DNA of 64,000 nucleotides from an uncultured Acidimicrobiaceae bacterium. Its GTDB lineage: Bacteria > Actinomycetota > Acidimicrobiia > Acidimicrobiales > RAAP-2. The notes below the pieces were generated by a model that saw only the letters and a list, made by a program, of their open reading frames with translations, made no database searches and was not told the DNA's origin. A program made the translations under genes and the position numbers. Below are positions 1 to 64,000 of this stretch, in pieces. The stretch is taken from positions 189,622 to 253,621 of the forward strand of contig CAVZZJ010000009.1 in the NCBI GenBank assembly GCA_963779735.1, given 5' to 3'. Numbering within the stretch: position 1 is the first letter of the stretch; every line of letters begins with the position of its first letter.

Positions 1-147
1 CGAATCGCCCTCGAGCACCTCCTCGACCGCCTGCCCGACCTCACGCTCGCCGAGCCCGGGGAACCCGACCATAGACCGGCAAACTTCGTCAGCGGCTACG
101 AGCGCTTGCCCGTTCGCTACACCCCGACCGCCACCGTCGGTCGGTGA
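1..147 (+). CDS. cytochrome P450, C-terminal fragment (gene begins upstream of window)
   Basis: Frame 1 reads RIALEHLLDRLPDLTLAEPGEPDHRPANFVSGYERLPVRYTPTATVGR*. This resembles a typical P450 C-terminal segment. Stop TGA at 145-147. Confidence 0.55.
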   Translation, partial: RIALEHLLDRLPDLTLAEPGEPDHRPANFVSGYERLPVRYTPTATVGR

Positions 148-202
148 GCCAGCCGGTCGCCGCCCGCCGTCCCGTCGGTTGCGCGGCCGCGCGCCGGTCG
201 GC

Positions 203-586
203 TCATTGGCGGCTGATGTACTGAATGGCGCGTCGGGCGATGAGCCACACTCCGTCCTGCTTGACGAGAGTGTCGCTGTACCAGCCCGTCATGAACCGGC
301 CGGTCTCGCTGGCGCGGAACATGAAGGACTGCTCGGCTTCGGCGGTGCCGTCGGCGTCTCCCGCTCGAATCACCGGGGATGCGACGAGGTGCACTCCTCG
401 CATCCCGTTCTCGACCATCCGACGCCTGTCCTCGACTGTCCTGAAGGTCCCCATCCCCGGTACGACGAACTCGCAAGCCTCCGTGAACAGGGCGGTCCAT
501 TCGTCGAGACGTCGTTGGTCGATCAGCAGGCCGTAGCGCGACAGCAGCTCGGTTATGGCCTGGCGGTCATGGAGGTCAAGCGTCAC
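203..586 (-). CDS. SnoaL-like / NTF2-fold protein
   Basis: 127-aa ORF. The N-terminus (DRQAITELLSRYGLLIDQRRLDEW..LFTE) is typical of the SnoaL_4 family. Its start overlaps the stop of the upstream LLM gene (ATGA). Confidence 0.75.
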   Translation of the reverse strand: MTLDLHDRQAITELLSRYGLLIDQRRLDEWTALFTEACEFVVPGMGTFRTVEDRRRMVENGMRGVHLVASPVIRAGDADGTAEAEQSFMFRASETGRFMTGWYSDTLVKQDGVWLIARRAIQYISRQ

Positions 587-1473
587 CGCAACACCTCCGC
601 GGCACGAAGCAGGACCTCAAGATGCCCGTCGGGCCACGTGGCGCCCGCTCGCAGGGAGTTGATCGCCACGGCGTCGGCCCCCGCATCGCTCCATCGTGCC
701 GCCCGATCGGCCAGACGGTGCAGGTTGTCGGCGCGGACGGCGACGTGACCCTCAAGGCCGATGCGCTCGGGGTCGCGGCCGGCCTCGGCGGCGGCCTTGC
801 GTATGTCGTGCCACGCCGCCTCGAATCCCGATCCGGGTTGCACCTGGGGCATGGGCAGCCACCCGTCGGCGAACCGGCCGACGCGAGCCCCGGCGCGAGC
901 GTCGGTCCCGCAACCGATCCAAATCGGCACTTCCTGCCGGGGAATTGGGGCGATTCCCGCTGCATCGACCACCTCTGATCCCACGCGGGCTGTGATGGCC
1001 GCTTCCGCCCACAGCCGGCGCAGCAGCGGGATCTGCTCCTCCATGCGAGCCGCCCGGGAGCCAAAGTCGACACCCAGGGCGTCATATTCGACGGCGTTCC
1101 AGCCGATGCCCACCCCGAGCCGGACACGCCCCGGTGCCAGCAGCTGCAAGGTGGCCACCTGCTTGGCCACCAGTGCGGTCTGGCGCTGCGGAAGGACCAG
1201 GATGTCGGTCACCAGCTCCATGCGGCACTCGCGTGCCAGGTAGGCGAAGAGCATGAACGGCTCCAAGAACGGATCGCGGAGGTCGTAGACGCCGTCCCAT
1301 CCGGGCCGGGCGCCGGCGTCCGCGCCCAGGACATGGTCGTAAATCAGGAGGTGGTCGTAGCCAGCCTCCTCCAGCCTGCGGACGAACTCGACGAGCTCGT
1401 CGCCGTCCACCCGATCGAACTCGGCCTGGGGGAAGACGGCACCAAGGCGGATCGCGGCGCTCCTAACTACCAT
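583..1473 (-). CDS. LLM-class (luciferase-like) F420-dependent oxidoreductase
   Basis: ORF 583..1500 has luciferase-like TIM-barrel features (RLGAVFPQ.., RLGVGIGWN, FGSRAARMEEQI). I set the start at the internal Met (MVVRSAAIRLG) because an ATG at 1500 would overlap the divergent start at 1499. Confidence 0.8.
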   Translation of the reverse strand: MVVRSAAIRLGAVFPQAEFDRVDGDELVEFVRRLEEAGYDHLLIYDHVLGADAGARPGWDGVYDLRDPFLEPFMLFAYLARECRMELVTDILVLPQRQTALVAKQVATLQLLAPGRVRLGVGIGWNAVEYDALGVDFGSRAARMEEQIPLLRRLWAEAAITARVGSEVVDAAGIAPIPRQEVPIWIGCGTDARAGARVGRFADGWLPMPQVQPGSGFEAAWHDIRKAAAEAGRDPERIGLEGHVAVRADNLHRLADRAARWSDAGADAVAINSLRAGATWPDGHLEVLLRAAEVLR

Positions 1474-1498
1474 CGCGCTCACCGAGGGAGGCGTTTGC

Positions 1499-1921
1499 AT
1501 GGACAGGTGGCATCACGACCTACAGATACGCACGGTCATCGACAACTACGCCATCGGCATCGACCGTCGCGACTGGGAACTGGTACGCGGCTGCTTCACG
1601 AAGGACTGCGCTGCCGACTACGGCCCGACGAGTAGTTGGACGTCCAGGGAGCCGTTCATGGAGTGGCTCGAGCAGATCCACCGACAGATGGGCCCGACGA
1701 TGCATAGGATCACAAACTACAGCGTGCACGTCGACGGCTCCTCGGCGACCGCCACTTCGTACTTCGACGCCCTCCTGAAGGTCGACCACGCCGAGCAGGA
1801 CCTGCGCCAGGTCGTGGGCACCTACAGCGACCGCCTGCTCCTGACCGACACCGGATGGCAGATCAGCGCCCGTCGCGCCGAGAACTTCCTGTGGCGAAGA
1901 GGTAGCCAAAGACAGCTGTGA
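1499..1921 (+). CDS. SnoaL-like / NTF2-fold protein
   Basis: 140-aa ORF with LQIRTVIDNYAIGIDRRDWELVRGCFTKD, typical of the SnoaL_4 family. Confidence 0.75.
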   Translation: MDRWHHDLQIRTVIDNYAIGIDRRDWELVRGCFTKDCAADYGPTSSWTSREPFMEWLEQIHRQMGPTMHRITNYSVHVDGSSATATSYFDALLKVDHAEQDLRQVVGTYSDRLLLTDTGWQISARRAENFLWRRGSQRQL

Positions 1922-3033
1922 CCGGAGGGCGCGGTAGTTTGTCCGCCGAGAGGGGGCGCCCCATGGGGTCAGAAGAGGCAGTCAGGATACCGGACACCCT
2001 CGAGGAGCTCCTCTCGCCCGGGTGGCTGAACACCGCCCTCGGACGTCCGTTTCCCGGCGTTCGAGTCGCCGCGGCGGTGGTCGGGCGCGTGGAGAGTCGC
2101 ATCTCGACCAACGCGTGCTTCCGCATCGAATGCGAGGGGGAGCTGCCCGAGGGGTTGTCTGCCAACCTCTGTGCCAAGGGCTACTTCTCCGACACCGGCA
2201 CGGCGGCCCACCGGATGGCCGGCGAGTCCGAGACGCGCTTCTACCGCGACCTGACGGCCGCAGCCGGCGTCCGGACGCTGCCCGGTGTCTTCGCCGAGTG
2301 GGACGTGGCCAGCGACAACGGTGTGGTCATCACCGAGGACGTCACCGCCTCGGGCGCCACCTTCCTCGACCCACGAGACCGCCACCCGGCGTCGGAGGTG
2401 GCGACGAGCCTGGAGCAGTATGTGACCCTGCACGCGAGGACGTGGAACGGCAACCGGCTCGGCGCGGCCGAGTGGCTCTCCTCCCCCATCGCCAGGACGG
2501 CGGGCGCCCGTGGGATTCCCGAAATCCAGAGCCAGTTCGACGGCCCGATCGGCGCCGGCGTGCCGAAGGAAGCCCGGGACGCCGTGAGCCTCGTGGGGGC
2601 GTTCAAGGCCCTCACAGAGGTCAACACGTCGTCGCCATCGTGGTGCCTCCTGCACGGAGACGCCCACATCGGCAACCTGTTCAGGGATAGCGCCGGGCTG
2701 CCCTGCCTGTTGGATTGGCAGTTGGTGCAGCGCGGCCCTTGGTATGTGGACGTCGGCTACCACATCGCGTCCTCCCTCAGCGTCGAGGATCGCCGGGCCT
2801 CGGAACGCGATCTGTTGGGCCACTACCTCGAGCGGTTGGCCTCGCAAGGCGTGGCCGTCCCGACGTGGGACGAGGTGTGGTTCGGCTTCTGTTGCGGGAT
2901 CGTCTACGGGTTGTTCCTGTGGTCGATCACCCAGAAAGTCAAGCCGGAGATCACCGCCGTCCTACTCGAACGGATCGGCACCGCCGCGGCGGACCACGAC
3001 GCCTACCGAGTGGTCCTGGGCGAGCGAGCCTGA
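1918..3033 (+). CDS. phosphotransferase family protein (APH / choline-kinase-like kinase fold)
   Basis: 371-aa ORF with Brenner-type catalytic motif LLHGDAHIGNLF followed by LLDWQL. The GTG start overlaps the upstream stop (GTGA). An alternative ATG lies at 1963. Confidence 0.75.
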   Translation: MTGGRGSLSAERGRPMGSEEAVRIPDTLEELLSPGWLNTALGRPFPGVRVAAAVVGRVESRISTNACFRIECEGELPEGLSANLCAKGYFSDTGTAAHRMAGESETRFYRDLTAAAGVRTLPGVFAEWDVASDNGVVITEDVTASGATFLDPRDRHPASEVATSLEQYVTLHARTWNGNRLGAAEWLSSPIARTAGARGIPEIQSQFDGPIGAGVPKEARDAVSLVGAFKALTEVNTSSPSWCLLHGDAHIGNLFRDSAGLPCLLDWQLVQRGPWYVDVGYHIASSLSVEDRRASERDLLGHYLERLASQGVAVPTWDEVWFGFCCGIVYGLFLWSITQKVKPEITAVLLERIGTAAADHDAYRVVLGERA

Positions 3034-3038
3034 CGCAG

Positions 3039-3836
3039 ATGCGGGAGGTGTTCGGGCTGGAGGGTGAGCCGGCGCTCGTGGTCGGCGGGGGCTTCGGAAG
3101 CGGGCGGCTGACGTCGCTTCTCTTGGCCCGGGCCGGCGCTTCGGTGGCCGTCGCCGACATCGACGGCGACCGGGCCCGCAGCGTCGCCGCCGAGGTCGGC
3201 GGCCACGCCATCGTGGCCGACGTCACCACCCCGGACGGAGCCACCGCCGCCGTGGACGAGGCGCACGAGGAGCTCGGCGGCCTGACTCGCCTGGCCAACA
3301 TCGTCGGACTCGTGGACCAGCGGGCGTTCCTCGACAGTGACCCCGCACTGTGGGACGCCCAGATCAGGCTGAACCTCTTGTCGCACATGTACGTGTGCCA
3401 TGCCGCCGGACGACACATGGTCGCCGCGGGTCGGGGCGTCATCGCGATGGTGGCGTCGGTGAGCGGTGTGTACGGTGCCCGGAACCAAGCCGCCTACGGT
3501 GCCGCCAAGGCGGGCGTGATGTCCCTGGCCCGCACGCTCGCCGACGAGTGGGGCCCCCACGGCGTTCGCGTCAACTGCGTCGCTCCGGACATCACCGCCG
3601 TGCCGCGCCTCATGGCGCAACTGCCCGGGTCCGAAGAGGAGATCCTGGCGCAGTTCGACGCCATGGCCGCCGCCGACGGCGTGCCGCTTCGGAGATTCGG
3701 CCGCACCCACGAGATCGCCGGACCTCTGCTGTTCTTGCTCTCCGATCTGTCGTCGTTCATGTCCGGTCAGACCCTGGTCGTCGACGGTGGCACCATGGTC
3801 CACTTCCCACACCACACGGCCGCTGATCGGGCCTGA
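3039..3836 (+). CDS. SDR family oxidoreductase
   Basis: ATG at 3039 within ORF 2715..3836. It has a Gly-rich NAD(P) site (VVGGGFGSGR) and the catalytic YGAAK motif. The upstream part of the ORF overlaps the kinase gene. Confidence 0.85.
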   Translation: MREVFGLEGEPALVVGGGFGSGRLTSLLLARAGASVAVADIDGDRARSVAAEVGGHAIVADVTTPDGATAAVDEAHEELGGLTRLANIVGLVDQRAFLDSDPALWDAQIRLNLLSHMYVCHAAGRHMVAAGRGVIAMVASVSGVYGARNQAAYGAAKAGVMSLARTLADEWGPHGVRVNCVAPDITAVPRLMAQLPGSEEEILAQFDAMAAADGVPLRRFGRTHEIAGPLLFLLSDLSSFMSGQTLVVDGGTMVHFPHHTAADRA

Positions 3837-3935
3837 CCGGCACTCGAGCGTGCTCCGGCTCGTGTCGCCGTTCGGGCGTGATCGCCGGGCCAGGGTACTG
3901 TGGCAGCTCAGGGTGCACGACGCGGAGGGGTGGGC

Positions 3936-5192
3936 ATGACGACCGTCTCGGAGAACGAGCTGATGACCCGGGTGGAGGGTGATGCTCCCATGGGCCGGCT
4001 GATGCGGGAGAACTACTGGATCCCCTTCGCCCTCTCGGAGAACCTGGCGGCGGGAGACGCCCCGACGCCGGTGCGCCTGTTCGGCGAGAACTACATCGCC
4101 TTCCGGGCCGAGAACGGCCAGATCGGCTTCTTCGACGAGCTCTGCCCCCACCGGCGCGCCTCGTTGGCCCTGGGGCGCATAGAGGGCAACGGCGTGCGGT
4201 GCATCTATCACGGCTGGAAGATCGACGTGTCGGGCTGCGTGGCCGAGGCGCCCACCCAGGTCCAGCGGCCCGAGCAGTTCGCCGCCAGCGTGCGGGTCGC
4301 CCACTTCCCGGTGCACGAGGCGGGCGGGATCGCCTGGGTGTGGCTCGGCGCCGCCGACGAGCCGGCCTTCCCCGACCTGCCCTTCGACGCCCAGCACGGG
4401 GTCAACACCAAGATCACCGTCTCGCTTTTGCCCTGCAACTGGCTCCAGGGCCTAGAAGGCGGGCTCGACTCGGTGCACGGCACCATCTTGCATCAGACCT
4501 GGCTACGCGAGATCACCGGTGAGAAGCGCGCATCGATGGACACCGGAGGGGTCGATTCTACGTTCGCCGCCCCGCCCCGCTACGAGACGGAGACGACGCC
4601 CTACGGCATGCGAGCGGCCTCGCTGCGTAGCGTCGGCGAGGGCCAGACCTACACCCGGTTGTCGCACTTCTTCTTCCCCCTGGTCATCGTGGTGCCCACC
4701 GGCTGGGTCGACCACACCCAGATCTTCGCCTTCACCCCGGTCGACGACACCCACCACCAGGTCTTCTTCGGAAACTACGGCGTGGTGCCCCAGATGACGC
4801 AGTGGGACTTCGGCTCCGTCCGACGGGATATCGAGACCGATCCCCGGAACTTCGCCGCCGTCGGCGGCGATCGATCGAGCCGGTGGGGCCAGGACCGAGA
4901 GCTGATGAACGCCGGTCACTTCACCGGCATGGCTCGGAGCGTGATTGACGAGGACGCCCTCGTCCAGGTGAGCATGGGGCCCATCGTCGATCGATCCAAG
5001 GAGAACCTCTCCTCCAGCGACGTCGCCATCGCCCAGGCCCGTCGGCTGATCCTCGACTCGCTCGCCGCGGCCGAGACGGGCGGACTCCCCCCGGGCAGCG
5101 CACTGACCCCCGAGGTGATCCACGTCCCTCACCCCATGGACGCGACGGTGGAGGACGGTGTCTCGTGGCGCGAGCTTCAGAGCGTGAGCTGA
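3936..5192 (+). CDS. Rieske [2Fe-2S] aromatic-ring-hydroxylating oxygenase, alpha subunit-like
   Basis: Rieske motif CPHRRASL..(17 aa)..CIYHGWK. The length and C-terminal catalytic domain fit the KshA/phthalate-family type. Start taken at MTTVSENE. Confidence 0.85.
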   Translation: MTTVSENELMTRVEGDAPMGRLMRENYWIPFALSENLAAGDAPTPVRLFGENYIAFRAENGQIGFFDELCPHRRASLALGRIEGNGVRCIYHGWKIDVSGCVAEAPTQVQRPEQFAASVRVAHFPVHEAGGIAWVWLGAADEPAFPDLPFDAQHGVNTKITVSLLPCNWLQGLEGGLDSVHGTILHQTWLREITGEKRASMDTGGVDSTFAAPPRYETETTPYGMRAASLRSVGEGQTYTRLSHFFFPLVIVVPTGWVDHTQIFAFTPVDDTHHQVFFGNYGVVPQMTQWDFGSVRRDIETDPRNFAAVGGDRSSRWGQDRELMNAGHFTGMARSVIDEDALVQVSMGPIVDRSKENLSSSDVAIAQARRLILDSLAAAETGGLPPGSALTPEVIHVPHPMDATVEDGVSWRELQSVS

Positions 5193-5230
5193 CGAGGACG
5201 GGGACGGGGACGACGACGGGGACGGGCCGC

Positions 5231-6259
5231 CTACGCTGAGGCGTCGCCCCGAGGGACGGTGCCCGCGGCGGGGAGATAGGGGAACCGAGCCAGGCCCTGG
5301 TCGCGGGCTGCGCCCACCCAGATTTCGTCGCCCACCTGAAGTCCGGTTGTCGCCGCGCCGAACGTTTCGGGCCCGTACGCAACGACGGTCTCCATGGCCA
5401 GCGTGTCGGGGTCCACGAGCAGGACTCGGGACGGGAACGAGAGGCGCGGCTCGGGCCCGAAGTGGCCGGCGATGAACTCCTCGGCGGTGGTGTCACAGGC
5501 GCCGGCGGCGAGGAGCCGGCCGTCAGAGGTCCACGTCAGGTTGTCGGTCAGGATGTCGGTGCCGACGACGGACGACTCGGGGAGCGATCCACCGCGCCGC
5601 GCCTTTTTGATGCAGCGAGAGTGCCAGCCCCCTATGTAGACCCAGTGGCCGTCCTTGGACACGGCGACGCCGTTGGCGCTGTTGATCCCGGTTCCCGGCA
5701 GCTCGCTCCAGCCAGCTCCGGGCGACCATTCGAGGACGCCGCCGGTCTCATCGCCCGCCTCGGCACGGGCCATGCCCTGCTCCATTCCATCCCCCCGGAT
5801 CACGTTGACGCTCACGACGAACCCGCCCCCGTCCACGGCCGCGACGTCGTTGCCGACCGCGGAGCCGGGCAACATGGCGGCGCCGATCCAGCGCAGCGTC
5901 GGGCGGGCGGTGCCCTCCACCACCACCTCGAACACCTCGACCGACTCACGCCAGCCGTGATTGACGACGAACAGCTCGCCGATCCCGTCGGGGCGCAGCG
6001 CGATGTCGATGCCATGCGGCTCGAAGCGCAGCGGCTCGAGCGGCGCATGGCTCCCGAAGCGATCCGCGTCGAGGGCGTAGGAGGCGAGGTACGGGAAGAT
6101 CTCGTTGCACGAGTGGTCGCCGGCATCGACGGCGTAGAGCCGGCCCTGCGCCGCGCTCACCCCGGTCATGCCCGAGGTGACGATCCACTTGCTGGCGGGT
6201 ACCGGCGCCAGGTCCTCGGCATTGATCGGACCCCACACGTAGCCCTTCGCCTCGCTCAT
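5231..6259 (-). CDS. beta-propeller protein (arylesterase / strictosidine-synthase / SMP-30-like fold), function unknown
   Basis: 342-aa ORF with coding-like composition and repeated blade-like segments (NGVAVS.DG, GGF.VSV). The family assignment is tentative. Confidence 0.5.
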   Translation of the reverse strand: MSEAKGYVWGPINAEDLAPVPASKWIVTSGMTGVSAAQGRLYAVDAGDHSCNEIFPYLASYALDADRFGSHAPLEPLRFEPHGIDIALRPDGIGELFVVNHGWRESVEVFEVVVEGTARPTLRWIGAAMLPGSAVGNDVAAVDGGGFVVSVNVIRGDGMEQGMARAEAGDETGGVLEWSPGAGWSELPGTGINSANGVAVSKDGHWVYIGGWHSRCIKKARRGGSLPESSVVGTDILTDNLTWTSDGRLLAAGACDTTAEEFIAGHFGPEPRLSFPSRVLLVDPDTLAMETVVAYGPETFGAATTGLQVGDEIWVGAARDQGLARFPYLPAAGTVPRGDASA

Positions 6260-6285
6260 GGACCCCCCTTGCGCGCCCGGCAGGC

Positions 6286-7050
6286 TCAGGCGCCCAGCCG
6301 GTCCAGCATGTCGCTCGCCCGCTCGAGGCTGCGCCGCGTGGCGGACAGATAGCCCTCCGCCTCAATCTTCGGGCCGATCAGCTCCAGGTCGAACATGCCC
6401 TCATAGCCGGCACTGAGGATCAGGCCCAGCAGGCGTTCGAGGGGAATGTCCCCGTCACCGATCGCCACGCGGTCCGGCGACGACAGGGTCCCGATCTTGA
6501 AGTCGGCGATCTGGACCAACGTGATCATCTCCATGTTCTTCCGCAGCAGCTCCTCGAAGCCGCGCTCGTACCAACAGCAGGCCAACTCGAGCACGACGCC
6601 CGACCCGATGGCCCGCGCCAGCTCCAGCGAGTCGCGCAACGTGAAGATGAAGCTGATGTCGAGCCGCAACGAGTTCGTCGGCTCCACGGCGAACGTGATG
6701 CCCAGCTCGTTGGCCCTGGCCACCGTCGGCGCTATGCGCCGGGCGAAGTCGTCGGCCGCCTCCTCCCACAGCCGCGAGCCGATGGTGCCCGGGGTGATCC
6801 ACACCGAGTCCGCCCCCACGGCCGCCCCGAACTCGAGGGCCTCGCTGAGCACGCGCTCCTCGGTGCCGATGTTCGACACCTGCAGCCCCGTGTCGGCCAC
6901 CAAGGTGGCGTCCCAGCCGATCGCCTCTATCTTGGGCGAGATGACGCCGATGTTGGTGACACCGAGCTCCCTCCAGAACTCGACCTCTTCGACGAACGGG
7001 ATGGCACCGGCGCACTCCTCGTCCACCGAGATGCGGGGATGCCACGCCAT
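6286..7050 (-). CDS. sugar phosphate isomerase/epimerase (xylose-isomerase-like TIM barrel)
   Basis: 254-aa ORF with AP-endonuclease-2 / xylose-isomerase-like TIM pattern (..LGVTNIGV.., ELGITFAVEPTN, LVQIADF). Confidence 0.75.
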   Translation of the reverse strand: MAWHPRISVDEECAGAIPFVEEVEFWRELGVTNIGVISPKIEAIGWDATLVADTGLQVSNIGTEERVLSEALEFGAAVGADSVWITPGTIGSRLWEEAADDFARRIAPTVARANELGITFAVEPTNSLRLDISFIFTLRDSLELARAIGSGVVLELACCWYERGFEELLRKNMEMITLVQIADFKIGTLSSPDRVAIGDGDIPLERLLGLILSAGYEGMFDLELIGPKIEAEGYLSATRRSLERASDMLDRLGA

Positions 7051-7125
7051 GCGCGCAGGCTAACAGCCCCCGGCCACTCGGAGCCGGTGGTCGACTGAGC
7101 GCTCCTTTGTGCGCACCGGCCGGTC

Positions 7126-8031
7126 TCAGCCGGCGAAGCGCCGCTCGGGCACGCCACGGACCCCGAGGCCCCGCACCGCCAGCACACACCCGCCCAACGG
7201 GCCCGGTGGGGCTACCTCGCCCTCCAGCGTGGCGCTGCCCATGGACGTGACGAACAGGACGTCGAGGTCGGGACCTCCGAAGGCGACACTCGTGGGCATG
7301 CCGAGGGGCATGGGGAGTTGGCGATCGAGCGTCCCGTCGGGCGCATAGCGGCGGACGTCGCCGCCGTTGAAGGAGGCCACCCACACGAACCCCTCCTCGT
7401 CGACCGTCGCCCCGTCGGGCACCCCCGCCGACTCTCCGAACGCCGCCACCACGCGTTGGTGCGATGCCTCACCGGTGGAGGTGTCGTAGTCGTAGGCGTA
7501 AATCCGGCGGGCCCAGCTGTCGTTCCAAAAGAGCGTGGCGCCGTCGGGGCTGAAGCAGGGGCCGTTGCTGATCCCGATACCGCCGGCGAGGAGGCGCACC
7601 TGAAGGTCAGCATCGACGCGGTAGAGGGTCGGGGGGAGATCGGCGCTGTCGACGCGGTCGCGCGTCGCCGGGTCGAGAAGATCCCGGTCGACCATGCCGG
7701 TGACGAACCGGCCCTGGCGGTCCACCTTCCCGTCGTTGAAGCTCCAGCCCGGTCCGGCCTCGCTTTCGAAGATCGGCTCGGACTCCCCCGTCTGCAGATT
7801 TAGGAGGTGGATGGCCGCGCCCATGGTCACGATGGCTCCGCCCCCGGCTCGGAGAGCCAGGGCCGAGAGATGCCCCGGTGCCTCGAACACCCGGATCTCC
7901 CGGCCATCGGCCGTGCTGCAGAACACCAGCCCGCCGAAGACGTCGATCCAGTACAGGCGCTGCTCGTCGACGTCCCAGATCGGATTCTCGCCGAGCGTCG
8001 TCAGCACGGGCGTCACGACGTAAATCTCCAT
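7126..8031 (-). CDS. SMP-30/gluconolactonase/LRE family protein
   Basis: ATG at 8031 (MEIYVV..) within ORF 7126..8487. Motifs: LGENPIWD..QRLYWIDV, NDGKVDRQGRF, SNGPCFSPDG..L.W.DS, PDG..VDEEGFVWVA. Confidence 0.8.
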   Translation of the reverse strand: MEIYVVTPVLTTLGENPIWDVDEQRLYWIDVFGGLVFCSTADGREIRVFEAPGHLSALALRAGGGAIVTMGAAIHLLNLQTGESEPIFESEAGPGWSFNDGKVDRQGRFVTGMVDRDLLDPATRDRVDSADLPPTLYRVDADLQVRLLAGGIGISNGPCFSPDGATLFWNDSWARRIYAYDYDTSTGEASHQRVVAAFGESAGVPDGATVDEEGFVWVASFNGGDVRRYAPDGTLDRQLPMPLGMPTSVAFGGPDLDVLFVTSMGSATLEGEVAPPGPLGGCVLAVRGLGVRGVPERRFAG

Positions 8032-8206
8032 ACCCCCCCGTCCTCCCTCCACCTGGTTCGCCGCCGACGCTACCCGACCCGGCGCGAACCGGGGCCGGGC
8101 TCCAGGGGGATCGGCGCCGCCGGTCGGGTAAGGTCCACCCGGCGGCAGTTGGTCCCGGGCGGGGAAGCGGCCCGGGCCGGACAGCGACACGGAGGGGGAA
8201 GCCCGA

Positions 8207-8986
8207 ATGACAGTCACCGTGGTAACCGGAGCTGCCAGCGGCATGGGCCGCAGCTGCGTCGACCGGCTGCTCGGCACGACCGAGCACCTGGTCGCCGTCG
8301 ACCTCAAGGCACCGAAGATAGAGGGAGCCTCGGGGCTGGCCTGCGATGTCTCGGATCCCGACGCCGTCGCCGGCCTGATCGAACGGGTGCAGGAGCTCGG
8401 CGCCTTCCGGGCACTGGCCCACGCCGCGGGCGTCTCGCCGACGATGGCCGACGCCCGGCGGGTGCTCGAGGTCGACCTGGTCGGCACGGCCCTCCTGCTC
8501 GAGGCGTTCGAGCCGCTCGTGGTGCACGGATCGGCCGCGGTGTGCTGGTCCTCGAGCTCGGCCTACCAGATCGCGCCCGCCGGGGGCGATCCGGATCGTG
8601 ACCCGGTCCTCGACGTCCCCCTGTCGCCCGACTTCCTCGAGCGCATGGTGCCGCTGGTCTCCGACAGCGGCACCGCCTATGCGTGGGCCAAGCGGGGTGT
8701 GATCCGGGCGGTGGCGAGGGCGTCGGTGCCCTGGGGCCAGCGCGGCGGGCGGGTCAACTCGGTGGCGCCCGGCCTCATTGAGACACCGATGGGCATGCAG
8801 GAGTTCGAGGAGCACCCCATCATGAAGATGATGCTCGACAAGACGCCGCTCGGCCGGCTCGGCCGTTCCGAGGAGGTGGCCGCGCTCGCCGCGTACCTGC
8901 TCTCGGACGACGCGTCGTTCGTCTCGGGGGTCGACATCCTCATAGACGGCGCCATGATGCCCGGGATCGCCGAGCTCTTCTCCTAG
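8207..8986 (+). CDS. SDR family oxidoreductase
   Basis: N-terminal TGAASGMG Rossmann motif, YAWAK catalytic motif, 259 aa. Confidence 0.85.
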   Translation: MTVTVVTGAASGMGRSCVDRLLGTTEHLVAVDLKAPKIEGASGLACDVSDPDAVAGLIERVQELGAFRALAHAAGVSPTMADARRVLEVDLVGTALLLEAFEPLVVHGSAAVCWSSSSAYQIAPAGGDPDRDPVLDVPLSPDFLERMVPLVSDSGTAYAWAKRGVIRAVARASVPWGQRGGRVNSVAPGLIETPMGMQEFEEHPIMKMMLDKTPLGRLGRSEEVAALAAYLLSDDASFVSGVDILIDGAMMPGIAELFS

Positions 8987-9004
8987 GACGACAAGGAGCC
9001 ACAC

Positions 9005-9358
9005 ATGCCCAAATTCCATCACGCCAATCTGGGCGTCCCGCCCGAGCTCGCCGACGCCGAGGGAGAGTTCCTGGTCGGCATCCTCGGCTACCGCCGGCTC
9101 GAGCCCCCGCCGGCGGCGCGCGGCTTCGGCGCCCTGTGGTACGAGGCTGACGACGGCACGCAGGTCCACCTCAGCCCCGACCCCGACCACCGTCCCGCCG
9201 ACAAGGCGCACACGGCGATCGACGTCCGCGGCGAATGCGACGAGATAGTGGCGCGCCTCACAGCCGCAGGCGTGCCGTTCACCGCGGGTGAGTTCGACGG
9301 ACTGCGACTGGTGGTCTGCAAGGACCCGGCCGGGAACGGCTGGGAGCTGCGCGGCTGA
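9005..9358 (+). CDS. VOC (glyoxalase/bleomycin-resistance/dioxygenase) family protein
   Basis: 117-aa ORF. It has FHHANLGV at the N-terminus and DPAGNGWEL at the C-terminus, as expected for a VOC fold. Confidence 0.7.
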   Translation: MPKFHHANLGVPPELADAEGEFLVGILGYRRLEPPPAARGFGALWYEADDGTQVHLSPDPDHRPADKAHTAIDVRGECDEIVARLTAAGVPFTAGEFDGLRLVVCKDPAGNGWELRG

Positions 9359-9426
9359 TGCCCGCGGTGCGAGGGGGTTCCACTTCGCGCCGGCCGATCG
9401 ATCGTCCCCGGCCATAGGCGCCCACG

Positions 9427-10275
9427 GTGAGGATCGGCTTTCTCGGTGCGGGACGGATGGGTCGCCCGATGCTCGACCACCTGGTGGAGGCGGGCCACGA
9501 GGTCACCGTCCTGACGCGCCGGCCCGAGGCGCGGGCGGCCGCCGAGGCCGACGGGCTGGCGTGCGCCGACACCGTGGCGCAGACCGTGCGCGGCGCCGAG
9601 GTCGTCTTCGTGGTCGTCCTCAACGACGACCAGGTCCGGACGGTGTGCCTCGGCCCGGACGGGGCGATCGCCGCCATGGCCACGGGCGCGACGCTCGTCC
9701 AGCACACGACCTCTGACCCTGCGACCGCACAGCTACTCGTCGAGGCGGGTGCAGGCCGCGGCATCCGCGTGCTCGACGCGGCGCTCTCCGGTGGTCCGCA
9801 CGACATCGTCGCCGGCACCCTCACCCTGTGGGTCGGCGGTGACGAGCTCCTCCTCGAAGAGATGCGCCCCCTGCTCGAGACCTACGCCTCCCCCATCATG
9901 CTCGTCGGCCCTCCGGGCAACGGCCAGCGGGTCAAGCTGGTGAACAACTCGCTGTTCGTGGCCCAGGTGGGTCTGGCCGTCGACGCCGTGCGGCTCGCCG
10001 GCTCGCTCGGGATAGACGAGCGGGTCATCCTGGCCGCCGTGCAGCACGGCAGCGGCGCCAGCCGCGGCCTCGGCGTGGTGGCCGGGCTGGGATCGGTCGA
10101 CGCGGTCGGCGACCACCTGGCTGCGCTGATGGGCAAGGACGTCGCGGTGGTCCGCGAGGTGGCGCGACGGGCCGGCGTGGACCTCGGGATCATCGGAGAG
10201 GTGCTCTCGTCGGCGGCGGTGGAAGAGCGGGTGCTCCGTCGCTCGAGTGGTCACCCGGCGATGACGAGTCGGTAG
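9427..10275 (+). CDS. NAD(P)-dependent oxidoreductase (3-hydroxyisobutyrate/6-phosphogluconate dehydrogenase-like)
   Basis: N-terminal IGFLGAGRMG dinucleotide-binding motif, a later DA.LSGG motif, 282 aa. Confidence 0.8.
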   Translation: MRIGFLGAGRMGRPMLDHLVEAGHEVTVLTRRPEARAAAEADGLACADTVAQTVRGAEVVFVVVLNDDQVRTVCLGPDGAIAAMATGATLVQHTTSDPATAQLLVEAGAGRGIRVLDAALSGGPHDIVAGTLTLWVGGDELLLEEMRPLLETYASPIMLVGPPGNGQRVKLVNNSLFVAQVGLAVDAVRLAGSLGIDERVILAAVQHGSGASRGLGVVAGLGSVDAVGDHLAALMGKDVAVVREVARRAGVDLGIIGEVLSSAAVEERVLRRSSGHPAMTSR

Positions 10276-10286
10276 AGTCTGCACTG

Positions 10287-11297
10287 GTGTCGGGGGAAAA
10301 GGAGCGCCTCGTAGAAGCGGCGGGGCGGGAGGTGCGCATCTCGAGCCCCGACAAGATCTACTTCCCCGAGCTGGGCGCCACCAAGTTCGACCTGGTCTCG
10401 TACTACCTCGAGGTGGCCGAGGCGCTGCTCAACACCGCCGGCGGCCGTCCGGCCATGCTGCAGCGGTTTCCCAACGGCGCCACCGGCAGCTCGTTCTTCC
10501 AGAAGCGGGTGCCGCCCGGCGCCCCGTCGTGGCTGCGCACGACGACGGTCGTCACCCCGAACGGGACGACCTCCAACGCGCTCGTCGTGGCCGATATCGC
10601 CCATGTGCTGTGGGCGGTCAACCTCGGCTGCCTCGGGCTGCACCTGTGGCCGTACCTCGCCGCCGACCCCGACGTCGCCGATGAGCTCCGGATCGACCTC
10701 GACCCCCAGCCCGGCGTGGGGTTCGACGAGGTGCGCACGGCGGCCCTGCGCTGCCGCGAGCTTCTCACCGAGCTCGGCGTGGTCGCCTACCCGAAGACGA
10801 CCGGCAACCGGGGGCTGCACCTCTACATGCGCCTGGAGCCACGTTGGGACGCCACCACGGTGCGCGCCGCGGCGGTGGCCCTGGCCCGGGAGCTGGCACG
10901 CCGACATCCCGAACTGATCACCGCCGAGTGGTGGAAGGAGGAGCGCGGAAAGCGGGTCTTCGTCGACTTCAACCAGAACGCCCCCCACAAGACCGTCTTC
11001 GGGGCATGGTTCGCGCGTCCACGCAGCGGCGGCCAGGTCTCCTCGCCCCTGTCGTGGGACGAGATCGACGACGTCGTCCCCGACGACCTGACCATCCGGA
11101 CCGTCCCGGACCTCCTGCGGCGGAGGGGCGATCCCTGGGCGCTGATCGGACGGGAACCCCAGTCGCTCCAGCCGCTCCTCCAGCTCGCCGAGCGCGACCG
11201 GGCCGCGGGCCTTCACGACGCACCGTGGCCCCCCGAATACCCCAAGGGCGCCGACGAGCCGACGCGGGTCGCCCCCAGCCGGGCGAAGAAGGCCTAG
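10287..11297 (+). CDS. stand-alone LigD-type primase-polymerase domain protein (NHEJ PolDom)
   Basis: 336-aa ORF with V.ISSPDKIYFPE.G.TK.DLV.YY, FFQKR.P, RIDLDP, KTTGNRGLH.Y, VFVDFNQN. These are hallmark motifs of the LigD polymerase domain. Confidence 0.85.
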   Translation: MSGEKERLVEAAGREVRISSPDKIYFPELGATKFDLVSYYLEVAEALLNTAGGRPAMLQRFPNGATGSSFFQKRVPPGAPSWLRTTTVVTPNGTTSNALVVADIAHVLWAVNLGCLGLHLWPYLAADPDVADELRIDLDPQPGVGFDEVRTAALRCRELLTELGVVAYPKTTGNRGLHLYMRLEPRWDATTVRAAAVALARELARRHPELITAEWWKEERGKRVFVDFNQNAPHKTVFGAWFARPRSGGQVSSPLSWDEIDDVVPDDLTIRTVPDLLRRRGDPWALIGREPQSLQPLLQLAERDRAAGLHDAPWPPEYPKGADEPTRVAPSRAKKA

Positions 11298-11299
11298 CC

Positions 11300-12319
11300 G
11301 TGGACCCCGTCTCGGCCCTGCGCAGGATCTCCTACCTCTTGGAGCGAGACGGGGCGGACACCTACAAGGTCCGCGCCTTCCGCCAGGCCGCCCGGGCGCT
11401 CGAGCCGATGTCCCCTTCACAGCTGGCCGAGCTGGCCGCCGGCGGGCGCCTCCAGAGCATTCCCGGGGTGGGGAAGTCGACGGCGCGGGCCATCACCGAG
11501 GCGCTGGCCGGCGAGGTCCCCCAGTACCTGGCCACGCTCGAGACGGAGCCGCCGTCCGTCGCCCTCGACGCACCGGCCGAGGCGCTCCTCGACCAGCTCC
11601 GGGGGGACTGCCACTCGCACTCGGACTGGTCGGACGGGGGAAGCACCATTCGCGAGATGGCCGAGGCGGCAAGAGGCCTCGGTCACGACTACCTGGTCCT
11701 GACCGACCACAGCGCCCGGCTGACGGTGGCGCACGGCCTCGACGCCGGGCGGCTACGGGAACAGCTCACGGTTGTCCAGGCGCTCAACGAGGAGATGGCG
11801 CCGTTCCGGATCCTGACCGGCATAGAGGTGGACATCCTCGAGGACGGCACCCTGGACCAGGACGAGGACCTGCTCGCGCTGCTCGACGTGGTGGTGGCCA
11901 GCGTGCACTCCAAGCTGCGGATGGACGCCGGCGACATGACGGCCCGCATGCTCGCCGCCGTGGAGAGCCCCCACACCGACATCCTCGGACACTGCACCGG
12001 CCGGCTCATCACCGGCCGCGGGCGGCCGCCCTCCGCCTTCGACGCCGAGGCCGTCTTCGCCGCCTGCGGCCGCACGGGCACCGCCGTGGAGATCAACTCG
12101 CGTCCCGAGCGGCAGGATCCGCCCGAGGAGCTCCTGCGCCTGGCCATCGACCTGGGGTGCCTGGTGTCCATCGACAGCGACGCGCACGCTCCGGGCCAAC
12201 TCGAGTGGCTCGGTCGGGGTTGCGCCAACGCGGTCCGGGCCGAGGTGCCCGAAGAGCGCGTCGTGAACCGCGGCTCCGCCGACGAGCTCTTGGCCTGGAC
12301 GGCCACCCACGCCGCCTGA
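11300..12319 (+). CDS. helix-hairpin-helix + PHP domain protein (PolX C-terminal-like phosphoesterase, no polymerase palm)
   Basis: GTG at 11300, in frame within ORF 10844..12319. The N-terminus has YKVRAFRQAA..IPGVGKSTA (HhH). PHP metal motifs follow: GDCHSHSDWSDG, LTDHS, ASVHS, GHCTGR, DSDAH. Confidence 0.75.
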   Translation: MDPVSALRRISYLLERDGADTYKVRAFRQAARALEPMSPSQLAELAAGGRLQSIPGVGKSTARAITEALAGEVPQYLATLETEPPSVALDAPAEALLDQLRGDCHSHSDWSDGGSTIREMAEAARGLGHDYLVLTDHSARLTVAHGLDAGRLREQLTVVQALNEEMAPFRILTGIEVDILEDGTLDQDEDLLALLDVVVASVHSKLRMDAGDMTARMLAAVESPHTDILGHCTGRLITGRGRPPSAFDAEAVFAACGRTGTAVEINSRPERQDPPEELLRLAIDLGCLVSIDSDAHAPGQLEWLGRGCANAVRAEVPEERVVNRGSADELLAWTATHAA

Positions 12320-12350
12320 GGGGAACCCGGCTCGTAGGTACGATCGGGCG

Positions 12351-13412
12351 GTGACCCTCCCGCTCAGACCACCGGTGTCCCCGATGCTGGCCAAGCTCAC
12401 CCGAGAACTCCCCCGGGCCTCGGACATGTTCTACGAGCCCAAGTGGGACGGGTTCCGGTGCATCGTCTTCCGGGACGGCGACGAGGTGGAGCTCGGCAGC
12501 CGGAACGAGAAGCCCCTGACCCGCTACTTCCCCGAGCTGATGGACCCGCTCCGGCGCGATCTGCCCGATCGGTGCGTGCTCGACGGGGAGATCGTGATCG
12601 CCGGGCCTTCCGGCCTGGACTTCGACGCCTTGTCGCAGCGGATCCATCCGGCCGAGTCGCGGATCACCCTCCTGGCGGCGACGACGCCCGCATCCTTCGT
12701 GGCCTTCGACCTCCTCGCCCTCGGCGATCGCGACCTGTGCGATGCTCCCTACCGCGAGCGCAGGGGCCTTCTCGAAGAGGCGCTCAGATCCGCCACCGCA
12801 CCGGTGCACGTGACCCCGGTGACCAGCGACCCCGAGGTGGCCGCCGACTGGTTCTCCCGCTTCGAAGGAGCGGGCCTCGACGGTGTGGTGGCCAAGCCCG
12901 GCGATCTGCGCTACCTCCCCGACAAGCGGGCGATGTTCAAGGTCAAGCACGAACGGACCGCCGACTGCGTGGTGGCCGGCTTCCGATGGCACAAGGAGGG
13001 CGGGGTGATCGGATCGCTCCTGCTCGGCCTGTACGACCAGGACGGTGCGCTGCACCACGTCGGCGTGGCCTCGGGCTTCACCGCGGCCCGGCGCCGGGAG
13101 CTCGTGGCCGAACTCGAGCCGCTGCGGGCCGGCGCCGTCGAAGGCCACCCTTGGTTGGAGTCGGCCAGCGCGTCCAGCCGGCTCCCGGGCGGCACCAGCC
13201 GCTGGAGCGCGGGAAAGGACATGAGCTGGGAGCCCCTCCGGCCCGAACTGGTCTGCGAGGTGGGCTACGACCATCTCCAAGAGCAGCGCTTCCGTCACGG
13301 CACGTCCTTTCGTCGCTGGCGGGCCGATCGGGTGCCGTCCTCGTGCACCTATGCCCAGCTCGACACCCCGGTCCCGACCGAGCTGTCCTTGGTATTCGAC
13401 GCCCTCGGCTGA
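12351..13412 (+). CDS. ATP-dependent DNA ligase (LigC / LigD ligase-domain type)
   Basis: 353-aa ORF. Motif I is EPKWDGFR with the adenylation lysine. It also has LDGEIV, FVAFDLL, GLDGVVAK and a C-terminal OB-fold region. Confidence 0.85.
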   Translation: MTLPLRPPVSPMLAKLTRELPRASDMFYEPKWDGFRCIVFRDGDEVELGSRNEKPLTRYFPELMDPLRRDLPDRCVLDGEIVIAGPSGLDFDALSQRIHPAESRITLLAATTPASFVAFDLLALGDRDLCDAPYRERRGLLEEALRSATAPVHVTPVTSDPEVAADWFSRFEGAGLDGVVAKPGDLRYLPDKRAMFKVKHERTADCVVAGFRWHKEGGVIGSLLLGLYDQDGALHHVGVASGFTAARRRELVAELEPLRAGAVEGHPWLESASASSRLPGGTSRWSAGKDMSWEPLRPELVCEVGYDHLQEQRFRHGTSFRRWRADRVPSSCTYAQLDTPVPTELSLVFDALG

Positions 13413-13507
13413 CGCCGGGCGGGGCCGGGGGCAGGACCGGAGGGCGACCGGAGGGCGGGGCCCGGGGGCGGGCCCGGAGGGCGGGGTGGCCCGCATCATC
13501 AGTGGAG

Positions 13508-13604
13508 AAAGGTTCACGGTCAGGCGGCGGAGCGGCCAGGGCAACCCGCTCGACAGGATGGCGGCACGTACCCGATGGCGTGCCTCACGCACCCGCTGCG
13601 TCGG
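13508..13604 (-). repeat. comM/yifB 5'-fragment repeat, copy A (att-like)
   Basis: A 97-bp segment nearly identical to 40662-40757 (3 differences, one of them a 1-nt indel). The minus strand encodes [29 protein letters not shown] with no continuation of comM. Confidence 0.7.
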
Positions 13605-13650
13605 GGGTTGGGAGCAGTGGGCCGCTGCAGTGGGACTCAGGATTGGCCGA

Positions 13651-14412
13651 TCATCGGCGCCGAGCGACGAAGTACGCTCGAGCGCAATCGTCATTCGGGT
13701 CTTCGCCAGCTGGGTCAGTGACCTCCAGAAGGGTGAAGCGTGGCGCCAGCGCGGATTCGATCCTCCCAAGCCCCACGCCAAGTTCCCGAATCCGCTCATG
13801 ATGGAGGATGAACCGGTCCTCTCCCACATGCTCGAATACCTTGATTTCCCAGATCCACAGGTCGTCATGGTCCAGCTGGACATCCATGATGACAGTGTTG
13901 CCGTCGAAGTCTTGCACCCAGGGTTGAGCCTCACCGAGCTGGCGGAGCTCTCCGATGGTGTTGACGTCGAAAATGAACAGACCGCCTTCCACAAGGTGGT
14001 CATTGGTTCGCTCGAACAGATCGTTCCACAAGCTGAAACTGGGCAAGTGGTTCAAGGTGTCGAAGACGCACATGACGACGTCGAAGCGCTCACCGATGTC
14101 GAAGGTCGCGATGTCGCCCTCGATAAGACGAGCCTGAGGTACCTTGCCCCTCGCGATCGCCAACATCTCTGGTGACCGGTCCAAGCCGGTGAGTGATGGG
14201 AGGCTCGACAGCCCGGCGAGGATGGCTCCGGTGCCACACCCGAGTTCGAGCAGCGACGATGCCTCAGGGAGGTACTCGTCGATGGCCTCAAGAACGCGGG
14301 TGCTCTTGGGCTGGGGATCGTCCATGAGCGCGTCGTAAAAGCGGGCAAAGCTGTCGTAATCAAGCACGCTCCCATAGTGCCCGAAGACCGCCCTGACATG
14401 GAGAGGCCGCAC
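13651..14412 (-). CDS. class I SAM-dependent methyltransferase
   Basis: Within ORF 13651..14796. SAM motif I is LLELGCGTG. There are post-I acidic residues and a FIFDV motif. Putative GTG start at 14412. GC is lower than in the flanks. Confidence 0.7.
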   Translation of the reverse strand: MRPLHVRAVFGHYGSVLDYDSFARFYDALMDDPQPKSTRVLEAIDEYLPEASSLLELGCGTGAILAGLSSLPSLTGLDRSPEMLAIARGKVPQARLIEGDIATFDIGERFDVVMCVFDTLNHLPSFSLWNDLFERTNDHLVEGGLFIFDVNTIGELRQLGEAQPWVQDFDGNTVIMDVQLDHDDLWIWEIKVFEHVGEDRFILHHERIRELGVGLGRIESALAPRFTLLEVTDPAGEDPNDDCARAYFVARRR

Positions 14413-14603
14413 GTATCGGCGGCAACGGCTGAAGGGTCCGAATATTGGGACGGCATCGTCGCTGCCTTCGGAACGCCCCGTGATGCGATGGACTCCGACG
14501 AGGAAACTCCGAAGGCCGAACGAATTCGGGCAATCATCGCTTCGGGGAAACCGCTGTGCCCAAGGCCGTCGTCCGCCTGCCAAGCGACCCCCGACGAAAA
14601 TGG

Positions 14604-15044
14604 TCAATCGCTGTCGAGGACGTATCGGGGACCGGAGCCCCGTTTCGCAGCCAGGTCGTCGGGGTTCATCAATTTGCAGACCCCCAACGAGAGGCAGCCA
14701 CAGCCGATGCACGCACCGAGGCGGTCCCGCAGTCGTTCGAGCATGGCGATCCGGGCGTCGATACGGGGACGCCACGAGTTGGACAGCCGCTGCCAATCCT
14801 TCTGATTCGGGGTACGGCTCTTTGGCAACGAACCCAGAGCAGCGCGGATCTCCTCGAGGGAGAGCCCGACTTGCTGGGCTACGAGGATGAATGACACCCG
14901 CCGGATGACGTCGCGGGCGTATCGGCGCTGTCCCCCGTCGGATCGGGTGGCCGAGATGAGACCCTCGGTCTCGTAGTACCGCAGCGCCGAGGTGGCCACG
15001 CCGGTACGTTCGCTCACGGCGCCGATCGTCAACTCTGGTCCCAT
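14604..15044 (-). CDS. soxR: redox-sensitive transcriptional activator SoxR (MerR family, [2Fe-2S])
   Basis: MerR HTH (LTIGAVSERTGVATSALRYYE) plus the SoxR cluster motif CIGCGCLSLGVCKLMNP near the C-terminus. Confidence 0.85.
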   Translation of the reverse strand: MGPELTIGAVSERTGVATSALRYYETEGLISATRSDGGQRRYARDVIRRVSFILVAQQVGLSLEEIRAALGSLPKSRTPNQKDWQRLSNSWRPRIDARIAMLERLRDRLGACIGCGCLSLGVCKLMNPDDLAAKRGSGPRYVLDSD

Positions 15045-15068
15045 CGCCTCGAATCTATCTGGAATTCC

Positions 15069-15100
15069 CTTGACTTCAAGTGAACTTGAACAAGTACGGT
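15069..15100 (+). promoter_or_regulatory. SoxR-box promoter (-35 TTGACT, 19-nt spacer containing an inverted repeat, -10 TACGGT)
   Basis: TTGACT is at 15070-15075 and TACGGT at 15095-15100. The 19-nt spacer carries the perfect inverted repeat TTCAAGT-GA-ACTTGAA (15075-15090). It lies between soxR and the divergent oxidoreductase gene. Confidence 0.65.
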
Positions 15101-15127
15101 CGATACGAAACGAGCAAAGGAGCGTTC

Positions 15128-16108
15128 ATGCAGGCAATCCAGGTGGCACAGTTCGGCGGTCCAGAGGTGCTGGTGCCGGTCGACGTCCCCGACCCCATCG
15201 CCGGCCCGGGACAAGCGGTCATCGCCGCGACGGCAGCCGATCTCCTCTTCCTCGACGCCGTGATCCGCTCCGGCTTGGCCACCGAGTTCTTCCCGCTCCT
15301 GCCCCCCTACATCCCGGGCAACGGCGTTGCCGGCACCGTGGTCTCCGTCGGACCGGACACCGATGGCAACTGGATCGGTCGGCAGGTGGTGGCCCGCACC
15401 GGGGACAACGGTGGATCGGGAGGATACGCCCAGCGGGCGGTCGTTGCGGTCGATCACTTGGTCCCGGTTCCCGACAGCCTTGGCCTCCTCGAAGCCGCAG
15501 CCTTGCTCCACGATGGAGCCACCGCGCTGGGCCTGGTCGAGAGCTTTCCGATCCAATCCGGCCAATGGGTGCTCGTCGTGGGCGCCAGTGGCGGCCTCGG
15601 GGCCCTGTTGGTACAGCTGGCCCGCGTCGCCGGTGGACATGTCATTGGAGCAGCCCGTGGCCCGGCGAAACTGGACCTGGCCCTAGAGGTCGGCGCCGAC
15701 CTGGCGGTCGACAATTCCGATCCGGACTGGCCCAAAGCGGTGATCGAAGCGACCGGAGGTCACGGGGTGGACCTGGTGTTCGACAATGTCGGCGGACCCG
15801 TCGGCCTCGCCTCATTCGGGGCCATCGCCGCGGGCGGCCGGTTCTCCGCCCATGGTGCTCCCGCCGGCGGGTTCACCGTCGTCGACCCGACCGAAGCCGC
15901 CCGCCTCGGGGTGACCATACGAGGGATAGAACAGGCCCAGTTCTCCCCCTCCGACCTGATCCGGCTGACCAGAAGGGCGCTGGCCGACGGTGCCGAGGGG
16001 CTCATCCGTCCGATCATCGGACAAACCTTCCCGCTGGAACACGCGGCCGACGCGCACCGGGCCATCGAGACCCGCACCGTCATCGGGAAGACCTTGCTGG
16101 TCATCTGA
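15128..16108 (+). CDS. quinone oxidoreductase / zinc-type alcohol dehydrogenase superfamily (MDR) protein
   Basis: ATG at 15128 is preceded by AAAGGAG. N-terminus is MQAIQVAQFGGPEVL. The NAD(P) site is VVGASGGLG. C-terminus is GKTLLV. Confidence 0.8.
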   Translation: MQAIQVAQFGGPEVLVPVDVPDPIAGPGQAVIAATAADLLFLDAVIRSGLATEFFPLLPPYIPGNGVAGTVVSVGPDTDGNWIGRQVVARTGDNGGSGGYAQRAVVAVDHLVPVPDSLGLLEAAALLHDGATALGLVESFPIQSGQWVLVVGASGGLGALLVQLARVAGGHVIGAARGPAKLDLALEVGADLAVDNSDPDWPKAVIEATGGHGVDLVFDNVGGPVGLASFGAIAAGGRFSAHGAPAGGFTVVDPTEAARLGVTIRGIEQAQFSPSDLIRLTRRALADGAEGLIRPIIGQTFPLEHAADAHRAIETRTVIGKTLLVI

Positions 16109-16980
16109 TGCCACTCGACCACGCCCACGCCCAGTACCTCACCGACCACTATCGGGGACGCCTGGCCACCGTGGCAGCTGACGGCACGCCGCAGAACAAG
16201 CCCGTCGGCTACCACTACAACCCCGAGCTGGGCACCATCGACATCGCCGGGTTCAACATGGACACCTCGGCCAAGTACCGCAACATCGCCGTCCACCCGG
16301 AGGTGTCATTCGTGGTCGATGACGCCATCGGCGAGGGAGCTTCGGCCATGCGGTTCGTCGAGGTCCGCGGCCGGGCCGAACAAGCGCAGGTCAACCCGCC
16401 AGCTGACGCAGAGGGCCTGAGCGGGCACATCATCCGCATCCACCCGCGCCGGGTCGTGAGCTGGAACGCCGATCCAGACCGTCCCGGTCTGCAAACGCAG
16501 ACTCTGGTTCCAGCGGCCGGGCCGGAGAGCTCAACGGGCGAGCGCCCGACGCTCGGGACCGACGGCCTCGTCACTGACGAGGCCGCTACGGTCGTCGCCC
16601 GCCTGGTCGCCGAACTCCAAGCCGGCCTCGACACTCACGACGCCGACACCTTCAACCGCCACTTTGCCGCCGACGTCGTCTGGGGCAGCCCCTACGGCGC
16701 CACCGTCCTCGGCTACGACGAGCTCCACGCCATACACACCTCGCTGCTGACACGCGGTGTCGGCGGTCCGTCGTCGCGCTACGAGACCGTTCACGTCCTC
16801 TCCCCCACCCCAGATGTCGTCGTCGCCCACGTTCGCCGGGTCGCCCTCGACTCCGTCGGCCGACCTTTCGAACCACCCGCAAACCCCGGCGCCGGTTTCT
16901 CTGAAATGGCGCTCTACGTCCTCGTCCGCCGAGGGGGGGACTGGTGGCTCGCCGCTGGACAGAACACACCCATCGGCTGA
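16108..16980 (+). CDS. fusion: PPOX-class F420/FMN-binding split-barrel domain + SgcJ/EcaC (SnoaL-like) domain
   Basis: The ATG overlaps the upstream TGA (ATGA type). The N-terminal half (GRLATV..DGTPQNKPVGY..FVVDD) is PNPOx-like. The C-terminal half (D.F..HFA.DVVWGSPYG.., WWL.AGQNTPI) is SgcJ/EcaC-like. Confidence 0.7.
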   Translation: MPLDHAHAQYLTDHYRGRLATVAADGTPQNKPVGYHYNPELGTIDIAGFNMDTSAKYRNIAVHPEVSFVVDDAIGEGASAMRFVEVRGRAEQAQVNPPADAEGLSGHIIRIHPRRVVSWNADPDRPGLQTQTLVPAAGPESSTGERPTLGTDGLVTDEAATVVARLVAELQAGLDTHDADTFNRHFAADVVWGSPYGATVLGYDELHAIHTSLLTRGVGGPSSRYETVHVLSPTPDVVVAHVRRVALDSVGRPFEPPANPGAGFSEMALYVLVRRGGDWWLAAGQNTPIG

Positions 16981-17043
16981 CTTGGCGCGCCCCGCCGCCA
17001 GCTACATCGACCGATCAGCACCGGCTTCAACCAGGTAGCGACC

Positions 17044-17412
17044 GTGACGGCCCACCTCGACCGCGTCGTTCGCTTCTACCAAACGGTCTTCGACCCGGCG
17101 GTCACCTTCGAGATGGCCGCTACTGACGATCACCCCCGCATGGTTATCCTCGACCCCGACCTCGGCAGCGGCAGCGCCCTCAACGTCACCGAACAACCGA
17201 CGGATACGATCATCGGTGACCGCACCACGCCAGGTGGTCGCGGTCCAATCGACCACTACGACATCGCCGTCTCGTCCCGCGCCGATCTCGACCAGATACG
17301 CGACCGACTCGTCGCCGCCGACATCGGCACCATTCACCAGCTGGGCGACACCTGGTCGCTCTTCTTCCGCGACCCAGACGGCATGGAACTCGAAGTATGC
17401 ACGCCAAACTGA
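17044..17412 (+). CDS. VOC family protein
   Basis: 122-aa ORF. It is a paralog of 57886..58323, with shared GGRGPIDHY and FFRDPDG.ELEV segments. Confidence 0.7.
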   Translation: MTAHLDRVVRFYQTVFDPAVTFEMAATDDHPRMVILDPDLGSGSALNVTEQPTDTIIGDRTTPGGRGPIDHYDIAVSSRADLDQIRDRLVAADIGTIHQLGDTWSLFFRDPDGMELEVCTPN

Positions 17413-17526
17413 ACCCAACCGCAGACCCGCGGAATCCCTTATAGTGGACCGATTGCCCTGGTAGTTCTGTCCAGTTCCTGCGGCAAGACGCCAGCTTGCT
17501 TCGTACTCAGAACGACGAGGAATCCG

Positions 17527-19089
17527 TCACGGGGCGCTATTCGCGTGCCGACCCGGGCCAGCGTTGAATCTGGAGTACTCCTCCGCGCTGGACACCTTGG
17601 TGAATCCTTCCTGAACGAAGGGGGGTGGAGGTGACCCCAGCGGTGCCAACTGCGTTTCGGTGGGCTCACTGCAACAGAACCACGGCTCGGTGAGTCGGGC
17701 TCGCTCCCCCGCCGGTCCTTTCGAGATGGCCCCGCGGGGCGGCGGAGGGCGGAAGATCGCCGCCTTGGCACGGATCAGGGCGTCAATTTCCCCGAACGTC
17801 TGGGTGGCGGGCTGCTCAACGCGCTCTTCGACCAGCGTGGCCAACTCCTGCTGCAGTTGGTCGACCGCGGGATAAGGATGCGACCACGTCCAACCCAGCC
17901 GGGCCAAGTCGTACGGACCAAGGTGTGGTGTCATAAAGGCGCGCCCGAGCAGCAGGGAACCCTCCGGGACCAACAAGCGCACGGTGTACTGCACCGGGTC
18001 CACGTTGGGCACAAGGTCGTGGGCCATCACGAAGTCAACGAGGTCGACCAAGTCGTTGATCGTGGTCCAAGGGGTGAAAGGCAGCCATGAGGGGCGAACC
18101 TCGATGCCGTGGTCGCGCAGGAGCACTACGGCCTTAGACGCGTCGGCCACGCTATGACCTTTGTCGAGATGCTCGAGAATCATGTCGCTCACCGACTCGA
18201 ACGCCGAAACAACGAACGCACAGCCGGCTTCCGCCAACTCGGGCCACAGCTCTGGGTGGCGCAGGATGTGCTCTACCTTGGTCGTGCAGTCGAACGTCAG
18301 GTGCGGGTGGCGCTGGTGGATGGCCGCAACGACCCGGCGAGAGTGCAGCGGGGTATTGAGGAAATCGGGGTCGGCGAACGTGATGTGGCGAGCGCCGGCG
18401 GCAACCAACTGATCGACATCGGCGACGACTGCGGCTTCCTCCACGGCCCGCACTCTCCCGTCGTAGACGACTGGCACGGGACAGTGCCGGCATCGATGCG
18501 AGCAGCCCCGGCTGGCCTCGACCGATCCAACCAGTCGCTCCTCGCCGTCGACCGCCAATCGGGCGTAGCGATCGAGGGGCGGCAACAGGTGGCGGGCTGG
18601 CACTCGCGCCCTGACCCGGGTCAGGTGGATCGTGGGACCGGGGTCTTGACCCCCGGCCCACGCCACCAGGCCCGGTTCATACTCACCCGCGATGACCGCA
18701 TCGGTGGCCGATCTGACGGTGAGACTCCGGCTCACCTGTGCGTAGAGTCCATAGAAGCACAGCGGAAGCTCGGGCCGCCGGGTCCGGATCGTGTCGGCGA
18801 CGCGCAGCGCCAGGCGCATCGCGGTGTGCATCGGCACGGAAAACGCGATTCGGTCGGCCCAATCAACAGCGGCCGCGTCGAGCGGGTCGACGGCGAGGTC
18901 GACACATCGCACATCGTGGCCAACGGCCAGCAGCGCCGTGGCGGGCATGGCCAACTGCAGCGGCTGGTGCCCCAGCTCATAGGTGGAAATCAGAAGGACC
19001 CGCGTGAGCTCGAGCCTACCGGGGAGCTGACAGCGCCGCGACTCAGCGTATATGTACGTCGAGAGCGGCCTCTGCTCGGCGGAGGGCAT
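17527..19089 (-). CDS. B12-binding-domain radical SAM protein with C-terminal Cys-Cys tail motif (FCCSEP)
   Basis: ORF 17527..19146. The N-terminus has a Rossmann-like B12-type segment (RVLLISTYELGHQPL). The radical-SAM cluster motif is GCSHRCRHCP. PWFCCSEPTE lies about 49 aa from the stop. Start taken at Met 19089, which overlaps the ATP-grasp gene by 47 nt. Confidence 0.8.
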   Translation of the reverse strand: MPSAEQRPLSTYIYAESRRCQLPGRLELTRVLLISTYELGHQPLQLAMPATALLAVGHDVRCVDLAVDPLDAAAVDWADRIAFSVPMHTAMRLALRVADTIRTRRPELPLCFYGLYAQVSRSLTVRSATDAVIAGEYEPGLVAWAGGQDPGPTIHLTRVRARVPARHLLPPLDRYARLAVDGEERLVGSVEASRGCSHRCRHCPVPVVYDGRVRAVEEAAVVADVDQLVAAGARHITFADPDFLNTPLHSRRVVAAIHQRHPHLTFDCTTKVEHILRHPELWPELAEAGCAFVVSAFESVSDMILEHLDKGHSVADASKAVVLLRDHGIEVRPSWLPFTPWTTINDLVDLVDFVMAHDLVPNVDPVQYTVRLLVPEGSLLLGRAFMTPHLGPYDLARLGWTWSHPYPAVDQLQQELATLVEERVEQPATQTFGEIDALIRAKAAIFRPPPPRGAISKGPAGERARLTEPWFCCSEPTETQLAPLGSPPPPFVQEGFTKVSSAEEYSRFNAGPGRHANSAP

Positions 19090-20251
19090 CCTCGACCATC
19101 TTCGCCGTCGGTCCCCGGGCAAAGATGAAGCCCAAGTAGCGATCACCTTCGGGGAGGGGGATTACCGGCCGTCCCGACGCGATGGCGATCTCGATACCGA
19201 CGACTCCTTCGATGGCGCGGGCCCGCTCTTGGCCCGAGACCCCCTCGAGCACCCCGGCCGATCGGATCGGGAGCATCATCACGCCCGACGCCTCGGGCTC
19301 CCGAGCGAGACCGTCGAGCTCCATACCGAGAGCGTGACGGACAATGACCTCTTCGAGGCTGATCCCCGCACCAAAGCGCAAGGCCCGGGCACACAAGCCG
19401 CCGATGGAGCGAGCGGCCAGCTCGAGAATGGTGACGACACCTGTGGCGCTGAGGCGCAGCTCGATGTGCACAGGGCCTTCTACGAGTCCCAGTGCCGCGG
19501 CTGCTCGGGCCGCGGTGGCCTCAATGGCGGCAAGGATCGAGGGCGATTGCCGGGACGGCGTGACGTAGATGGTCTCCTCGAAAAAGGGGCCGTCCATGGG
19601 ATCGGGCTTGTCGAACACGGCCAGCACCCTCAGCTGGCCTCCCAAGAGCAGGCCCTCAACCGCTACCTCGGCGCCGGATACGAAGCTCTCCACGAGCAGG
19701 GGCTCTGGACTATCCCCCAAGATGGCCCGGATACGTACCCCGGCCGCGGCGGCCTGGGTCGCGTCGTCGGCGCGAATGACGCCCTGGCTGGCCGAAAGTG
19801 AGATGGGCTTGACCACGCACGGGTACCCAACTTCAGTCGCTGCCGAGGCGACGTCCGCGTCACGAGCAACGATTCGGTAGGCAGGCTGGGGCAGCGAGGC
19901 AGCGGCCAGGCAATCGCGCATGCGCCCCTTGTCCTTGGTGTTGGCGACCGCCTCGGGCGGGTTGTGACGTAGCCCCAGCCGCGCCGCTGACGCCGCCGCG
20001 ACCGCCACTCCCTGGTCATCGACCGCCAGGACGGCGTCGAGCGGTCTTCGCCGATGGAGAGACATGATGGCCTCCACGGCGGCGTCGCCTGCCTCGAGTG
20101 GCACGACGACGGCCCGATCGCCCATGAACCCGGCCAAGGCCTGGCGGTGCTCGGAGCCCACTACGACGTCGACACCCAGACGAGCGGCCGCGGCCAGGAA
20201 GTCCGCGGCTCGGTAGGTCCCGGTTGGCAGGAGCAGGAGGATGCGGGGCAC
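19043..20251 (-). CDS. ATP-grasp domain protein (carboxylate-amine ligase type)
   Basis: 402-aa ORF with a pre-ATP-grasp N-terminus, GYPCVVKP, ESFVSG.E..VEG and GP.HIELR, typical of ATP-grasp ligases. Confidence 0.8.
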   Translation of the reverse strand: MPRILLLLPTGTYRAADFLAAAARLGVDVVVGSEHRQALAGFMGDRAVVVPLEAGDAAVEAIMSLHRRRPLDAVLAVDDQGVAVAAASAARLGLRHNPPEAVANTKDKGRMRDCLAAASLPQPAYRIVARDADVASAATEVGYPCVVKPISLSASQGVIRADDATQAAAAGVRIRAILGDSPEPLLVESFVSGAEVAVEGLLLGGQLRVLAVFDKPDPMDGPFFEETIYVTPSRQSPSILAAIEATAARAAAALGLVEGPVHIELRLSATGVVTILELAARSIGGLCARALRFGAGISLEEVIVRHALGMELDGLAREPEASGVMMLPIRSAGVLEGVSGQERARAIEGVVGIEIAIASGRPVIPLPEGDRYLGFIFARGPTAKMVEDALRRAEAALDVHIR

Positions 20252-20296
20252 AGCCCTAGGATGGTACCGAGCGACGAAGGCTGAGGCGAAGGCATT

Positions 20297-20941
20297 ATGA
20301 CCGAGATCGGGACCAACGGCGTGCCCGTCCTGCGCGTGACCGACGCCGCTCTGGCCATGGTGCTCGAGGTGCGCGCCAGCGAGGACGGCGAGGAGTCACT
20401 CGCCCTCTGGCTCGAGATCAGCGGTTCGAGCGGGGACGCCTACACCTACGACATGTATTTCCAGTCGGCCGCCGACGCCCAGCCCGAGGATTGGTCCGCT
20501 GCGCCTAACGGACTGGCGCTCGTGGTCCGCAGCGACAGCGTCGAAAAGATGCGCGGGTCCGTCCTCGACGTCGGTGAGGGCGGGATGGTCATCGAGAACC
20601 CCAACCATCCTCCGGCACCGGCCGCCGCCAGCCCGGCGATGGCAGGTCCACCGGCCGACCTCAGCGGGGATGTGGCCCAGCGCATCCTCCAGGTCCTCGA
20701 AGAACAGATCAACCCGAGCATTGCGGCTCACGGCGGCCGGGCCGACCTCGTGGCGGTGGAGGATGACGCCGCCTACCTCCGTTTGAGCGGAGGCTGCGCG
20801 GGGTGTGGGATGGCCACGGTGACCTTGAGTCAGGGGATCGAAGTGGCCATACGCGAATCGGTTCCTGAGATCATTCGGGTGGTCGACGTCACCGATCACG
20901 CGGCGGGAACCAACCCGTACTACGAGGCAGCCAAGAAGTAG
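20297..20941 (+). CDS. NifU/Nfu-type Fe-S cluster assembly protein (degenerate HesB-like N-domain + Nfu C-domain)
   Basis: The C-terminal domain has INP.IAAHGG...V.......L.L.GGCAGCGM (CxxC). Confidence 0.75.
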   Translation: MTEIGTNGVPVLRVTDAALAMVLEVRASEDGEESLALWLEISGSSGDAYTYDMYFQSAADAQPEDWSAAPNGLALVVRSDSVEKMRGSVLDVGEGGMVIENPNHPPAPAAASPAMAGPPADLSGDVAQRILQVLEEQINPSIAAHGGRADLVAVEDDAAYLRLSGGCAGCGMATVTLSQGIEVAIRESVPEIIRVVDVTDHAAGTNPYYEAAKK

Positions 20942-20944
20942 GTT

Positions 20945-21676
20945 CTATGCGCCGACGAAACGGCGAGCGTCCTGCGCCGCATACGACGCGACAATCGCAT
21001 CGGTTGTAGCGGTTGCTTGGATCCGACCGATCAGGTCCTCAAGGCGGCTGGCTGGAATGGCGCACGTCATCTCCGCGCTCGGCATCGCGGTACGAGTACG
21101 GCTCAGCATGCAACCCACGCTGACCGCCACTTCCTCCTGCTGTTTGGCTACCGCCACAATGTGGCACTGCGGTTTGCCCTCGATGCGCAGGCCTGGCAGG
21201 GCGTCGGCGAGCACCATGAGCTGTTTGGCGTTGATGCGGATCAGCACCACGTCCGGATCGACCGGCGTTTCCGCCAGCGGGCCATAGACCACGAAATCAG
21301 GGCGGTCTGTCACAACGGGGATACCGGGGATCATGTCCATCGTCACCCATCCCGACTCCAGCAGGGCAGCCACATCGGTGCGGCCAGCCACCTCGTCAAG
21401 GGTGGCGAACCCGTGGGTGAGACTGCCCACGCTGCAGTTGCCGTGGTCCTCGGCAACCGTGGTGAATGTCCGATCGACTGCCTTGGTCCAAAACACGCAC
21501 CCCGCCGGAACCCGACCGGTTCGGCCGTCCGGGGTGGGTTCGGGCATGGGGGCATCGAACGGCCCGACACCGGCGGGGGCCGATGCGGAGAACGTGATGG
21601 CGATCGGTGACGTCCTGAGGTCCAGAGCGGCGGTGAGAGCGGTGGAGGCGTCGGACCAGCGCGCCGGAAGGGGCAT
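20945..21676 (-). CDS. DUF169 domain protein
   Basis: 243-aa ORF. SPIAITF, AGCVFW and HGNCSVG match my recollection of DUF169 proteins. Confidence 0.65.
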   Translation of the reverse strand: MPLPARWSDASTALTAALDLRTSPIAITFSASAPAGVGPFDAPMPEPTPDGRTGRVPAGCVFWTKAVDRTFTTVAEDHGNCSVGSLTHGFATLDEVAGRTDVAALLESGWVTMDMIPGIPVVTDRPDFVVYGPLAETPVDPDVVLIRINAKQLMVLADALPGLRIEGKPQCHIVAVAKQQEEVAVSVGCMLSRTRTAMPSAEMTCAIPASRLEDLIGRIQATATTDAIVASYAAQDARRFVGA

Positions 21677-21973
21677 GTGTGCAGTCTTGCCGGGCCAGCT
21701 TCATGGGGCAATCCCTGAGGTGCCCGAAAGCTCGGTTCGGTGCCCCGTACGGCAGTCGAGGCGCAGCCCGACCTTCTCGAGGGTGGATCTGAGCCGGTGG
21801 CGCGCTTCACGAAGCGCAAGCGCGAATCTGGCCGAGCGGTCAGCGCGAGTTCAGCAGCTTGCGCAACCGCTCAGCGGAATCCCTTGCCGACCCGCTTCTA
21901 CCTTCAAGGACCGTGACAGCATTCCACTACGACGCGCGCCCGGTGGGGACAGAGGATCGACCACTACCAGGGG

Positions 21974-23176
21974 TCATATCTCGAGCGGTACCTCGGCCAA
22001 CGACGGGGGCCACACCAGTCGCTTGCCCTGTTGGCGCCACTGCACCACGAGCACCGCGTGTTCGGCCTGGCGCCCGTCGGGGCCGAGTCCAAAGCGGCCG
22101 AAAAATGTGGTGCAGCGCAGCCTGCGGGCGGCCGCATACAGGGCGGCGTCCTCGACCATTCCCGCCTCATGCACACAACGAAGGGCGATGAGTCCAGCCG
22201 CATAGGCCTGGGCCGTGGGATAGTCGATGTGCCCGAGGTTAGGCCCGACTTCGAGCAACGGCGATATCCGGGCCCGTAGCGAACGCACAACGTCGGAGGG
22301 GCGGATCCCCACGTCAGGATCAAAGCGAGCCCCCTCTTCCCATTGGGACGGGGCCAGCACGCCCTCAGCCCGCACCTCGGCCGCGAAGGCCCCCAGCCCC
22401 GCGGCGACCGCGGCCAGGACCGGGGGCCGCCGGCGGAGCCGGCGGATGAGCGCCACGTCGTCGGCGAACGAGCCCGCCGCCAAGAGAATTTCCACATCCG
22501 GTTGGTCAGAAATCTCGTCGTGAGGCGCCACCGCCACCTCCATACCAAGGCGGCCAGCGGCGCTGACCGCACCATCGGCTACCGAGCTCCCGAAAGCGCC
22601 TCGGCCAGCAGCGACGACTACACGGGCGCCGGGCATCTGGGCAGAAACGGCATCGAGCACGGGAGCGAAATAGCAGCTCGCCGGAGCTGGGACTGAGACC
22701 ACGCCGGGAAGCCGTTGCGCCTCGTCGGCGCTGCCACCGTGGTTCCACAGCACGCGGCTTCGTTCCCCTGCCCAGCGAGCCGCCTCAACCACGAGATCGC
22801 TGCCGTAGGGCCCGATGACCAGGTCGGCACGCGCCAGCACGTCGAGTGCATGGCGCACGCCTGCCCGCGTGCCACCGTCGTCGAAAATCACGACCTCGGG
22901 CATGAGCGTCCGCTCGGCCAGCAGCACTCCGCCGCTATGCAACACGTCTTCGACGGCCTGTTGGAGTCCGGCCGCCGCCAGCCGGCCCAGATGGCCGTAC
23001 CGGCCGGTGAGCGACATTGGCGCCGCCAAAACCAAGGTGCCGTCCGACACTACGACCGGCCGGCCGAGTCCTCGCGCGCGCCCGCCTTTCCAACCTGGGG
23101 GGCTAACCGGAACATCAGCGAAATGCCGGTCATCACTGCTCCTTACCTCGACCGGCCGCATCATAGAGGCGTCCAC
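21974..23176 (-). CDS. LivK/AmiC-like type-I periplasmic-binding-fold protein without signal peptide
   Basis: 400-aa ORF with an SBP-like core (PMSLTGRYGHLG..AAG...AV, IGPYGS). It has no hydrophobic leader or lipobox. Exact start uncertain. Confidence 0.6.
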   Translation of the reverse strand: MDASMMRPVEVRSSDDRHFADVPVSPPGWKGGRARGLGRPVVVSDGTLVLAAPMSLTGRYGHLGRLAAAGLQQAVEDVLHSGGVLLAERTLMPEVVIFDDGGTRAGVRHALDVLARADLVIGPYGSDLVVEAARWAGERSRVLWNHGGSADEAQRLPGVVSVPAPASCYFAPVLDAVSAQMPGARVVVAAGRGAFGSSVADGAVSAAGRLGMEVAVAPHDEISDQPDVEILLAAGSFADDVALIRRLRRRPPVLAAVAAGLGAFAAEVRAEGVLAPSQWEEGARFDPDVGIRPSDVVRSLRARISPLLEVGPNLGHIDYPTAQAYAAGLIALRCVHEAGMVEDAALYAAARRLRCTTFFGRFGLGPDGRQAEHAVLVVQWRQQGKRLVWPPSLAEVPLEI

Positions 23177-23335
23177 ATTGGCGGGACCCGATCTTTGTGA
23201 TGAGGTCGTCTTTGGACACTCCGCCGATCGCGCTGCGCTGTGCCCGCCTAAAGGTACGCGACGAGTGACGAATCGCGCGATCGGAACAGATTCGGGGCCG
23301 ACGTCGCCAATTCGGGGTTGTCCAAGGTGGAATGC

Positions 23336-24145
23336 TCAGGCTTCGTCGGCTTCGCCACTGCGGCCGAGCTTCCAGTAACCCCGCACCGAGGCTTGGGACC
23401 GGGGCAGCCCTCGGTCCTCAAAGAGGTGGCGGCGGATGCGCTGCACCGCGGCGGCCTCTCCCGCCACCCACACCTGGATGCCGGGTTCGAGATCGGCACC
23501 GCGGACGGCGGCAAAGAGCGCGTCGCCGGGAGACGCACTGGGCGTTGGGTCGTACCACTCGGCGGTGACGCGTGGATGATCGGGCAGCGCGATCCGGGCG
23601 TCAGCGTGGGCGACCTCGATGTGCACCTGCACCGGCCTGTCGGCGGGCAGGGCCCGGAGAATTTGACTCAGGGCAGGGATGGCGGTCTCGTCCCCGCCCA
23701 GGAAGAAGGCGGGCGCGTCACTATCGATGACGTAGCCGCGGCCGGGACCTGAGATCGCTGCAGGGTCGCCGGCCGTGGCCGTTTGCGCCCATTTGGACGC
23801 GACCCCCCTGTCGTGGATGACGATGTCAAGCTCGAGCTCGAAGGTCTCGCGGTCGACGCGGCGCGGTGTGAAGGTCCGGATCGCGGGTCGTCGCCCGTCC
23901 GGCAGGAGAAACTCGTTGCCATGCCAGCTCGGGACGACGAGCTCTTGGGTTCCGGGCCATGGAAGCAGCAGCCGCACGCTCGCCGCCGGATGCTCGACGG
24001 TAAGACCCTCGAGGTCGGGGCCGGCGAACGTGACCCGGACCAGGCGGGGGTTCACGTAGCCGACTCGGCGAACCCACATCTGTCGAAACCGCGGTGGTTC
24101 ACGCCGGGAACGCTCCGTCGTCGGGTTCTGCACAGATCGGCTCAT
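23336..24145 (-). CDS. siderophore-interacting protein (FAD-binding_9 / SIP reductase family)
   Basis: 269-aa ORF with R.VRVTF.G, RTFTPR, GDETA.PA and VRGYWK motifs. Confidence 0.8.
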   Translation of the reverse strand: MSRSVQNPTTERSRREPPRFRQMWVRRVGYVNPRLVRVTFAGPDLEGLTVEHPAASVRLLLPWPGTQELVVPSWHGNEFLLPDGRRPAIRTFTPRRVDRETFELELDIVIHDRGVASKWAQTATAGDPAAISGPGRGYVIDSDAPAFFLGGDETAIPALSQILRALPADRPVQVHIEVAHADARIALPDHPRVTAEWYDPTPSASPGDALFAAVRGADLEPGIQVWVAGEAAAVQRIRRHLFEDRGLPRSQASVRGYWKLGRSGEADEA

Positions 24146-24376
24146 TGCGAACAGCGTCCCATCTTTTGGGTCTGCGTCGCGAGCAGCGCACCACCTTTGA
24201 AGTCAATCGCCTGACGACCAAGCGCAACGCCGGCGCTAACCATAAGGAGCAATACTCGCTGAGAGCGATGCTGCTCGAATCTGCGTTGATTCGCTTTAGG
24301 TTTGGTGAAGGCGTTTTCTTATCGCGGGACGGGTGCGTACCGAGTAATTTGGCCAAACCTGGATAGGAGCCCGGGT

Positions 24377-24550
24377 ATGGCCATCAAGGGCAACGTCATT
24401 TCCTGCGACGAGTGCGGACGGCAAATCAGCATGCCGATGGAGCTGGAACCCGGCGGAAAGCAGTCTCTTGATGAACGGGTACGGGCCCACGCCACCGAGA
24501 GGGGATGGACCTACACCGACCAACGGCACATCTGCCCAGAGCACAACTGA
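24377..24550 (+). CDS. small hypothetical protein with putative zinc-ribbon (CDEC ... CPEH)
   Basis: 57-aa ORF. The ATG is preceded by AGGAG at 24365-24369. The region upstream is AT-richer. Confidence 0.4.
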   Translation: MAIKGNVISCDECGRQISMPMELEPGGKQSLDERVRAHATERGWTYTDQRHICPEHN

Positions 24551-24953
24551 GGTGTAGCGAAGATATCAAGCGGGAGGGCCGGGCCTAGGCGACAGGGCGG
24601 ACGATTAAGGACGCGAAGTTGTCCCCGATCAGCGAGCAGAACGTGGGACCGGCGATTAGGGGCGACCCCCGGGCCCGGGGTGCGGCTGACCTGGCACTTC
24701 AGGGACGCCCTGTGGATGGCGCCAAGTGACCGTGACCCCGCGTAGGCCGGTCGACCGACAGCGCCGGTGCGGGTGGCAGCGGAGATGGCGGCGAGCATGC
24801 CGAAGAATGGTCGCTCGCATGCGCAGGGAGGCGGGTGCTTGCTCACACGCCCGCCGGCATCCGGCCTTACAGCACGGTTGTACATCTGGGTGAGAACGCC
24901 GGATCGAGCCTTTCCCGAGCAGCCTGCATACCTGACGTGGAAAGCTGGATTCC

Positions 24954-25060
24954 ATGGAGGGTCCATCGGGGACGGTGACGTTCCTCTTCACTGACATCGA
25001 AGGCTCGACCAGGCTCTGGGAGGTAACGCCAGCGGCCATGGCGGTCGCCCTGAGGGGAGT
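24954..25060 (+). pseudogene. remnant of class III adenylate/guanylate-cyclase-domain regulator (N-terminal ~35 codons only)
   Basis: GTVTFLFTDIEGSTRLWE..AMAVAL is the canonical start of cyclase-domain / LuxR-AAA regulators. Similarity is then lost. Confidence 0.45.
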
Positions 25061-25215
25061 CGGGACCCGCTGGCCCGGTTCGAGGCCGCCCTCGCCGGGA
25101 CCGGCCCCGAGGACCAGGAGGCGCTTCTTCCACCACAACATGTTCGAGCTCCTCCACGGGAGCACGATCGTCGGCTGAGCGCGCGCCGCGGCGAGGCGGC
25201 GACGAAAGGGGGGCA

Positions 25216-27021
25216 ATGTCCAGCACCGAGCGGTCGACCGGTCAGCCCGGGACCGGGCAGCCGAGGGCCGGCGCCAACGGCACCAACTCGGGCGGATCCG
25301 GGAGGAGGTCGCCATTCCGGCGGGTCTGGTTCCGGTCGCTCGACCACTATCCGGACACCGGGCCCCGCATCCTCTACCTCGGGATCGTCGTCCTGGCAAC
25401 GATCGTCCTCTACTACCAGCTGTACGTTCCCGGCTCGGTGTCGCCGTCGATCATCGAACACTACGGCATGACGTTCCGCTACTACGTCTACGCCGTCGGC
25501 GTGGTGGCGGCCGGGGTGGGCGCCTTCGCGGCCATCCTGGCCGGGATGGCCGACCGATGGGGTCGGGCCAACATGGTCACCTACGGCCTGGCGCTGGCCG
25601 CCCTGCTCACGATCTTCGCCGTGCCCAACGCCCCGAACAAGACCCTGTTCGTGGTCTTCATCTCCCTGGTCGGCTTCGTCGAGGGGGTCGTCCTCGTTGC
25701 CACCCCGGCCCTGGTGCGGGACTTCTCGCCCCAGCGCGGGCGGGGGACGGCGATCGGCTTCTGGACGCTCGGGCCGGTCGTCGGGAGCCTGGTCGTTGCG
25801 ACCGTGGCCACCCACACGCTGCCGCACCTGCCGGCCTGGCAGGACCAGTTCCGCATCGCCGGCATCGCCGGACTGGTCGTCTTCGTCATCGCCCTGGTAG
25901 GGCTGCGCGAGCTCTCCCCAGGCCTCCGGGACCAGCTCATGATCAGCATCCGGGACCGGACGATCGTCGAAAGCCGGGCCCGGGGGGTCGACGTCGAGGC
26001 AGCGCTCAAGCACCCGTGGCGCCAGATGCTCAAGCTCGACATCGTCGGTCCGGCCCTCGGGAGCGGCCTCCTGCTCCTCGTCTACTACGCCCTCGTCGGG
26101 TTCTTGGTCGTCTACTTCGCCACGATCTTCCACTACACCGAGTCGCGAGCCAACTCGCTGGCCAACTGGTTCTGGGCCTTCAACGCCGGTGCGCTGGTCG
26201 TCGTGGGGCTGGTGTCGGACCGGGTCCGGGTGCGAAAGCCGTTCATGGTGCTCGGCGCCGGCGGCGCCATCGTCACCACGATCCTCTTCCTGGAGCGGAC
26301 GGGCCGCCTCTCGACCAGCTACGACACCTTCGTCGTGATCATGAGCCTGATGGCGGTGTCGCTAGGCATCGCCTACGCCCCGTGGTTCGCCGCCTTCACC
26401 GAGACCATCGAGCGGCGCAACCCCGCGCTCTCGGCGCACGGACTGGCCGTCGGGGGCTGGGTCGGCCGGATCGTGATCACCCTCTCAGCCCTGGTGCTCC
26501 CGTTCGTGGTGAGCTCCATGAACACGCTCGTGACCTACGGGCCCGGAGTGGCGTCGGCCGCCGTCACCTATGCGCCCGAGCTGCAGACCGCCGCTGCCCT
26601 GCAGCCGACCACCTTGAAGGCCCTCTCCGCCAACCCACACAACGCGACGGCCGGGGCGGCGGCGGTGGTCCAGCTCACGACGACCCTGCACGTCACCCCG
26701 ACCGAGGCCATCGACCGGCTGGTCGCCCTGGGCAAAGCGGGCAGTGAGCCGGCCTTCCAATACCTAGAGGCCCACGGCACCGCGGTGACCCAGGCGGCCA
26801 AGCACGCCCCGTCGCAGTGGAAGACCTGGTGGTGGGTGTGCGTGGCCGGCCAGATCCTCTTCATCCCGCTCATCTTCTTGATGGCGGGGCGGTGGAGCCC
26901 GTCCCGGGCCCGCCGCGACGCCGAGGAGCACCAGAAGCAACTCGACGAGGAGATGCGCAAGCTGGCGCGAGAGGCCGCGTCGCCAGTGCCGACCGTTGCC
27001 GGGGCGGAGGCCGGGGCCTGA
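25216..27021 (+). CDS. MFS transporter with long C-terminal extension
   Basis: 601-aa ORF with many hydrophobic helices and the MFS loop motif (G..ADRWGR). The C-terminal tail is charged. Confidence 0.8.
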   Translation: MSSTERSTGQPGTGQPRAGANGTNSGGSGRRSPFRRVWFRSLDHYPDTGPRILYLGIVVLATIVLYYQLYVPGSVSPSIIEHYGMTFRYYVYAVGVVAAGVGAFAAILAGMADRWGRANMVTYGLALAALLTIFAVPNAPNKTLFVVFISLVGFVEGVVLVATPALVRDFSPQRGRGTAIGFWTLGPVVGSLVVATVATHTLPHLPAWQDQFRIAGIAGLVVFVIALVGLRELSPGLRDQLMISIRDRTIVESRARGVDVEAALKHPWRQMLKLDIVGPALGSGLLLLVYYALVGFLVVYFATIFHYTESRANSLANWFWAFNAGALVVVGLVSDRVRVRKPFMVLGAGGAIVTTILFLERTGRLSTSYDTFVVIMSLMAVSLGIAYAPWFAAFTETIERRNPALSAHGLAVGGWVGRIVITLSALVLPFVVSSMNTLVTYGPGVASAAVTYAPELQTAAALQPTTLKALSANPHNATAGAAAVVQLTTTLHVTPTEAIDRLVALGKAGSEPAFQYLEAHGTAVTQAAKHAPSQWKTWWWVCVAGQILFIPLIFLMAGRWSPSRARRDAEEHQKQLDEEMRKLAREAASPVPTVAGAEAGA

Positions 27022-27137
27022 ACCGGGAAGCCGCAGACAGAGAGCGTCGACCTCAGCCGGCACTCGCATCGCCGACCGCCCTGGTGACGGTCACAGGGAA
27101 GACTGCGGGCTTTACCAATTGACTATCTGGATGGAGC

Positions 27138-27205
27138 AAGGTCACGGTTGACAGGCGGCGGAGCGGCCAGGGCAGCTCGCTGGAGAGGAGGGCCGGCGCA
27201 TCCAC
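27138..27205 (-). repeat. comM/yifB 5'-fragment repeat, copy B (diverged, att-like)
   Basis: It shares the core aaggt(t)cacggt..caggcggcggagcggccagggcag with copies A and C, with the same left boundary and orientation. The minus strand encodes ..[12 protein letters not shown].. and the frame is broken. Confidence 0.55.
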
Positions 27206-27683
27206 GGCGAATTGTCTGAGCGATCTTGAATCGCTAGGCATCGACCTCTCGCATGGGACTGTGGCTGAAGTGGAAGTAAGCGGCCGAATTGGTGCCTAGT
27301 TTCTCAATCCGCCGGCCTTCAGATCACGTTAATAAAGAGTTGGTACTATCTAGCCGTCTGGACCTACGACCCGTCGTGGCAGTACCTCGGTAAGAGGTGC
27401 CTGCCGGACCCCGCCCCTGGACCCGTGTCCCTCACAGCTAAGTGGCAGCTGGCCCGAGGTGGCACCGGCGGGGATACCGGGGGAGGGGTCACCCTGCCAA
27501 GCGCGGGCGAAGACCCCGCGGTCGCCAAAAAACAGCCACGCTCGCCATCGAGGTGCTCAACGAGGAGCTACAAAGCCGCCCAAATATGAGGTGGCCACGC
27601 GGTCTGCCGCGACAGCTTGGCGCTCCGCCATGACTTTGACCGGCCACGTTCCGTACCCGCTCACGGAAGAGGACCCGGGACGA

Positions 27684-28949
27684 TCATCGGGTCGATGCGA
27701 ATTCGATATGGAGCGCTTCGACTCCCCTAAGGATATAGGTGGGGGTGTATTGGTAGCGCCGGGCTTCGGAAGGGCCATGCTCGGAATCTGATATCTGAAT
27801 GTCGGCGAGGCGATCGAGCATTCGTTCGAGGGTGGTCCGGCCGTCGGCTCTCACGAGCGGTGCTCCGGGGCACGCGTGAGTGCCGCGACCAAAGGCGACG
27901 TGCTCGCGTACATTGGGCCGGTCCATGTCGAACTCCGCTGGGCATGCGAAGCGGCGTTCGTCGCGATCTGCAGCCCCAGGAAGAAGTACGAGGCTGCTGC
28001 CGGCCGGGATCTTCGTGCCTCCGAGCGTGGTGGAGCGCCGAGCCACGCGGAAGTTCGTCTTGACCGGGCTGAACAGTCGGAGGGTCTCTTCGACGAAGTT
28101 CGGGATGCGATCAGGCTCCGCGCGCAGCAACCCTTGCAGCGCACCGTCCTCGGCGATGAGCCTCACCATGTTGCCCAAGAACCGAGCCGCCGTCCCCTGT
28201 CCCCCTGAAAAGAGAATCGTGGCCACTCGAGCGACCTCTATGACCTCGGGTGTCGACCCGTCGGCGAAGGCGGTCCTGGCCATCTTTCCAAGCACGTCGT
28301 CTTTTGGTTCGCGACGGCGTTCCTCGATATAGACGGTGAAGAAGTCCTCAAGGTACTCCAAGAAGTTACCTTCTACCGGCTTGCCGATCGTGCCCGCCGG
28401 GCCCTTGGCCACTGTCCTTCGTCGTAGCTCGGCGTGGTCGGACTCGGGGACCCCAAGGAGGTCGGCGACGACCAAGAGAGCAAACGGTTGGGCATATTCG
28501 GACATGAAGTCACATCTGCCCCTCGCGGCGAAGCCGTCGATCAGCTGGTCGGCCAGGCGCCACATAAAGTCTTCGTTCTCCTTGAGGCGCTTGGGCGTCA
28601 GGAGCCGCATCATCAGACCGCGGTGATCAGCGTGCTGCGGTTGGTCGAAGGTGATCAATGACTCGCTGCTGGGGAATACGCCGCGGTACTTCTCTATAAG
28701 TTCACTTGCGTCGTCACCGGCTGGTTGCTCGGGCAAGCCCGGGAAAGGACCACCGCCCGCGTTGCACGACGAAAAGGTGTCAGGGTCACGATAGATCGCT
28801 TGCATTTCGTCGTAGCCGGTCACGACATAAGTACCGTGATAGGGCTCCCGCCATACCGGGCCCTGCTCTCGAGCGTACTCGTAGTAGGGATACGGATCCT
28901 CCACAATGGAGACATCGCTGAAGAAATCGGCCACGCTCTCTTGACTCAC
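27684..28949 (-). CDS. cytochrome P450
   Basis: 421-aa ORF. The heme-binding loop is FGRGTHACPG, the ExxR motif is ETLR, and the I-helix is GG.GTA. GC is markedly lower than the window average. Confidence 0.9.
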   Translation of the reverse strand: MSQESVADFFSDVSIVEDPYPYYEYAREQGPVWREPYHGTYVVTGYDEMQAIYRDPDTFSSCNAGGGPFPGLPEQPAGDDASELIEKYRGVFPSSESLITFDQPQHADHRGLMMRLLTPKRLKENEDFMWRLADQLIDGFAARGRCDFMSEYAQPFALLVVADLLGVPESDHAELRRRTVAKGPAGTIGKPVEGNFLEYLEDFFTVYIEERRREPKDDVLGKMARTAFADGSTPEVIEVARVATILFSGGQGTAARFLGNMVRLIAEDGALQGLLRAEPDRIPNFVEETLRLFSPVKTNFRVARRSTTLGGTKIPAGSSLVLLPGAADRDERRFACPAEFDMDRPNVREHVAFGRGTHACPGAPLVRADGRTTLERMLDRLADIQISDSEHGPSEARRYQYTPTYILRGVEALHIEFASTR

Positions 28950-29109
28950 GGATAGGCCCTCCCTCGAAAGTCAACTACGACCATTGGCAAGCGTCGCGGG
29001 CTGCTGAGCGACTGTCTAGCATGGGGTGGACTCAAGGTCAACAAGCGCCGGGCAGGGTGGACACAAGACCACGGATTCAGCGCGTCACTAGTCACGGGGA
29101 AGAGGTACC

Positions 29110-29144
29110 AAACGATCTTCGCACTCGACGAAGATCGTTTTCAG
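29110..29144 (-). terminator. possible bidirectional intrinsic terminator
   Basis: A perfect 12-bp stem (aaacgatcttcg / cgaagatcgttt) encloses a 7-nt loop. T-runs flank it on both strands. It lies downstream of the HGD-like gene. Confidence 0.4.
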
Positions 29145-29181
29145 CTAGCGCCAAGTCTCGGAGACAGCTGATCGGCGACCG

Positions 29182-30345
29182 TCATTCCTGTGACCAGCTC
29201 TTGAAGTAGACGGGGTCGCTTACCGATTTGGCTACTTCGCTGATCGCGAGTTGCGAAAAGCAATCGATCATGACTGCGGTCTCTTCCGTGCGATCTTTGG
29301 AGTCTGAGCTTTCCCGGCTACCGGGGTGCGGACCGTGGACGAATCCGGCTGGATGCACGGTAAGAGAACCGGCACCGATTCCAGCACCCCTGCGACTCAT
29401 GAAGTCCCCACTGACATAGAAGAGGATCTCATCGGAATCGACGTTCGCATGGTGGTATGGAACTTTGACAGCCGAGGGATCGAAATCAAACGGACGCGGT
29501 ACGAAGCTGCAAACGACGAAACCTTGACCCACAAAGGTCTGGTGCACTGGAGGCGGTTGGTGGATCCGGCCGACAATGGGTTCAAAATCACTTATTGAAA
29601 GCGCGAAGGGATAGAGGCAACCGTCCCACCCAACCACGTCAAACGGGTGATGTGAATGGTGATGTTCAGACCAACCATTGCGCGTGCGCACGAGCACGGG
29701 AACATCCTCACCCTCAAGGACAATCAGGTCGCCTGGAGGACGGATATCACGCTCGCAAAATGGAGCACCTTCACGCAGTTGACCGGTCTTGGTCAGATAG
29801 CGTTCTGGGAGGCCTACATGACCCTTGGCCTCTAGAACGAGGGCTTGCACCTGTGCCGCTTGTGGGTCAATTATCCAGCGATGGGTTGTTGAACCTGGAA
29901 CGACGACGTAGTCTCCAGCGGAGACTACGAGACGGCCAAAGGCGGACTCGAGAGTTGCCTTCCCGGCCTGGATGAACAGAAGTTCGTCTCCAATCGCGTT
30001 GCGATAGAGCTCGCTATTGGCGTCTGCCGATGCGTAGCAGATCGTGACCGTCTCACAAGATAGAAGCGTGTGCCGTCCGGTGACGAGATCACCACCCGGC
30101 GGGATTTCCGAAGCACGCAGATGCCAGGGCAAGAGAGGTTGATTCGAATGTATCGGTGAGCGTGCAATCTCTACCGATTCGACACGATCGATCGCACTGG
30201 GCGAATTTAGGTGGTACAAGAGGGATGAATGGCTGGAGAATCCCTCCTGGCCTATTAGTTCCTCGTTTAGGGGGCGTCCATCAACGTGACGATGCAACGT
30301 GTGACGTTTGCGGGGCACCGATCCGACACTGACGTAGTAGGGCAC
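29182..30345 (-). CDS. hmgA: homogentisate 1,2-dioxygenase-like cupin (short actinobacterial/Bacillus-type form)
   Basis: 387-aa ORF with YHHANVDSDE and HP.G..HGPHPG segments. It lies in an operon with FAH and HPPD. Confidence 0.7.
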   Translation of the reverse strand: MPYYVSVGSVPRKRHTLHRHVDGRPLNEELIGQEGFSSHSSLLYHLNSPSAIDRVESVEIARSPIHSNQPLLPWHLRASEIPPGGDLVTGRHTLLSCETVTICYASADANSELYRNAIGDELLFIQAGKATLESAFGRLVVSAGDYVVVPGSTTHRWIIDPQAAQVQALVLEAKGHVGLPERYLTKTGQLREGAPFCERDIRPPGDLIVLEGEDVPVLVRTRNGWSEHHHSHHPFDVVGWDGCLYPFALSISDFEPIVGRIHQPPPVHQTFVGQGFVVCSFVPRPFDFDPSAVKVPYHHANVDSDEILFYVSGDFMSRRGAGIGAGSLTVHPAGFVHGPHPGSRESSDSKDRTEETAVMIDCFSQLAISEVAKSVSDPVYFKSWSQE

Positions 30346-30348
30346 TGC

Positions 30349-31512
30349 TTATCGACCCCTCACTCCATCGATCGTTCCAAGGACGGTTCCGAACGAGATC
30401 CACTCATTTCCCGTTCGATTTCCACACCAGCCTCGAATCTCCACACGGTCTCCGTCCTGTAGCCACGTTCTGCTGTCTCCGGAATCGAGGGTTATGGGAT
30501 TTCTGCCGGCCAAAGTCAGCTCCATCAGACTGCCTGCGCTCTGCGGCCGCGAGCCTGAGATGGTGCCGGAGGCGAAAAGGTCCCCGGTGCGAACGGACGC
30601 ACCATTCGACGTGAGGTGGGCCAACTGTTGGGCCATCGACCAGTACAGGCCACGTGCGTTCATCTCGCTGACCAGCGAGTCGTTAATGCGTAGTTGGAGA
30701 TGCAGGTCTAGTGCCCGAGGTTCCTTTTCTCGCAAATGAGGCTCGGGTTCGGGTTGTTGGCAGGGTCCTTGGACCCAATATTCGCTCAGCGAGCCAAGAG
30801 GCACGACCCAAGGAGAGACAGAGGTTGCAAACGACTTTCCCAAAAACGGGCCGAGGGGATGATATTCGAAGGACTGTATGTCTCTGGCGCTCCAGTCATT
30901 GACGAGTACGGCACCGAAGACATGATTTTTCGCCTCTGCTGTCGAAATTGGACATTCACGCTGGTTGCCAACGCCCACCACGAATCCCAATTCCACTTCG
31001 ACGTCGAGCCTCTCGGAGGGCCCATAGGCGGGACCGGAGCCGGTCGCACGAATTCCTGACGGTCGACCTATGGAGTCACCACTCACTAGGACGGTCGCCG
31101 ATCGCCCGTGATAACCGATCGGTAAGTACTTCCAGGCTGGCGGCAGGGGATCTGCATCAGGGCGGAGCAGACGGCCCATCGAAGCGGCGTGTTCCTCGCA
31201 CGCGTAGAAGTCGACGTAGTCGGCGACCTCCCAGGGCAGGACCAGTTGCACCTCGTCCATCGGGCGCAGAGCGCTGCCCGGCAAGTCAGCGAGGTGCTTC
31301 TGGATCTGCATCTGCGTCCTCCTCCAGGCGTCGGGCCCCAGTTCCATGAATGCATTGAGCGAGCCCGAGGTCCAACATTCGGGCCCGACATCTAAATGCG
31401 TGAGCTGAGATAAATCGATGACGTTCTGATGGTATGCGACGACAACGTGCCCAGCGTCGTCGACTCCATAAGGCAGGTTCCTCGAGCCGTAACCTCCCAC
31501 CCAATCAATCAT
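30349..31512 (-). CDS. fumarylacetoacetase
   Basis: 387-aa ORF with N-terminal NLPYGV and a C-terminal FAH-fold region (GDLFASGT.SG, DGD.V). Confidence 0.8.
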   Translation of the reverse strand: MIDWVGGYGSRNLPYGVDDAGHVVVAYHQNVIDLSQLTHLDVGPECWTSGSLNAFMELGPDAWRRTQMQIQKHLADLPGSALRPMDEVQLVLPWEVADYVDFYACEEHAASMGRLLRPDADPLPPAWKYLPIGYHGRSATVLVSGDSIGRPSGIRATGSGPAYGPSERLDVEVELGFVVGVGNQRECPISTAEAKNHVFGAVLVNDWSARDIQSFEYHPLGPFLGKSFATSVSPWVVPLGSLSEYWVQGPCQQPEPEPHLREKEPRALDLHLQLRINDSLVSEMNARGLYWSMAQQLAHLTSNGASVRTGDLFASGTISGSRPQSAGSLMELTLAGRNPITLDSGDSRTWLQDGDRVEIRGWCGNRTGNEWISFGTVLGTIDGVRGR

Positions 31513-32287
31513 GGAGGCCGTCCAAGTGCTCCATATGTTCTCCGTGGCGTATCGAGGGACTCTTCGAGGATGACTCTTACTGTCATTTCACCGAGCGTGG
31601 GATGGGTGCCACTTCGCTCCCATGCACCTGGATCCATTAAGGGACTCAGCTGGCGAAGGTAATCAAGACAGGGAAGTATTTCTTGACGATGGACTTCGGG
31701 GTCACCACCCTGCGCAATCGCGCTGCGTCTGTTCCGATCTGCCTTCGTCCGTCCGAAAGGGATGGGCTTTTTGTCTGCGGACGAGTCAAGTACTGCGGTC
31801 ATTGTTGACGCCGGTAAGGTCCGAACTCGGCCATATGTGCCCACTCGGTTCCATCATTCCACCGCTCGTGAGTTCCTGGATCCGGTTCTGTCAAGCCGGT
31901 GCGCCGCGGCCGAAGTGAGAGGCGGCGTGGCCGGACCTCGATGAGGTCGAGTCGTCCAATCCAGGTGTCAACCGTCCACGCGCCATCGTGTATCGGAAGC
32001 GCCCACTCTGCTTCGAGGGCCGGCACGATGGCCGTGCCGTCGAGCTCTGGTAGGTCTGCGAGCTCTGCTCGTAGCTCCGACGCGCGGTGATCTGGGTAGC
32101 GATTTAAATCGGTAATCCCTCTATTCAGAGCAGACCCAACCCAAGGCAACGGGTCCAAGGACAGTTCGTTCGATGCCAGCCTTACAGCACTCGCAAGTCC
32201 GTGGTAATTCATCGCTTGCTGCGCCGCTCGACCGGGTCGGTATGACGGCAGGGCCTCTGCGGCGGCTCGTGGTTTTATGGAGTGCAC
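31509..32287 (-). pseudogene. decayed HisC-like (class II) aminotransferase
   Basis: The first ~70 codons (ALPSYRPGR..VRLASNE..LNRYPD..ASELRAELA) are HisC/aromatic-aminotransferase-like. The last ~30 codons (..MTVRV..) lie in a different frame and end in an ATGA overlap with FAH. The PLP-binding core is missing: the span is 779 nt against about 1080 expected. Confidence 0.5.
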
Positions 32288-32288
32288 T

Positions 32289-33413
32289 TCAGAGGTTGCC
32301 TCGGCGAGCTTGATCGCGCTCGATCGCTTCAAAGAGTGCCTTGAAGTTACCCTCGCCAAAGCCGGTGGCACCCTCTCTCTGAATAACTTCAAGGAAGAGC
32401 GTAGGGCGATCGGTAATCATCTCTGAGAAGATCTGCAGTAGGTATCCGCCGGAATCCTTGTCGACCTCTATTCCGAGTTCCTCAAGGTGTGTCCACGGCA
32501 GATCGAACTCCCCGCAGCGTTCGCGGGCATCCTCGTAGTAGGTAGATTGGAGGTGTAAGAACCGGACGCCTCGGTGCGACAGCGCGTCCACGGCGGCAAT
32601 CGCATCTTGAGTTCTCATTGCGATGTGCTGCACTCCTGGGCCACCGTAGAAGTCGAGAAACTCGGCGATCTGGCTCTTCTTGAGCCCTGGTGCCGGCTCA
32701 TTGATTGGCATCACGATTCCGGACCAATTGTGTACCACCGTGGAACGAAGCGCTGAATACTGTGTCGAGATCTGCTCCGCATCGAAATGAAGCATCTGGC
32801 TGAAGCCCAGAACCTCCTCATACCAGGCAACCCATTCGTCGAGGCGCCCCTCCTCGACGTTGGTAACCACGTGGTCAATCGAGTCGAGGCCGGGTGTGGC
32901 CCAGGGGGGTGCTGGCGGAAGCCGCTCGTGCGAGAAGTACGGGGCCCATAAACCGTTGTGCATTGAGCGATCCACGAAGACGAGTTGGATGTTTCCGTAC
33001 GCGACGATCGTCGCTGTAGTTACCGACCCGCCCTCACATTGAACGGTCGACGGTTCGGCGATGACCGCAGCTCCGCGACTCTCGGCCATCGCGACTACCG
33101 ATTCGGGGTCCTCGACCCGCCACGCCAGGCGGCGCACCCCGTCCCCGTGCTCGAGAACGTATTGGGCGACGTCAGAGTCAGCCGCCAGCCCGGCCGTGAT
33201 CAGAAACCGGATATCCCCCTGCTCCAACAGGTAGGAGACTCGGTCGCGGAGCCCGGTCTCTGGCCCGGCGTAGGCAGAGACATGAAATCCAAAGCCTGCG
33301 CACAACCATGCCGTGACGGCCCGTGCGTTTCCCACCCACCACTCAACATGATCCCAGGCGAGCAACTGATCGGCCACGGTAGAGGTTGATCTCAGATTGG
33401 ACGTGGAAGTCAT
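32289..33413 (-). CDS. hppD: 4-hydroxyphenylpyruvate dioxygenase
   Basis: 374-aa ORF with two VOC modules and the C-terminal signature GFGEGNFKALFEAIERDQARRGNL. Confidence 0.9.
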   Translation of the reverse strand: MTSTSNLRSTSTVADQLLAWDHVEWWVGNARAVTAWLCAGFGFHVSAYAGPETGLRDRVSYLLEQGDIRFLITAGLAADSDVAQYVLEHGDGVRRLAWRVEDPESVVAMAESRGAAVIAEPSTVQCEGGSVTTATIVAYGNIQLVFVDRSMHNGLWAPYFSHERLPPAPPWATPGLDSIDHVVTNVEEGRLDEWVAWYEEVLGFSQMLHFDAEQISTQYSALRSTVVHNWSGIVMPINEPAPGLKKSQIAEFLDFYGGPGVQHIAMRTQDAIAAVDALSHRGVRFLHLQSTYYEDARERCGEFDLPWTHLEELGIEVDKDSGGYLLQIFSEMITDRPTLFLEVIQREGATGFGEGNFKALFEAIERDQARRGNL

Positions 33414-33503
33414 GCCTCTGGACTACTCACCTGCCATAAAAAGGTCAACAGAGCAGCTATTAGTTGGGCTATATGACTATGTACGCGCCGATATAATGAT
33501 CAT

Positions 33504-33986
33504 ATGAGTCATTCTGAGACCCTTGATGCGATCGATCGGCGTCTTTTGGTCGCTCTCACACATGCGCCACGCGTCGGGATGCTCGCCCTTGCCCGTGCTG
33601 CCGGCGTGGCCCGAAACACGGCGCAAGCTCGGGTGAATCGAATGGTCGCCCTTGGGATCATCACCGGATTCGGACCGGAGCTCGACCTGCGTCGACTCGG
33701 CTATACGGTGTCTGCCTTTGTAAGCGTCGAAATCGCGCAGGGCCGCGGCTCGTTAGTTGACGAAGCTCTTATTGCGATCCCCGAGGTCGTAGGGGCATGG
33801 ATGACGACTGGACCGGCCGACCTGTTGTGCCATGTCGTCGCGCATGACAACGATCATCTGGGAGAGGTGATCAATCTGCTCCTCAATATACGCGGGGTTA
33901 CCCGCACCACGACCTCCCTGTTGCTGACCACGCGGGTGCCCCCCCGAACGCTTCACCTGCTCACCGATCCGAAACAGAGCACTTAG
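33504..33986 (+). CDS. Lrp/AsnC family transcriptional regulator
   Basis: It has an HTH (LD..DRRLL..L....R......LA...GV...T...R) followed by an AsnC/RAM domain. It is divergent from hppD. Confidence 0.85.
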   Translation: MSHSETLDAIDRRLLVALTHAPRVGMLALARAAGVARNTAQARVNRMVALGIITGFGPELDLRRLGYTVSAFVSVEIAQGRGSLVDEALIAIPEVVGAWMTTGPADLLCHVVAHDNDHLGEVINLLLNIRGVTRTTTSLLLTTRVPPRTLHLLTDPKQST

Positions 33987-34047
33987 CAAATCGTAGAACC
34001 CCAGAATACGGATTGCGTTGCGGGCATGGCCGCCGAATGTTTCACCG

Positions 34048-35271
34048 TTACGACCCGGCGGTCACGCCCGGCAGGACAGTGCCGCAGAGAGGTTCAGCGC
34101 CCTTGACCAACTTGAAGCCGTTACCGACGAGCTTGACCATCCATGTGCAGCGGATGGAGGCGAGTACATGGGTGCGGTCGTTGATGTTGATGGTGCGCCC
34201 CCCCCACAGTCCGAGAGCGCCCCAGCTATGGATGCCCTGTAGGGCGCTCAAGATCGAAGCCGAGGTGGACTTCGATCCGGCGGACTTGAGAGCTTGCAGC
34301 AGGAGGCCTACGGAGGTGTACCCGAAGTACTCGGCGTCGGTGGGCACGCCGGTCGTACCGGCCGCGGCCAGATCCGCCTGGAACTGCTTGGTGGCGGAAG
34401 TCCCCATCTCGACCGGTTCGAAGCCAAGAAGAAAGTAGGCATCCTGCGCCTGCTGGACCGCACCTGGGCCGGCTCGGAGGATGTCGGCGCCGTAGCCGTC
34501 CGGCAGTATTGCGGCCTTGAGGTTGACGCCCATCTGGCGCAGGGCGGTGATGAGCGCCAAGCCGGTGTTCGTCTCGACCGCGGGGTAGATCGAATCCACG
34601 TGTGCCGCCTTCAGCGCCAGGGCGACGGGCCCGACGTTTGTGCTGCCGTAGGGGAGGTTGGAGTTGACGTAGCCCGGCTTGAGACCGGCCGCCACCGCCG
34701 ACTTGGCGACGCCGATGGCGGAGTCGGCCGACGCCGGTGAGATGCCGTAGCCGAGCGTGCCGACGGTGGTGGCCCCGAGTAGCTTGAGCAGCCGCCCGAA
34801 GGTGGAGGTGACGGCGGTGATGTGGAGCGCCCCCTCGACCGAGAACATGTTGGTGTCGGTCGCCCATTCGCTGGCGTCCACGGGGGCCCCGATCACTGGG
34901 ATGTGCTGGGACATCAGGTATGGCGCGGCGGCAAACGTGACGGCCGACTCGGCGAGGATCACGTTCACGTGATCCTCGGCCACGAGCCGCTGCGCGGTCG
35001 ACAGTGCGCTGGACGGCGACGTTTGGGTGTCTCCTAATACGTACTTGATGTTGTAGCCCTCGTGCTTAGCCAGCACGATGCCGGCCTCGATGCCGTTGAG
35101 GTAGGCCTTGGTGCCCGAGGCGCCCGGGCCGGTGTAGTCCTCGAGGACTCCGATGGTAATTGTCTTTCCACCGCCCTCGCTAGCGCTGGAGTTAGACGAA
35201 CCAAACGCGGCTGCTAGCAGCGCGACCACTGCCGCGACCGCGATGGTCCTGACCGTGTTCTTGATCATCAA
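34048..35271 (-). CDS. ABC-transporter substrate-binding protein (branched-chain amino acid / LivK type), secreted
   Basis: 407-aa ORF. The signal peptide is MMIKNTVRTIAVAAVVALLAAAF. It is homologous to the ORFs at 53745 and 55266. Confidence 0.8.
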   Translation of the reverse strand: MMIKNTVRTIAVAAVVALLAAAFGSSNSSASEGGGKTITIGVLEDYTGPGASGTKAYLNGIEAGIVLAKHEGYNIKYVLGDTQTSPSSALSTAQRLVAEDHVNVILAESAVTFAAAPYLMSQHIPVIGAPVDASEWATDTNMFSVEGALHITAVTSTFGRLLKLLGATTVGTLGYGISPASADSAIGVAKSAVAAGLKPGYVNSNLPYGSTNVGPVALALKAAHVDSIYPAVETNTGLALITALRQMGVNLKAAILPDGYGADILRAGPGAVQQAQDAYFLLGFEPVEMGTSATKQFQADLAAAGTTGVPTDAEYFGYTSVGLLLQALKSAGSKSTSASILSALQGIHSWGALGLWGGRTININDRTHVLASIRCTWMVKLVGNGFKLVKGAEPLCGTVLPGVTAGS

Positions 35272-35335
35272 GACCTCCTGGCTTATTTTTCTCAGGCGCG
35301 TGCGGAACCGGAACCACGCGAGCGGCGAGAGGGAT

Positions 35336-36535
35336 TCACCGCTTGGCGTCGATCTTTAGCTTGTAGAGTTGCTCGGCGTTGGCGCAGAGGGCTTTGGCCC
35401 TGACCGCAGGGGGGATACCGGCGAACGCCTCCTTAACCCATTCCGATGGCATAAGCGACGTGCCGCCGCAAGGACCTGGGGAAAGACTCGTAGGATGCGG
35501 GTAGTCGGTTGAGAACATGAAGTTGTTGGGGTAGGCGTCGAGCAGCCGCAGTGCGGTGCGGTCGAACCAGAACGTCGAGTAGCACTGCCGGGCGAAGTAC
35601 TCGCTAGGCAGCAAGGGGAGAGTGGTGTTCCCATAGGATCGCCACTGCCAATCGAGCGCCTCCAGGTAAAAAGGCAGATGCCCGAATCCGGCCTCGACCG
35701 AGACGAGTTTCAGCCGGGGGAAACGCTCACATAGGCCGCTGAGCAGCATCGATCCGATCAATGTGGCCTGATCCATCAACGCTCGCCCGAGTCCCTCCAC
35801 CGCACCGACCCGCGCCGCTCCCGGATGTGCCTCCATGAGCGCCAGGGACTTGGCTTCGACCCCCTGGCTGGACTCCTTGGCGTAGAACCCGACATGGAAG
35901 TTCACCGGCACGTCACACTCCTGGGCGAGGGCATAGAGCGGATCCCAATACGGATCCACGTAACGGGGTAAGCCGATCTGTTCCAACCGATTCGAGAACA
36001 GGACGCCCCGGAACCCCAGATCGACACACCTCTGCAGCTCTCGGATCGACGCGTCGAGATCCCAGAACGGCAGCATTGCCATGGGCACCAGCCGTTCAGG
36101 ATCGGCGGCCGCCCAGCCCAGCGCGAAGTCGTTGTAGGCGCGCACGCAGAGCTCGGAAAGTTCGAGCTCGAGCTTCATGAACTCGCCCGCGCCGGAGCCC
36201 ACGAGGTTCGGATAGAGGATCTGGACGGCCACTCCGAATTCATCCATCCGCTTCAACCGGTCCCGCGAATCGAAGCTGGCTGGGTCGCAGTCCTCGTACT
36301 CCTTGGGACCAGATGGTGGGAATTCCTTCCACCCCGCCACAGAGCCGAACCCGACCGGCGCCAACCACCGAGATCCGATCCGCCAGTGATGCACACCCGT
36401 GTCGGGGTGCTTCGTGACTTGAGGGACCTGTTCGTGGTATTTTGCCGGTATCCGAGCGGTCCAGATGTCAGCGGGCTCCGTGATGTGGCTGTCGGCGTCC
36501 ACGATCACATCGGAACTGATCACACCAGCGTTCAT
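35336..36535 (-). CDS. amidohydrolase_2 family protein (ACMSD/LigW-like metal-dependent hydrolase/decarboxylase)
   Basis: 399-aa ORF with N-terminal I.D.DSH..EP and C-terminal F.TDYPH motifs. Confidence 0.8.
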   Translation of the reverse strand: MNAGVISSDVIVDADSHITEPADIWTARIPAKYHEQVPQVTKHPDTGVHHWRIGSRWLAPVGFGSVAGWKEFPPSGPKEYEDCDPASFDSRDRLKRMDEFGVAVQILYPNLVGSGAGEFMKLELELSELCVRAYNDFALGWAAADPERLVPMAMLPFWDLDASIRELQRCVDLGFRGVLFSNRLEQIGLPRYVDPYWDPLYALAQECDVPVNFHVGFYAKESSQGVEAKSLALMEAHPGAARVGAVEGLGRALMDQATLIGSMLLSGLCERFPRLKLVSVEAGFGHLPFYLEALDWQWRSYGNTTLPLLPSEYFARQCYSTFWFDRTALRLLDAYPNNFMFSTDYPHPTSLSPGPCGGTSLMPSEWVKEAFAGIPPAVRAKALCANAEQLYKLKIDAKR

Positions 36536-36643
36536 TTCCGTCTCCTCGTCACCTTCCGGCGCCTGCGTGGCGTCGCACTCTTGTTATGGCCGCCGGATCG
36601 GCCGCATCTCGCCAAATTCCAAGCTCGACCGGCCCGGCATGAG

Positions 36644-38071
36644 TCATCCTCGCTGGTCAACCATGGGCACTGATGGCTCGACCGGGTGAAAGTTGAACAA
36701 CCGTTCGGCATTGCCTCGCAGGACCTTGCGCCGCTGCTCATCGGTCACGTCGGCGAACCACTCCTTCGCCTTGTCGAAGGTGTGCGGCCAGTAGGTGCCG
36801 TGGTGTGGAAAATCCGTTTCGATCATGATGTTGTCCTCGCCCATGAGATCGAGATGCCTCATGCCGACCGGGTCGTGCATGAAGCAGCCGTACACATGGT
36901 CCCGGAATACCTCGCTTGGGAACCGCATTTCGTGGGCGGTTGCCGCACGGGCTTCAATCGACTCCTTTGCCAGCTTGCGAGCTTCCTCGGTGAGGAGCAC
37001 ATTATTCTCCGGGTCAAACGGATTGGTTATACGGTCGCGACTCATCTCATGCATTGCGTCGGCGGCTTGGAGAACCGGAGGGATCCACCCGATGTTGCCC
37101 TCCGAAAAAGCCAGCTTCAGGCTCGGGAACCGCTCGAAGTTGCCGCTGTTGAGCCACTCGACGAGGGTTGTCTGCCCCGACAGCGCCCCGGTGACCATGC
37201 TGGCCGGACGAGGGGAACGCTTCTTCGTGTCGTCTCCCAGGAACTGTCGGATTTTCTCCGAGACCGCTCCCATGTTGTCGAGGAGCTTGGCGATGTCGGG
37301 GTCCGCGGCGAGCTCCTTCAGTCTGGCCGGATCGCCGGCCGCCTTCATGATCTCGTCGATCTTGGTGAAATCGACCTCGTGGGCCATCGTGTCGCCTCCT
37401 CTGCTGGTCCCGGCGTGGGCGCACAGCGGGACATTGGCCTCGCTGACGACTGAGTAGAGGGGATCCCAGGCTTCGTCGTGGATCGGCGGGAAGCCGAAAT
37501 CGTGGGGCGACATGGCGATCGACACCGCATGTGCCCCCTTGCCGATAGCGCGCTCGGCTTCCTTGGCGGCCAAGTGGCCGTCCCACATTGGGACGAGGGC
37601 TAAAGGGATGATCCGGCCTGGTATCGCGGCGGCGAACTCGTCGATGAGCCAGTCGTTGTACGCCTGAATGCACAGCATAGCGAGTTCCTTGTCGCGCACG
37701 CCGTAGAACATGCTGCCGGCGAACCCCGGCAGGTTGGCGAAAATCACCGCGGCCTGCACCTTGTCGGCGTCCATGGCCGCAGCTCGGGCCTTCGGGTCGT
37801 AGCAGGCTTCGGGGATGTCGCTCCAGCGCATTGGTGCGAAAGGGCTCGGACGGCTCTCGGGCGGCCAGACCGCTCCCGCCGTGGCTGCGCCGCCGATGGG
37901 CTGTCGAATGCGATCCTCGACAACCCATGCCTCACCGCGGTCGTCGCTGACCCAGCGCGGCCCGAGCTCGCGGTATTTGGCCGGCAGCCGATCGACCCAC
38001 GTGTTGGGTGGCTCGATCACATGGTCATCAACCGAGACGATCCAGTCGTCAGGCGAGGTGTTATTGAACAT
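36644..38071 (-). CDS. amidohydrolase_2 family protein
   Basis: 475-aa ORF with VSVDDHV.EP at the N-terminus, ETDFPH near the C-terminus, and an inserted helical segment. Confidence 0.8.
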   Translation of the reverse strand: MFNNTSPDDWIVSVDDHVIEPPNTWVDRLPAKYRELGPRWVSDDRGEAWVVEDRIRQPIGGAATAGAVWPPESRPSPFAPMRWSDIPEACYDPKARAAAMDADKVQAAVIFANLPGFAGSMFYGVRDKELAMLCIQAYNDWLIDEFAAAIPGRIIPLALVPMWDGHLAAKEAERAIGKGAHAVSIAMSPHDFGFPPIHDEAWDPLYSVVSEANVPLCAHAGTSRGGDTMAHEVDFTKIDEIMKAAGDPARLKELAADPDIAKLLDNMGAVSEKIRQFLGDDTKKRSPRPASMVTGALSGQTTLVEWLNSGNFERFPSLKLAFSEGNIGWIPPVLQAADAMHEMSRDRITNPFDPENNVLLTEEARKLAKESIEARAATAHEMRFPSEVFRDHVYGCFMHDPVGMRHLDLMGEDNIMIETDFPHHGTYWPHTFDKAKEWFADVTDEQRRKVLRGNAERLFNFHPVEPSVPMVDQRG

Positions 38072-38218
38072 CGTTACCCTCCTCGGACTTGCTCCGGCTC
38101 TATCGCCCGACCAGTTGGTGAGATCGCCAGTGGATCGGGTCCTGCCGGCGCGGCGAACCTAAGGTCCTTCGGTGGGCTGGAACTAGTGTGGTCGCGATCT
38201 CGCAGCCTGGCCCCACGG

Positions 38219-39460
38219 TCACCAGCCTTTGAAGACCCGGCCGACGGTCTCCGCCACCTCGGGATCGGCCTCGCCGGTTGGAGGTGTGAGGATCTGCTCG
38301 ATACTGAACCCGCAGGCGTCCACGACCGGAGCAAGCTTCTCCACATCAAAGCGATAGACGTCGGCCGCGTTTTGGCCGAGGATCCGACGAGTGTCCTCTT
38401 CCGAGACATTCCCGGCACCAAAGAGGGCCTGGAGGTGGTCGATGGTCTTGTTCCAGGTGCCCTCTGGATGCGCGAAGTCGGTGCCATACATCATGTTGGC
38501 GACACCAATGGACTCGCGCATTTCGAGTTCTGCCCTGGACATCAGCGACGCACCGACGTAGCACTGACGGGCCCAGTACTCGCGGGGCGAGCGGAGGACG
38601 ACTTCATGCTGGTTGGTGAGCATATTGACGTCGTGGCGCTCCGCGCCAGCGGTTCGCACCCACCCGTCGTGCATGTGATCGAGGGTTCCGGGGATCCAAT
38701 CGGAATTCTGTTCGGTGAACACCAAGCGGAGGTTCGGGTGGCGCTCGAGGACCCCTCCGTAAATGAGGAACCACAGCGGGCGATGGCCGAACCAGTTGAC
38801 TTCCATCAGCATCATCTGGGTCGCGACCGGTGAGCCTCCGAACGCTATGAACTCCGGATCGTATCCGACGCCTCCGTGGAAGGTCGCCGCCAGCTGTTCC
38901 TCTTCGAGCGCCGACCAGATCGGCTCGTAATAGTCATCGAACAGTGGCGGCAGGCCGCGGTACTGCCCGTCGAGTAGCACACCTCGCATGCCGGCCTGGC
39001 TCGCCCGGCGGATCTCGGCGACCGCGGTGTCTACATCCTCGTATGTAATCAGAGCGAGCGCTGCTTGGCGGTCGTGATCGAAGAACTCTCCGAGCCATCG
39101 GTTGTAGGCCCTACATCCTGCGGCGAACTTCGCGGGATCGAATCCGGGAAGACTCCGAGTGCCGGGTATGGGATAGAAGGGGAAGATCGGAAAGTTAGGG
39201 ATGAGAACCTCGGCGGCCACACCGTTCGCGTCGAGGCCCTTCAGCCGTATTTCGACGTCAGCAGGGCTGTGGAATGCCTTCCTGCCCGCCGCATCCGTAA
39301 ACGAAGACTCGAAGCTGGCCATGAGCTCACCCGCCGCGGCGAACATCCCGAACCACCCATCGAAGTCCTCGTGGTACTTGCTTTCCAGGTACTCCTTCGT
39401 CCGGGCGATCGGGAAATCGATATGGCAATCTGCCGAGATGATTAGTGCACGGTCGGTCAT
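38219..39460 (-). CDS. amidohydrolase_2 family protein
   Basis: 413-aa ORF with ISADCH at the N-terminus and YGTDFAHPE near the C-terminus. Confidence 0.8.
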   Translation of the reverse strand: MTDRALIISADCHIDFPIARTKEYLESKYHEDFDGWFGMFAAAGELMASFESSFTDAAGRKAFHSPADVEIRLKGLDANGVAAEVLIPNFPIFPFYPIPGTRSLPGFDPAKFAAGCRAYNRWLGEFFDHDRQAALALITYEDVDTAVAEIRRASQAGMRGVLLDGQYRGLPPLFDDYYEPIWSALEEEQLAATFHGGVGYDPEFIAFGGSPVATQMMLMEVNWFGHRPLWFLIYGGVLERHPNLRLVFTEQNSDWIPGTLDHMHDGWVRTAGAERHDVNMLTNQHEVVLRSPREYWARQCYVGASLMSRAELEMRESIGVANMMYGTDFAHPEGTWNKTIDHLQALFGAGNVSEEDTRRILGQNAADVYRFDVEKLAPVVDACGFSIEQILTPPTGEADPEVAETVGRVFKGW

Positions 39461-39732
39461 AACAACTCCTCTGTTAGAAGCGTCGAATACGCGGGCGGGT
39501 TAGAGATGCTTGCCGTTAGGAACCGGGACCGAGTGGCCCAAGCCGGACCAGTTGCGTGAGGCGGTGGCAGCCAGGCTGGGCCAACCTGCCTTTCAAGGTC
39601 CGCAACTTGCATGAGCCCCCAGCCCTCCTCCACCGTGCAGCGTTGAATCGAACCACAGGGTCCGTTACTGCGCAAGTGATCCATCCGCATCTGACCCAGA
39701 TAGTCAATCTGGCCCGATGATTTCCCGATCAG

Positions 39733-39749
39733 CTATACATTCTGTATAG
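39733..39749. promoter_or_regulatory. inverted repeat CTATACA-TTC-TGTATAG upstream of an AsnC-family gene (possible operator)
   Basis: A perfect 7-bp inverted repeat with a 3-bp spacer lies 31 nt upstream of the GTG at 39780, in the divergent intergenic region. Confidence 0.3.
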
Positions 39750-39779
39750 TTCGTTCAACCTCAATGGGAAGGATCCGGC

Positions 39780-40310
39780 GTGGTCGCGAATAACTCTCTC
39801 GATGCCCTCGACGTGGCGCTCATCAACGCACTTCACGAGCATCCGCGCATCGGGATGCTTGAATTGGCCCGCGTCACGGGCGTCGCACGCAACACCGTCA
39901 CGGCACGGCTTCAGCGTCTGGAGGACGTCGGCATCATCAGCGGCCACGGCCCCGAACTCGATGTCTCTGCCGCCGGATTCGAAGTGCACGCATTCGTGAT
40001 CCTCGAAATCGCCCAGGGCGCCATCGAGGACGTCGAATCGGTTCTGAAGGAACAGCCGGCAGTACTCGAAGCGTACGCGATCACTGGCAACGGCGACGTG
40101 CTCTGCCGGGTTGCCGCCAGCTCCCACGCCGCGATGCAGAAAACCCTGGTGGACCTCAACAAGGCCTCCTCTATCGTCCGTTCGACCAGCATGATGGTCC
40201 TTTCCGAGGTCGTCCGCTGGCGCACCCTTCCCCTGCTCGAGCGCCACGCGGCAGCTACCGCCGGTCGGTCGACTCTGCGGCTACCCAGGCCGGCGCTTGG
40301 TCAACAGTGA
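39780..40310 (+). CDS. Lrp/AsnC family transcriptional regulator
   Basis: 176-aa ORF. It is a paralog of 33504..33986 (LD..D..LI.AL...PR.G.LELAR.TGVARNTV.ARL.RL). Confidence 0.8.
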   Translation: MVANNSLDALDVALINALHEHPRIGMLELARVTGVARNTVTARLQRLEDVGIISGHGPELDVSAAGFEVHAFVILEIAQGAIEDVESVLKEQPAVLEAYAITGNGDVLCRVAASSHAAMQKTLVDLNKASSIVRSTSMMVLSEVVRWRTLPLLERHAAATAGRSTLRLPRPALGQQ

Positions 40311-40586
40311 GCGAAGCGAGACCACTCCTCGAAAGCACGTGTCTTCGGCGGGGGATGGATCACATTGGGGAAGACGCACAAGCGGTCGGGACGAAATCAG
40401 AACTCGAGGGGTTTGACCCGATGTCACACCCGGCCAGGTTCACGGTTGACCAACCCGGCACAGCGGCTACGGACGGCAGGACAGGCCGGATCTAAGGATC
40501 AGAACGAAGCTGGGCGGGTGCGATTGCCTACTGGCGACAACTCCGGACACATAATGCCTGCTCAGGTCCCTGATCGTGGGACGCTA

Positions 40587-40829
40587 CTACGTGCACATAC
40601 CTCTCCAGATCGGTGCTCCAGGGCCATGATTCGGTCTTACATTTTGATATCTCGCCGGCGCAAGGTTCACGGTCAGGCGGCGGAGCGGCCAGGGCAGCCC
40701 GCTCGACAGGATGGCGGCACGTACCCGATCGCGTGCCTCACGCACCGCTGCGTCGGGAAGACCGACGATGGTGAAGCCGGGCAGACCATTGGAGAGGTGG
40801 ACCTCGACGGATACGGGTTGCCCGATCAC
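40587..40829 (-). pseudogene. comM: comM/yifB 5' fragment (contains repeat copy C, 40662-40757)
   Basis: It encodes (V)[58 protein letters not shown], the ComM N-terminal Lon-like domain. After that it reads unrelated sequence to a stop. No ATPase domain follows. Confidence 0.65.
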
Positions 40830-40855
40830 TCTCCGTGCACCCCGTCGGCGCTGAG

Positions 40856-41863
40856 CTAAGGGCGCCCTTCGAATATGAGATTGAACGGCGTCTCAGTTGC
40901 ACGATGGAATGAAGAGAAGCCAGCCGTGTCGGCCACCTCTTTGAGCCTGCCCTCGCCGGCCTGGGCTCCGAGCCCAGCACCAACCTCTTGCGACAACGAA
41001 GCCGGCGTGCAGACCAGCGTCGAGACTGAGTAGAAGACCCGGCCGATGGGATTGAGATTGTCGGCGAGGTCATCGTTGGCAAAGGGCTCGACCAACAGCC
41101 AGTGTCCGTCAGCTTTGAGCGACTGGCGCGTGTGGCGGGCTGCGCCAACCGGGTCACCCATGTCGTGCAGGCAATCGAAGTGACAGACCAGGTCGAAGTC
41201 GGTTCCCGGATACTCCTTTGCCGAGGCCACTTCGAACATGACCCGGTCTGACACCCCCGCCCTGGCAGCAGCCTCCTTGGCATGACGGATCGAGGGCTCG
41301 TGGTAGTCGAATCCCCAAAACTGGGAGTTCGGGTAAGCCGCAGCCATGATGATCGTCGACGCGCCGTAGCCGCAGCCGAATCGGCCATCGGCCACTCGGC
41401 CTCCGTTACGGAGTTTGGCGTCCGCGCCATCGAGAGCGGGGATCCAGGACTGGACCAGGTTGGCCGCATAGCCGGGGCGGAAGAAACGCTCGGTGCCTTG
41501 GAACAGGTCGGGATCATGCTCATGCCATCCGATGCCGTCGCCTGTGCGAAAGGCGTCCACCGCTTTGGGGACGATACGAGTGGCGGCCAGCATCCCCTGG
41601 AAACCGCCTATCACGTAAGCCGGACTTGTCTCGTCTGCGAAGACGATGGCCTGTTCCTCGTTCAGCTCATAGCGGCCGTCGCCCGCATAGTCGACGTGCC
41701 CCGCCGCAGCGAGACCGCTCACCCAGTCCGTCGCCTCGACCCGGGCGATCATCACGCATCTGCAACAGCGATTTGAAGGCCATATGCCATCGCCCGCCGA
41801 GTTGCTCGCGGCTGACCCGAAAGTGCTCAGGGATAGTGGGTTCTCATCTCGAAAGGGCGACAC
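40856..41863 (-). CDS. class I SAM-dependent methyltransferase, apparently 5'-truncated
   Basis: SAM motif (FGCGYG), [19 protein letters not shown]. The N-terminal winged-helix segment usually seen in this family is reduced to ..[16 protein letters not shown]. The first ~30 codons of the ORF look non-homologous. Confidence 0.6.
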
Positions 41864-42175
41864 ATTGCGAGCGCTTGCTCAGAGGTTCGTCGACGGGCGT
41901 CTGAGCGAAGAGGCCTTTGCGGGCATGACGGACCCAGAGATCGAAGCGGCACTGACAGAGTCCCCGGGATCGGACCATGGACAGCGCGCGGCTTCTTGCT
42001 GGTCGCCCTCAACCGGCCCGACGTGTTCCTCTCGGGCGACCCGGCGCTTCGACGCACGATCCAGCGAGAGTACGCGTTTGACCACCTGCCGACCGACGAG
42101 GAGTTGCTCGAGCTCTCAGACCGCTGGCGGCCGTACCGGAGCCTCGCGGTCAGCTACCTGTTCGCATCCGAGTAG
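41784..42175 (+). pseudogene. alkA: DNA-3-methyladenine glycosylase II (AlkA, HhH-GPD) fragment, 5'-truncated and frameshifted
   Basis: It starts mid-domain ([31 protein letters not shown]). After ~41965 the conserved PGIGPWTARGFLL...WRPYRSLAVSYLFASE* continues in another frame to TAG at 42173-42175. Confidence 0.6.
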
Positions 42176-42474
42176 GACGGACAGCATCGAGGGACACGGT
42201 GGGAGTCATCGCCACTCGAGGATCGGAGATGTCACATCTTGAAACGTCGTAGGGGCCAAAGAGAGCGCCCTGCGCACGAAGGCCGGCCGAAATCCCCGAT
42301 GGCCCCCGCTCCCTCGCCCCCCTCGCCCCCGTCACCCCGTCACCCCCTCCGCCCCTCACCCCTCACCCCTCGCCCCCCACCGCACCGTGTCTCCACGGCC
42401 TTGGGCGCCCGCCGGCTCCCTATTGGCACCTCGGGGGCTTGCAATGACGCCATATTGGTGCCATAGTGGCACCC

Positions 42475-42987
42475 ATGGACCTGCAGCCGCACGTAGACGA
42501 GATCCACCGCCAGCTCGGCACGGCCGCCGCCGCTGGGGGTGAGGACGCTCGGGCCCTGGCCGAACGACTGCTGGCGCCTCTCGACGCGGCGGTCCGTCTC
42601 ACCCTCCTAGAGGTACTGGCGGCCGCCGTCCAGGAGATCACGTGCGAGCTGGCGCCGGGTTCGGTGGAGGTGCGGCTGAGGGGCCGCGACCCCGAGTTCG
42701 TCATCTCCACCCCGTCCGACGTGGCCGGGGACGATCAGGCGGGCGGAACGGTCCCCGACGTCGGCTCGCTCGCCGGGGACGGGGGCGAGATGTCCCGGAT
42801 CAACCTACGCCTGCCCGACCAGCTCAAGGTCCGCGTCGATCAGGCCGCGGCCAGCGAGGGCCTCTCGGCCAACGCCTGGCTCGTCCGGGCGGCCGCCGCC
42901 GCTCTCGAACGCGCCGACCCCCCGGGGCGGTTGGACCGCCGCGGCCCGCAGGGTGCACAGCGCTTCACCGGCTGGGCGCGCTCGTGA
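42475..42987 (+). CDS. ribbon-helix-helix (HicB/Arc-like C-terminal domain) protein
   Basis: The C-terminus has SRINLRLPDQLKVRVDQAAASEGLSANAWLVRA (RHH). The ATG at 42475 lies 7 nt after a -10-like CATAGT, so the transcript may be leaderless. The ORF tool starts at GTG 42466. Confidence 0.6.
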   Translation: MDLQPHVDEIHRQLGTAAAAGGEDARALAERLLAPLDAAVRLTLLEVLAAAVQEITCELAPGSVEVRLRGRDPEFVISTPSDVAGDDQAGGTVPDVGSLAGDGGEMSRINLRLPDQLKVRVDQAAASEGLSANAWLVRAAAAALERADPPGRLDRRGPQGAQRFTGWARS

Positions 42988-43043
42988 CCCGAAACGCTCG
43001 CACCACAAAGACCGATGTACCACTACCCGAGGAAAGGACCGTC

Positions 43044-43871
43044 ATGCCAACCTTCGACACCCCCCAGCCGATAGCGATCAGCGTGGAGATCGGCGTCGGT
43101 GACCTGCGGATCGTGGCGAGCGACCGAGCCGACACCGTGGTCGAGGTGCGGCCCAGCGACCCCGCCAAGCCCGCCGACGTGACCGCCGCCGAAGAGACCA
43201 GCGTGGAGTACGCCCGCGGCGTACTCCGGGTCAGAGCGAACGGCGGCTTGAGGCGCTACGGCCTGCGCGGGGGCCGCGCGTCGATTGAGGTGCGCATGGA
43301 GGTCCCAACCGGCTCGCGGCTGCGCGGTCATGCCGGGCTCGCCGCCCTGCGTTGCGCGGGAGTACTGGGCGAATGCCACTACAAGACCGGAGCCGGCGAC
43401 ATCACGTTGGAGCAGGTCGCCGGGGCGACCGACCTGGCCACGGGCACCGGGGCCGTCAGGGTCGATTGGATCGGCGGTGCGACGACGATCAAGAACAGCA
43501 ACGGCGACGTCCGGATCGGGCAGGCCGAGGGAGATCTTCAGGTGAGGACGGCCAACGGCGAGATCGAAGTTGACCGATCCCGGGCGTCGGTTACGGCCAA
43601 GACGGCCAACGGCCACATCCGCCTCGGCGAGGTGGATCGGGGCGTCATCGTCGCCGAGACGGCGCTCGGCAACGTGGATGTGGCCGTCCGTTCGGGGGTG
43701 GCCGCCTGGTTGGACCTTCACACCAACTTTGGCCAGGTGCGCAACCTTCTGGAGCTGAGTCGGCAGCCGGAGCCATCCCAGGACGCGCTCAAGGTGCGGG
43801 CGCGGACTCACTTCGGCGACGTCTCCATCCGCCGCGCCTACATCGGCGACAACGGGCAGGACGCAGCGTGA
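43044..43871 (+). CDS. DUF4097 family beta-strand-repeat protein
   Basis: ATG at 43044 with GGAAAGGA upstream. It has repeated ..GD(I/V)..... / NG.I.. strands (TGAGDITL, NSNGDVRI, TANGEIEV, TANGHIRL, ALGNVDV, HFGDVSI). Confidence 0.75.
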   Translation: MPTFDTPQPIAISVEIGVGDLRIVASDRADTVVEVRPSDPAKPADVTAAEETSVEYARGVLRVRANGGLRRYGLRGGRASIEVRMEVPTGSRLRGHAGLAALRCAGVLGECHYKTGAGDITLEQVAGATDLATGTGAVRVDWIGGATTIKNSNGDVRIGQAEGDLQVRTANGEIEVDRSRASVTAKTANGHIRLGEVDRGVIVAETALGNVDVAVRSGVAAWLDLHTNFGQVRNLLELSRQPEPSQDALKVRARTHFGDVSIRRAYIGDNGQDAA

Positions 43872-43880
43872 CGGGAACGC

Positions 43881-44870
43881 CTAGTCGACACCACCGGTAG
43901 GCGGGTCACCCTTTTCCGCTCGCACACCACTCCCCGGCTGGCGAGCGGCGCAGTAGGTGTCGATCAGCCTTCGATACCGATCGGCGATGATGGTGACCGC
44001 CTGCTTCCGCTCGATGCGCCCGGCGATCAGATCCTGCAGCGCAGCCTCCCAGAGACTGCGGCCGACGGCGAAGCCGGCGAACCCCGGCAGAGGCGCAGCC
44101 ACGTCAATCCAGTGCTCGACCTGCTCCATCGGGGCATCTCGGCCGAGGACGATGCATTCGGCCGGGAAGGCCGTCTCGGCGGCTACCGTCCGGAGGACCA
44201 GCTCGGCGCCGTCGGTGGTCTCGTAGCCTTCGAGTTTCCAGACCGTCGGATGCACCCCTCCGTCATTGAACGACCCGATCGTCTCGGCCGTCAACGCCGG
44301 TCGGACATCACGGTCGAAGTGGAACCGGTCCTCGCTCCGCGCCAGCTGTTCCCTGGTGGCAGGGACGAGGAGCTCGAAGAGCCACGGCCGCCCAGAACGT
44401 TCGGCCCAGGTAGACACCTCGGCCAGCCGCTCTATCTGCGTCGTCCGATCGTCGGGCTTGTTGGCCGGGTTGTAGCGGACCAGGACCTTGAAGAAGTCCG
44501 GGTCAAACGCCTCCACGTGTTCGGGGTAGCGGTCGCCGTACTCCAGCTCGAAGAGCTCGGTCCCGCTCTTCTCGATGGGCATGGCCAACACGAACCCGTC
44601 GGCCTTGGCCCGCCTAGCCACGTCGGCACCGAGCCTCTCATCGACGAGAACTCCGGCACGACCGGTGGCGAGACCGTCGGCCACCGCTTGGCGTGCGCCT
44701 TCGTAAATGACCATTTTGGTGTTCCGCATGTCGGCCAGCTGCGGCTCGGTCGGGGCACCTTCGACGCCGAACAGGATACGACCGTAGGATGCCCGGTGAT
44801 CCATAGCGAGGATGAACAGCGGCGAATCGGCCGACGGCTCATAGCCCTTCTCGCGCTCGGATTCAGTCAT
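43881..44870 (-). CDS. DUF2090 / class I aldolase-like protein (IolC C-terminal-domain-like)
   Basis: 329-aa ORF with LFILAMDHR, KVLVRYNP and WKLEG motifs, recalled from 5-dehydro-2-deoxyphosphogluconate-aldolase-domain proteins. Confidence 0.65.
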   Translation of the reverse strand: MTESEREKGYEPSADSPLFILAMDHRASYGRILFGVEGAPTEPQLADMRNTKMVIYEGARQAVADGLATGRAGVLVDERLGADVARRAKADGFVLAMPIEKSGTELFELEYGDRYPEHVEAFDPDFFKVLVRYNPANKPDDRTTQIERLAEVSTWAERSGRPWLFELLVPATREQLARSEDRFHFDRDVRPALTAETIGSFNDGGVHPTVWKLEGYETTDGAELVLRTVAAETAFPAECIVLGRDAPMEQVEHWIDVAAPLPGFAGFAVGRSLWEAALQDLIAGRIERKQAVTIIADRYRRLIDTYCAARQPGSGVRAEKGDPPTGGVD

Positions 44871-45037
44871 CTGCTCGCCCGCGGCCAGCGGTTCCTAAAC
44901 CGAGTGCGACGTGAGGGGCAAGAGGACAATGCAAGGCTCCGATTCCTGCCCCGCATCCTACGCGATGGCAATCCTATTGGGCTCGCCGTCGAGTGAACCC
45001 TTGGCGGCAGTGGACGTCGAGCTGCCGGGGCGGTCGC

Positions 45038-45238
45038 TCAGTCCGGCGTGGCCCGGGGGCGGCCACGCCGGGGCAGCGGTGCCGCCTGCGTGGGCATGCG
45101 TCCCGCCTCGCGCAAGGCCCTCCGCAGGAGCACCTCTATCTGGGCATTGACGCTGCGCAGCTCGTCGTTGGCCCAGCGGCTGATGGCGTCGTGCACCGCC
45201 GGATCGACGCGCAGCAGGATCTGTCGCCGCTCGCTCAC
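45038..45238 (-). CDS. small ribbon-helix-helix (Arc-like) DNA-binding protein
   Basis: The GTG start overlaps the SPFH stop (GTGA). It encodes [41 protein letters not shown] (beta-strand, helix, helix). Confidence 0.6.
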   Translation of the reverse strand: MSERRQILLRVDPAVHDAISRWANDELRSVNAQIEVLLRRALREAGRMPTQAAPLPRRGRPRATPD

Positions 45239-46185
45239 GTATAGAGCGAGCCCGTGTTGACGACCGGCGACGGTGGCTGGTCGCCACACAGCACCACCAT
45301 CAGGTTGCTCACCATGGCGGCCGTCCGCTCCTCGTCGAGCGAGACGACGCCTCCCTCGCTCAGCCGGTTGAGCGCCATCTCCACCATTCCCACCGCGCCC
45401 TCCACGATGCGCGAGCGGGCCGCCACCACCGCGTTGGCCTGTTGACGCCGCAGCATGGCCTGCGCGATCTCCTGCGCGTAGGCCAGATGGGAGATCCGGA
45501 CCTCGACGATCTCGACGCCGGCAATGGAGACGCGCTCGGCCACCTCGGCCGCCAACTGCGCCGAGACGATGTCGGTGGATCCCCGGAGCGACGTCCCGGC
45601 GCCCGTCGTGTCGTCGTAGGGATGGCTCGTGGCGACATGACGCAGCGCCGACTCGGCCTGCACGGAGACGAAATCCCCGTAGCTGTCCACGGCGTAGGTG
45701 GACCTGGCCGTGTCGGCGACCTGCCAGACGACGATCGCCGCGATCTCGACCGGGTTGCCGTCGGCGTCGTTGACCTTCAGGTGGCCGGTCTCGAAGTTGC
45801 GGACCCTGATGCTGACCCGGCGGCGCGCGGTCAGCGGGGCGACCCACCAAAAGCCGGGGCGGCGGACGGTGCCGATGTAGCGGCCGAAGAACTGGAGCAC
45901 CGAGGTCTGGCCCGGGGGGACGATGACCAGCGACGTGACCACCAAGACGAAGACCACGATCGGCAGCACGATCCACGTCGTGCCGTCCTTGCCGGCGGCC
46001 ACCGCGCCGGCGATGCAGCCGGCGAGCACGATGACGCCGAACCAGCCGATGGCGGCGAAGGCGGGGCGCTCGGTGATGTCGACCCGGGCGCCCTGGTGCC
46101 CGACGGGTGCGGCGGCGGCGCCGGTGGTTCCGGTGGCTCCGGTGGCTCCGGTGGCTCCGGCGATAGGTGATGGGGTGCTGTCCAC
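45235..46185 (-). CDS. SPFH (band 7 / stomatin-prohibitin-flotillin-HflK/C) domain membrane protein
   Basis: 316-aa ORF. It has two N-terminal TM helices and an SPFH core (V.PGQ..V...FG.Y..T...[14 protein letters not shown]). AGGAGG lies upstream of the GTG at 46185. Confidence 0.85.
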
Positions 46186-46197
46186 GGTGTTCCTCCT

Positions 46198-46232
46198 GAT
46201 AAAAGTGATATCTAATAGATATCACTTTTATC
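46198..46232. promoter_or_regulatory. 35-bp perfect AT-rich palindrome immediately upstream of the SPFH-RHH operon
   Basis: GATAAAAGTGATATCTA-A-TAGATATCACTTTTATC has 17-bp perfect arms. It abuts the Shine-Dalgarno sequence of the SPFH gene. It is strikingly AT-rich in a GC-rich context. Confidence 0.55.
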
Positions 46233-46327
46233 ACCGGTCGGCTAGCCCCCGATGCCTGGGCGATCCCCGGCGGAGTCCGCCGCGCCGGGCGTCGACGGCG
46301 GATGGTCACCGTGACCGGCACCGCACG

Positions 46328-47242
46328 TCAGCTGCTGATGGTGCCGTCCCTTCCGCCGCCCGGCCGCGCCAGGGAGGCAGCACGCGCCGCCAGGGCCGGG
46401 GCCCGCAGGCGGTGGCACGCTTCGTCGAATGCCGGGGTGGGCCCGCGCCATTCGAGGTCGGCGACCTGTGCCAACAGGGATCGCTCGACCCGGAGCGTGG
46501 CTAGCACGCGAAACAGCTCCACCAGATCGCGCTGGTCCCGCAGAGTGGCCGCCAGCCGTTCCGCCCCGCGGACCGCCTTGCGCACCGCGGGATCCCAGTG
46601 CGCGACGTCGTCCGGAACGGAGTCGAGATGTACGTAGTGCGCCAGGACCACCGCGGCCGAGCGCTTGCCCCACCCGCTCAGGCCGGGGAACCCGTCGGCG
46701 GCATCGCCCACCAGCGCCAGCCAGTCCGGGATGGAGGTGGGCGACACCCCGAACTTGGCCCGTACGCCGTCCTCGTCGATGAGCAGGTCCTTGCGGCGAT
46801 CGAGCTGCACGACCCGGCGTCCGGCCACGCACTGGGACAGGTCCTTGTCCGGCGTGCAGATGATCACCTGCTCGACGCCGTGGTCGTCGGCGGCCACGGC
46901 TGCGGCCGATGCCAGCGCATCGTCGGCTTCGAGGTCGACCATGGGCCAGACCACGACCCCGAGTGCCCAAAGGGCCTCCTCCACCATGTCGAACTGCGAT
47001 CGGAGGACCTCGGGCACCTCCTCCCCGGTCTTGTAGCCCGGCCACAGCTCGTTGCGGAACGAGGGGATCACGTGGTCGGTGGCCACCCCTAGGTGCGTGA
47101 CGCCCCCCTCGAGCATGGCGAGCACCGTGGCGACCACGCCGTAGGTGGCGCCGATCTCCGCTCCGTCCTCGCCCGCCCTCGGAGGCTGCCCGAAGAAGTG
47201 GCGGAACAGCTCGTAGGTCCCGTCGAGGAGATGCACGCGCAC
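46328..47242 (-). CDS. 5'-3' exonuclease (FEN / Pol I N-terminal-domain-like)
   Basis: 304-aa ORF with LLDG....FR, R.E..P.YK, EADD, D.D..Q and GVSP..IPDWLALVGDAADGFPG (H3TH). Confidence 0.85.
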   Translation of the reverse strand: MRVHLLDGTYELFRHFFGQPPRAGEDGAEIGATYGVVATVLAMLEGGVTHLGVATDHVIPSFRNELWPGYKTGEEVPEVLRSQFDMVEEALWALGVVVWPMVDLEADDALASAAAVAADDHGVEQVIICTPDKDLSQCVAGRRVVQLDRRKDLLIDEDGVRAKFGVSPTSIPDWLALVGDAADGFPGLSGWGKRSAAVVLAHYVHLDSVPDDVAHWDPAVRKAVRGAERLAATLRDQRDLVELFRVLATLRVERSLLAQVADLEWRGPTPAFDEACHRLRAPALAARAASLARPGGGRDGTISS

Positions 47243-47258
47243 CGGTTCCGCCCTGGTC

Positions 47259-47768
47259 TCAGGAGGCGGCGCGCGGAGCGAGGGTGACCGACGTGCGGTT
47301 GGTGATGACCCAGCGACCGCTCTCGACTCGCCGGAGCCGATCGCGGAACCTCCCGACGTAGGCGGGGAACGGACGCGCCGACTCGTCCGCCATGAAAACG
47401 ACGAAGTCCGACTCAGCGGTCGCGAGGTCGCCGTCCACCTCGATCAACGGGTTCACGCACAGATGGGCCGTGGTGGGTTGCCGGCGGAGCTCGCCCGGCG
47501 CGGTCCAATGCGGCGGATCGGGCCGCTGCGACCGCGCGATGAACGCCCTGATCGCGTCCTGCCCGACATGCTCCCCATCGCCGGCCTGGAACACGGCCGC
47601 CTCATCGAAGAGCCCCATCAGCTGGTCCATCGCCCGATCGTCGTCGCAGCGCATGAAGCGCTCCAGGACCTCACGGATCGCCAGCTTGTCCAGCCAGACC
47701 TCTTGCCCAAGGTCGTTCTGCGCTCGAGCCACTCTCGGCCTCCTCGTCATCGCTCGGGCGCCCATCAT
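47259..47768 (-). CDS. SnoaL-like / NTF2-fold protein
   Basis: 169-aa ORF with LAIREVLERFMRCDDDRAMDQLMGLFDE.AVF. Exact start uncertain. Confidence 0.65.
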   Translation of the reverse strand: MMGARAMTRRPRVARAQNDLGQEVWLDKLAIREVLERFMRCDDDRAMDQLMGLFDEAAVFQAGDGEHVGQDAIRAFIARSQRPDPPHWTAPGELRRQPTTAHLCVNPLIEVDGDLATAESDFVVFMADESARPFPAYVGRFRDRLRRVESGRWVITNRTSVTLAPRAAS

Positions 47769-47870
47769 TCCACCGCGGCGCGCCGAGCCTCATCTCCTTG
47801 GCCTAAGGGTCGGCCACCCCCACGAGAACGTCGGGCTCCGGTCGGAGGGATCGGCTCCCCCGGGTCCGGT

Positions 47871-48650
47871 TCAGCGCAGGTAGGAGCGGCCGCCGTCGAG
47901 CATCAAGGTCGTCCCGGTCACATAGCGGCTCTGGGGGCCGCACAGGAACACGACACCCTCGCCGACGTCGTCGACCGGATCGCCCATCCGTCGCAACGGC
48001 GTGTTGGCGACGTAGGCCGCCACCCGATCGGGATCGTGCATGATCCACCGGTCCAGCGACTCGGAACCCGACGCAACCGGGCAGATGACGTTGACCCGGA
48101 TGCCCTGGGGGCCCAGCTCCATCGCCGCCGTGCGAGTGAGGGAGCGGATGGCCTCCTGGGCCGCCGAGTAGGCCCCCATCCCGATAGGGGCCAGGAGACC
48201 GGCGCCGGAAGCGACGTTCACGACCGCGCCGTCGCCCCGGGCCAGCATGTGCGGCACGCACGCCTGGGTGAAGCGCAAGGTGCCCATGACGCCGGTCTGC
48301 CAAGACGCCGCCATGACCTCCTCGGTCAGTTCGAGGAACGGCACGTCGACCCGAGGATCGTCGGCCGCGTTCACGAGGATGTCGATCCCGCCGTAGGACT
48401 CGAGCGTCGTGGCGACGCACGCGTCGACATGCTCGGGGAGCTTCACGTCGCACTCCACGGCCATCGCCTCCCCCCCGTCCGCATCGATCACCTTCACCAC
48501 CGCGTCGCACTTGGCCACCGTGCGGCTCGACACGGCCACCCGGGCGCCGGCCCGGGCCAACGCGATGCACACCCCCCGGCCCACGCCCGAGCCACCCCCG
48601 GTCACGATCGCCACCTTGCCGTCGAGAAGCTTCACCGCATCCTCCCTCAT
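47871..48650 (-). CDS. SDR family oxidoreductase
   Basis: TGGGSGVG Rossmann motif, YSAAQ catalytic motif, 259 aa. Its start overlaps the upstream stop. Confidence 0.85.
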   Translation of the reverse strand: MREDAVKLLDGKVAIVTGGGSGVGRGVCIALARAGARVAVSSRTVAKCDAVVKVIDADGGEAMAVECDVKLPEHVDACVATTLESYGGIDILVNAADDPRVDVPFLELTEEVMAASWQTGVMGTLRFTQACVPHMLARGDGAVVNVASGAGLLAPIGMGAYSAAQEAIRSLTRTAAMELGPQGIRVNVICPVASGSESLDRWIMHDPDRVAAYVANTPLRRMGDPVDDVGEGVVFLCGPQSRYVTGTTLMLDGGRSYLR

Positions 48651-49324
48651 TCTGCGCCGGACCTGGCCGACGCGTCGCTCTCCGGCATGGCCGGCGCCGG
48701 TATGGCCTTGAGAAAGTCGTCGACCTCGGTGCCGACGCTCTTGTAGACCATCGTCAGGCAGACATAGCTGCCGACGACGAACGGAAGCTCGAGGAGCTGC
48801 GCCGCGTCGAGATGCTCGGCCAACACGCCCCAGGTGGCTTCGTCAATGGAGTAGCCGTCGACCAGCTGGTCGGCAGCGGAGAGGACGGCGGCCTCCAGAG
48901 GAGACCAGACGCCGGCACGGGGACCGAGCGGGATCGCGCCGATGTCGTCCAGGCTCATCTCTATCCCCATCGCCACCCGCACGTGGTCGAGCCAGAGGTA
49001 GGTGGACGCCGTGCGCCACATGGCCCGCAGGATCGCCAGCTCGCGCAGACGGGGTGGGAGCGCAGGCGAGCGCAGCAGCACGGTGTTGTAGGCCAGCCAC
49101 GCCCCGGCCAGACGGGGGTGGTGCAGCAACGTCGTGACCGAGTTCGGCACCGGCCGCAGGAGCAGCAAGGCGCCGTTCTCCTCGACCGCCCGGCGCGCCT
49201 CGTCGTCCCAACGATCCTCCGGCAGCGGCGGCAGGCGGGCCGGGCTCGTGCTCAACGGTGCCGGCCGCTCGCGGGGGTCTCCACGGCGTTGGAGCCGGGA
49301 GATGACCGGTGCGGAACGCCACAC
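48647..49324 (-). CDS. carboxymuconolactone decarboxylase (AhpD-like) family protein
   Basis: 225-aa ORF with an AhpD-like helical pattern (LRELAILR........Y.W..H). Start uncertain. Confidence 0.6.
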
Positions 49325-49491
49325 TCGTACAAGACGCCGGTCTCGCGCACCGGTCCGCTCACGGTCCCCACCGGCCCTCCCTTCCCACGCCCACGCCGCG
49401 CGCGCCGCAACTCCAAACGTGCGCGCCCGATCGGTGGGACTCTAGCCCTTCGGTTGACGGCCCGTTGGAACCGCAGTTAGGTTCCCCGCGG

Positions 49492-50415
49492 ATGGCTCTC
49501 GCGCCCGCCTCCCCCGATTCGACGCGCGTCGGCTGGGTGGGCACGGGCGTGATGGGCTCGTCCATGTGCGGCCACCTGGTACGCCGCGGGTACAAGATCA
49601 CGGTCACCACCAGAACGCGCGCACGCGCCGAGAACCTGCTGGAGGAGGGGGCCGAGTGGGCAGACACGGCGCGCCAGGTCGCAGCGGCGAGCGACGTGGT
49701 CTTCTCCATGGTCGGGTTCCCCGAGGACGTCCGGGAGGTGGTGCTCGGCGAGGCGGGGGCCCTCGGCGGTGCCCGGCCGGGCGCGGTGCTGGTGGACATG
49801 ACCACCAGCGAGCCCTCCCTGGCGGTGGAGATCGCCGAGATCGCCGCGTCCCGCGGCGTGCACACGCTCGACGCGCCCGTGTCGGGTGGCGACGTGGGCG
49901 CCCGCAACGGATCGCTGTCGATCATGGTGGGCGGACCGGCCGACGTCTTCGAGGCGATGCGGCCGTGCTTCGAGACGATGGGCACCACCATCGTTCGCCA
50001 AGGAGAGCACGGGGCGGGTCAGCACACCAAAATGGTCAATCAGATCCTGATCGCCGGCACGATGGTGGCGATGGCCGAAGGGCTCGTCTACGCCTTGCGG
50101 GCGGGGCTCAGCCTCGACGATGTGCTCTCCTCGGTGTCCGGTGGCGCCGCGGGCAGCTGGTCGCTGGCGAACCTGGCCCCGCGGGCGGTGGCCGGCGACT
50201 TCGCCCCGGGCTTTCTCGTCGACCACCTGGTCAAGGACCTCGGCATTGCGTTGGCCGAAGCGAAACGGGCTCGTCTGGCGCTGCCGGGCCTGGCCCTGGC
50301 CGACCAGCTCTACGTCGCCTTGCAGGCACAGGGTCGCGGCCGGGACGGGACGCAGGCGTTGGTGCACGCGCTGGCCTCCCTTTCGGCGTTCGACTGGCCC
50401 GAGACCCCCCGGTGA
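49492..50415 (+). CDS. NAD(P)-dependent oxidoreductase (3-hydroxyisobutyrate dehydrogenase family)
   Basis: ATG at 49492 within ORF 49309..50415, with [17 protein letters not shown] and K.VNQ motifs. Confidence 0.8.
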
Positions 50416-50499
50416 GCGGGCGGCAAGAACCCCCGAACGCGTGTCGCCCGGTGGCATAGTGGGGCGGGCGGGACGGGCCGTCGTGACGGGAGGTGGAAG

Positions 50500-51192
50500 A
50501 TGTCCGACGTCTCGCGGGGGCCCGGTTGGTGGATGGCGTCGGACGGCAAGTGGTATCCACCCGAGTCGCACCCGACCTTCCAGCCTCCGCCACCACCTCC
50601 GCCGCCCACGCCCCCTCCGTCGCCCCCGTCACCCTTCTCTGCGCCCCCGTCACCCTTCTCTGCGCCCCCGGGCCCGGGCCCCTATCCGGTCGGCTCTGCC
50701 CCGTACCCCTACGCCGCCTCACCTCCCTCGCTGTCGCCGCCGCTGGCCGACTACGGTCAACGACTCGCCGGGTGGTTGATCGACTGGGTCATCCTGCTCG
50801 TCGTGAGCGTGCCGATCTCCATCCTCACCCACTCCTACCACTACAGCCACCTGGCGACGTCCACTACCAACAACACCAACTTCAGGGTGGGCCTGCCCGG
50901 TGCCCTCCTCTCGCCGCTCATCGTGATCGCCTACGGAACCTTTATGTGCGGCAGCACCCGGGGGCAGACCCTCGGCATGATGATCATGGGGACCAAGGCG
51001 GTGAAGCTCTCCTCGGGAGCCCCCATCGGCTACGGCCCGGCCCTCGGGCGCGCCGCGTTCGAGATGCTCCTGGCCTTCTTGTTGTTCGTGCCGTGGGTCA
51101 TCGACATGCTCTTCCCCCTGTGGGACCGTATGAACCAGACATTGCACGACAAGGTGTCAGGAACGATCGTCTTACGAGTCGAGCGTTCCTAA
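50500..51192 (+). CDS. RDD family membrane protein with Pro-rich N-terminal region
   Basis: N-terminus is GWWMASDGKWYPPE followed by poly-Pro. The RDD core is RL.GWLIDW.I....S ... LHDK..GT.V. It contains a 21-bp tandem duplication at 50627-50668. Confidence 0.75.
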   Translation: MSDVSRGPGWWMASDGKWYPPESHPTFQPPPPPPPPTPPPSPPSPFSAPPSPFSAPPGPGPYPVGSAPYPYAASPPSLSPPLADYGQRLAGWLIDWVILLVVSVPISILTHSYHYSHLATSTTNNTNFRVGLPGALLSPLIVIAYGTFMCGSTRGQTLGMMIMGTKAVKLSSGAPIGYGPALGRAAFEMLLAFLLFVPWVIDMLFPLWDRMNQTLHDKVSGTIVLRVERS

Positions 51193-51219
51193 TCGCCCCT
51201 GAACCACCGAGGAGACGCC

Positions 51220-51873
51220 GTGTCCAAGCTTCAGGTGATCGTCGGCAGCACGCGCCCGACGAGGGCGGCCGAGCGCGTCGTCCCCTGGGTCCTCCGGCGG
51301 GCGTCGGCCCACGGTGCCTTCGACGTCGAACTGCTCGACCTGCGCGAATGGCCGCTGCCGATGTTCGGCGAGCACGCCGGGACCATCGGCGACCGCACCG
51401 ATCCGACCTACTCCGATCCGATCGTGAAGCGTTGGAACCAGAAGGTCAAGGAGGGTGACGCCTACCTGGTCGTCACCCCGGAGTACAACCACAGCGTTCC
51501 CGGTGTCCTGAAGAACGCCATCGACAGCGTGTTCATCTCCTTCGCGCTGCGCAACAAGCCCGTGGCGGTCGTCAGCTACAGCGGAGGAATCGCCGGTGGC
51601 GCCCGGGCCATAGAGCATTTCGCGCACATCGCCATCGAGACCGAAATGGTGCCGCTGCGCAACACCGTGATCATCCCCTATGTCACCGACGCCTTCGGCG
51701 GTGACGGCGAGCCGACCAATCCCCTGACCGACGTCGGCCTCACGGTGGTCCTCGACGACTTGGCGTGGTGGTCGACCGCGCTCGAGCGGGCGCGCGCCAC
51801 GGGCGAGCTGACACCCGGAGCGTTCCGCTTTCGGGCGCTGGCGTCCGCCCTGGCGTCCGAGGACGAGGCCTGA
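51220..51873 (+). CDS. NADPH-dependent FMN reductase family protein
   Basis: LQVIVGSTRP.R, V.TPEYNHS.PG.LKNA.D, 217 aa. Confidence 0.8.
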   Translation: MSKLQVIVGSTRPTRAAERVVPWVLRRASAHGAFDVELLDLREWPLPMFGEHAGTIGDRTDPTYSDPIVKRWNQKVKEGDAYLVVTPEYNHSVPGVLKNAIDSVFISFALRNKPVAVVSYSGGIAGGARAIEHFAHIAIETEMVPLRNTVIIPYVTDAFGGDGEPTNPLTDVGLTVVLDDLAWWSTALERARATGELTPGAFRFRALASALASEDEA

Positions 51874-51886
51874 TCAGGCTGGTTGA

Positions 51887-52336
51887 TCAGGCCGCTGCGT
51901 CGGGCGGGGCGATGGCCAGCAGTTCGGCGAGCAGATCCTCCCAGGGAACGGCCTCCCACCCCGATCGCTCCGCCCTGGCCCTGGCGACGGCGACGGTGTC
52001 GTCGACCCACTGGAGCTCGGCATCCTCGCCCGGGGCGAACATCCCCCCGTCCTTCCGCAGTCCGAAATCGGCGCCGAAGACGCTGTCCTTCTCGAGTTTG
52101 CGGAGCTCCTTGAGATCCTTGACGATGTGGCCTAGGTGCGAGGACGACGGCCCCTCCGCCATGCGGATCGCCCACTCCGCGCAGTGCCATGCCCGCCGGA
52201 AGTCCCCGTGGTGCGTCGTCTTGGCGATGGCGTCGGAGTAGCGCGCCAGCTTCTCCTTCTCCTCGGCGGGAAGGTCCCGCTCGATCTCCTTGACGAAGTA
52301 GCTGATGATCGGTGATGGGCTCTTGACGTCGGACAT
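51887..52336 (-). CDS. hypothetical protein
   Basis: 149-aa ORF with non-shadow, charged and mixed composition. It does not overlap other calls. I recognise no family. Confidence 0.5.
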   Translation of the reverse strand: MSDVKSPSPIISYFVKEIERDLPAEEKEKLARYSDAIAKTTHHGDFRRAWHCAEWAIRMAEGPSSSHLGHIVKDLKELRKLEKDSVFGADFGLRKDGGMFAPGEDAELQWVDDTVAVARARAERSGWEAVPWEDLLAELLAIAPPDAAA

Positions 52337-52499
52337 GGGGGAAATCTACCGGTATCCCCGTAGTGTGCCGTGTGGTCCGGATCGGCAGACGCAGGTCGCA
52401 GCTGCCCGAACAGCGCCGGGCTCGGCGGTTGACCTCGTCGCCATATTGGTGCCACAGTACTGGCATGAAAGTGGCGCACGTCCCGCAGCCAGCGCGGTC

Positions 52500-53705
52500 G
52501 TGACGGCGACAACCACCGCCGGCAACGACGTCTACTACGACCCCTACGACCTCGAGATTTACGCCGACCCGTACCCGGTGTTCCGGCGCCTGCGCGAAGA
52601 GGCGCCGCTGTACACCAACGATGAGTACGGCTTCTACGCCGTCAGCCGTTTCGACGACGTCGAGAAGGGCCTGGTCGACCACTCCACCTTCAGCTCGGCC
52701 CGCGGGGTGATCCTCGAGATGATCACGGCCAACCTCGAGTTCCCCCAGGGCGTGTTCATCATGGAAGACCCGCCGATGCACACCGCCCACCGCGGCGTCC
52801 TCTCGCGGGTGTTCACCCCGAAGAAGATGAACGCTCTGGAGCCGCAGATCCGAGAGTTCTGCGCCGGTGCCCTCGACCCGCTGGTGGGTCGCGGGGGGTT
52901 CGACTTCGTGGCCGATCTGGGCGCGCAGATGCCCATGCGGGTCATCGGGATGCTGCTCGGCATCCCGGAGGACGACCTGCAGGCGATCCGGGCGCACGGC
53001 GACAAACGGCTCCGGCGCGAGCCCGGGCGGCCGAAGGACTTCGAAGGGCACAACCTGGCCGATCCCAGCTTCTTCGGCGACTACATGGAGTGGCGGGCCT
53101 CGCACCCGTCGGACGACCTGATGACCGAGCTGTTGCAGGTCGAGTTCACAGACGAGGCGGGTACCGTGCGGCGCCTGACGCGCGGGGAGATCTTGACCTT
53201 CGTCAACGTCCTGGCCACCGCGGGCAACGAGACGACCAATCGGCTGATCGGCTGGACCGGAAAGGTCCTGGCCGACCACCCCGACCAGCGGCGGGAGCTA
53301 GCCCAGGACCGGTCGCTGATCACCAACGCCATTGAGGAGATCCTGCGGTTCGAGCCGCCGTCCCTCCAGAGCTGTCGCGCCGTCACCCGAGACGTCGAGT
53401 ACTACGGCCAGGCCGTCCCGGCGGGCAGCACCATGATGTTTCTCACCGCCGCGGCCAATCGGGACCACCGGGCCTTTGCGCCCGATGGAGACGTCTTCGA
53501 CATCCATCGCACGATCGGTCACCACGTCGCGTTCGGCTACGGCATCCATTTCTGTCTGGGCGCCGCGCTCGCCCGGCTCGAAGGCCGTATCGCCCTGGAC
53601 GAGGTGCTGAACCGTTTCCCCGACTGGCAGGTGGACACCCACAACGCCCACCTCGACTCGAGCGCGGTCCGAGGATGGGCCACGCTGCCGGTCGTCACCG
53701 ACTGA
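52500..53705 (+). CDS. cytochrome P450
   Basis: GTG at 52500 within ORF 52305..53705. N-terminus is YDPYD..ADPYPVFRRLREEAP. The I-helix is AGNETT, the ExxR motif is EILR, and the heme loop is FGYGIHFCLG. Confidence 0.85.
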   Translation: MTATTTAGNDVYYDPYDLEIYADPYPVFRRLREEAPLYTNDEYGFYAVSRFDDVEKGLVDHSTFSSARGVILEMITANLEFPQGVFIMEDPPMHTAHRGVLSRVFTPKKMNALEPQIREFCAGALDPLVGRGGFDFVADLGAQMPMRVIGMLLGIPEDDLQAIRAHGDKRLRREPGRPKDFEGHNLADPSFFGDYMEWRASHPSDDLMTELLQVEFTDEAGTVRRLTRGEILTFVNVLATAGNETTNRLIGWTGKVLADHPDQRRELAQDRSLITNAIEEILRFEPPSLQSCRAVTRDVEYYGQAVPAGSTMMFLTAAANRDHRAFAPDGDVFDIHRTIGHHVAFGYGIHFCLGAALARLEGRIALDEVLNRFPDWQVDTHNAHLDSSAVRGWATLPVVTD

Positions 53706-53744
53706 CCATCATTTCGGTCAAAGAGCGTCGGGAACGCGACGACC

Positions 53745-54977
53745 TCAGGCAGGCGGCGAGACCGTCACGCCGGGGATGGTGTTCCCGCAGAGCGGCTCCG
53801 CCCCCTTGACCAAGTCGAAGTTCTTGCCCTCCAACTTGCCCACCCAGAAGCAGTGACCGGAGAAGTTGGTCCGGTTGGCCAGGTTAATGGGGTTGTTGCC
53901 GAACAGGCCCAGCGCGTCCCAGGTGTGGATCTTGGACAGGGAGGCGATGACCGAGGCCCCCGTCGGGTTGCTGCCCGCCGTCTTGAGGGCCTGCATCAGC
54001 ATGCCGACCGCGACGTAGGCGTTGTACTCGGACTCGGTGGGCAGACCCTTGATCCCCGCCGCCTTGAGGTCGGCGGCGAACTGCTTGGTGGCCGGCGTGT
54101 TCAGCTCCATGACCTCGTAGGGGTCCTCGAAGGAGACGCCCTGGGCGGCCTGGGCCTCGGCCGCACTGGCCTGGTACGTCACGTCACCGCCGTAGCCGGT
54201 GGCGAGCAGCACCGCCTTGAGCTTGACCCCGTCGAGCTTGAGCTGGTCGATGAGCGCGTACGCCGTGTTGGGGTCGGTCGACATGCTCAGCCCGTTGACG
54301 CCGGCCGCCTTCATGGCCAGGGCGATGGGCGCCACGTTGGTGCTCCCGAAGGGGAACGCCGCGTTGACGTAGCCGGCCTTTATCCCGGCGTGCTCGGCCG
54401 AAGCCGCCGCCCCTTCGGCGGCCTCCGCCGACGACGGCGAGATGGCGTAGCCGATGGAGCCGAGGTTGGTGACCCCCTGGCTCTTGAAGTACTCCCCGCT
54501 GCCCGTGTTCACCAAGCTCGTCTTGGGGATGCCGTAGGCCGAGAACATGTTGTCATCGGTCTGCCATTCCGAGGCGTCCTCGGCCACGCCGAGGACCGGG
54601 GTGTCCTGGGCCTTGAAGAAGGGCGCCGCACCGAACGCCACCGCGGAGACGGCGACCACCGCCAACACGTGGTGCTGCTCCACCAGGCTCTGCCCCGCAG
54701 TGAGCGCGGTCGTGGGACTGGTCGCGGTGTCGCCGACAACGTACTTGAGGTCGTAGCCGTCGCGCTTGGCCAGTTCGACTCCGGCCTGCACGCCCTGCAC
54801 GGTGGTGGCGTTGCCCGAGGCACCGGGCCCGGTGACGTCGGTGAGCACACCGATGGTGATGGGCTTCAAGCTTCCCGAGGCGCCCGCCGTCGCACCACTC
54901 ACGCCAAGGCTCACGCCGCCGGCAACTGTCGCCATGACGGTCGCTGCCGCCAGAAGCCTGCTCATCCTGTGTGCCAT
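53745..54977 (-). CDS. ABC-transporter substrate-binding protein (LivK type), secreted
   Basis: 410-aa ORF with signal peptide MAHRMSRLLAAATVMATVAGG. By eye it is about 80% identical to the ORF at 55266..56498. Confidence 0.85.
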   Translation of the reverse strand: MAHRMSRLLAAATVMATVAGGVSLGVSGATAGASGSLKPITIGVLTDVTGPGASGNATTVQGVQAGVELAKRDGYDLKYVVGDTATSPTTALTAGQSLVEQHHVLAVVAVSAVAFGAAPFFKAQDTPVLGVAEDASEWQTDDNMFSAYGIPKTSLVNTGSGEYFKSQGVTNLGSIGYAISPSSAEAAEGAAASAEHAGIKAGYVNAAFPFGSTNVAPIALAMKAAGVNGLSMSTDPNTAYALIDQLKLDGVKLKAVLLATGYGGDVTYQASAAEAQAAQGVSFEDPYEVMELNTPATKQFAADLKAAGIKGLPTESEYNAYVAVGMLMQALKTAGSNPTGASVIASLSKIHTWDALGLFGNNPINLANRTNFSGHCFWVGKLEGKNFDLVKGAEPLCGNTIPGVTVSPPA

Positions 54978-55100
54978 GCTGCTGCCCCCCTATTTGCCCG
55001 ATCGCTGCTGGATCGGTCCCTGACCAGTGGTTCGCGCGCCCCCCGGGCTGTGTCGGTGACTCAGCCTATCTTAAGACTGGTACCGAAGTGGGTTGCAGGC

Positions 55101-55180
55101 TATCAGGGTCAAGCCGCTCATGGTCGAGCCGCTCATGGTCGAGCCGCTCATGGTCGAGCTGCTCAGGGTCGAGCCGCTCG
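55101..55180. repeat. 15-bp tandem repeat (~5 units, consensus gccgctcatggtcga)
   Basis: Direct reading gives tcagggtcaagcc|gctcatggtcgagcc x3|gctcagggtcgagcc|gctcgg. It lies in the intergenic region between the two SBP paralogs. Confidence 0.75.
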
Positions 55181-55265
55181 GCAGATGCCAACCAGGCTCC
55201 AAATGCACCACCGGCCGCCGGAACCCATGGGTTCCGGCGGCCGGTATGTCACGTAGCTTGCCCGA

Positions 55266-56498
55266 TCAGGTGGGCGGCGAGACCGTCTCGCCCGGGATGG
55301 TCTTCCCGCAGAGCGGCTCGGCGCCGGGAACCAGCTCGAAGTTCTTGCCGACCAGCTTGCCGACCCAGAAGCAGCCACCGGAGTAGTTGGTCCGGTTGGT
55401 GAGGTCAATGGGGTGGTTGCCGAACAGGCCCAGCGCGTTCCAGGTGTGGATCTTGGCCAGCTGGGTGATGATCTCGGCCTGCGTCGGGTTGTTGCCGGCC
55501 GCCTTCAGGGCCTGCATGAGCATGCCGACCGAGACGTAGGCGTTGTACTCGGACTGGGTGGGCAGGCCCTTGATCCCCGCCGCCTTGAGGTCGGCGGCGA
55601 ACTGCTTGGTGGCGGGCGTGTTCAGCTCCTGGATCTCGTAGGGGTTCTCGAAGGAGACGCCCTGGGCGGCCTGGACCTCGGCCGGGCTGGCCTGGTTGGT
55701 CACGTCACCGCCGTAGCCGGTGGCGAGCAGCACCGCCTTGAGCTTGACCCCGTCCTGCTTGAGGGCCGCGATCAGCGCGTAGGCCGTGTTGGGGTCGGTG
55801 GCCGCGGTCAGCCCGTTGACGCCGGCCGACTTCATGGCCAGCGCGATAGGCGCCACGTTGGTGCTCCCGAAGGGGAACGCTGCGTTGACGTAGCCGGCCT
55901 TGATCCCGGCCTTCTCGGCCGAATCAGCGGCACCTTCGGCCGCCTCCGCCGACGACGGCGAGATGGCATAGCCGATGGAGCCGAGGTTGGTAACGCCCTG
56001 GCTCTTCAGGTACAGGCCGTCGCCCGTGTTCACCAAGCTCGTCTTGGGGATGCCGTAGACCGAGAACATGTTGGAATCGGTCTGCCACTCCGACGCGTCC
56101 TCGGCCACGCCGACCACGGGCGTGCCCTGCGCCTTGAAGAACGGCGCGGCGGCGAAGGTCAGCGACGAGACGGCGACCACCGCCAACACGTGGTGCTGCT
56201 CCACCAGGCTCTGCCCGGCGGAGAGACCGGTCGTCGGACTGGTGGCGGTGTCGCCGACGACGAACTTGAGGTTGTAGCCGTCGCGCTTGGCCAGTTGTTG
56301 TCCGGCCTCCATGCCCTGCACACTGCTCGCGTTGCCCGAGGCACCGAGTCCCGTCGCATCGGTCAACAGACCTACCGTGATGGTCTTGTCGCTGCTCGAG
56401 GCGCCCGCCGTCGCACCGCTCAAGCCGAGGCTCAAACCGCTGACGACCGTCGCCATGACGGTCGCCGCCGCCAAAATCCTGCCTTTTCTGTGGGCCAT
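55266..56498 (-). CDS. ABC-transporter substrate-binding protein (LivK type), secreted; tandem paralog
   Basis: ATG at 56498 (MAHRKGRILAAATVMATVVSG) within ORF 55266..56591, 410 aa. Confidence 0.85.
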   Translation of the reverse strand: MAHRKGRILAAATVMATVVSGLSLGLSGATAGASSSDKTITVGLLTDATGLGASGNASSVQGMEAGQQLAKRDGYNLKFVVGDTATSPTTGLSAGQSLVEQHHVLAVVAVSSLTFAAAPFFKAQGTPVVGVAEDASEWQTDSNMFSVYGIPKTSLVNTGDGLYLKSQGVTNLGSIGYAISPSSAEAAEGAADSAEKAGIKAGYVNAAFPFGSTNVAPIALAMKSAGVNGLTAATDPNTAYALIAALKQDGVKLKAVLLATGYGGDVTNQASPAEVQAAQGVSFENPYEIQELNTPATKQFAADLKAAGIKGLPTQSEYNAYVSVGMLMQALKAAGNNPTQAEIITQLAKIHTWNALGLFGNHPIDLTNRTNYSGGCFWVGKLVGKNFELVPGAEPLCGKTIPGETVSPPT

Positions 56499-56808
56499 GT
56501 CGTGGTCCCTCCCTTTGACTGGTCCGTACCAGCCGCTCACATGCCCACCGCGGGCTTCGTTAATGTCACAGCATCTTAACCTAACTTCCACATGATGTCG
56601 CTTTTAGCAATGCAATGAAGCAATTCCGGTCTGTAGCTCCAGACGGGGCTAAAGGCCATACATGCCCAGCTCACAGCGGTGAACCACTTAGAGAAGGCAG
56701 ACCCTCGAAAACCCTGAGCAAGTTTCTTAGCGACTTTTTACGCGCTTAAGGCCCCAGATTGTCCCGTCTTTTGTAATCAGACAGGCTGTTGCGCGCCTAC
56801 GACCCCGC

Positions 56809-56886
56809 CGAACTCTCGGTCGAACTCTCCGCCGAACTCTCGGTCGAACGCTCGGTCGAACTCTGGGCCGAAACTCTCGGCCGAAC
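56809..56886. repeat. 12-bp tandem repeat (~6.5 units, consensus cgaactctcggt)
   Basis: Direct reading gives cgaactctcggt cgaactctccgc cgaactctcggt cgaacgctcggt cgaactctgggc cgaaactctcggc cgaac. Confidence 0.75.
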
Positions 56887-56929
56887 GCACGACGCAAGTA
56901 CGCGTCGCGATGGTTCTCGAGATGGTTGA

Positions 56930-57799
56930 ATGACCGACATGACGCAAGCCACCGAGACCGACCCTATGACCTTTGCCCGAGAGTGGGAGGCGTGGCACCG
57001 CCACCACGAGGGGATCATGGGCGACCGGCACGGCTTCCTGGCGATCACCAACATCCACTGGCTCGGTGGCGACCCCCAACGCTTCGACGACGTCCCCGGC
57101 GCCTGGTCCACGGGGCCCAAGGGTGTGTCCGTCGCGCTCGCCGCGGGCGAGGAGCTGATCGTCGACGGCGAGGCGTGCACCGGCGGCCATGCGTTCGGGG
57201 TGATTCCCGAGCGAGCCAGCGTGCGCGCCTCGTGGGACGACAATGTGGTGGAGGTGGCCAAGAGGGGCGGCTACGACCTCATCCGGCCGCGCCATCCGGA
57301 CAATCCGCTGCGGGTCGCCTTCACCGGCACCCCTGCCTACGCGCCCGACCCAAGCTGGGCGCTACCCGGCCGGTTCAGCCCCTTCGCCGAGCCCCGGCCC
57401 ACCAAGGTCGGCGCGGCGGTCGAGGGCCTGGAGCACGTCTACCATGCCGTCGGACGGGTCGAGGTCTCCGTCGACGGGACCGACCTGGCGCTGACCGCCT
57501 TTCCCGGCCCGCGCGACGGCCAGCTGTTGGTGCTGTTCACCGACGCCACATCGGGCGTCACCACCTACGCCGCCAACCGCTCGGTGGTTCTCGGGCCCGT
57601 GGCGGAGGACGGAGCGTTGATCGTCGACTTCAACCGGGCCGTAAACCTGCCCTGCGCCTACACCGACCTGGCCACCTGTCCGCTCCCGCCTCCCGAGAAC
57701 CGGCTGGCGGTGGCCATAGAAGCCGGAGAGAAGATCCCCTACGAGCGGCTCGAGTCCGCCGTGGGGCAGACCCCACTACCTCCCCTGCCCGTCCACTGA
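56930..57799 (+). CDS. DUF1684 domain protein
   Basis: 289-aa ORF with the C-terminal signature NLPCAY....CPLPPPENRL...IEAGEK. Confidence 0.8.
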   Translation: MTDMTQATETDPMTFAREWEAWHRHHEGIMGDRHGFLAITNIHWLGGDPQRFDDVPGAWSTGPKGVSVALAAGEELIVDGEACTGGHAFGVIPERASVRASWDDNVVEVAKRGGYDLIRPRHPDNPLRVAFTGTPAYAPDPSWALPGRFSPFAEPRPTKVGAAVEGLEHVYHAVGRVEVSVDGTDLALTAFPGPRDGQLLVLFTDATSGVTTYAANRSVVLGPVAEDGALIVDFNRAVNLPCAYTDLATCPLPPPENRLAVAIEAGEKIPYERLESAVGQTPLPPLPVH

Positions 57800-57885
57800 T
57801 CACCGGCGCCCTCCCACGGGTCGACGGCGCATACGGCGCATCGGGCGCCATTAGCGTGAGGCACGGGCTCAGATCGGAGGCGCAC

Positions 57886-58323
57886 ATGACGAGTCGACTA
57901 CGCACGACGGGTTTCAACCACGTGGCCACGATGACCGGGGACCTGGACCGCTATCTAGCCTTCTACCAGGACATCTTCGGCGCCGAAGTGATCACGGTCA
58001 TGGAACAACAGGGCGACCACCCACGTATGGCCATCGTGAACATGGGCGGTGAGAGCGCGCTCAACGTGTTCGAGGTTGCGGCGGACTCCATCGTCGGTGA
58101 CCGCACCCAAATGGGCGGCCGAGGTCCCATCGACCACTACGCCCTGTCGGTGGATTCGGAGGAGGAGCTGCTCGACATCCGGGACCGTCTGGTCGCCGTC
58201 GGGGCCTCGCCCGGCGAGGTCACGAAGTTCGGGCCCGCCCTGCACTCCGTCTTCTTCCGGGATCCGGACGGTGCCGAGCTGGAGGTGGCGTACCTGAACG
58301 GTGATGCCCTAGCGGGCGGCTGA
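57886..58323 (+). CDS. VOC family protein
   Basis: ATG at 57886 with GGAGG upstream. It has FNHVA at the N-terminus, and GGRGPIDHY and FFRDPDGAELEV segments. It is a paralog of 17044..17412. Confidence 0.75.
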   Translation: MTSRLRTTGFNHVATMTGDLDRYLAFYQDIFGAEVITVMEQQGDHPRMAIVNMGGESALNVFEVAADSIVGDRTQMGGRGPIDHYALSVDSEEELLDIRDRLVAVGASPGEVTKFGPALHSVFFRDPDGAELEVAYLNGDALAGG

Positions 58324-58337
58324 CGCCGGCCCAGAGG

Positions 58338-59457
<1,120 letters not shown>

Positions 59458-59458
<1 letters not shown>

Positions 59459-59958
59459 CACAGGTACCACTCCTCGAACCGCTCCCTGGGCGCCACTTCG
59501 CCGTTCTCGCCCCACACCTCGAGCCGCACGCCGCCCGCCCGGAGGACCTGCACCTTGGTGTCCGCCGGCACCGGCCCGTTGACCGACACGGCGGACCACT
59601 CCTCGCCGCGGACCCGCACGATCCCCTCGGGCGTCAGGTCGCTGACGGCCACGCCCTCGGAGGCCTCCAACGGGCCGAGGCGCCGTTCCTCAATGGGGTG
59701 ATGCACCGGCGCAACGGTGTGGCGCCCCGACAGCCCCTTCCACGCCAGGGCGACCACCGCGACGGACACGGCGAGATCCACCAGGAGCAGAGCCCACAGC
59801 ACGGGAGCGGACCGCCCGTCGACGGCCATGAACACGAGCCAGGCCGCACCGATCACACCGATCGCACCGGCGCCGATGTGCGCGTGCGGACCGGAGTGGA
59901 GGCCGATCAACAGCCCGAGAACCACCAGTCCGAGCAGGACTTCCGCGACGATCCACAT
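59458..59958 (-). CDS. NfeD family protein (membrane N-domain + C-terminal OB-fold)
   Basis: 166-aa ORF with three hydrophobic helices followed by G.A.SDL.P.G.V.V.GE.WSA......I......V.V. It forms the classic NfeD-stomatin gene pair. Confidence 0.8.
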
Positions 59959-60009
59959 CTGCGCCTCCTCAGTCGGTCGCGCCCCTCCATAGTACCGACT
60001 CGAGCAGCG

Positions 60010-60633
60010 TTATGAGACCGAGCACATCTCCACGAAGAGGCGGTGCACCCGGCGATCGTCGGTCAGCTCGGGATGGAAGCACGACGCCAGCACGACGCCC
60101 TGGCGCACCAGCGCCGGGGACTCCGCCTCCACCTCACCTTCGACCCGGTGCCGCACGGTCGCCAACACGTCGACCCCCGCCCCCACCGAGACCACGTACG
60201 GCGCGCGGATGAAGACGGCCGGGAGGGGCGGGCCCTCCCCGAACTCCAGCCGGGTCTCGAAGGACGCCACCTGCCGCCCGAAACCGTTGCGCCGGACGAC
60301 GGCGTCCACGGCCCCGAACGACCGCTGATCGGGCCGCCCGTCGAGCACCTCTCGGGCCAGCAGCACCAGCCCGGCGCAGGTCCCGAGGACGGGAAACCCC
60401 TCCTCGAGCAGGGCCGCCACCGAGTCGAACAGGCCGGTGGAGGTCAACAGCATCGACAGGGTGGTGGACTCGCCGCCGGGCAGGATCAGTCCGGCCAGCC
60501 CGGCCAGGTCGCCGGGCCGCTTGACCGGCCGGCTCGCCGCGCCCAGCTCGGCCAGCGCGGCGACGTGCTCACGCACGTCGCCCTGCAGGTCCAGCACACC
60601 GATCGTGGTCGGGGCAGCGGGAGCCGCTACCAC
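60010..60633 (-). CDS. pdxT: pyridoxal 5'-phosphate synthase glutaminase subunit PdxT
   Basis: [28 protein letters not shown] (catalytic Cys), FHPELT. The GTG at 60633 overlaps the true pdxS stop region. Confidence 0.85.
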
Positions 60634-61551
60634 CCTCGATCGGCCAGGCGCTCCGTCACGGCCGAGAGCTCGAGGCCGCGCATGGCCTCCCCCAGACCGC
60701 GGGAGACCTTGGCCACGTGGTCGGCGTCGTTGAAGTGCGCGGTCGCCTCGACCACGGCCGAGGCCATCCGGGCCGGGATCGGAGCTCTTGAAGATGCCCG
60801 ATCCCACGAAGACGGCCTCGGCGCCGAGCTGCATCACCAGCGCGGCGTCCGACGGCGTGGCGATCCCCCCGGCGCAGAACAGCGGCACGGGCAGGCGACC
60901 CGACGAGGCGATCTCCTGCACCAGCCCCACCGGTGCGCGCAGCTCCTTGGCCCACCCGTACAGCTCGGCGCCGTCGGCGCAGGCGGCGATGGCGCGCAGC
61001 GACCTCTGGATCGACCGCAGGTGCCGCACGGCCTCGACGATGTTCCCGGTCCCGGCCTCGCCCTTCGAGCGGATCATGGCCGCACCCTCCGAGATACGCC
61101 GGAGCGCCTCACCCAGATTCGTGGCCCCGCAGACGAAGGGGACGGAGAAGCCCCACTTGTCGATGTGGTACTCCTCGTCGGCCGGCGAGAGGACCTCGGA
61201 CTCGTCGATGAAGTCGACGCCCAGGCTCTGGAGGACCTGGGCCTCGGCGAAGTGCCCGATGCGCGCCTTGGCCATGACCGGGATGGTCACGGCCGCCTGG
61301 ATCCCCTCGATCAGCTCGGGGTCGCTCATGCGCGCCACGCCGCCGTCACGCCGGATGTCGGCCGGCACCCGTTCGAGGGCCATGACGGCGACGGCGCCGG
61401 CATCCTCGGCCACCTTGGCCTGCTCGGCGTTGACCACGTCCATGATGACCCCGCCCCGCAGCATGTCGGCCAGCCCCCGCTTGACCGTGAACGTGCCCGT
61501 CGACTCCCGGTCGATGCGGGGCTCGGTGTTCGGCACCTCGGCGCTACTCAT
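60627..61551 (-). CDS. pdxS: pyridoxal 5'-phosphate synthase lyase subunit PdxS, with apparent +1 frameshift near the 3' end
   Basis: [13 protein letters not shown]...[26 protein letters not shown] is the PdxS hallmark. After [10 protein letters not shown] (~60770) the conserved tail [37 protein letters not shown] continues in another frame, ending at TAG 60627-60629. As written, the sequence gives a 513-aa PdxS-PdxT fusion ORF. Confidence 0.85.
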
Positions 61552-61584
61552 GGCCCCAGTCTACGAGGGCGGGCCGCCCCAACC

Positions 61585-62680
61585 TCACCACTCGCTCAGC
61601 GCGGCGGCCCTCACCGACGTGGCGTCGAGATCCCCCACGGGCATCGGCTCGTCGTGACGGCCGACGGAGGGATCGATCCACACATAGCTGGTGGCGGCGA
61701 AGCGGCCGGGGCTGAACACCGAGTTCCCCGAGGGCGGGGGCGCCTTCTCCATCAGGCGCAGCGCATCGAGCAGGCCGCGCGGGATAGCGCACGGCCGACG
61801 CACCGACGACGTCCGCCCGGTACTCCCTGTTCTCCCCCACGCACCGGCGCAACAGCCCCGCCCCGGCGAAGCGGGCCAGCATGAGCGCGATGACCGACAC
61901 GCCGTTGTCGTCCCGCTTGACGTGGGCCAGCTCGTGGGCGATCACCCCCTCGAGCTCAATGGGGCCCATCGTCTCGAGCAGGCCCGAGGTCACCACCAGC
62001 ACGGCCGACGTGGCGTTGCGTCCCAGCGCGCAGGCGTTGGGGACGGCGTCGTAGACCACGTAGATGTCGCGGCATGCGCAGGCCGAAGGTGGCGCACAGC
62101 CCCTCGGCCACGTTGAAGACCAGGGGGTGGTCGTGCTCGTGGACCTGCACCGCGCCGACCTGGCGCAGGGCCACACCCGGTGCGGCCCGCCACAGCCCGT
62201 AGCCGAAAACCACCTCCGCCGCCACGAGGGCCACCGCTCCGAGCACCAGCGACGCCACCAGCGCCACGACGACGCCGACCACGACGGCGGGCACCACGGC
62301 GGCCAGCGCGCACAGCGCCACGGCGTGGCGCCGGTTGGCCGCCACCTCGCCGGGCAGCACCTCGGAGGCGCCGAGCCCGGGCTCGATGACCCGTGGAGCC
62401 AGCGCCACCGGCGCCGGTGGCGTGCTGCGCGGTCCGCCCCCGCTGCGGTTCGACTGGCCGCCGGACCGGGACCCGCCTCCGGACCGCTGGGGTTGGCCAC
62501 CCGAGCGTGGACGCTCGCCCGACCGGGGAGCCTGGCCACCCGAGCCGGCCGGCTGCCCCCACCGGCCCCGTTCCGATTCCGGTTCCGGTTGCGGTTCCGA
62601 TTGCGGTTCCGGTTCCGGTTCGATCCCCCGCCACTCCCCCCTGCTGCGGGAGGGGTGCCGTCTGTACGTTCGTCGGCCAT
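61585..62680 (-). pseudogene. M48 family (HtpX-like) metallopeptidase, split over three frames
   Basis: TM helices and NVAEGLCATFGLRMP are in one frame. DIYVVYDAVPNA...VIAHELAHVKRDD (HExxH)..REYRAD is in a second frame. PRGLLDALRLMEK... continues to the stop at 61585 in a third frame. The shifts fall at ~62068-62072 and ~61777-61783. The N-terminal low-complexity region is of uncertain frame. Confidence 0.65.
62570..62623. repeat. hexanucleotide tandem repeat (9 units, gttccg/attccg/gttgcg)
   Basis: Direct reading. Depending on frame, the minus strand encodes (NR)n, (EP)n-like or (GT)n-like repeats in the 5' region of the M48 peptidase locus. Confidence 0.8.
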
Positions 62681-62688
62681 CGGAACGC

Positions 62689-63736
62689 TCAGCCTACCTG
62701 GAGCGCCCGCCGGCGCTCGGCGACCGCCGCGGCGACGTACTCGGACCCGGGGCCGCCCGACGTCGGCCGCTCGGTATCACCCGACCCGGGCCCACCCGGG
62801 TCTGGCGTCCCGGCCAGGGCGGCCAAGGTGGACCGGACCGAGGAGCGCAGGGCCGCCAGGTCGTAGCCCCCCTCCAAGAACAGCACCAGACGCCCGGGCG
62901 CCGGCGCATAGCCGGCCACGGTCTGGGCCAGCTCGGTGAAGTCCCCGCTCGAGAGGGCCAGCTCGGCCAGCGGATCGTCCCGGTGGGCGTCGAAGCCCGC
63001 CGAGACCAGGACCCAGCTCGGCGCGAACTCCTCGAATGACCGGGGCCGCCACCTCGTCGAGCGCACGGCGCAGCACGTCGCCCGTCGCCCCGGCGGGCAC
63101 CGGAACGTTCACCGTAAGGCCCGGCGCCCCGCCCCCTCCCACCTCGCCGGCCGCGCCGGTGCCCGGGTAGAAGGGGTACTGGTGGGTCGAGACGTAGAGC
63201 ACCGACGGGTCGTCCCAGAACGCCGCCTGCGTCCCGTTGCCGTGGTGCACGTCCCAGTCGACGACCAGCACCCGCTCGCCCGACGCCGCCAGGGCCGCGG
63301 CGGCCACGGCGACGTTGTTCACCAGGCAGAAGCCCATGGCGCGATCGCCCAGGGCATGGTGGCCCGGCGGCCGGGTGGCCACGAACGCCACCCCCCGGCC
63401 CCGCTCGCGGAGGAGGTCGATGGCCTGCAGTCCCGCCCCGGCCGAGAGGAGCGCGGCCTGCCACGAGTCGGGGTTGGCGAACGTGTCGGGGTCCAGGTGG
63501 CCACCGCCCGATCGACAGAACGCCTCAAGGCGGGTCAGGTACGCCGGGGAGTGCACCCGGGCCAGCGCCGCCCCATCGGCCGCCACGGGAGCCACCAGCT
63601 CGAGATCGCTCCCGAGCTGGCGCGCCACGTCGCCCACGCCGGCCATCACGGCATCGATCCGGGCCGGCCGTTCGGGGTGACCGGCGCCGCCGTCGTGGAC
63701 CGTGCCGGTGCCGCCCGACGGCCCGACGACGATCAC
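62689..63736 (-). pseudogene. histone deacetylase / acetoin-utilization (AcuC) family protein, with one apparent +1 frameshift
   Basis: HPERPARI, RPPGHHA, DWDVHHGNGTQ and H.YPFYPGTG are in one frame. EEFAPSWVLVSAGFDAH..DPLA...LFLEGGYD is in another frame. The shift is at ~63034-63040. The GTG start at 63736 overlaps the upstream stop (GTGA). Confidence 0.75.
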
Positions 63737-64000
63737 CGCCGGGCGAAGGCGGCGATGGCCCGCTCGTATACCTCGAGGTACCGCTCGGCCAGGCTCTCCA
63801 TCGACCAGCTCTGGGCATGGTTCGCGGCGGCCTTCAGCGCGTCCGCCGAGGACTGCCCGCTGCCCTCGGCGGCGTCGGCCAGCGCCACGCCCAGGGCGCG
63901 CGCCAGCGCGGTGACGTCCCCCGGGGGCACCAGGGCGGCGTGCCCGCCGGCGGCCGAGCGGTAGCCCTGCAGGTCCGAGGCGACGACCGAGCACCCGGCG
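63733..64000 (-). CDS. glycosyltransferase (GT4/GT1-type) C-terminal part; gene continues beyond the window
   Basis: The minus frame reads ..GCSVVASDLQGYRSAAGGHAALVPPGDV.ALA..L......W..ERYLEVYERAI..*. Stop at 63733-63735. Confidence 0.6.
   Translation of the reverse strand, partial: AGCSVVASDLQGYRSAAGGHAALVPPGDVTALARALGVALADAAEGSGQSSADALKAAANHAQSWSMESLAERYLEVYERAIAAFARR

Follow-up and report, generated by a model that had tools for sequence, protein, structure and literature searches.

A probable operon with a PolX-like PHP protein encoded between Prim-PolC and LigC in an actinobacterial genome

Three adjacent genes in the window (the whole 64-kb stretch of DNA that was analyzed) probably constitute an operon in which a LigC/Prim-PolC short-gap repair system is joined by a dedicated third enzyme, a PolX-like protein. 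The catalytic residues of the three proteins are intact, and the cluster is conserved and recurs in relatives. We infer that the proteins are coupled physically and functionally, and that the PolX-like protein supplies 3'-end cleaning or AP-site incision to the repair of short gaps. In mycobacteria and other Actinomycetota, LigC/Prim-PolC is recognized as an excision-repair system of stationary phase, for which the enzyme that prepares the 3' ends is known only in part. The cassette, which is found in two deep clades and often together with a FEN-type exonuclease (FEN), gives the PolX-like family, including Rv3856c, an end-cleaning role that can be tested. The system is tractable, with four small soluble proteins, defined DNA substrates and the genetics of M. 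smegmatis. The result also corrects the tempting misannotation of such trios as "split LigD / NHEJ".

Gene organization

An earlier note on this DNA described three consecutive plus-strand genes separated by 2 and 31 nt, and the coordinates from our ORF scan agree. The features discussed here are:

10287-11297, plus strand: stand-alone AEP primase-polymerase, Prim-PolC orthologue, 336 aa, TAG stop at 11295-11297 (Pfam PF21686 and alignment with 6SA0)
11300-12319, plus strand: PolX-like protein, 339 aa, GTG start at 11300 (NF005928/PRK07945 equivalog; HHH_8 and PHP domains)
12351-13412, plus strand: LigC-type ATP-dependent DNA ligase, 353 aa, GTG start at 12351 (NF006078/PRK08224 equivalog)
46328-47242, minus strand: FEN-type 5'-3' exonuclease, 304 aa (Pfam PF02739 and PF01367)

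The 2-nt gap between the first two genes suggests that translation of the PolX-like ORF is coupled to that of the polymerase ORF, and the trio is probably co-transcribed. A scan of positions 8000-15200 for promoters and terminators gave nothing informative, with terminator-like sites matching the shuffled expectation. The SDR, VOC and HIBADH genes upstream are on the trio's strand and packed 11-68 nt apart. They were rejected as operon members, since in none of the fetched relatives do their homologs adjoin the cassette, which puts them outside the conserved unit. In the source genome, transcription may nevertheless read through from these genes into the trio.

In the closest relatives (L009-L011), LigC is directly faced by a convergent gene whose product is 79% identical to this FEN. 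By blastn, positions 4986-8155 of L009 correspond to 10286-13446 of the window and positions 8121-8991 to 46371-47241; a 32.9-kb insert in the window has moved FEN away from LigC. On these alignments FEN is identified as the displaced fourth member of the ancestral cluster. Of 80 related loci, 27 have a FEN convergent with LigC, which makes it the commonest fourth gene, and the unlinked PolX-like genes of family f61 likewise have a convergent FEN.

The polymerase and the ligase

The product of the first gene matches Pfam LigD_Prim-Pol (PF21686) at 2e-87. Among solved structures it is closest to M. smegmatis Prim-PolC (6SA0/5OP0; 343 bits across residues 10-332), whereas the M. tuberculosis LigD PolDom (2IRU) reaches 154 bits. 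The DxD and WWK motifs and the gating Arg are kept, DELRxDLDP, FxDxNQN and WWKEERG being aligned. Loop 3 (M. smegmatis residues 313-333, with P320, N321, K324 and R331) defines the short-gap-filling Prim-PolC subfamily; it confines the enzyme to gaps of short length and prevents the synapsis of breaks in trans that PolD uses (PMC7442782). In the window protein this loop aligns with 6SA0 at aa 312-332, where P316, K320 and R327 match P320, K324 and R331, while E317 takes the place of the pin residue N321. Judged by Loop 3 and by the closer match to Prim-PolC than to the LigD PolDom, the polymerase belongs to the Prim-PolC subfamily.

The third gene product scores 543.7 bits against NCBIfam NF006078/PRK08224 (cut-off 296; profile positions 1-346 of 350) and is identified as LigC. 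Its Pfam domains are DNA_ligase_A_M (PF01068, 4e-41) and DNA_ligase_A_C (PF04679, 6e-16), that is, the adenylation and OB domains alone, with neither a Pol nor a PE domain. The KxDG motif is present as EPKWDG.

The window thus resembles the mycobacterial system, where Prim-PolC, with its Loop 3, and a LigC of roughly 350 aa are both stand-alone proteins encoded together (PMC5663958, PMC7442782). The window proteins are clearly orthologous to these, with 343 bits to 6SA0 and 544 to PRK08224. However, published descriptions of the mycobacterial operon mention no nuclease gene between or beside these two, whereas the PolX-like gene lies between them in the window. End processing in mycobacteria is assigned to interacting nucleases encoded elsewhere, XthA/ExoIII and EndoIV (PMC5663958, PMC7442782). 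The window also differs in having a FEN ancestrally beside LigC and in the Glu, instead of Asn, at the Loop 3 pin.

The PolX-like protein

The second gene product begins with an HhH domain of the PolX 8-kDa type (about aa 1-85), which a helical linker joins to a PHP domain of the PolX nuclease/phosphoesterase type (about aa 100-337). The earlier note had read it as a PolX-like HhH segment fused to PHP with no polymerase palm, and Pfam bears this out, finding only HHH_8 (6e-12, residues 4-70) and PHP (residues 103-204). The protein scores 518.7 bits against NCBIfam NF005928/PRK07945 (cut-off 250; profile positions 1-336 of 337). Its PHP domain reaches about 180 bits to the PolX of Deinococcus radiodurans and Thermus thermophilus, and its N-terminus aligns with their 8-kDa domain. 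The AF2 model (pLDDT 91.2) has six N-terminal helices followed by the PHP barrel, and its fold is nearest to those of PolX 2W9M and 3AUO (rmsd 1.8 A across 242 columns), with PolX 38% identical in the fold search. The PolX PHP domain outscores YcdX and the histidinol phosphatases by far.

The nine PHP metal ligands (H105, H107, D112, H137, E176, H203, H231, D294 and H296) are invariant among 152 members, the 138 main-clade sequences including one row that departs at D294 and H296. Residues R235, N266 and R271 are likewise invariant and correspond to B. subtilis PolX R469, N498 and R503, which are required for all nuclease activities of that enzyme (PMC6616362). The candidate equivalent of K545 in the PolX DNA path falls at a variable position, where the mapping is unreliable. 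At the position of PolX Phe440, a residue thought to act as an AP-site sensor, the family invariably has Leu. The position that we take to be that of the Pol beta dRP-lyase Lys72 is V, A or I. These two substitutions make the AP-endonuclease and lyase activities uncertain.

A complete bacterial PolX polymerase was rejected as an identification. NF006375 matches in two stretches only (242 bits, cut-off 426), and the alignments with 2W9M and 3AU2 cover only PolX residues 14-84 and 315-557. With the bacterial PolX of B. subtilis (YshC), T. thermophilus and D. radiodurans, the protein shares the 8-kDa and PHP domains, the nine-residue metal site and the basic DNA path. It differs from them in lacking the Pol-beta-like thumb, palm and fingers and the Asp triad, and in the Leu at the Phe440 position. 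Overall, the data support a PolX-type nucleic-acid enzyme, not a histidinol phosphatase.

The protein belongs to the same family as the PolX-like proteins of Actinobacteria (519 bits over the full length of PRK07945; Rv3856c is another member), which combine an N-terminal helical/HhH part of the PolX kind with an active PHP domain and have no polymerase domain. These were named in 2026, with the role stated as yet to be established (PMC12926913). The term LigC does not occur in that paper, and no link to LigC or Prim-PolC was found in papers on PolX-like proteins. While the genes are unlinked in the phylum-wide loci fetched, in the window the gene is inside the LigC operon.

Conservation of the cassette in relatives

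The collinear order Pol-PHP-Lig is present in 58 of the 80 closest species loci, with PHP identities to the window protein of 65-85%. A further six loci are rearranged, the ligase gene being followed by an inverted polymerase gene and the PHP gene (Lig> <Pol PHP>, form B). The window's flanking genes recur beside none of the relatives' cassettes, even at 84% identity. As the order is the same in 58/80 loci while the flanks are not shared, the recurrence of the trio is far beyond chance. Given this linkage of the PHP gene to the polymerase and ligase genes and the PolX-type evidence, neither of the outcomes that the earlier note had named as speaking against it, an unconserved gene order or an ordinary histidinol phosphatase, was found.

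Of 47 PolX-like genes in an unbiased sampling of the window's family, 27 are within 3.5 kb of LigC (20 abutting and seven more nearby), and 18 are away from LigC or on another contig. Among 120 genomes of the family, PolX-like and LigC are both present in 45, PolX-like alone in two, LigC alone in nine and neither in 64, counts that are not phylogenetically independent. Within genera the two genes occur in the same genomes (3/8 in g255 and 6/8 in g1). Over the phylum, LigC is found in 54 of 56 genomes with a full-length PolX-like protein, compared with 188/401 overall, again without phylogenetic independence.

There is also a deep, divergent PolX-like clade (36-43% identity; family f14) in another class of actinobacteria. 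LigC is adjacent in 5/14 of its loci, three of which carry, in addition, a polymerase of the Prim-PolC type (356 bits to 6SA0), and the order is <PHP Lig> <Pol. The cassette arose or was kept separately in this clade, in a different order. The polymerase is of the Prim-PolC type in all three gene arrangements.

The trio is not a general trait of the PolX-like family: elsewhere in the phylum, none of 57 loci with a full-length PolX-like gene had a PolDom or LigC within 5 kb. This set lies outside the window's family and one f14 subclade; it includes 10 genomes of the window's own order as well as f46 and f32, the two families whose genomes are largest (5-10 Mb). A rough screen found no other conserved neighbor of the unlinked genes, only clade-specific clusters of at most nine loci; it used a simple GC3-based gene caller, which missed the PHP gene in 11/57 loci. 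Part of the linkage inside one family reflects common descent, not selection acting repeatedly.

A possible short-gap repair pathway

LigC and Prim-PolC fill and seal gaps of 1-3 nt and bind base excision repair nucleases, their known job being short-gap and base excision repair and not primarily Ku-dependent end joining (PMC5663958, PMC7442782). In the pathway that we propose, the HhH domain, of the PolX 8-kDa type, would bring the PolX-like protein to the nick or gap after base removal or strand breakage. The trinuclear-metal PHP site would then yield a clean 3'-OH by 3'-phosphatase, 3'-phosphodiesterase or 3'-5' exonuclease activity, and it may also incise AP sites. Prim-PolC would fill the 1-3-nt gap, gripping the 5'-phosphate at one end of it while Loop 3 holds the upstream duplex at the other, and LigC would close the nick. 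The ancestrally adjacent FEN may strip 5' flaps or 5' blocking groups. This would be an excision or single-strand-break pathway rather than Ku-dependent end joining.

The PHP 3'-5' exonuclease may instead act mainly as a proofreader in trans, removing ribonucleotides, mismatches and oxidized nucleotides inserted by the low-fidelity Prim-PolC rather than cleaning ends before synthesis. Prim-PolC prefers rNTPs (PMC5663958, PMC7442782), and the PolX-like gene is directly behind the polymerase gene, at 2 nt. The PHP domain of Staphylococcus aureus PolX is reported to remove misincorporated deoxyribo-, ribo- and oxidized nucleotides (PMC7893174). However, a nick left after Prim-PolC has inserted ribonucleotides is sealed by LigC (PMC5663958), so that ribonucleotide removal is not obviously required. 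One active site would serve both purposes, and sequence cannot separate them; we consider a mainly proofreading role unlikely.

Ku, LigD and end joining

Classical LigD is a Pol-PE-Lig fusion. The earlier note had taken the trio for a split LigD with the PHP protein in the position of the PE domain, and had seen no Ku in the window. The latter observation is correct: no Ku was found in the 64 kb, and the three Ku genes of the source genome are on other contigs (C2, C4 and C6; the window is on C9). A genome search for Ku and further LigD genes recovered, besides these, a separate PE-Lig LigD of 482 aa (G000:C6:483109-484557) and a PolD-type PolDom (226 bits to 2IRU versus 152 to 6SA0), which at 297 aa is shorter than the window's Prim-PolC of 336 aa. 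With these genes elsewhere in the genome, and with a polymerase of the Prim-PolC type and a LigC in the trio, the split-LigD frame was abandoned, while the nucleic-acid PHP enzyme with conserved linkage was retained. A classical LigD/NHEJ operon was rejected as well, since the trio has no PE domain, stays below the cut-off of the LigD model TIGR02776 (232 and 141 bits against 373) and has Ku on other contigs. Thus, the trio resembles classical LigD plus Ku in the homologous polymerase and ligase folds and in the pairing of an end-cleaning activity with them, but consists of separate genes, paralogues of the LigC/PolC kind, with no PE domain and no adjacent Ku.

It is improbable, in our judgment, that the trio works as a three-protein NHEJ set with Ku encoded elsewhere and PHP in the role of the LigD 3'-phosphoesterase, although several observations point that way. 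The genome has three Ku genes, and 7/80 related loci have Ku no more than 6 kb from the cassette. In the rearranged form Ku follows the PolX-like gene on the same strand (in L074 after a gap of 424 nt), and L065 and L088 hold the cassette, Ku and LigD parts in one island, the Pfam domains being confirmed for L065 only. PolX is statistically tied to NHEJ systems that have no nuclease domain, and an association with ligases and NHEJ genes is published for bacterial PolX genes, polymerase-dead "noncanonical" ones included; in Alphaproteobacteria, polymerase-dead PolX shares its operon most often with LigD (PMC9226535). A back-up role of LigC in mycobacterial NHEJ has also been discussed (PMC5663958, PMC8068969). 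Against this, Ku is not within 6 kb in 73/80 loci, and the commonest fourth gene is FEN (27/80), not Ku. The genome has its own PE-Lig LigD and PolD-type polymerase, so that a replacement for PE is not needed; in L065, where both modules are side by side, LigD retains its own PE domain. Finally, the cassette polymerase is of the Prim-PolC type in all three arrangements, and it has Loop 3, which blocks in-trans synapsis (PMC7442782).

Still less probable is that the three genes are neighbors with no partnership, the PolX-like protein being a general 3'-end or AP-site nuclease whose gene landed between prim-polC and ligC and was inherited by descent. The 0/57 linked loci elsewhere in the phylum, the 18/47 family genes apart from LigC and the lack of a conserved neighborhood for the PolX-like family overall would fit such an origin. 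However, the cassette persists while its flanks turn over, survives the inversion of the polymerase gene in form B, and has a separate origin or retention in the divergent clade. The 2-nt spacing and the joint presence or absence of PolX-like and LigC within g255 and g1 also argue for partnership.

A small-molecule phosphatase of the histidinol-phosphate or nucleotide type with no role on DNA can practically be dismissed: such enzymes occur in the PHP superfamily, and weak NCBIfam matches were obtained to HisJ-family and nucleoside-bisphosphate phosphatase models, but these are far under their cut-offs (26.6 versus 90.2 bits for HisJ TIGR01856; 24.4 versus 400) and below the roughly 180 bits to PolX, the Foldseek E values are 1e-22 to 1e-20 for PolX and about 1e-7 for histidinol phosphatase, and the PolX HhH domain and DNA-path residues are present.

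PolX-like proteins elsewhere in Actinomycetota

The short-gap repair role favored for the window might extend to the whole phylum, with the PolX-like protein as a dedicated nuclease subunit of the LigC/Prim-PolC machine even where the genes are unlinked, Rv3856c included. We regard this extension as possible but doubtful. The protein would then bind LigC or Prim-PolC and turn blocked 3' ends and AP sites into ligatable gaps. Literature searches found no published link between PHP or PolX-like proteins and LigC or Prim-Pol, and no paper on MSMEG_6445. Plocinski Supplementary Data 3 has a single row each for a "PHP domain protein", MSMEG6445, with 2 peptides, and for Prim-PolC, with 5 (PMC5663958). 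By layout and intensities, both rows belong to the column of the 1-nt gap with a 5'-phosphate, and MSMEG6445 is a candidate orthologue only. Rv3856c of M. tuberculosis has been proposed as a back-up AP endonuclease; if the phylum-wide role is real, it may explain why the classical AP endonucleases of this species are dispensable in infected guinea pigs (PMC4011885).

Identity of the three genes

The genome holding the window (4.98 Mb in 13 contigs, 85% complete; the window is C9:189622-253621) carries a polymerase gene, a gene for an HhH+PHP protein and a ligase gene in a row. ORFs and Pfam domains confirmed this arrangement, which had been described in the earlier note:

10287-11297, plus strand: gene 1, Prim-PolC, 336 aa (LigD_Prim-Pol, 2e-87)
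11300-12319, plus strand: gene 2, PolX-like protein, 339 aa (HHH_8 and PHP)
12351-13412, plus strand: gene 3, LigC, 353 aa (ligase adenylation and OB domains)

Gene 2 starts with a GTG, two bases past the TAG stop of gene 1. The closest solved structures to the product of gene 1 are those of Mycobacterium smegmatis Prim-PolC (6SA0/6SA1/5OP0; 343 bits, residues 10-332), while the LigD PolDom of M. tuberculosis gave 154 bits. The alignment to Prim-PolC covers the C-terminal Loop 3, the defining element of the short-gap-filling subfamily (Brissett et al., PMC7442782); P316, K320 and R327 occupy the places of P320, K324 and R331, and the Loop 3 pin residue N321 is Glu in gene 1. Gene 3 matches the LigC equivalog PRK08224 with 543.7 bits (cut-off 296). 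The trio is a known LigC/Prim-PolC system with a partner that has already been named but is uncharacterised, and no published link between PolX-like and LigC/Prim-PolC was found in a literature search.

A separate LigD-type toolkit

The genome was searched for Ku and for additional LigD genes, and the following were found:

G000:C6:483109-484557, minus strand: PE-Lig LigD without polymerase domain, 482 aa (PF13298, PF01068 and PF04679)
G000:C4:114266-115159, plus strand: PolD-type PolDom, 297 aa (best solved relative LigD PolDom, 226 bits, versus 152 bits for Prim-PolC)
C2:257872-258942, C6:603447-604421 and C4:406455-407516: three dispersed Ku paralogues

The organism is therefore equipped with a separate LigD-type set of genes, phosphoesterase included, which rules out the trio as a split LigD, as had been proposed from the window; the trio is the paralogous LigC/Prim-PolC module. 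Pfam scans of a few neighbours of the LigD, PolD and Ku genes detected no further NHEJ gene. At one related locus (L065 4987-12967) the LigC-type and LigD-type modules adjoin, each complete, in a seven-gene DNA-repair island with confirmed Pfam domains: Prim-PolC> PolX-like> LigC> <FEN <Ku PE-Lig LigD> PolD>, where > and < give the strand and FEN is a 5'-3' exonuclease. Locus L088 shows the same gene order, there by tblastn only.

The PolX-like protein

Gene 2 matches the equivalog PRK07945 across the entire profile (518.7 bits). Its residues 4-75 resemble the 8-kDa domain, and residues 93-335 the PHP domain (about 180 bits), of the PolX structures from Deinococcus radiodurans and Thermus thermophilus. 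In the AlphaFold2 model (pLDDT 91.2, pTM 0.89), a PHP barrel is preceded by six N-terminal helices. A fold search with this model placed PolX on top (E 5e-22 to 4e-20; 3AUO at 1.8 A over 242 columns), with YcdX next (about 1e-12) and histidinol phosphatases behind it (about 1e-7). A paper in NAR 2026 introduced the name "PolX-like" for the family, gives M. tuberculosis P96221 as its example and describes the family as almost exclusive to Actinobacteria, without a polymerase region and with a role "to be established" (PMC12926913). The M. tuberculosis member Rv3856c has been considered a possible back-up AP endonuclease (Puri et al. 2014, PMC4011885).

The active site is intact. The family alignment comprised 152 sequences, 80 of them from close loci, 57 from phylum-wide loci and 14 from divergent loci, besides the window itself. 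All nine metal ligands of the PHP domain (H105, H107, D112, H137, E176, H203, H231, D294 and H296) are invariant in it, except that the first position is Gln in the divergent clade, a feature shared with T. thermophilus PolX, and that one row is odd. Also invariant are R235, N266 and R271, and R240 is mostly so; these correspond to R469, N498, R503 and R474 of Bacillus subtilis PolX, required for all its nuclease activities (PMC6616362). With the metal ligands and these equivalents kept, PolX-like appears, from its sequence, to be a catalytically active nuclease or phosphoesterase for DNA 3' ends. The position of PolX Phe440 is always Leu in the 152 sequences, and that aligned with the dRP-lyase Lys72 of Pol beta is V, A or I, so that AP-site recognition and lyase chemistry should not be assumed for PolX-like.

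Conservation of the cassette

The clustering is conserved in the window's family. A scan in which each GTDB species was represented by a single genome yielded 558 confirmed relatives, of which the best 80 (63-85% identity) were retrieved together with 6 kb of sequence on either side. The survey of gene order suggested in the earlier note bore out the arrangement, the collinear order Pol>PHP>Lig being present in 58 of these 80 loci. Two more are truncated by a contig end but retain PHP>Lig, six have the rearranged order Lig> <Pol PHP>, with L062 as one further, partial example, and 13 have PolX-like alone, some at contig ends. The polymerase of the rearranged order is also Prim-PolC-type (377 bits to 6SA0). 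In the window, the cassette is preceded by genes for SDR, VOC and HIBADH and followed by genes for a methyltransferase, SoxR and a quinone oxidoreductase. None of these flanking genes is beside the cassette in the relatives fetched, even at 84% identity; hence the three genes behave as one unit. Prim-PolC was recovered in two tblastn pieces in different frames at L018, L023, L026, L051, L053 and L054, as was LigC at L023, L026 and L051; the cause is either frameshift errors in long-read MAG assemblies or decay of the gene copies.

In an unbiased sample of 120 genomes from the family, 45 have both PolX-like and LigC, 64 have neither, 2 have only PolX-like and 9 only LigC, and in mixed genera both genes are carried by the same genomes. 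Among the 47 PolX-like genes, 20 are directly upstream of LigC and 7 within 3.5 kb; 18 are elsewhere or on another contig, and two are in genomes without a LigC match.

The fourth gene and its displacement

A 294-aa FEN-type exonuclease gene (PF02739 and PF01367) is convergent on LigC in 27 of the best 80 loci, including the three closest (L009-L011), where both genes lie stop to stop. The window has its orthologue at a distance:

46328-47242, minus strand: FEN orthologue (79% identity)

By blastn, the contiguous block of L009 splits onto window positions 10286-13446 and 46371-47241, so that about 32.9 kb (13447-46370) now lie between LigC and FEN. The LigC/FEN junction is exactly where this insertion or rearrangement lies. 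Within the segment are the SoxR regulon and a radical-SAM/ATP-grasp set, and a patch of low GC content (58-63%) spans about 28-42 kb. FEN is still convergent on PolX-like genes without LigC linkage in another family, f61 (L136 4953-7217 and L131 5001-8302); the gap in L136 is 3 nt, measured to the longest ORF call.

Proposed role in gap repair

Protein identities, intact active sites and conserved clustering are shown by the sequences; from there on, the repair pathway, its substrates and a coupling of the products are inferred. PolX-like would clean or create a 3'-OH at nicks and short gaps, the gap would be filled by Prim-PolC, FEN would trim the 5' side and LigC would seal the nick. This is the most likely reading, in which we have moderate confidence. 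In DNA-bait pull-downs from M. smegmatis lysate (Plocinski et al., Supplementary Data 3), "MSMEG6445 PHP domain protein" (2 peptides) and the Prim-PolC MSMEG6301 (5 peptides) each appear once, and row layout and descending intensities assign both to the 1-nt 5'-phosphorylated gap column. As MSMEG6445 is no more than a candidate Rv3856c orthologue, this hint of PolX-like at gaps is a lead only.

The trio may contribute to break repair. Ku lies within 6 kb of the cassette in 7 of the best 80 loci, and in the rearranged order it is downstream of PolX-like on the same strand (424-nt gap in L074). In addition, PolX was reported to be statistically linked to nuclease-less NHEJ systems, and in Alphaproteobacteria polymerase-dead PolX has LigD among its operon neighbours (Prostova et al., PMC9226535). 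A break-repair role is therefore kept as a minority reading. A FEN neighbour is more in keeping with excision and gap repair than with end joining.

Distribution across the phylum

In a phylum sample of 401 genomes, 64 were above the PRK07945 cut-off, other matches being mostly full-length PolX. PolDom or LigC was within 5 kb of PolX-like in none of all 57 full-length loci (55 genomes), and no other conserved neighbour shared by these loci was found. LigC is present somewhere in 54 of 56 PolX-like-carrying genomes versus 188 of 401 overall, counts that are uncorrected for relatedness.

A second linkage emerged by comparing PolX-like and LigC coordinates in this sample, in a divergent PolX-like group (36-43% identity, about 240-250 bits) of family f14, from another class. 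Of the 14 divergent loci fetched, 5 have LigC next to PolX-like, three of them with the order <PHP Lig> <Pol and a Prim-PolC-type polymerase (356 bits to 6SA0). The divergent subfamily (L146-L159; families f14, f47, f23 and f67) scores about 230-250 bits to PRK07945, at or just under the cut-off, and would mostly be left unnamed by NCBIfam.

A phylogeny was computed with FastTree and rooted with the PHP domains of PolX. In it, the divergent group branches deeply as sister (100*) to the rest of the PolX-like proteins, and the window's linked clade is nested far within the main clade (98*). Thus, the association either arose twice or was retained from an early ancestor with frequent losses, and both histories favour function over accident. 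In the same tree, built with FastTree only, the PolX-like proteins of the window's family group with f19, from another class, and not with f3, f2, f5 and f7 of their own order, which could reflect horizontal gene transfer or a tree artefact.

Follow-up and report, generated by a model that had tools for sequence, protein, structure and literature searches.

The 64-kb stretch of DNA analysed here, referred to as the window, carries four fragments of the 5′ end of comM, all on the minus strand and all sharing one end. These fragments, hereafter called scars, separate stretches of unrelated genes (modules) within a large insertion. Comparison contigs are given L-numbers, and many of them are nanopore assemblies with frameshifts. 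The features, in their order along the window, are as follows.

13414 to 45040, unstranded: the whole insertion relative to the closest relatives, 31,627 bp (alignment to L111/L112)
13414 to 13503, minus strand: spacer after scar 1, G-rich low-complexity sequence and a short non-canonical stretch
13504 to 13604, minus strand: scar 1, comM codons 37-70 (tblastn, alignments)
13651 to 24717, unstranded: module A1, ~11.2 kb (Pfam, and precomputed Pfam for identical genes in L085, L086 and L103)
24718 to ~24900, minus strand: scar 4 (blastn to L004 9927-10019; tblastn, MLAAISAATRTGAVGRP; alignments to L004 and L092)
24901 to 27132, unstranded: module A2, ~2.4 kb, between scars 4 and 2 (Pfam)
27133 to 27205, minus strand: scar 2, diverged comM codons ~48-70
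27206 to 40656, unstranded: module B, ~13.5 kb (Pfam, and precomputed Pfam for L081-L083 and L087)
40505 to 40656, minus strand: left arm of module B, with the motif AGATATCAAAATGTAAGA directly past the boundary
40657 to 40826, minus strand: scar 3, comM codons 14-70, 88% amino-acid identity to the ComM of L004
40856 to 42219, unstranded: remnant of module C, truncated at ~42219 (Pfam)
42220 to 45040, unstranded: rest of the block, comprising a C-rich spacer, a HicB-like/DUF4097 gene pair and a DUF2090 gene

The boundary common to the scars falls after comM codon 70 (..TVNLAP), at positions 13504, 24718, 27133 and 40657, and all four end in ..TTGC(G/T)CC, the invariant boundary looked for in a tandem accretion array. 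A preliminary description of this DNA had reported three same-orientation comM copies, and the facts it gave for them hold. Positions 13508-13604 and 40662-40757 differ by two substitutions and one 1-nt indel (family D6, 96% over 90 nt), and scars 1 and 3 are ~96-97% identical. The copy at 27138-27205 is indeed diverged and shares with the others an exact 23-mer, CAGGCGGCGGAGCGGCCAGGGCA, which is present at exactly three places in the window (expected from 100 shuffles: 0). By tblastn, the three copies correspond to residues 14-71, 37-70 and 51-66 of a full-length Acidimicrobiaceae ComM, in agreement with the earlier assignment to the ComM N-terminus, coded on the minus strand, with no copy reaching the ATPase part; tblastn over the full 64 kb likewise gave no match to the ATPase part of comM.

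However, the copy at 24718-~24900 had been missed. This fourth scar consists of ~100 nt of sequence from upstream of comM, the start codon and codons 1-17, an internal deletion, and codons ~63-70, and it reads ..CACTTGGCGCC up to the boundary and ATCCACAGG after it. With scar 4 present, the supposed module at 13.6-27.1 kb is in fact two modules, so that the two near-equal modules of ~13.5 kb in the earlier account are replaced by modules of 11.2, 2.4 and 13.5 kb and a fourth, truncated one of >1.4 kb, and the equal 13.6-kb spacing is a coincidence. The window scars are all 5′-truncated relics; in scar 3 the 5′ truncation lies 30 nt away from the stop codon of the methyltransferase gene upstream.

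The modules between the scars have no sequence in common. Module A1 encodes a SAM-methyltransferase, a SoxR/MerR regulator, a Zn-ADH, a PNPOx/SnoaL protein, a glyoxalase, a B12-radical SAM protein, an ATP-grasp ligase, NifU, a DUF169 protein, a periplasmic binding protein and a siderophore-interacting protein. The cargo of module A2 is a single MFS transporter gene (25216-27021, plus strand). Module B contains genes for a P450, a homogentisate-dioxygenase-like protein, fumarylacetoacetase, an HPPD-like protein, two AsnC regulators, a periplasmic binding protein and three amidohydrolases. The remnant of module C retains a gene for a WHD_Rv2258c-type methyltransferase with its N-terminus deleted, together with a disrupted AlkA-like glycosylase gene; in L092, the gene for a homologue of this methyltransferase is the final one ahead of a comM scar. 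Beyond 42219 the flank in L082 is different, and 525 bp of L082/L083 are missing from the window. Pfam searches, together with precomputed Pfam annotation of near-identical contigs, found no recombinase domain in the window module genes. The methyltransferase genes beside scars 1 and 3 were considered as markers of a larger duplicated unit, an idea that was dropped because the two proteins are unrelated (E = 0.035). An ARAGORN tRNA-Ile call was set aside, as it overlaps coding sequence, and Rfam gave no match over the whole window.

The chromosomal site of the insertion is visible in the closest relatives. L111/L112 align to 3951-13413 of the window and then continue straight to 45041-48626, with 3 nt in between as the empty site, and the gene order in relatives is ligase-Band7-exonuclease-SnoaL-SDR. 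The block thus delimited starts 2 nt past the stop codon of an ATP-dependent DNA ligase gene and ends before the Band7 gene, with a GC content of 56-68% compared to ~70% outside. Its last part, 42220-45040, is without a comM scar and is missing in the relatives along with the array. At 13453-13471 there is an 18-nt near-copy (17/18) of the native right-junction sequence at 45044-45062; its local score is 15.5, compared to 10.0 ± 1.5 and a maximum of 14.5 for shuffles, which is weak evidence because the sequence is low-complexity. Given this near-repeat at its ends, the block may have arrived by a short-homology or illegitimate crossover.

Related Acidimicrobiia provide the native context. The locus trmD-rplS-DUF2469-yraN-...-comM-dprA is conserved in many of them, and in L004, L092, L098, L109, L110 and L198 the same boundary lies directly upstream of an intact comM-dprA pair, so that in these relatives the array sits at its cognate target gene. 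Displaced comM 5′ copies number two upstream of comM in L004, three in L092 and one each in L098, L109, L110 and L198. The comM of L004 encodes 500 amino acids and is followed by dprA, and a full-length comM (499-500 amino acids) is found downstream of the modules in both L004 and L198. The displaced copies have the same end codon in L004, L092, L093, L098, L102, L109, L110, L192/193 and L198, and across genera the boundary is identical to the nucleotide and followed by a shared motif. The duplicated 5′ segment measures ~224-265 bp. Identity between displaced and attached copies is only 77-94%, which speaks for a replacement 5′ end of foreign origin and against local duplication. Elsewhere, ~10 distinct complete modules of 1.6-8.6 kb were found, several with one or two genes and none with a recombinase, indicating that the integrase-less state is the norm for these modules. 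Phage_integrase gave no matches in the window modules, in these ~10 distinct complete modules or upstream of comM in four other genomes. Among the contigs, no circular or empty-site (attB/attP) forms were observed.

The DNA directly past the boundary is also shared. The motif AGATATCAAAATGTAAGA of the module B arm is unique in the window (0 expected), and ~130 bp of this arm are 79% identical to the arm of a module in L004/L092 with unrelated cargo. Scar 2 is followed by a degenerate version, ATCCAGATAGTCAATTGGTAAAG, and a (T/G)GTAA pattern is common to 14 distinct junction DNAs. Among the 120 best short ChlI-domain ORFs of a protein collection, 55 have their break immediately behind NLAP, where the pattern x-x-[FYV]-x-x-G-[KN] recurs. 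Secondary structure in the arm was not supported: its DNA fold (z = +2.2) is not better than shuffles, a consensus fold of three sequences gave no supported structure, and Rfam gave no match over the arm at a relaxed threshold. Several candidate identities for the arm were rejected. Its four matches in viral contigs are all chance matches in low-GC phages; a Xer/dif-like arm, suggested by eye only, has a spacing that does not suit dif, which the native comM sequence does not resemble either; and a Tn7-like element end at TGT was dropped because the stretch from the boundary to TGT is not comM-derived and there are no Tns genes.

We propose, with a probability of roughly 0.75, that modules are inserted serially and site-specifically at comM codon 70 and that the window contains a relocated, fossil piece of the resulting array. 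Acidimicrobiia comM, the gene for the Mg-chelatase-like ComM/YifB ATPase, would have a fixed insertion site after codon 70 (..R-R-V-T-V-N-L-A-P), which modules of ~1.6-13.5 kb would enter by site-specific recombination. Each module would carry at its comM-proximal end its own segment of ~225-265 bp, consisting of the ribosome-binding site and codons 1-70, and at its distal end a short conserved arm of ~15 variable nucleotides followed by (T/G)GTAA. The incoming 5′ segment would fuse to the resident comM body, displacing the older 5′ segment upstream as a scar, and repeated insertion would build a scar-module-scar-module array ahead of comM. We infer that a recombinase mediates the insertion, either acting in trans or since lost, and new modules presumably enter next to comM. 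The piece in the window would comprise the four scars with A1, A2, B and the truncated C, severed from comM at one end and from the remaining array at the other, and it now belongs to the 31.6-kb block just downstream of the DNA ligase gene. Several observations sit uneasily with this proposal. No recombinase is tied to the site in the window modules or the ~10 complete modules, and scar 1 is without the usual arm motif past its boundary at 13504. Scars 1 and 3 are 97% identical despite their supposedly independent origins, so that the model must assume either gene conversion or two donors sharing one comM allele.

It is conceivable, if unlikely, that comM codon 70 serves a gene-capture system of Acidimicrobiia not described before as its docking site, with recombinase-less cassettes of one to a dozen genes that each use a comM 5′ surrogate of ~225 bp for recombination. 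A recombinase encoded elsewhere would insert, stack and possibly excise the cassettes while comM stays intact, candidate enzymes being a host enzyme or a small serine recombinase like that of L102, where a 222-aa protein of this type lies ~9 kb from the junction in the only recombinase-bearing long element (one instance, with its far end outside the data). If this were so, a variable metabolic gene array would form before comM, and pieces of it could relocate in the chromosome.

A related and unlikely explanation is an integron-like standing platform, in which recombinase-less cassettes are docked at codon 70 by a host recombinase in trans; the ~225-bp comM 5′ segment would then be the cassette recombination site, and the window array a displaced sample. 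The lack of recombinases in the complete modules, the constant size of the duplicated segment and the recurrence of the arm motif in dozens of junctions are all consistent with it, and there is precedent in the recombinase-less modules moved by host Xer at pdif sites. Like integrons, the arrays consist of small recombinase-less modules at one docking site, each with its own recombination site. However, no IntI gene lies beside the site, and Pfam revealed only ordinary genes, with no conserved recombinase, both beside comM-dprA in L001 and L004 and just upstream of comM in L007, L019, L026 and L058, where yraN is not close by. The arm also lacks the folding of an attC site, and the modules are often multi-gene, with their own regulators and mixed gene orientation. 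Moreover, recombinase loss from ordinary integrative elements (CIMEs, degraded tycheposons) gives the same picture.

The preliminary description had interpreted the copies as att-like scars of serial integration by elements carrying their own comM 5′ end, and the enclosed modules as devoid of a recombinase. The occurrence of the same boundary at intact comM in relatives bears out the first point, and Pfam analysis of the enclosed genes the second. It had further supposed that the array is still in place, with the comM body and an integrase-bearing active element just past the left edge of the window. The scar orientation is compatible with this, since comM is on the minus strand and its body would be expected leftward, but we consider it very improbable, and for the 13.4 kb to the left it is refuted. 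The ligase stop codon lies ≤92 nt beyond scar 1, and the DNA further left (Rieske ... LigD primase-polymerase, PHP, ATP-dependent DNA ligase) is conserved backbone: the 13.4 kb left of scar 1 are colinear, at ~87% nucleotide identity, with relatives without the whole block (13414-45040). Nor does the window contain the native comM neighbours dprA, yraN and rplS or the ATPase part of comM, so the array does not lie at its cognate target gene here. The presence/absence polymorphism visible in L111/L112 is that of the whole 31.6-kb block and not of single repeat-bounded modules. We take the array in the window to be a fossil and ectopic remnant of an accretion array once close to comM, now at a site unrelated to comM, and its repeats to be relics that mark neither an active element nor a nearby comM.

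The copies could in principle belong to a generic dispersed repeat or stem from local segmental duplication or from homologous recombination, with site-specific integration playing no part. The near-identity of scars 1 and 3 would fit, as would two copies in L004 that are 100% identical including 730 bp of flank, which resemble a local tandem duplication or an assembly repeat. Such an origin is nevertheless highly unlikely: the copies are homologous to the comM N-terminus in the coding frame and occur in same-strand arrays only, the modules share no sequence, the boundary is nucleotide-exact across genera with its shared motif, and copies within a genome are 77-94% identical. An assembly chimera in this metagenome-assembled genome can be practically dismissed. 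Frameshifted genes and a run of ~75 C (58447-58521), both typical of long-read assembly, might point to one, as might a short-read contig ending at scar 2 and another differing in its flank past 42219, but the scar junctions are reproduced at 99-99.9% identity in independent metagenome assemblies from other samples (scar 1 with the ligase gene in L103-L105, and scars 2 and 3 within L081-L087, scar 2 being spanned by L085/L086 and scar 3 by L081 and L082/L083).

Serial insertion at codon 70 has parallels among known integrative elements. SXT/R391 ICEs integrate in prfC and replace the 5′ end of their target, and tandem arrays of them are known. The dusA-specific genomic islands are likewise integrative elements replacing the 5′ end of the target gene, as outlined in PMC4482086. 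The codon-70 modules resemble both in inserting in the 5′ part of a conserved housekeeping gene, in supplying a substitute 5′ end, so that the target gene stays intact, and in leaving the old end as a fragment. However, SXT/R391 and the dusA islands are large ICEs or prophages that encode a tyrosine integrase of their own beside the att site, whereas the complete codon-70 modules have no integrase, may carry a single gene, and duplicate a segment of ~225-265 bp.

Accretion-type remnants are also known as CIMEs (cis-mobilizable elements) of the ICESt1/ICESt3 family. Accretion with repeated partial target copies has been described for the tycheposon-built islands of Prochlorococcus (bioRxiv 10.1101/2020.12.28.424599) and, with partial copies of the target gene, in the account of the Dehalococcoides ssrA islands in PMC3146451. 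The common features are successive integration at one site, with older elements moved outward and partial target copies between modules, and the accumulation of degenerate integrase-less remnants. In contrast to these islands, the target here is the 5′ end of a protein-coding gene rather than the 3′ end of a tRNA or tmRNA gene, and the window array lies off its target gene.

As for comM itself, it is already known to attract resistance islands in Acinetobacter, which enter at its Walker B motif. Tn6022/AbaR and Tsy elements insert at this motif (~residue 300), to which the selector TnsF directs them, using TnsABC or a tyrosine recombinase (Faure et al. 2023, PMC10293859). They split comM, and its 5′ end is neither duplicated nor replaced (PMC10293859). 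These elements share with the modules the use of comM as a specific target and the presence of comM fragments at their flanks; they differ in position, codon 70 being part of the N-terminal ChlI domain, and in that comM is restored after insertion at codon 70, and Pfam found no Tns, TnsF or tyrosine-recombinase genes with the modules. A limited literature search for a comM codon-70 site found Walker B systems only.

Codon 70 would be a second comM hot spot, in the N-terminal domain and distinct from Walker B, used across uncultured soil and peat Acidimicrobiia. The incoming DNA would repair the gene that it interrupts, and metabolic modules would stack in ordered arrays. Since dozens of distinct junctions in public metagenomes have the same break point, insertion at codon 70 is a sizeable and apparently undescribed way for members of a little-studied group of phylum rank to gain genes, and the absence of recombinases from complete modules raises the testable question of which enzyme moves them.

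Three further observations were made in the comparison contigs. A C-terminal relic of a homologue of the L102 recombinase was seen in L004/L092, a trace that is only suggestive. A search of viral contigs with the comM N-terminus gave one match, in a provirus contig (L191), where comM runs on to ~residue 247, indicating a different site. Finally, comM is broken at ~residues 297-301 in L002 and L035, and these breaks probably belong to the Walker B class.

The comM fragments of the window were translated on the minus strand with reference to a full-length Acidimicrobiaceae ComM (500 aa, comparison locus L004). The three copies of the preliminary description were confirmed at their positions and cover ComM residues 14-71, 37-70 and 51-66; the window has three exact occurrences of the 23-mer CAGGCGGCGGAGCGGCCAGGGCA, where none would be expected. 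Two substitutions and a 1-nt indel separate the copies at 13508-13604 and 40662-40757 (the repeat family is 96% identical over 90 nt), and the diverged copy lies at 27138-27205. A fourth piece, previously missed, came to light in this comparison, and all four share a common end, ..TTGC(G/T)CC, the end of ..TVNLAP. As had been proposed, the fragments stop short of the ATPase part, no portion of the ComM ATPase domain being found anywhere in the 64 kb. The closest comM genes are from uncultured Acidimicrobiaceae and Acidimicrobiales (83-91% amino-acid identity). The scars and modules are as follows.

Scars and modules in the window
13504, minus strand: end of scar 1
13.65-24.7 kb: module A1, with methyltransferase, SoxR-type regulator, Zn-dehydrogenase, B12-radical-SAM enzyme, ATP-grasp ligase, NifU, DUF169, binding protein and siderophore-interacting protein
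24718-~24900, minus strand: scar 4, with ~100 nt of comM upstream sequence, start codon, codons 1-17, an internal deletion, then ..GGGTCACGGTCACTTGGCGCC (codons ~63-70)
Between scars 4 and 2: module A2, with an MFS transporter as its sole gene
27133, minus strand: end of scar 2
27.2-40.65 kb: module B, with P450, homogentisate-pathway-like enzymes, AsnC regulators, binding protein and three amidohydrolases
40657, minus strand: end of scar 3
Right of scar 3: module C, a remnant, with WHD_Rv2258c-type methyltransferase and a broken AlkA-like gene

Four scars with one boundary enclose three complete modules (11.2, 2.4 and 13.5 kb), so the near-equal 13.6-kb spacing seen with three copies is a coincidence, scar 4 splitting one of the supposed modules. 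The modules of the window contain no recombinase domain, as first reported, and the Pfam annotation precomputed for near-identical contigs of other samples concurs. An assembly chimera is excluded, as these contigs run across all scar junctions at 99-99.9% identity. In module C, 525 bp are absent from the window (41725/41726 and 41928-42042) relative to the otherwise 99.9% identical contigs L082 and L083; this loss takes away the winged-helix N-terminus of the methyltransferase, and the AlkA-like gene is disrupted too. Tandem paralogues at 53745-54977 and 55266-56591 (minus strand), which are 86% identical over their first 300 nt and have matching sequence in L111/L112, contigs of close relatives, are related to the module B gene for a periplasmic binding protein (34048-35271).

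The window contains none of the genes that neighbour native comM. On the left of scar 1, 90 nt of G-rich low-complexity sequence reach to the stop codon of a gene for an ATP-dependent DNA ligase; before this gene come those for PHP and LigD primase-polymerase, and ordinary metabolic genes. A search of JGI metagenomes with the ligase yielded L111/L112 (92% amino-acid and ~87% nucleotide identity), which align colinearly to window 3951-13413 and resume, 3 nt further on, at 45041-48626; in more distant relatives the ligase adjoins a 5'-3' exonuclease gene. Since L111/L112 have these flanks without the block, window 13414-45040 (31,627 bp; GC 56-68% compared with ~70%) is a single insertion relative to those genomes, and the colinear ligase flank refutes the expectation of comM and an active element beyond the left edge. 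The insertion holds the scar array and 2.8 kb of unrelated genes (HicB-like/DUF4097, DUF2090). The array is cut at both ends: scar 1 has no arm motif and no comM body after it, and module C stops at ~42219, where the L082 assembly carries different DNA. An 18-nt direct repeat (17/18 identical) links 13453-13471 in the G-rich spacer to the native right-junction sequence at 45044-45062; in low-complexity sequence, this could at a stretch be the trace of a short-homology crossover that inserted the block.

The native comM locus in uncultured Acidimicrobiaceae/Acidimicrobiales genomes reads trmD-rplS-DUF2469-yraN-(ECH-NfeD-Band7)-[variable]-comM-dprA, and several relatives carry displaced comM 5' copies immediately upstream of intact comM.

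Displaced comM 5' copies in relatives
L004: two copies, 4.5-4.7 kb apart
L092: three copies
L098-type contigs: one copy; a single beta-helix gene between copy and comM
L109: one copy; abhydrolase and a small gene between copy and comM
L110: one copy, 8 kb from comM
L193: two copies
L198-type short-read contigs: one copy, 8.6 kb from a 499-aa comM

Every displaced copy breaks at the same codon as the window scars, the duplicated segment (224-265 bp) running from ~16-55 nt before the ATG through codon 70. Within a genome, the displaced copies and the one attached to comM share no more than 77-94% identity, which indicates that the attached 5' end came from outside instead of arising by local copying. 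Separately, in L004 a 730-bp stretch (MDMPI gene end plus comM 5' copy) occurs twice at 100% identity, 4.7 kb apart (280-1013 and 4954-5689), reflecting either a very recent tandem module duplication or an assembly repeat.

Immediately past the break, a pattern of ~15 variable nt and then (T/G)GTAA is common to 14 distinct junction sequences; at scar 3 the motif is AGATATCAAAATGTAAGA, its single occurrence in the window, and native comM shows partial similarity at the same offset. The 130-bp arm (conserved module end) beside scar 3 is 79% identical to that of a module in L004/L092 whose cargo differs; it showed no folding and matched no Rfam family. Of the short ChlI-domain ORFs in a protein collection, 55 among the best 120 have their break immediately behind NLAP and carry a recurring x-x-[FYV]-x-x-G-[KN] tail, a measure of recurrence and not of frequency, as the candidate list is biased to short sequences. 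Taken together, the evidence identifies the scars as attL-type junctions of a site-specific system.

We hypothesize that elements of this system replace the comM 5' end, successive insertions pushing older 5' ends and their modules upstream. Serial integration, as originally suggested, stands on the shared boundary and the arrays at comM in relatives; an array still in place beside comM, with an active element to the left, does not stand. That the window is a relocated fossil of such serial site-specific insertion with 5'-end replacement is likely (probability roughly 0.75). No recombinase was found in ~10 distinct complete modules between scar and comM, and in the genomes checked no recombinase gene adjoins comM-dprA or lies close upstream of comM. 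A single long element inserted at this site, in L102, encodes HTH regulators, an HTH_17 protein and, ~9 kb from the junction, a serine recombinase of 222 aa, and a C-terminal relic of a homologue of this enzyme lies within an L004/L092 module. The enzyme at work may be a serine recombinase belonging to rare autonomous elements, which would mobilise or leave behind modules that lack one; alternatively, a host enzyme could act in trans. The stronger reading, in which a trans-acting enzyme drives a standing cassette platform, appears unlikely. An integron is ruled out by the lack of IntI and of a folded attC.

SXT/R391 elements in prfC replace the 5' end of their target. The logic of fossil and relatives is the same as in these elements. 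It is also that of the dusA islands (PMC4482086). The repeated partial target copies match those of tycheposon accretion islands (10.1101/2020.12.28.424599) and of Dehalococcoides ssrA accretion islands (PMC3146451). In contrast, the comM-targeting Tn6022/AbaR and Tsy elements use TnsF to enter comM at its Walker B motif, splitting the gene (PMC10293859). A limited literature search returned no description of the codon-70 site, and it is this wider family, rather than the relic in the window, that is of interest.

comM is also broken at ~residues 297-302 (Walker B region) in L002 (3-779), L035 (9956-11312) and L098 (12241-13149), and the L002 and L035 breaks (~297-301) probably belong to the Tn6022/Tsy class. 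The position of these breaks agrees with the published Tn6022/Tsy hot spot, though in L035, where a serine-recombinase gene directly follows the break, the enzyme is a different one. Another recurrent break, after ..GAGLDLP (~codon 84), was seen in metagenome ORFs P0020, P0041, P0044, P0052 and P0076, and GLDLPQ* or GLDLPH* forms the end of several distinct ORFs, which suggests that insertions have a further hot spot, 14 codons downstream from the first.

Elsewhere in the window, an 89-nt tRNA-Ile(GAT) called by ARAGORN at 9327-9415 overlaps predicted coding sequence and is probably a false positive. A run of ~75 C with two interruptions (58447-58521) adjoins a Band7-like gene (58650-59470) that needs three frames to align, and may represent either a genuine homopolymer tract or an artefact of long-read assembly. 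Short in-frame tandem repeats occur at 55103-55179 (four copies of 15 nt) and 56794-56865 (four copies of 12 nt). The motif GCCATATTGGTGCCA(T/C)AGT, found at 42430-42467 and 52421-52458 just upstream of plus-strand genes, may be the operator of a common regulator.

Follow-up and report, generated by a model that had tools for sequence, protein, structure and literature searches.

To our knowledge, breakage of SAM at the 'wrong' bond has so far been established for a single canonical-fold radical SAM (rSAM) enzyme, ArsL. It transfers SAM's aminocarboxypropyl (ACP) group to As(III) held by the cysteines of its tail; activity requires all three of these cysteines, the tail binds no auxiliary cluster, and cobalamin is not mentioned in the assays (bioRxiv 10.1101/2024.02.01.577332, 10.64898/2026.04.29.721666). 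The family NF040546 (CUAEP/CCAEP-tail radical SAM (seleno)protein) has been described as uncharacterised (bioRxiv 10.1101/2022.07.06.499078), as an earlier model reading of the present DNA from its letters alone (the sequence-only reading) had stated, and our text searches of the literature found no paper characterising it. It is far larger than ArsL and, unlike ArsL, includes many selenoproteins. On the ligase side, BL00235, BacD/YwfE, RizA and TabS are L-amino-acid ligases (LALs) of three-domain architecture, and known LALs often couple a non-proteinogenic 'warhead' to an amino acid that serves as its carrier. The products of BL00235 are Met-Gly and Met-Met (PMC6920838). Here we describe a locus in the window (the whole 64,000-nucleotide stretch of DNA that was analysed) at which a member of NF040546 is encoded beside a ligase with this LAL architecture. 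The module is made up of four genes, encoding a DUF169 protein, a divergent NfuA-like protein, the LAL-type ATP-grasp ligase and the rSAM protein, with the latter two as its probably co-translated enzymatic core. It is conserved and occurs in many soil bacteria.

The radical SAM protein and its relation to ArsL

Both core ORFs are present on the minus strand. The longest rSAM ORF (17527..19146) has a GTG start and encodes 539 aa; homologues start near residue V50 and, because no ATG, GTG or TTG lies close to that point, we took the ATG at 19089 as the likely start, giving a 520-aa product (17527..19089). The same 520-aa product is found in a separate NCBI gene call (GCA_052915825.1 / JBLFKL010166274.1), on a contig that is comparable in that its ATP-grasp protein is 100% identical to that of the window. 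HMM searches, which the sequence-only reading had proposed for both proteins, assigned the ATP-grasp protein to LAL-type domains and the rSAM protein to NF040546 (542.6 bits against a curated cutoff of 500, E = 7e-163, profile positions 1-467 of 468). The latter is a genuine Cys-for-Sec member of that family, which the sequence-only reading had named, and its best-scoring family is this uncharacterised one rather than any characterised enzyme family. Given this E value and homologues at 94-100% identity in public data, the two-gene observation is far beyond chance.

The radical SAM core domain (Pfam PF04055, 52.4 bits) spans 18034..18519 on the minus strand. The [4Fe-4S] motif, GCSHRCRHCP (CxxxCxxC), already picked out in the sequence-only reading, is located at 18478-18507 on the same strand and is invariant in 46/46 diverse NF040546 members. 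In the alignment, only the cluster triad and a pair of tail cysteines are conserved across the whole family; C32, C81 and C260 are invariant in close homologues but not family-wide, and an auxiliary Fe-S cluster in the protein was rejected on this basis.

The conserved tail motif, LTEPWFCCSEPTETQLAPL (17638..17694, minus strand), includes PWFCCSEPTE at 17656-17685. Its Cys pair (residues 472-473; codons TGT TGC, 17671-17676) sits 47 residues before the C-terminus, a little closer than the roughly 49 aa at which the sequence-only reading had placed the motif; the two codons and the lack of an in-frame TGA had been read correctly. Position 2 of the pair is selenocysteine (Sec, TGA) in many relatives and Cys in the window protein, in which Ser also replaces Ala after CC. 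Over 161 loci, the tail variants were CCSEP (69 loci, mostly from Acidimicrobiia), C-TGA-AEP (57) and CCAEP (28). The Sec variants are genuine: their UGA is followed by a SECIS-like hairpin, and no such hairpin was found when sought in the window. Switches between Cys and Sec are scattered across the tree. The window protein thus has the tail motif and rSAM triad common to NF040546 and departs from the family's name in carrying CCSEP, with Cys rather than Sec. It also has an extra C-terminal extension of 36 aa (17530..17637, minus strand), predicted to be disordered and missing from most homologues; at a 94%-identical locus (L001), the stop follows immediately after ...APLGSP. AF2 pLDDT is below 50 at model residues 454-490 in this C-terminal part.

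The second-best family for the window protein is ArsL (NF040542), at 298.5 bits against a cutoff of 450, a model on which true ArsL proteins reach 656 bits (P0238) and 477 bits (P0258); identity to P0238 is 33% over 406 residues. By sequence comparison, ArsL is the only characterised relative, and this relationship, missed by the sequence-only reading, is the strongest mechanistic lead. The two proteins have in common a Rossmann-like N-domain, the PF04055 core, a Cys-bearing C-terminal tail and many invariant residues. In the alignment, the tail CC of the window protein is matched to the CC within the RCCLKC motif of ArsL. However, ArsL's tail has three Cys and that of NF040546, EPWFC-C/U-(A/S)EPT, has two; the third conserved Cys is absent from the window protein, which has the CC pair only. 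The cluster motif also differs (CxxxCxHCP in NF040546, CxxxCxYCS in ArsL), and H282 and E438/W440 are likewise family-specific. ArsL comes with arsinothricin biosynthesis (arsQML), whereas the window module has no ArsM, arsQ or ars operon and its rSAM protein is partnered by a LAL ligase, an NfuA-like protein and DUF169. In a quick NJ tree, ArsL was tentatively nested inside the same radiation as NF040546, a family that is sister to ArsL or possibly parental to it.

The ligase and its conserved neighbours

The ATP-grasp gene (19043..20251, minus strand; 402 aa) has its TGA stop at 19043-19045, within the start region of the rSAM gene. The resulting 47-nt overlap (19043..19089, minus strand), as counted in the sequence-only reading for the same start, suggests co-transcription and translational coupling. 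Pfam identified ATPgrasp_N (PF18130, 38.4 bits), ATP-grasp_4 (PF13535, 94.4 bits) and LAL_C2 (PF18603, 54.4 bits). The closest solved relative is BL00235 (PDB 3VOT, E = 1.3e-36), with an alignment over residues 22-381 in which nucleotide/Mg motifs are conserved, compared with E = 1.7e-14 for BacD. VVKP..SQGV, ESFVSGAE, GPVHIELR and LELAARSIGG align with LALs, and the protein is a predicted full-length LAL with intact motifs. It belongs to neither named LAL equivalog (BacD, 54.5 versus 850 bits; DdaF, 39.2 versus 840 bits) and, unlike any described LAL, is found in a module with an rSAM protein and an Fe-S carrier. A homologue search for its subfamily outside the module yielded close relatives alone, all with 76% identity or more.

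A 45-bp intergenic region (20252..20296) separates the ligase gene from the divergent NfuA-like gene and presumably holds both promoters. No sigma-70-like site was recognised in it, and the intergenic regions showed no inverted repeat and chance-level counts of promoters, terminators and operators. The NfuA-like Fe-S cluster carrier (20297..20941, plus strand; 214 aa) consists of a Cys-less A-type-like N-domain and a NifU/Nfu C-domain with CxxC (Pfam NifU, 77 bits). Its architecture is similar to that of NfuA, but it is not an NfuA equivalog (TIGR03341, 88 versus 269 bits; A-type N-domain, 24 versus 58.8). The DUF169 protein (20945..21676, minus strand; 243 aa; PF02596, 80 bits) has five conserved Cys (C60, C81, C171, C189 and C205), which lie in poorly modelled loops of an AF2 model that is moderate only (pLDDT 65). 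We found no PDB sequence match for it, nothing significant with the AF2 model in Foldseek and only incidental mentions in the literature.

The neighbourhood comparison suggested by the sequence-only reading shows that the pairing is strongly conserved. Among loci whose flanks extend 3 kb or more in each direction, an ATP-grasp gene was present within 3 kb of the rSAM gene in 53/60 Cys-Cys-type and 13/24 Sec-type loci. At the same distance, NfuA-like genes were found in 56/60 and DUF169 genes in 39/60 Cys-Cys-type loci, and the module is therefore larger than the two genes first proposed. About half of these Sec-type loci have no ligase, and therefore the role of the rSAM protein is not strictly ligase-dependent; the partner-less Sec-type loci (L105, L107, L119 and others) are uninformative because the wide synteny they share makes them one lineage.

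Identities to the window of the ATP-grasp and rSAM proteins co-vary (r = 0.92, 105 loci). Their pairing recurs in shuffled orders in distant Sec-type lineages, and shuffled orders of the same genes are seen in low-GC lineages (L117, L120, L125, L136, L139, L146 and L160). Whole-module duplicates exist in single genomes (L002/L003 and L015/L016), and one protein (P0265) is an in-frame LAL-rSAM fusion. The module genes stay linked even between very distant lineages. A second fusion joins an rSAM protein to MerB through a natural Pro-rich linker, and its contig carries a further MerB gene that stands alone; each fusion is a singleton from metagenomes, and no MerB genes were found near other family members in 163 loci. 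NfuA-like, short Nfu, YggX and ApbC genes adjoin the rSAM gene in independent lineages, as do DsrE-like and rhodanese genes in different, particular lineages to which they are confined. No conserved ars gene or SAM-dependent methyltransferase was found near the module in 161 loci, and no conserved mer, sel, exporter or resistance gene near module loci.

Further neighbours in the window encode a solute-binding protein, a siderophore-interacting protein and a glyoxalase-family (VOC) protein. The downstream VOC gene, quinone oxidoreductase and MerR-type regulator were rejected as module parts, being unmatched in 80/80 genome loci, even in the 94%-identical L001. The lower GC content at 28-42 kb belongs to a cluster for aromatic catabolism, which has no relation to the module.

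Candidate chemistry

Our best model, which we advance tentatively, is that the rSAM protein transfers ACP onto a soft atom at its Cys-Cys tail and that the ligase then joins the product to an amino acid. The NfuA-like protein would install or repair the [4Fe-4S] cluster, which would cleave SAM at C-gamma-S rather than C5'-S, as in ArsL, with the acceptor atom bound to or carried by the tail Cys-Cys (Cys-Sec in relatives). The products would be methylthioadenosine and a methionine- or glutamate-like non-proteinogenic 2-amino-4-X-butanoate, candidates for the acceptor X being As(III), Hg or another soft metal, and S or Se as persulfide or perselenide. Methionine itself is ACP-S-CH3. The ligase would activate a carboxylate as the acyl phosphate and join the 2-amino-4-X-butanoate to a second amino acid, giving a dipeptide, and its step may precede or follow that of the rSAM protein. 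DUF169 would be an accessory protein whose cysteines probably ligate a metal or cluster and which possibly serves as electron or atom donor. Arsenite held by three thiolates is excluded because the NF040546 tail carries two Cys only, compared with three in ArsL.

A soft-atom acceptor is hinted at by the MerB fusion, the DsrE and rhodanese neighbours, the Sec variants and a published remark on CU motifs. Similar vicinal Cys-Cys or Cys-Sec pairs are known from mercuric reductase MerA (C-terminal Cys-Cys), MerT (CC) and thioredoxin reductase (GCUG tail), where a flexible C-terminal segment ferries a soft metal ion or redox equivalents to an active site. Their folds are unrelated to that of the rSAM protein, making this an analogy and no homology, and the one rSAM-MerB fusion is the sole direct link. 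According to Haft's remark, CU motifs are otherwise found in Hg- or organometal-handling proteins (bioRxiv 10.1101/2022.07.06.499078).

A canonical mechanism is possible, though unlikely: a 5'-deoxyadenosyl radical would abstract H from a small molecule or from a dipeptide made by the ligase, leading for example to epimerisation, dehydration or C-C/C-S bond formation, with the Cys-Cys or Cys-Sec tail as hydrogen-atom donor or redox shuttle. Such a role would resemble that of the Cys pair at the C-terminus of ribonucleotide reductase or of thioredoxin reductase's GCUG tail, nearly all PF04055 enzymes make this radical, and the best fold match, AprD4, is a canonical dehydratase. Exchange of Sec and Cys, here scattered over the tree, is also typical of redox-active residues, and the tail has two Cys where ArsL has three. 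By sequence, however, the protein is nearer to ArsL (298.5 bits) than to AprD4 (33.6 bits), its tail pair aligns with the substrate-binding CC of ArsL, and the MerB fusion and sulfur-relay neighbours point to heteroatom handling.

We consider it improbable that the enzyme inserts S or Se as LipA and MiaB do, giving a thio- or seleno-metabolite. The chalcogen would derive from a consumed Fe-S cluster or persulfide; NfuA, DsrE or rhodanese would deliver this source, and DUF169, with its five conserved Cys in poorly modelled AF2 loops, would perhaps hold it. NfuA rebuilds the sacrificial cluster of LipA, Fe-S carriers adjoin the rSAM gene in nearly all lineages, DsrE-like and rhodanese genes are neighbours, and MiaB structures are among the fold matches. 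However, the rSAM protein has no conserved Cys for an auxiliary cluster, the MiaB, RimO and MtaB HMM scores are negligible (~18-22 bits), and DsrE and rhodanese are restricted to particular lineages.

A cobalamin-dependent radical SAM methyltransferase that methylates the ATP-grasp product is very unlikely. The N-terminal Rossmann-like ('B12-binding'-type) domain (18667..18996, minus strand) passes the Pfam B12-binding threshold marginally (PF02310, 36.9 versus 32.1 bits), in keeping with the B12-type domain of the sequence-only reading, and TsrM, MgmA, TokK and CysS are among the fold matches. Its binding of cobalamin is nonetheless doubtful because the ArsL assays mention none, the best fold match is AprD4, and a 2026 review describes AprD4 and ArsL homologues as not binding cobalamin (PMC12931638). 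The methyl-transfer chemistry raised in the sequence-only reading is weak, since the N-domain is probably not cobalamin-binding. Curated B12-rSAM methylase models also reached no more than 46.2 bits against cutoffs of 251-650, and an Rfam search of the window gave no hit to any RNA element, cobalamin riboswitches included.

Some RiPP clusters contain ATP-grasp and rSAM pairs, but modification of a ribosomal peptide or protein (graspetide-like, or by C-terminal protein tailing) is less likely still: the ligase is of LAL architecture with free-amino-acid ligases as best matches, the window module has no room for a small ORF (gaps of 45 and 114 bp, overlapping genes), and, consistent with the sequence-only reading, which saw no precursor peptide, transporter or tailoring gene and proposed a small-ORF search of homologous loci, no small gene, tailoring gene, protease or transporter is conserved across 161 loci.

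Reach of the family

On a broader and somewhat doubtful reading, the module would represent a widespread, hitherto unrecognised pathway in Acidimicrobiia, Thermoleophilia and other lineages, including low-GC ones. An ArsL-type C-heteroatom bond (C-Se, C-S, C-As or C-Hg) would be formed on SAM's aminocarboxypropyl group, often with the assistance of selenocysteine, and packaged in a dipeptide; among ACP-transferring enzymes, which would make up a much larger family, ArsL would then be a single specialised branch. If ArsL chemistry is common to the family, ACP transfer to heteroatoms would be frequent in soil bacteria and no curiosity, and new organo-selenium, -arsenic or -sulfur amino acids and dipeptides, possibly antimetabolites, would be expected. 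The function of the family is directly testable, because the conserved LAL ligase, NfuA-like and DUF169 partners define a four-gene construct and specific assays.

The family was represented by at least 582 matches among GTDB species genomes and by 553 clusters (50% identity) at E < 1e-30, with ArsL-type proteins included in the same search, and its lineages comprise Acidimicrobiia, Thermoleophilia and several others, some of them low-GC. Its wide, in some Acidimicrobiales clades near-universal, occurrence looks more like housekeeping than antibiotic production.

The radical SAM protein and its tail pair

ORF calling on the window confirmed two minus-strand genes, one for a radical SAM (rSAM) protein (17527–19089, 520 amino acids) and one for an ATP-grasp ligase (19043–20251, 402 amino acids). 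The ligase stop codon lies at 19043–19045 (minus strand), giving a 47-nucleotide (nt) overlap with the rSAM start at 19089, as described in an earlier sequence-only reading. The rSAM motif GCSHRCRHCP (18478–18507, minus strand) and the tail motif PWFCCSEPTE (17656–17685, minus strand) were both located, the two tail cysteine codons are TGT and TGC (17671–17676, minus strand) and the gene holds no in-frame TGA; all statements of that reading about the sequence were correct. An alternative GTG start is readable at 19146, and no canonical start codon occurs around residue V50, where most homologs ('MRVLL...') begin. We take the ATG at 19089 as the likely start. The homologous protein P0001 begins at the same position, as does an independent NCBI gene call on a contig of GCA_052915825.1 that encodes an ATP-grasp protein with 100% identity to that of the window. 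The window protein also carries a 36-amino-acid C-terminal extension (PPPPFVQEGFTKVSS..., 17530–17637) that is missing from most homologs: P0001 has it, while the 94%-identical locus L001 has a stop codon directly after ...APLGSP.

Against NCBIfam, the rSAM protein scored 542.6 bits (cutoff 500) for NF040546, 'CUAEP/CCAEP-tail radical SAM (seleno)protein', which bears out the earlier reading's mention of this family and places the window protein in it as a Cys-Cys member. The family is catalogued yet uncharacterized. When 1.84 billion representative proteins were searched with a profile, 553 clusters came out below E = 1e-30, with tails of the form [ST]E[PSA]W[FY]C-C-AEPT or with sequences ending directly after '...WFC'; cysteine conservation across the family is confined to the CxxxCxxC triad and the tail pair. 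The 'CCSEP' variant seen in the window is typical of Acidimicrobiia.

The second-best family was ArsL (NF040542), the RCCLKC-tail enzyme of arsinothricin biosynthesis, at 298.5 bits. In an alignment, the CC of RCCLKC falls on the tail pair, and the window protein shares 33% identity with a true ArsL over 406 residues. In a quick neighbor-joining tree built without support values, ArsL fell inside the family radiation, a placement that is tentative. The window protein can be described as an ArsL-type enzyme that has another tail and other partners. It is not ArsL itself, given a score under that family's cutoff of 450, no three-cysteine tail and no ars context.

An AlphaFold2 model of the rSAM protein had a mean pLDDT of 82.4, with confidence dropping at the tail pair and a disordered C-terminal extension. 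Its best fold match was AprD4 (E = 1.4e-15, TM 0.64), followed by OxsB, MgmA, TsrM and MiaB; no ArsL structure was found by PDB sequence search or among the fold-search matches listed. Pfam assigned Radical_SAM together with a marginal B12-binding domain, and all models of cobalamin-dependent rSAM enzymes scored at most 46 bits. According to a 2026 review, AprD4 and ArsL homologs have a Rossmann-like domain and do not bind cobalamin (PMC12931638), and cobalamin goes unmentioned in the text of the ArsL preprint. The earlier suggestion of B12-dependent methyl transfer is therefore weak.

Selenocysteine (Sec) and cysteine forms of the tail could be compared in DNA. Among 161 loci, the second tail codon was TGC in 81, TGA in 58 and TGT in 19. 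In TGA-type loci the AEP motif is kept in frame after the TGA, and a hairpin (GAGGGCC-AGUUC-GGCCCUC) follows about 15 nt past the UGA, with compensatory substitutions between lineages (region examined: in-frame TGA to +48 nt; L060, L061, L067, L072–L078, L081–L083 and ~45 more). The hairpin resembles a bacterial SECIS element. It is missing from Cys-type loci, those of the window's lineage among them (mean z of −1.15 for TGA-type versus +0.08; Mann–Whitney p = 3.5e-12). With AEP kept in frame and the hairpin specific to TGA-type loci, the Sec members are real, and the window holds the Cys-for-Sec form.

A conserved four-gene linkage

The ATP-grasp protein has ATPgrasp_N, ATP-grasp_4 and LAL_C2 domains and is an L-amino-acid ligase (LAL) by type, with no named equivalog matched. 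Its closest solved relatives are the LALs BL00235 (3VOT, E = 1.3e-36, residues 22–381) and BacD, and the ATP-grasp motifs are kept. BL00235 is reported to make Met-Gly and Met-Met (PMC6920838). A homolog search with the ligase reached no relatives outside the module.

Scanning GTDB species genomes yielded 80 loci from Acidimicrobiales, Solirubrobacterales and related metagenome-assembled genomes (MAGs). The ligase gene lies directly upstream of the rSAM gene on the same strand in ~74 of these, confirming the proposed pairing; an NfuA-like gene (20297–20941, plus strand, in the window) is divergent from it in nearly all, and a DUF169 gene (20945–21676, minus strand) adjoins in ~50. What had been described as a two-gene module is instead a conserved linkage of four genes. 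The locus contains no precursor-peptide ORF, as previously noted. DUF169 had no sequence or structural match in the PDB, and literature searches found no papers describing the module or its fusions.

In a second scan, of metagenomes and seeded with distant Sec-type members, the module genes reappeared in rearranged orders across lineages differing in GC content: rSAM > Nfu > ATP-grasp > DUF169 (L125); DUF169 > rSAM > ATP-grasp with Nfu on the opposite strand (L120); Nfu > DUF169 > ATP-grasp > rSAM (L136); rSAM > short Nfu > ATP-grasp (L117, L135, L149 and L160); and YggX > rSAM with a convergent ATP-grasp gene downstream (L139 and L146). Partners were counted by tail type only where a locus had 3 kb or more of flanking sequence to either side. 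Cys-Cys loci (n = 60) had ATP-grasp in 53, Nfu in 56, DUF169 in 39, a DsrE-like gene in 3 and YggX in 0; the corresponding counts for Cys-Sec loci (n = 24) were 13, 11, 1, 7 and 6. Identities of the ligase and rSAM proteins to those of the window co-vary (r = 0.92, 105 loci). The module is also found twice in single genomes, ~145 kb apart in L002/L003 (CAVZBW010000005.1) and ~610 kb apart in L015/L016 (OY970336.1). These duplicates hold the NfuA-like/ATP-grasp/rSAM core, with DUF169 full-length in L002, L015 and L016 and matched only in its C-terminal part in L003.

Lineage-specific neighbors encode DsrE-like, rhodanese, ApbC/NUBPL-type carrier, YggX, formyltransferase and UbiE-type methyltransferase proteins. 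The DsrE/DsrF-like protein (121 amino acids, Pfam 23.5 bits) occurs at L061, L064, L070–L074, L076, L078, L085, L086, L088, L090, L100 and L148; in the nine genome loci, each in a Solirubrobacterales MAG, its gene is directly downstream of and convergent with the rSAM gene, and the six metagenome loci have matches to it just downstream of the rSAM gene. At L125, a rhodanese-domain protein directly upstream of the rSAM takes its place. A low-GC lineage (L111, L116, L133, L138, L139 and L146) has a YggX/Iron_traffic gene overlapping the rSAM start, with a formyltransferase-like gene divergently upstream in L111, L133, L138, L139 and L146. L143, in which no YggX was called, has the same formyltransferase-like gene upstream of its rSAM gene, and L146 has a UbiE-type methyltransferase between rSAM and ATP-grasp.

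Two fusions were found. P0265 (L163 8001–10553; GCA_004366215.1, SIRY01000078.1) is an in-frame LAL-rSAM fusion of 850 amino acids with a CCAAP tail; a NifU gene adjoins it upstream in the usual divergent orientation. P0137 (695 amino acids), on an 8.3-kb contig of JGI metagenome 3300047160, consists of a family rSAM with tail TEQWYCCAEPTERQL, a proline-rich linker and a MerB (alkylmercury lyase) domain; the contig also bears another MerB as a gene of its own, along with genes for a sulfotransferase, an FGGY kinase and a carbamoyltransferase. Each fusion is a singleton and suggestive only, and P0265 may be an assembly error.

Candidate reaction and acceptor atom

In ArsL, the tail cysteines bind As(III) with no auxiliary cluster on the tail, and the reaction forms an Fe-C organometallic species with the aminocarboxypropyl (ACP) group of SAM (bioRxiv 10.1101/2024.02.01.577332, 10.64898/2026.04.29.721666). 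This biochemistry supports the analogy. We propose, tentatively and with somewhat less than even confidence in the model as a whole, that the rSAM would cleave SAM in the ArsL fashion and pass its ACP group on to a soft atom held by the Cys-Cys or Cys-Sec tail pair. The methionine-like product would be built into a dipeptide by the LAL, the NfuA-like protein would supply or repair the cluster and the five-cysteine DUF169 protein may have an accessory role. The main rival is canonical 5'-deoxyadenosyl chemistry, with the tail as hydrogen-atom donor or redox shuttle, which we consider unlikely.

Under ArsL-like ACP transfer, three acceptors are suggested. The neighboring DsrE and rhodanese genes, along with the Fe-S theme, hint at sulfur or selenium supplied in persulfide or perselenide form. 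Homology to ArsL suggests As(III), but the third cysteine is missing and ars genes are not nearby. CC pairs are features of MerA and MerT, and the analogy of the CC/CU tail to them, together with the MerB fusion, suggests mercury or another organometal as a possible acceptor. Haft makes a similar remark on CU motifs and a mercury/organometal link (bioRxiv 10.1101/2022.07.06.499078).

Flanking regions of the window

Rfam elements gave no hit in the window, and scans for promoters, terminators and inverted repeats found none above chance. Downstream of the module, the glyoxalase-family VOC gene, quinone oxidoreductase and MerR-type regulator were unmatched in all 80 genome loci, including 94%-identical L001. 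The latter two form a divergent pair (14604–16108). One gene encodes a regulator of the MerR family carrying a SoxR-like CIGCGCLSLGVC motif, both read by eye from the translation only (14604–15044, minus strand); the other encodes a zinc-type quinone oxidoreductase annotated ADH_N/ADH_zinc_N (15080–16108, plus strand). On the other flank (21974–24145) are a Peripla_BP_6 solute-binding protein and a siderophore-interacting protein (FAD_binding_9 and SIP), found jointly in this arrangement only in the closest relatives, L001 and L014; the Peripla_BP_6 protein by itself was matched in ~12 other loci at varying positions. Lastly, a stretch of lower GC content (27684–41863; 0.58–0.64 versus ~0.69), which may have arrived as an island by horizontal transfer, holds a minus-strand aromatic-catabolism cluster not related to the module; the cluster codes for a P450, a homogentisate-dioxygenase-like protein, a fumarylacetoacetase, an HPPD-like dioxygenase, a Peripla_BP_6 protein, three Amidohydro_2 proteins and a methyltransferase.
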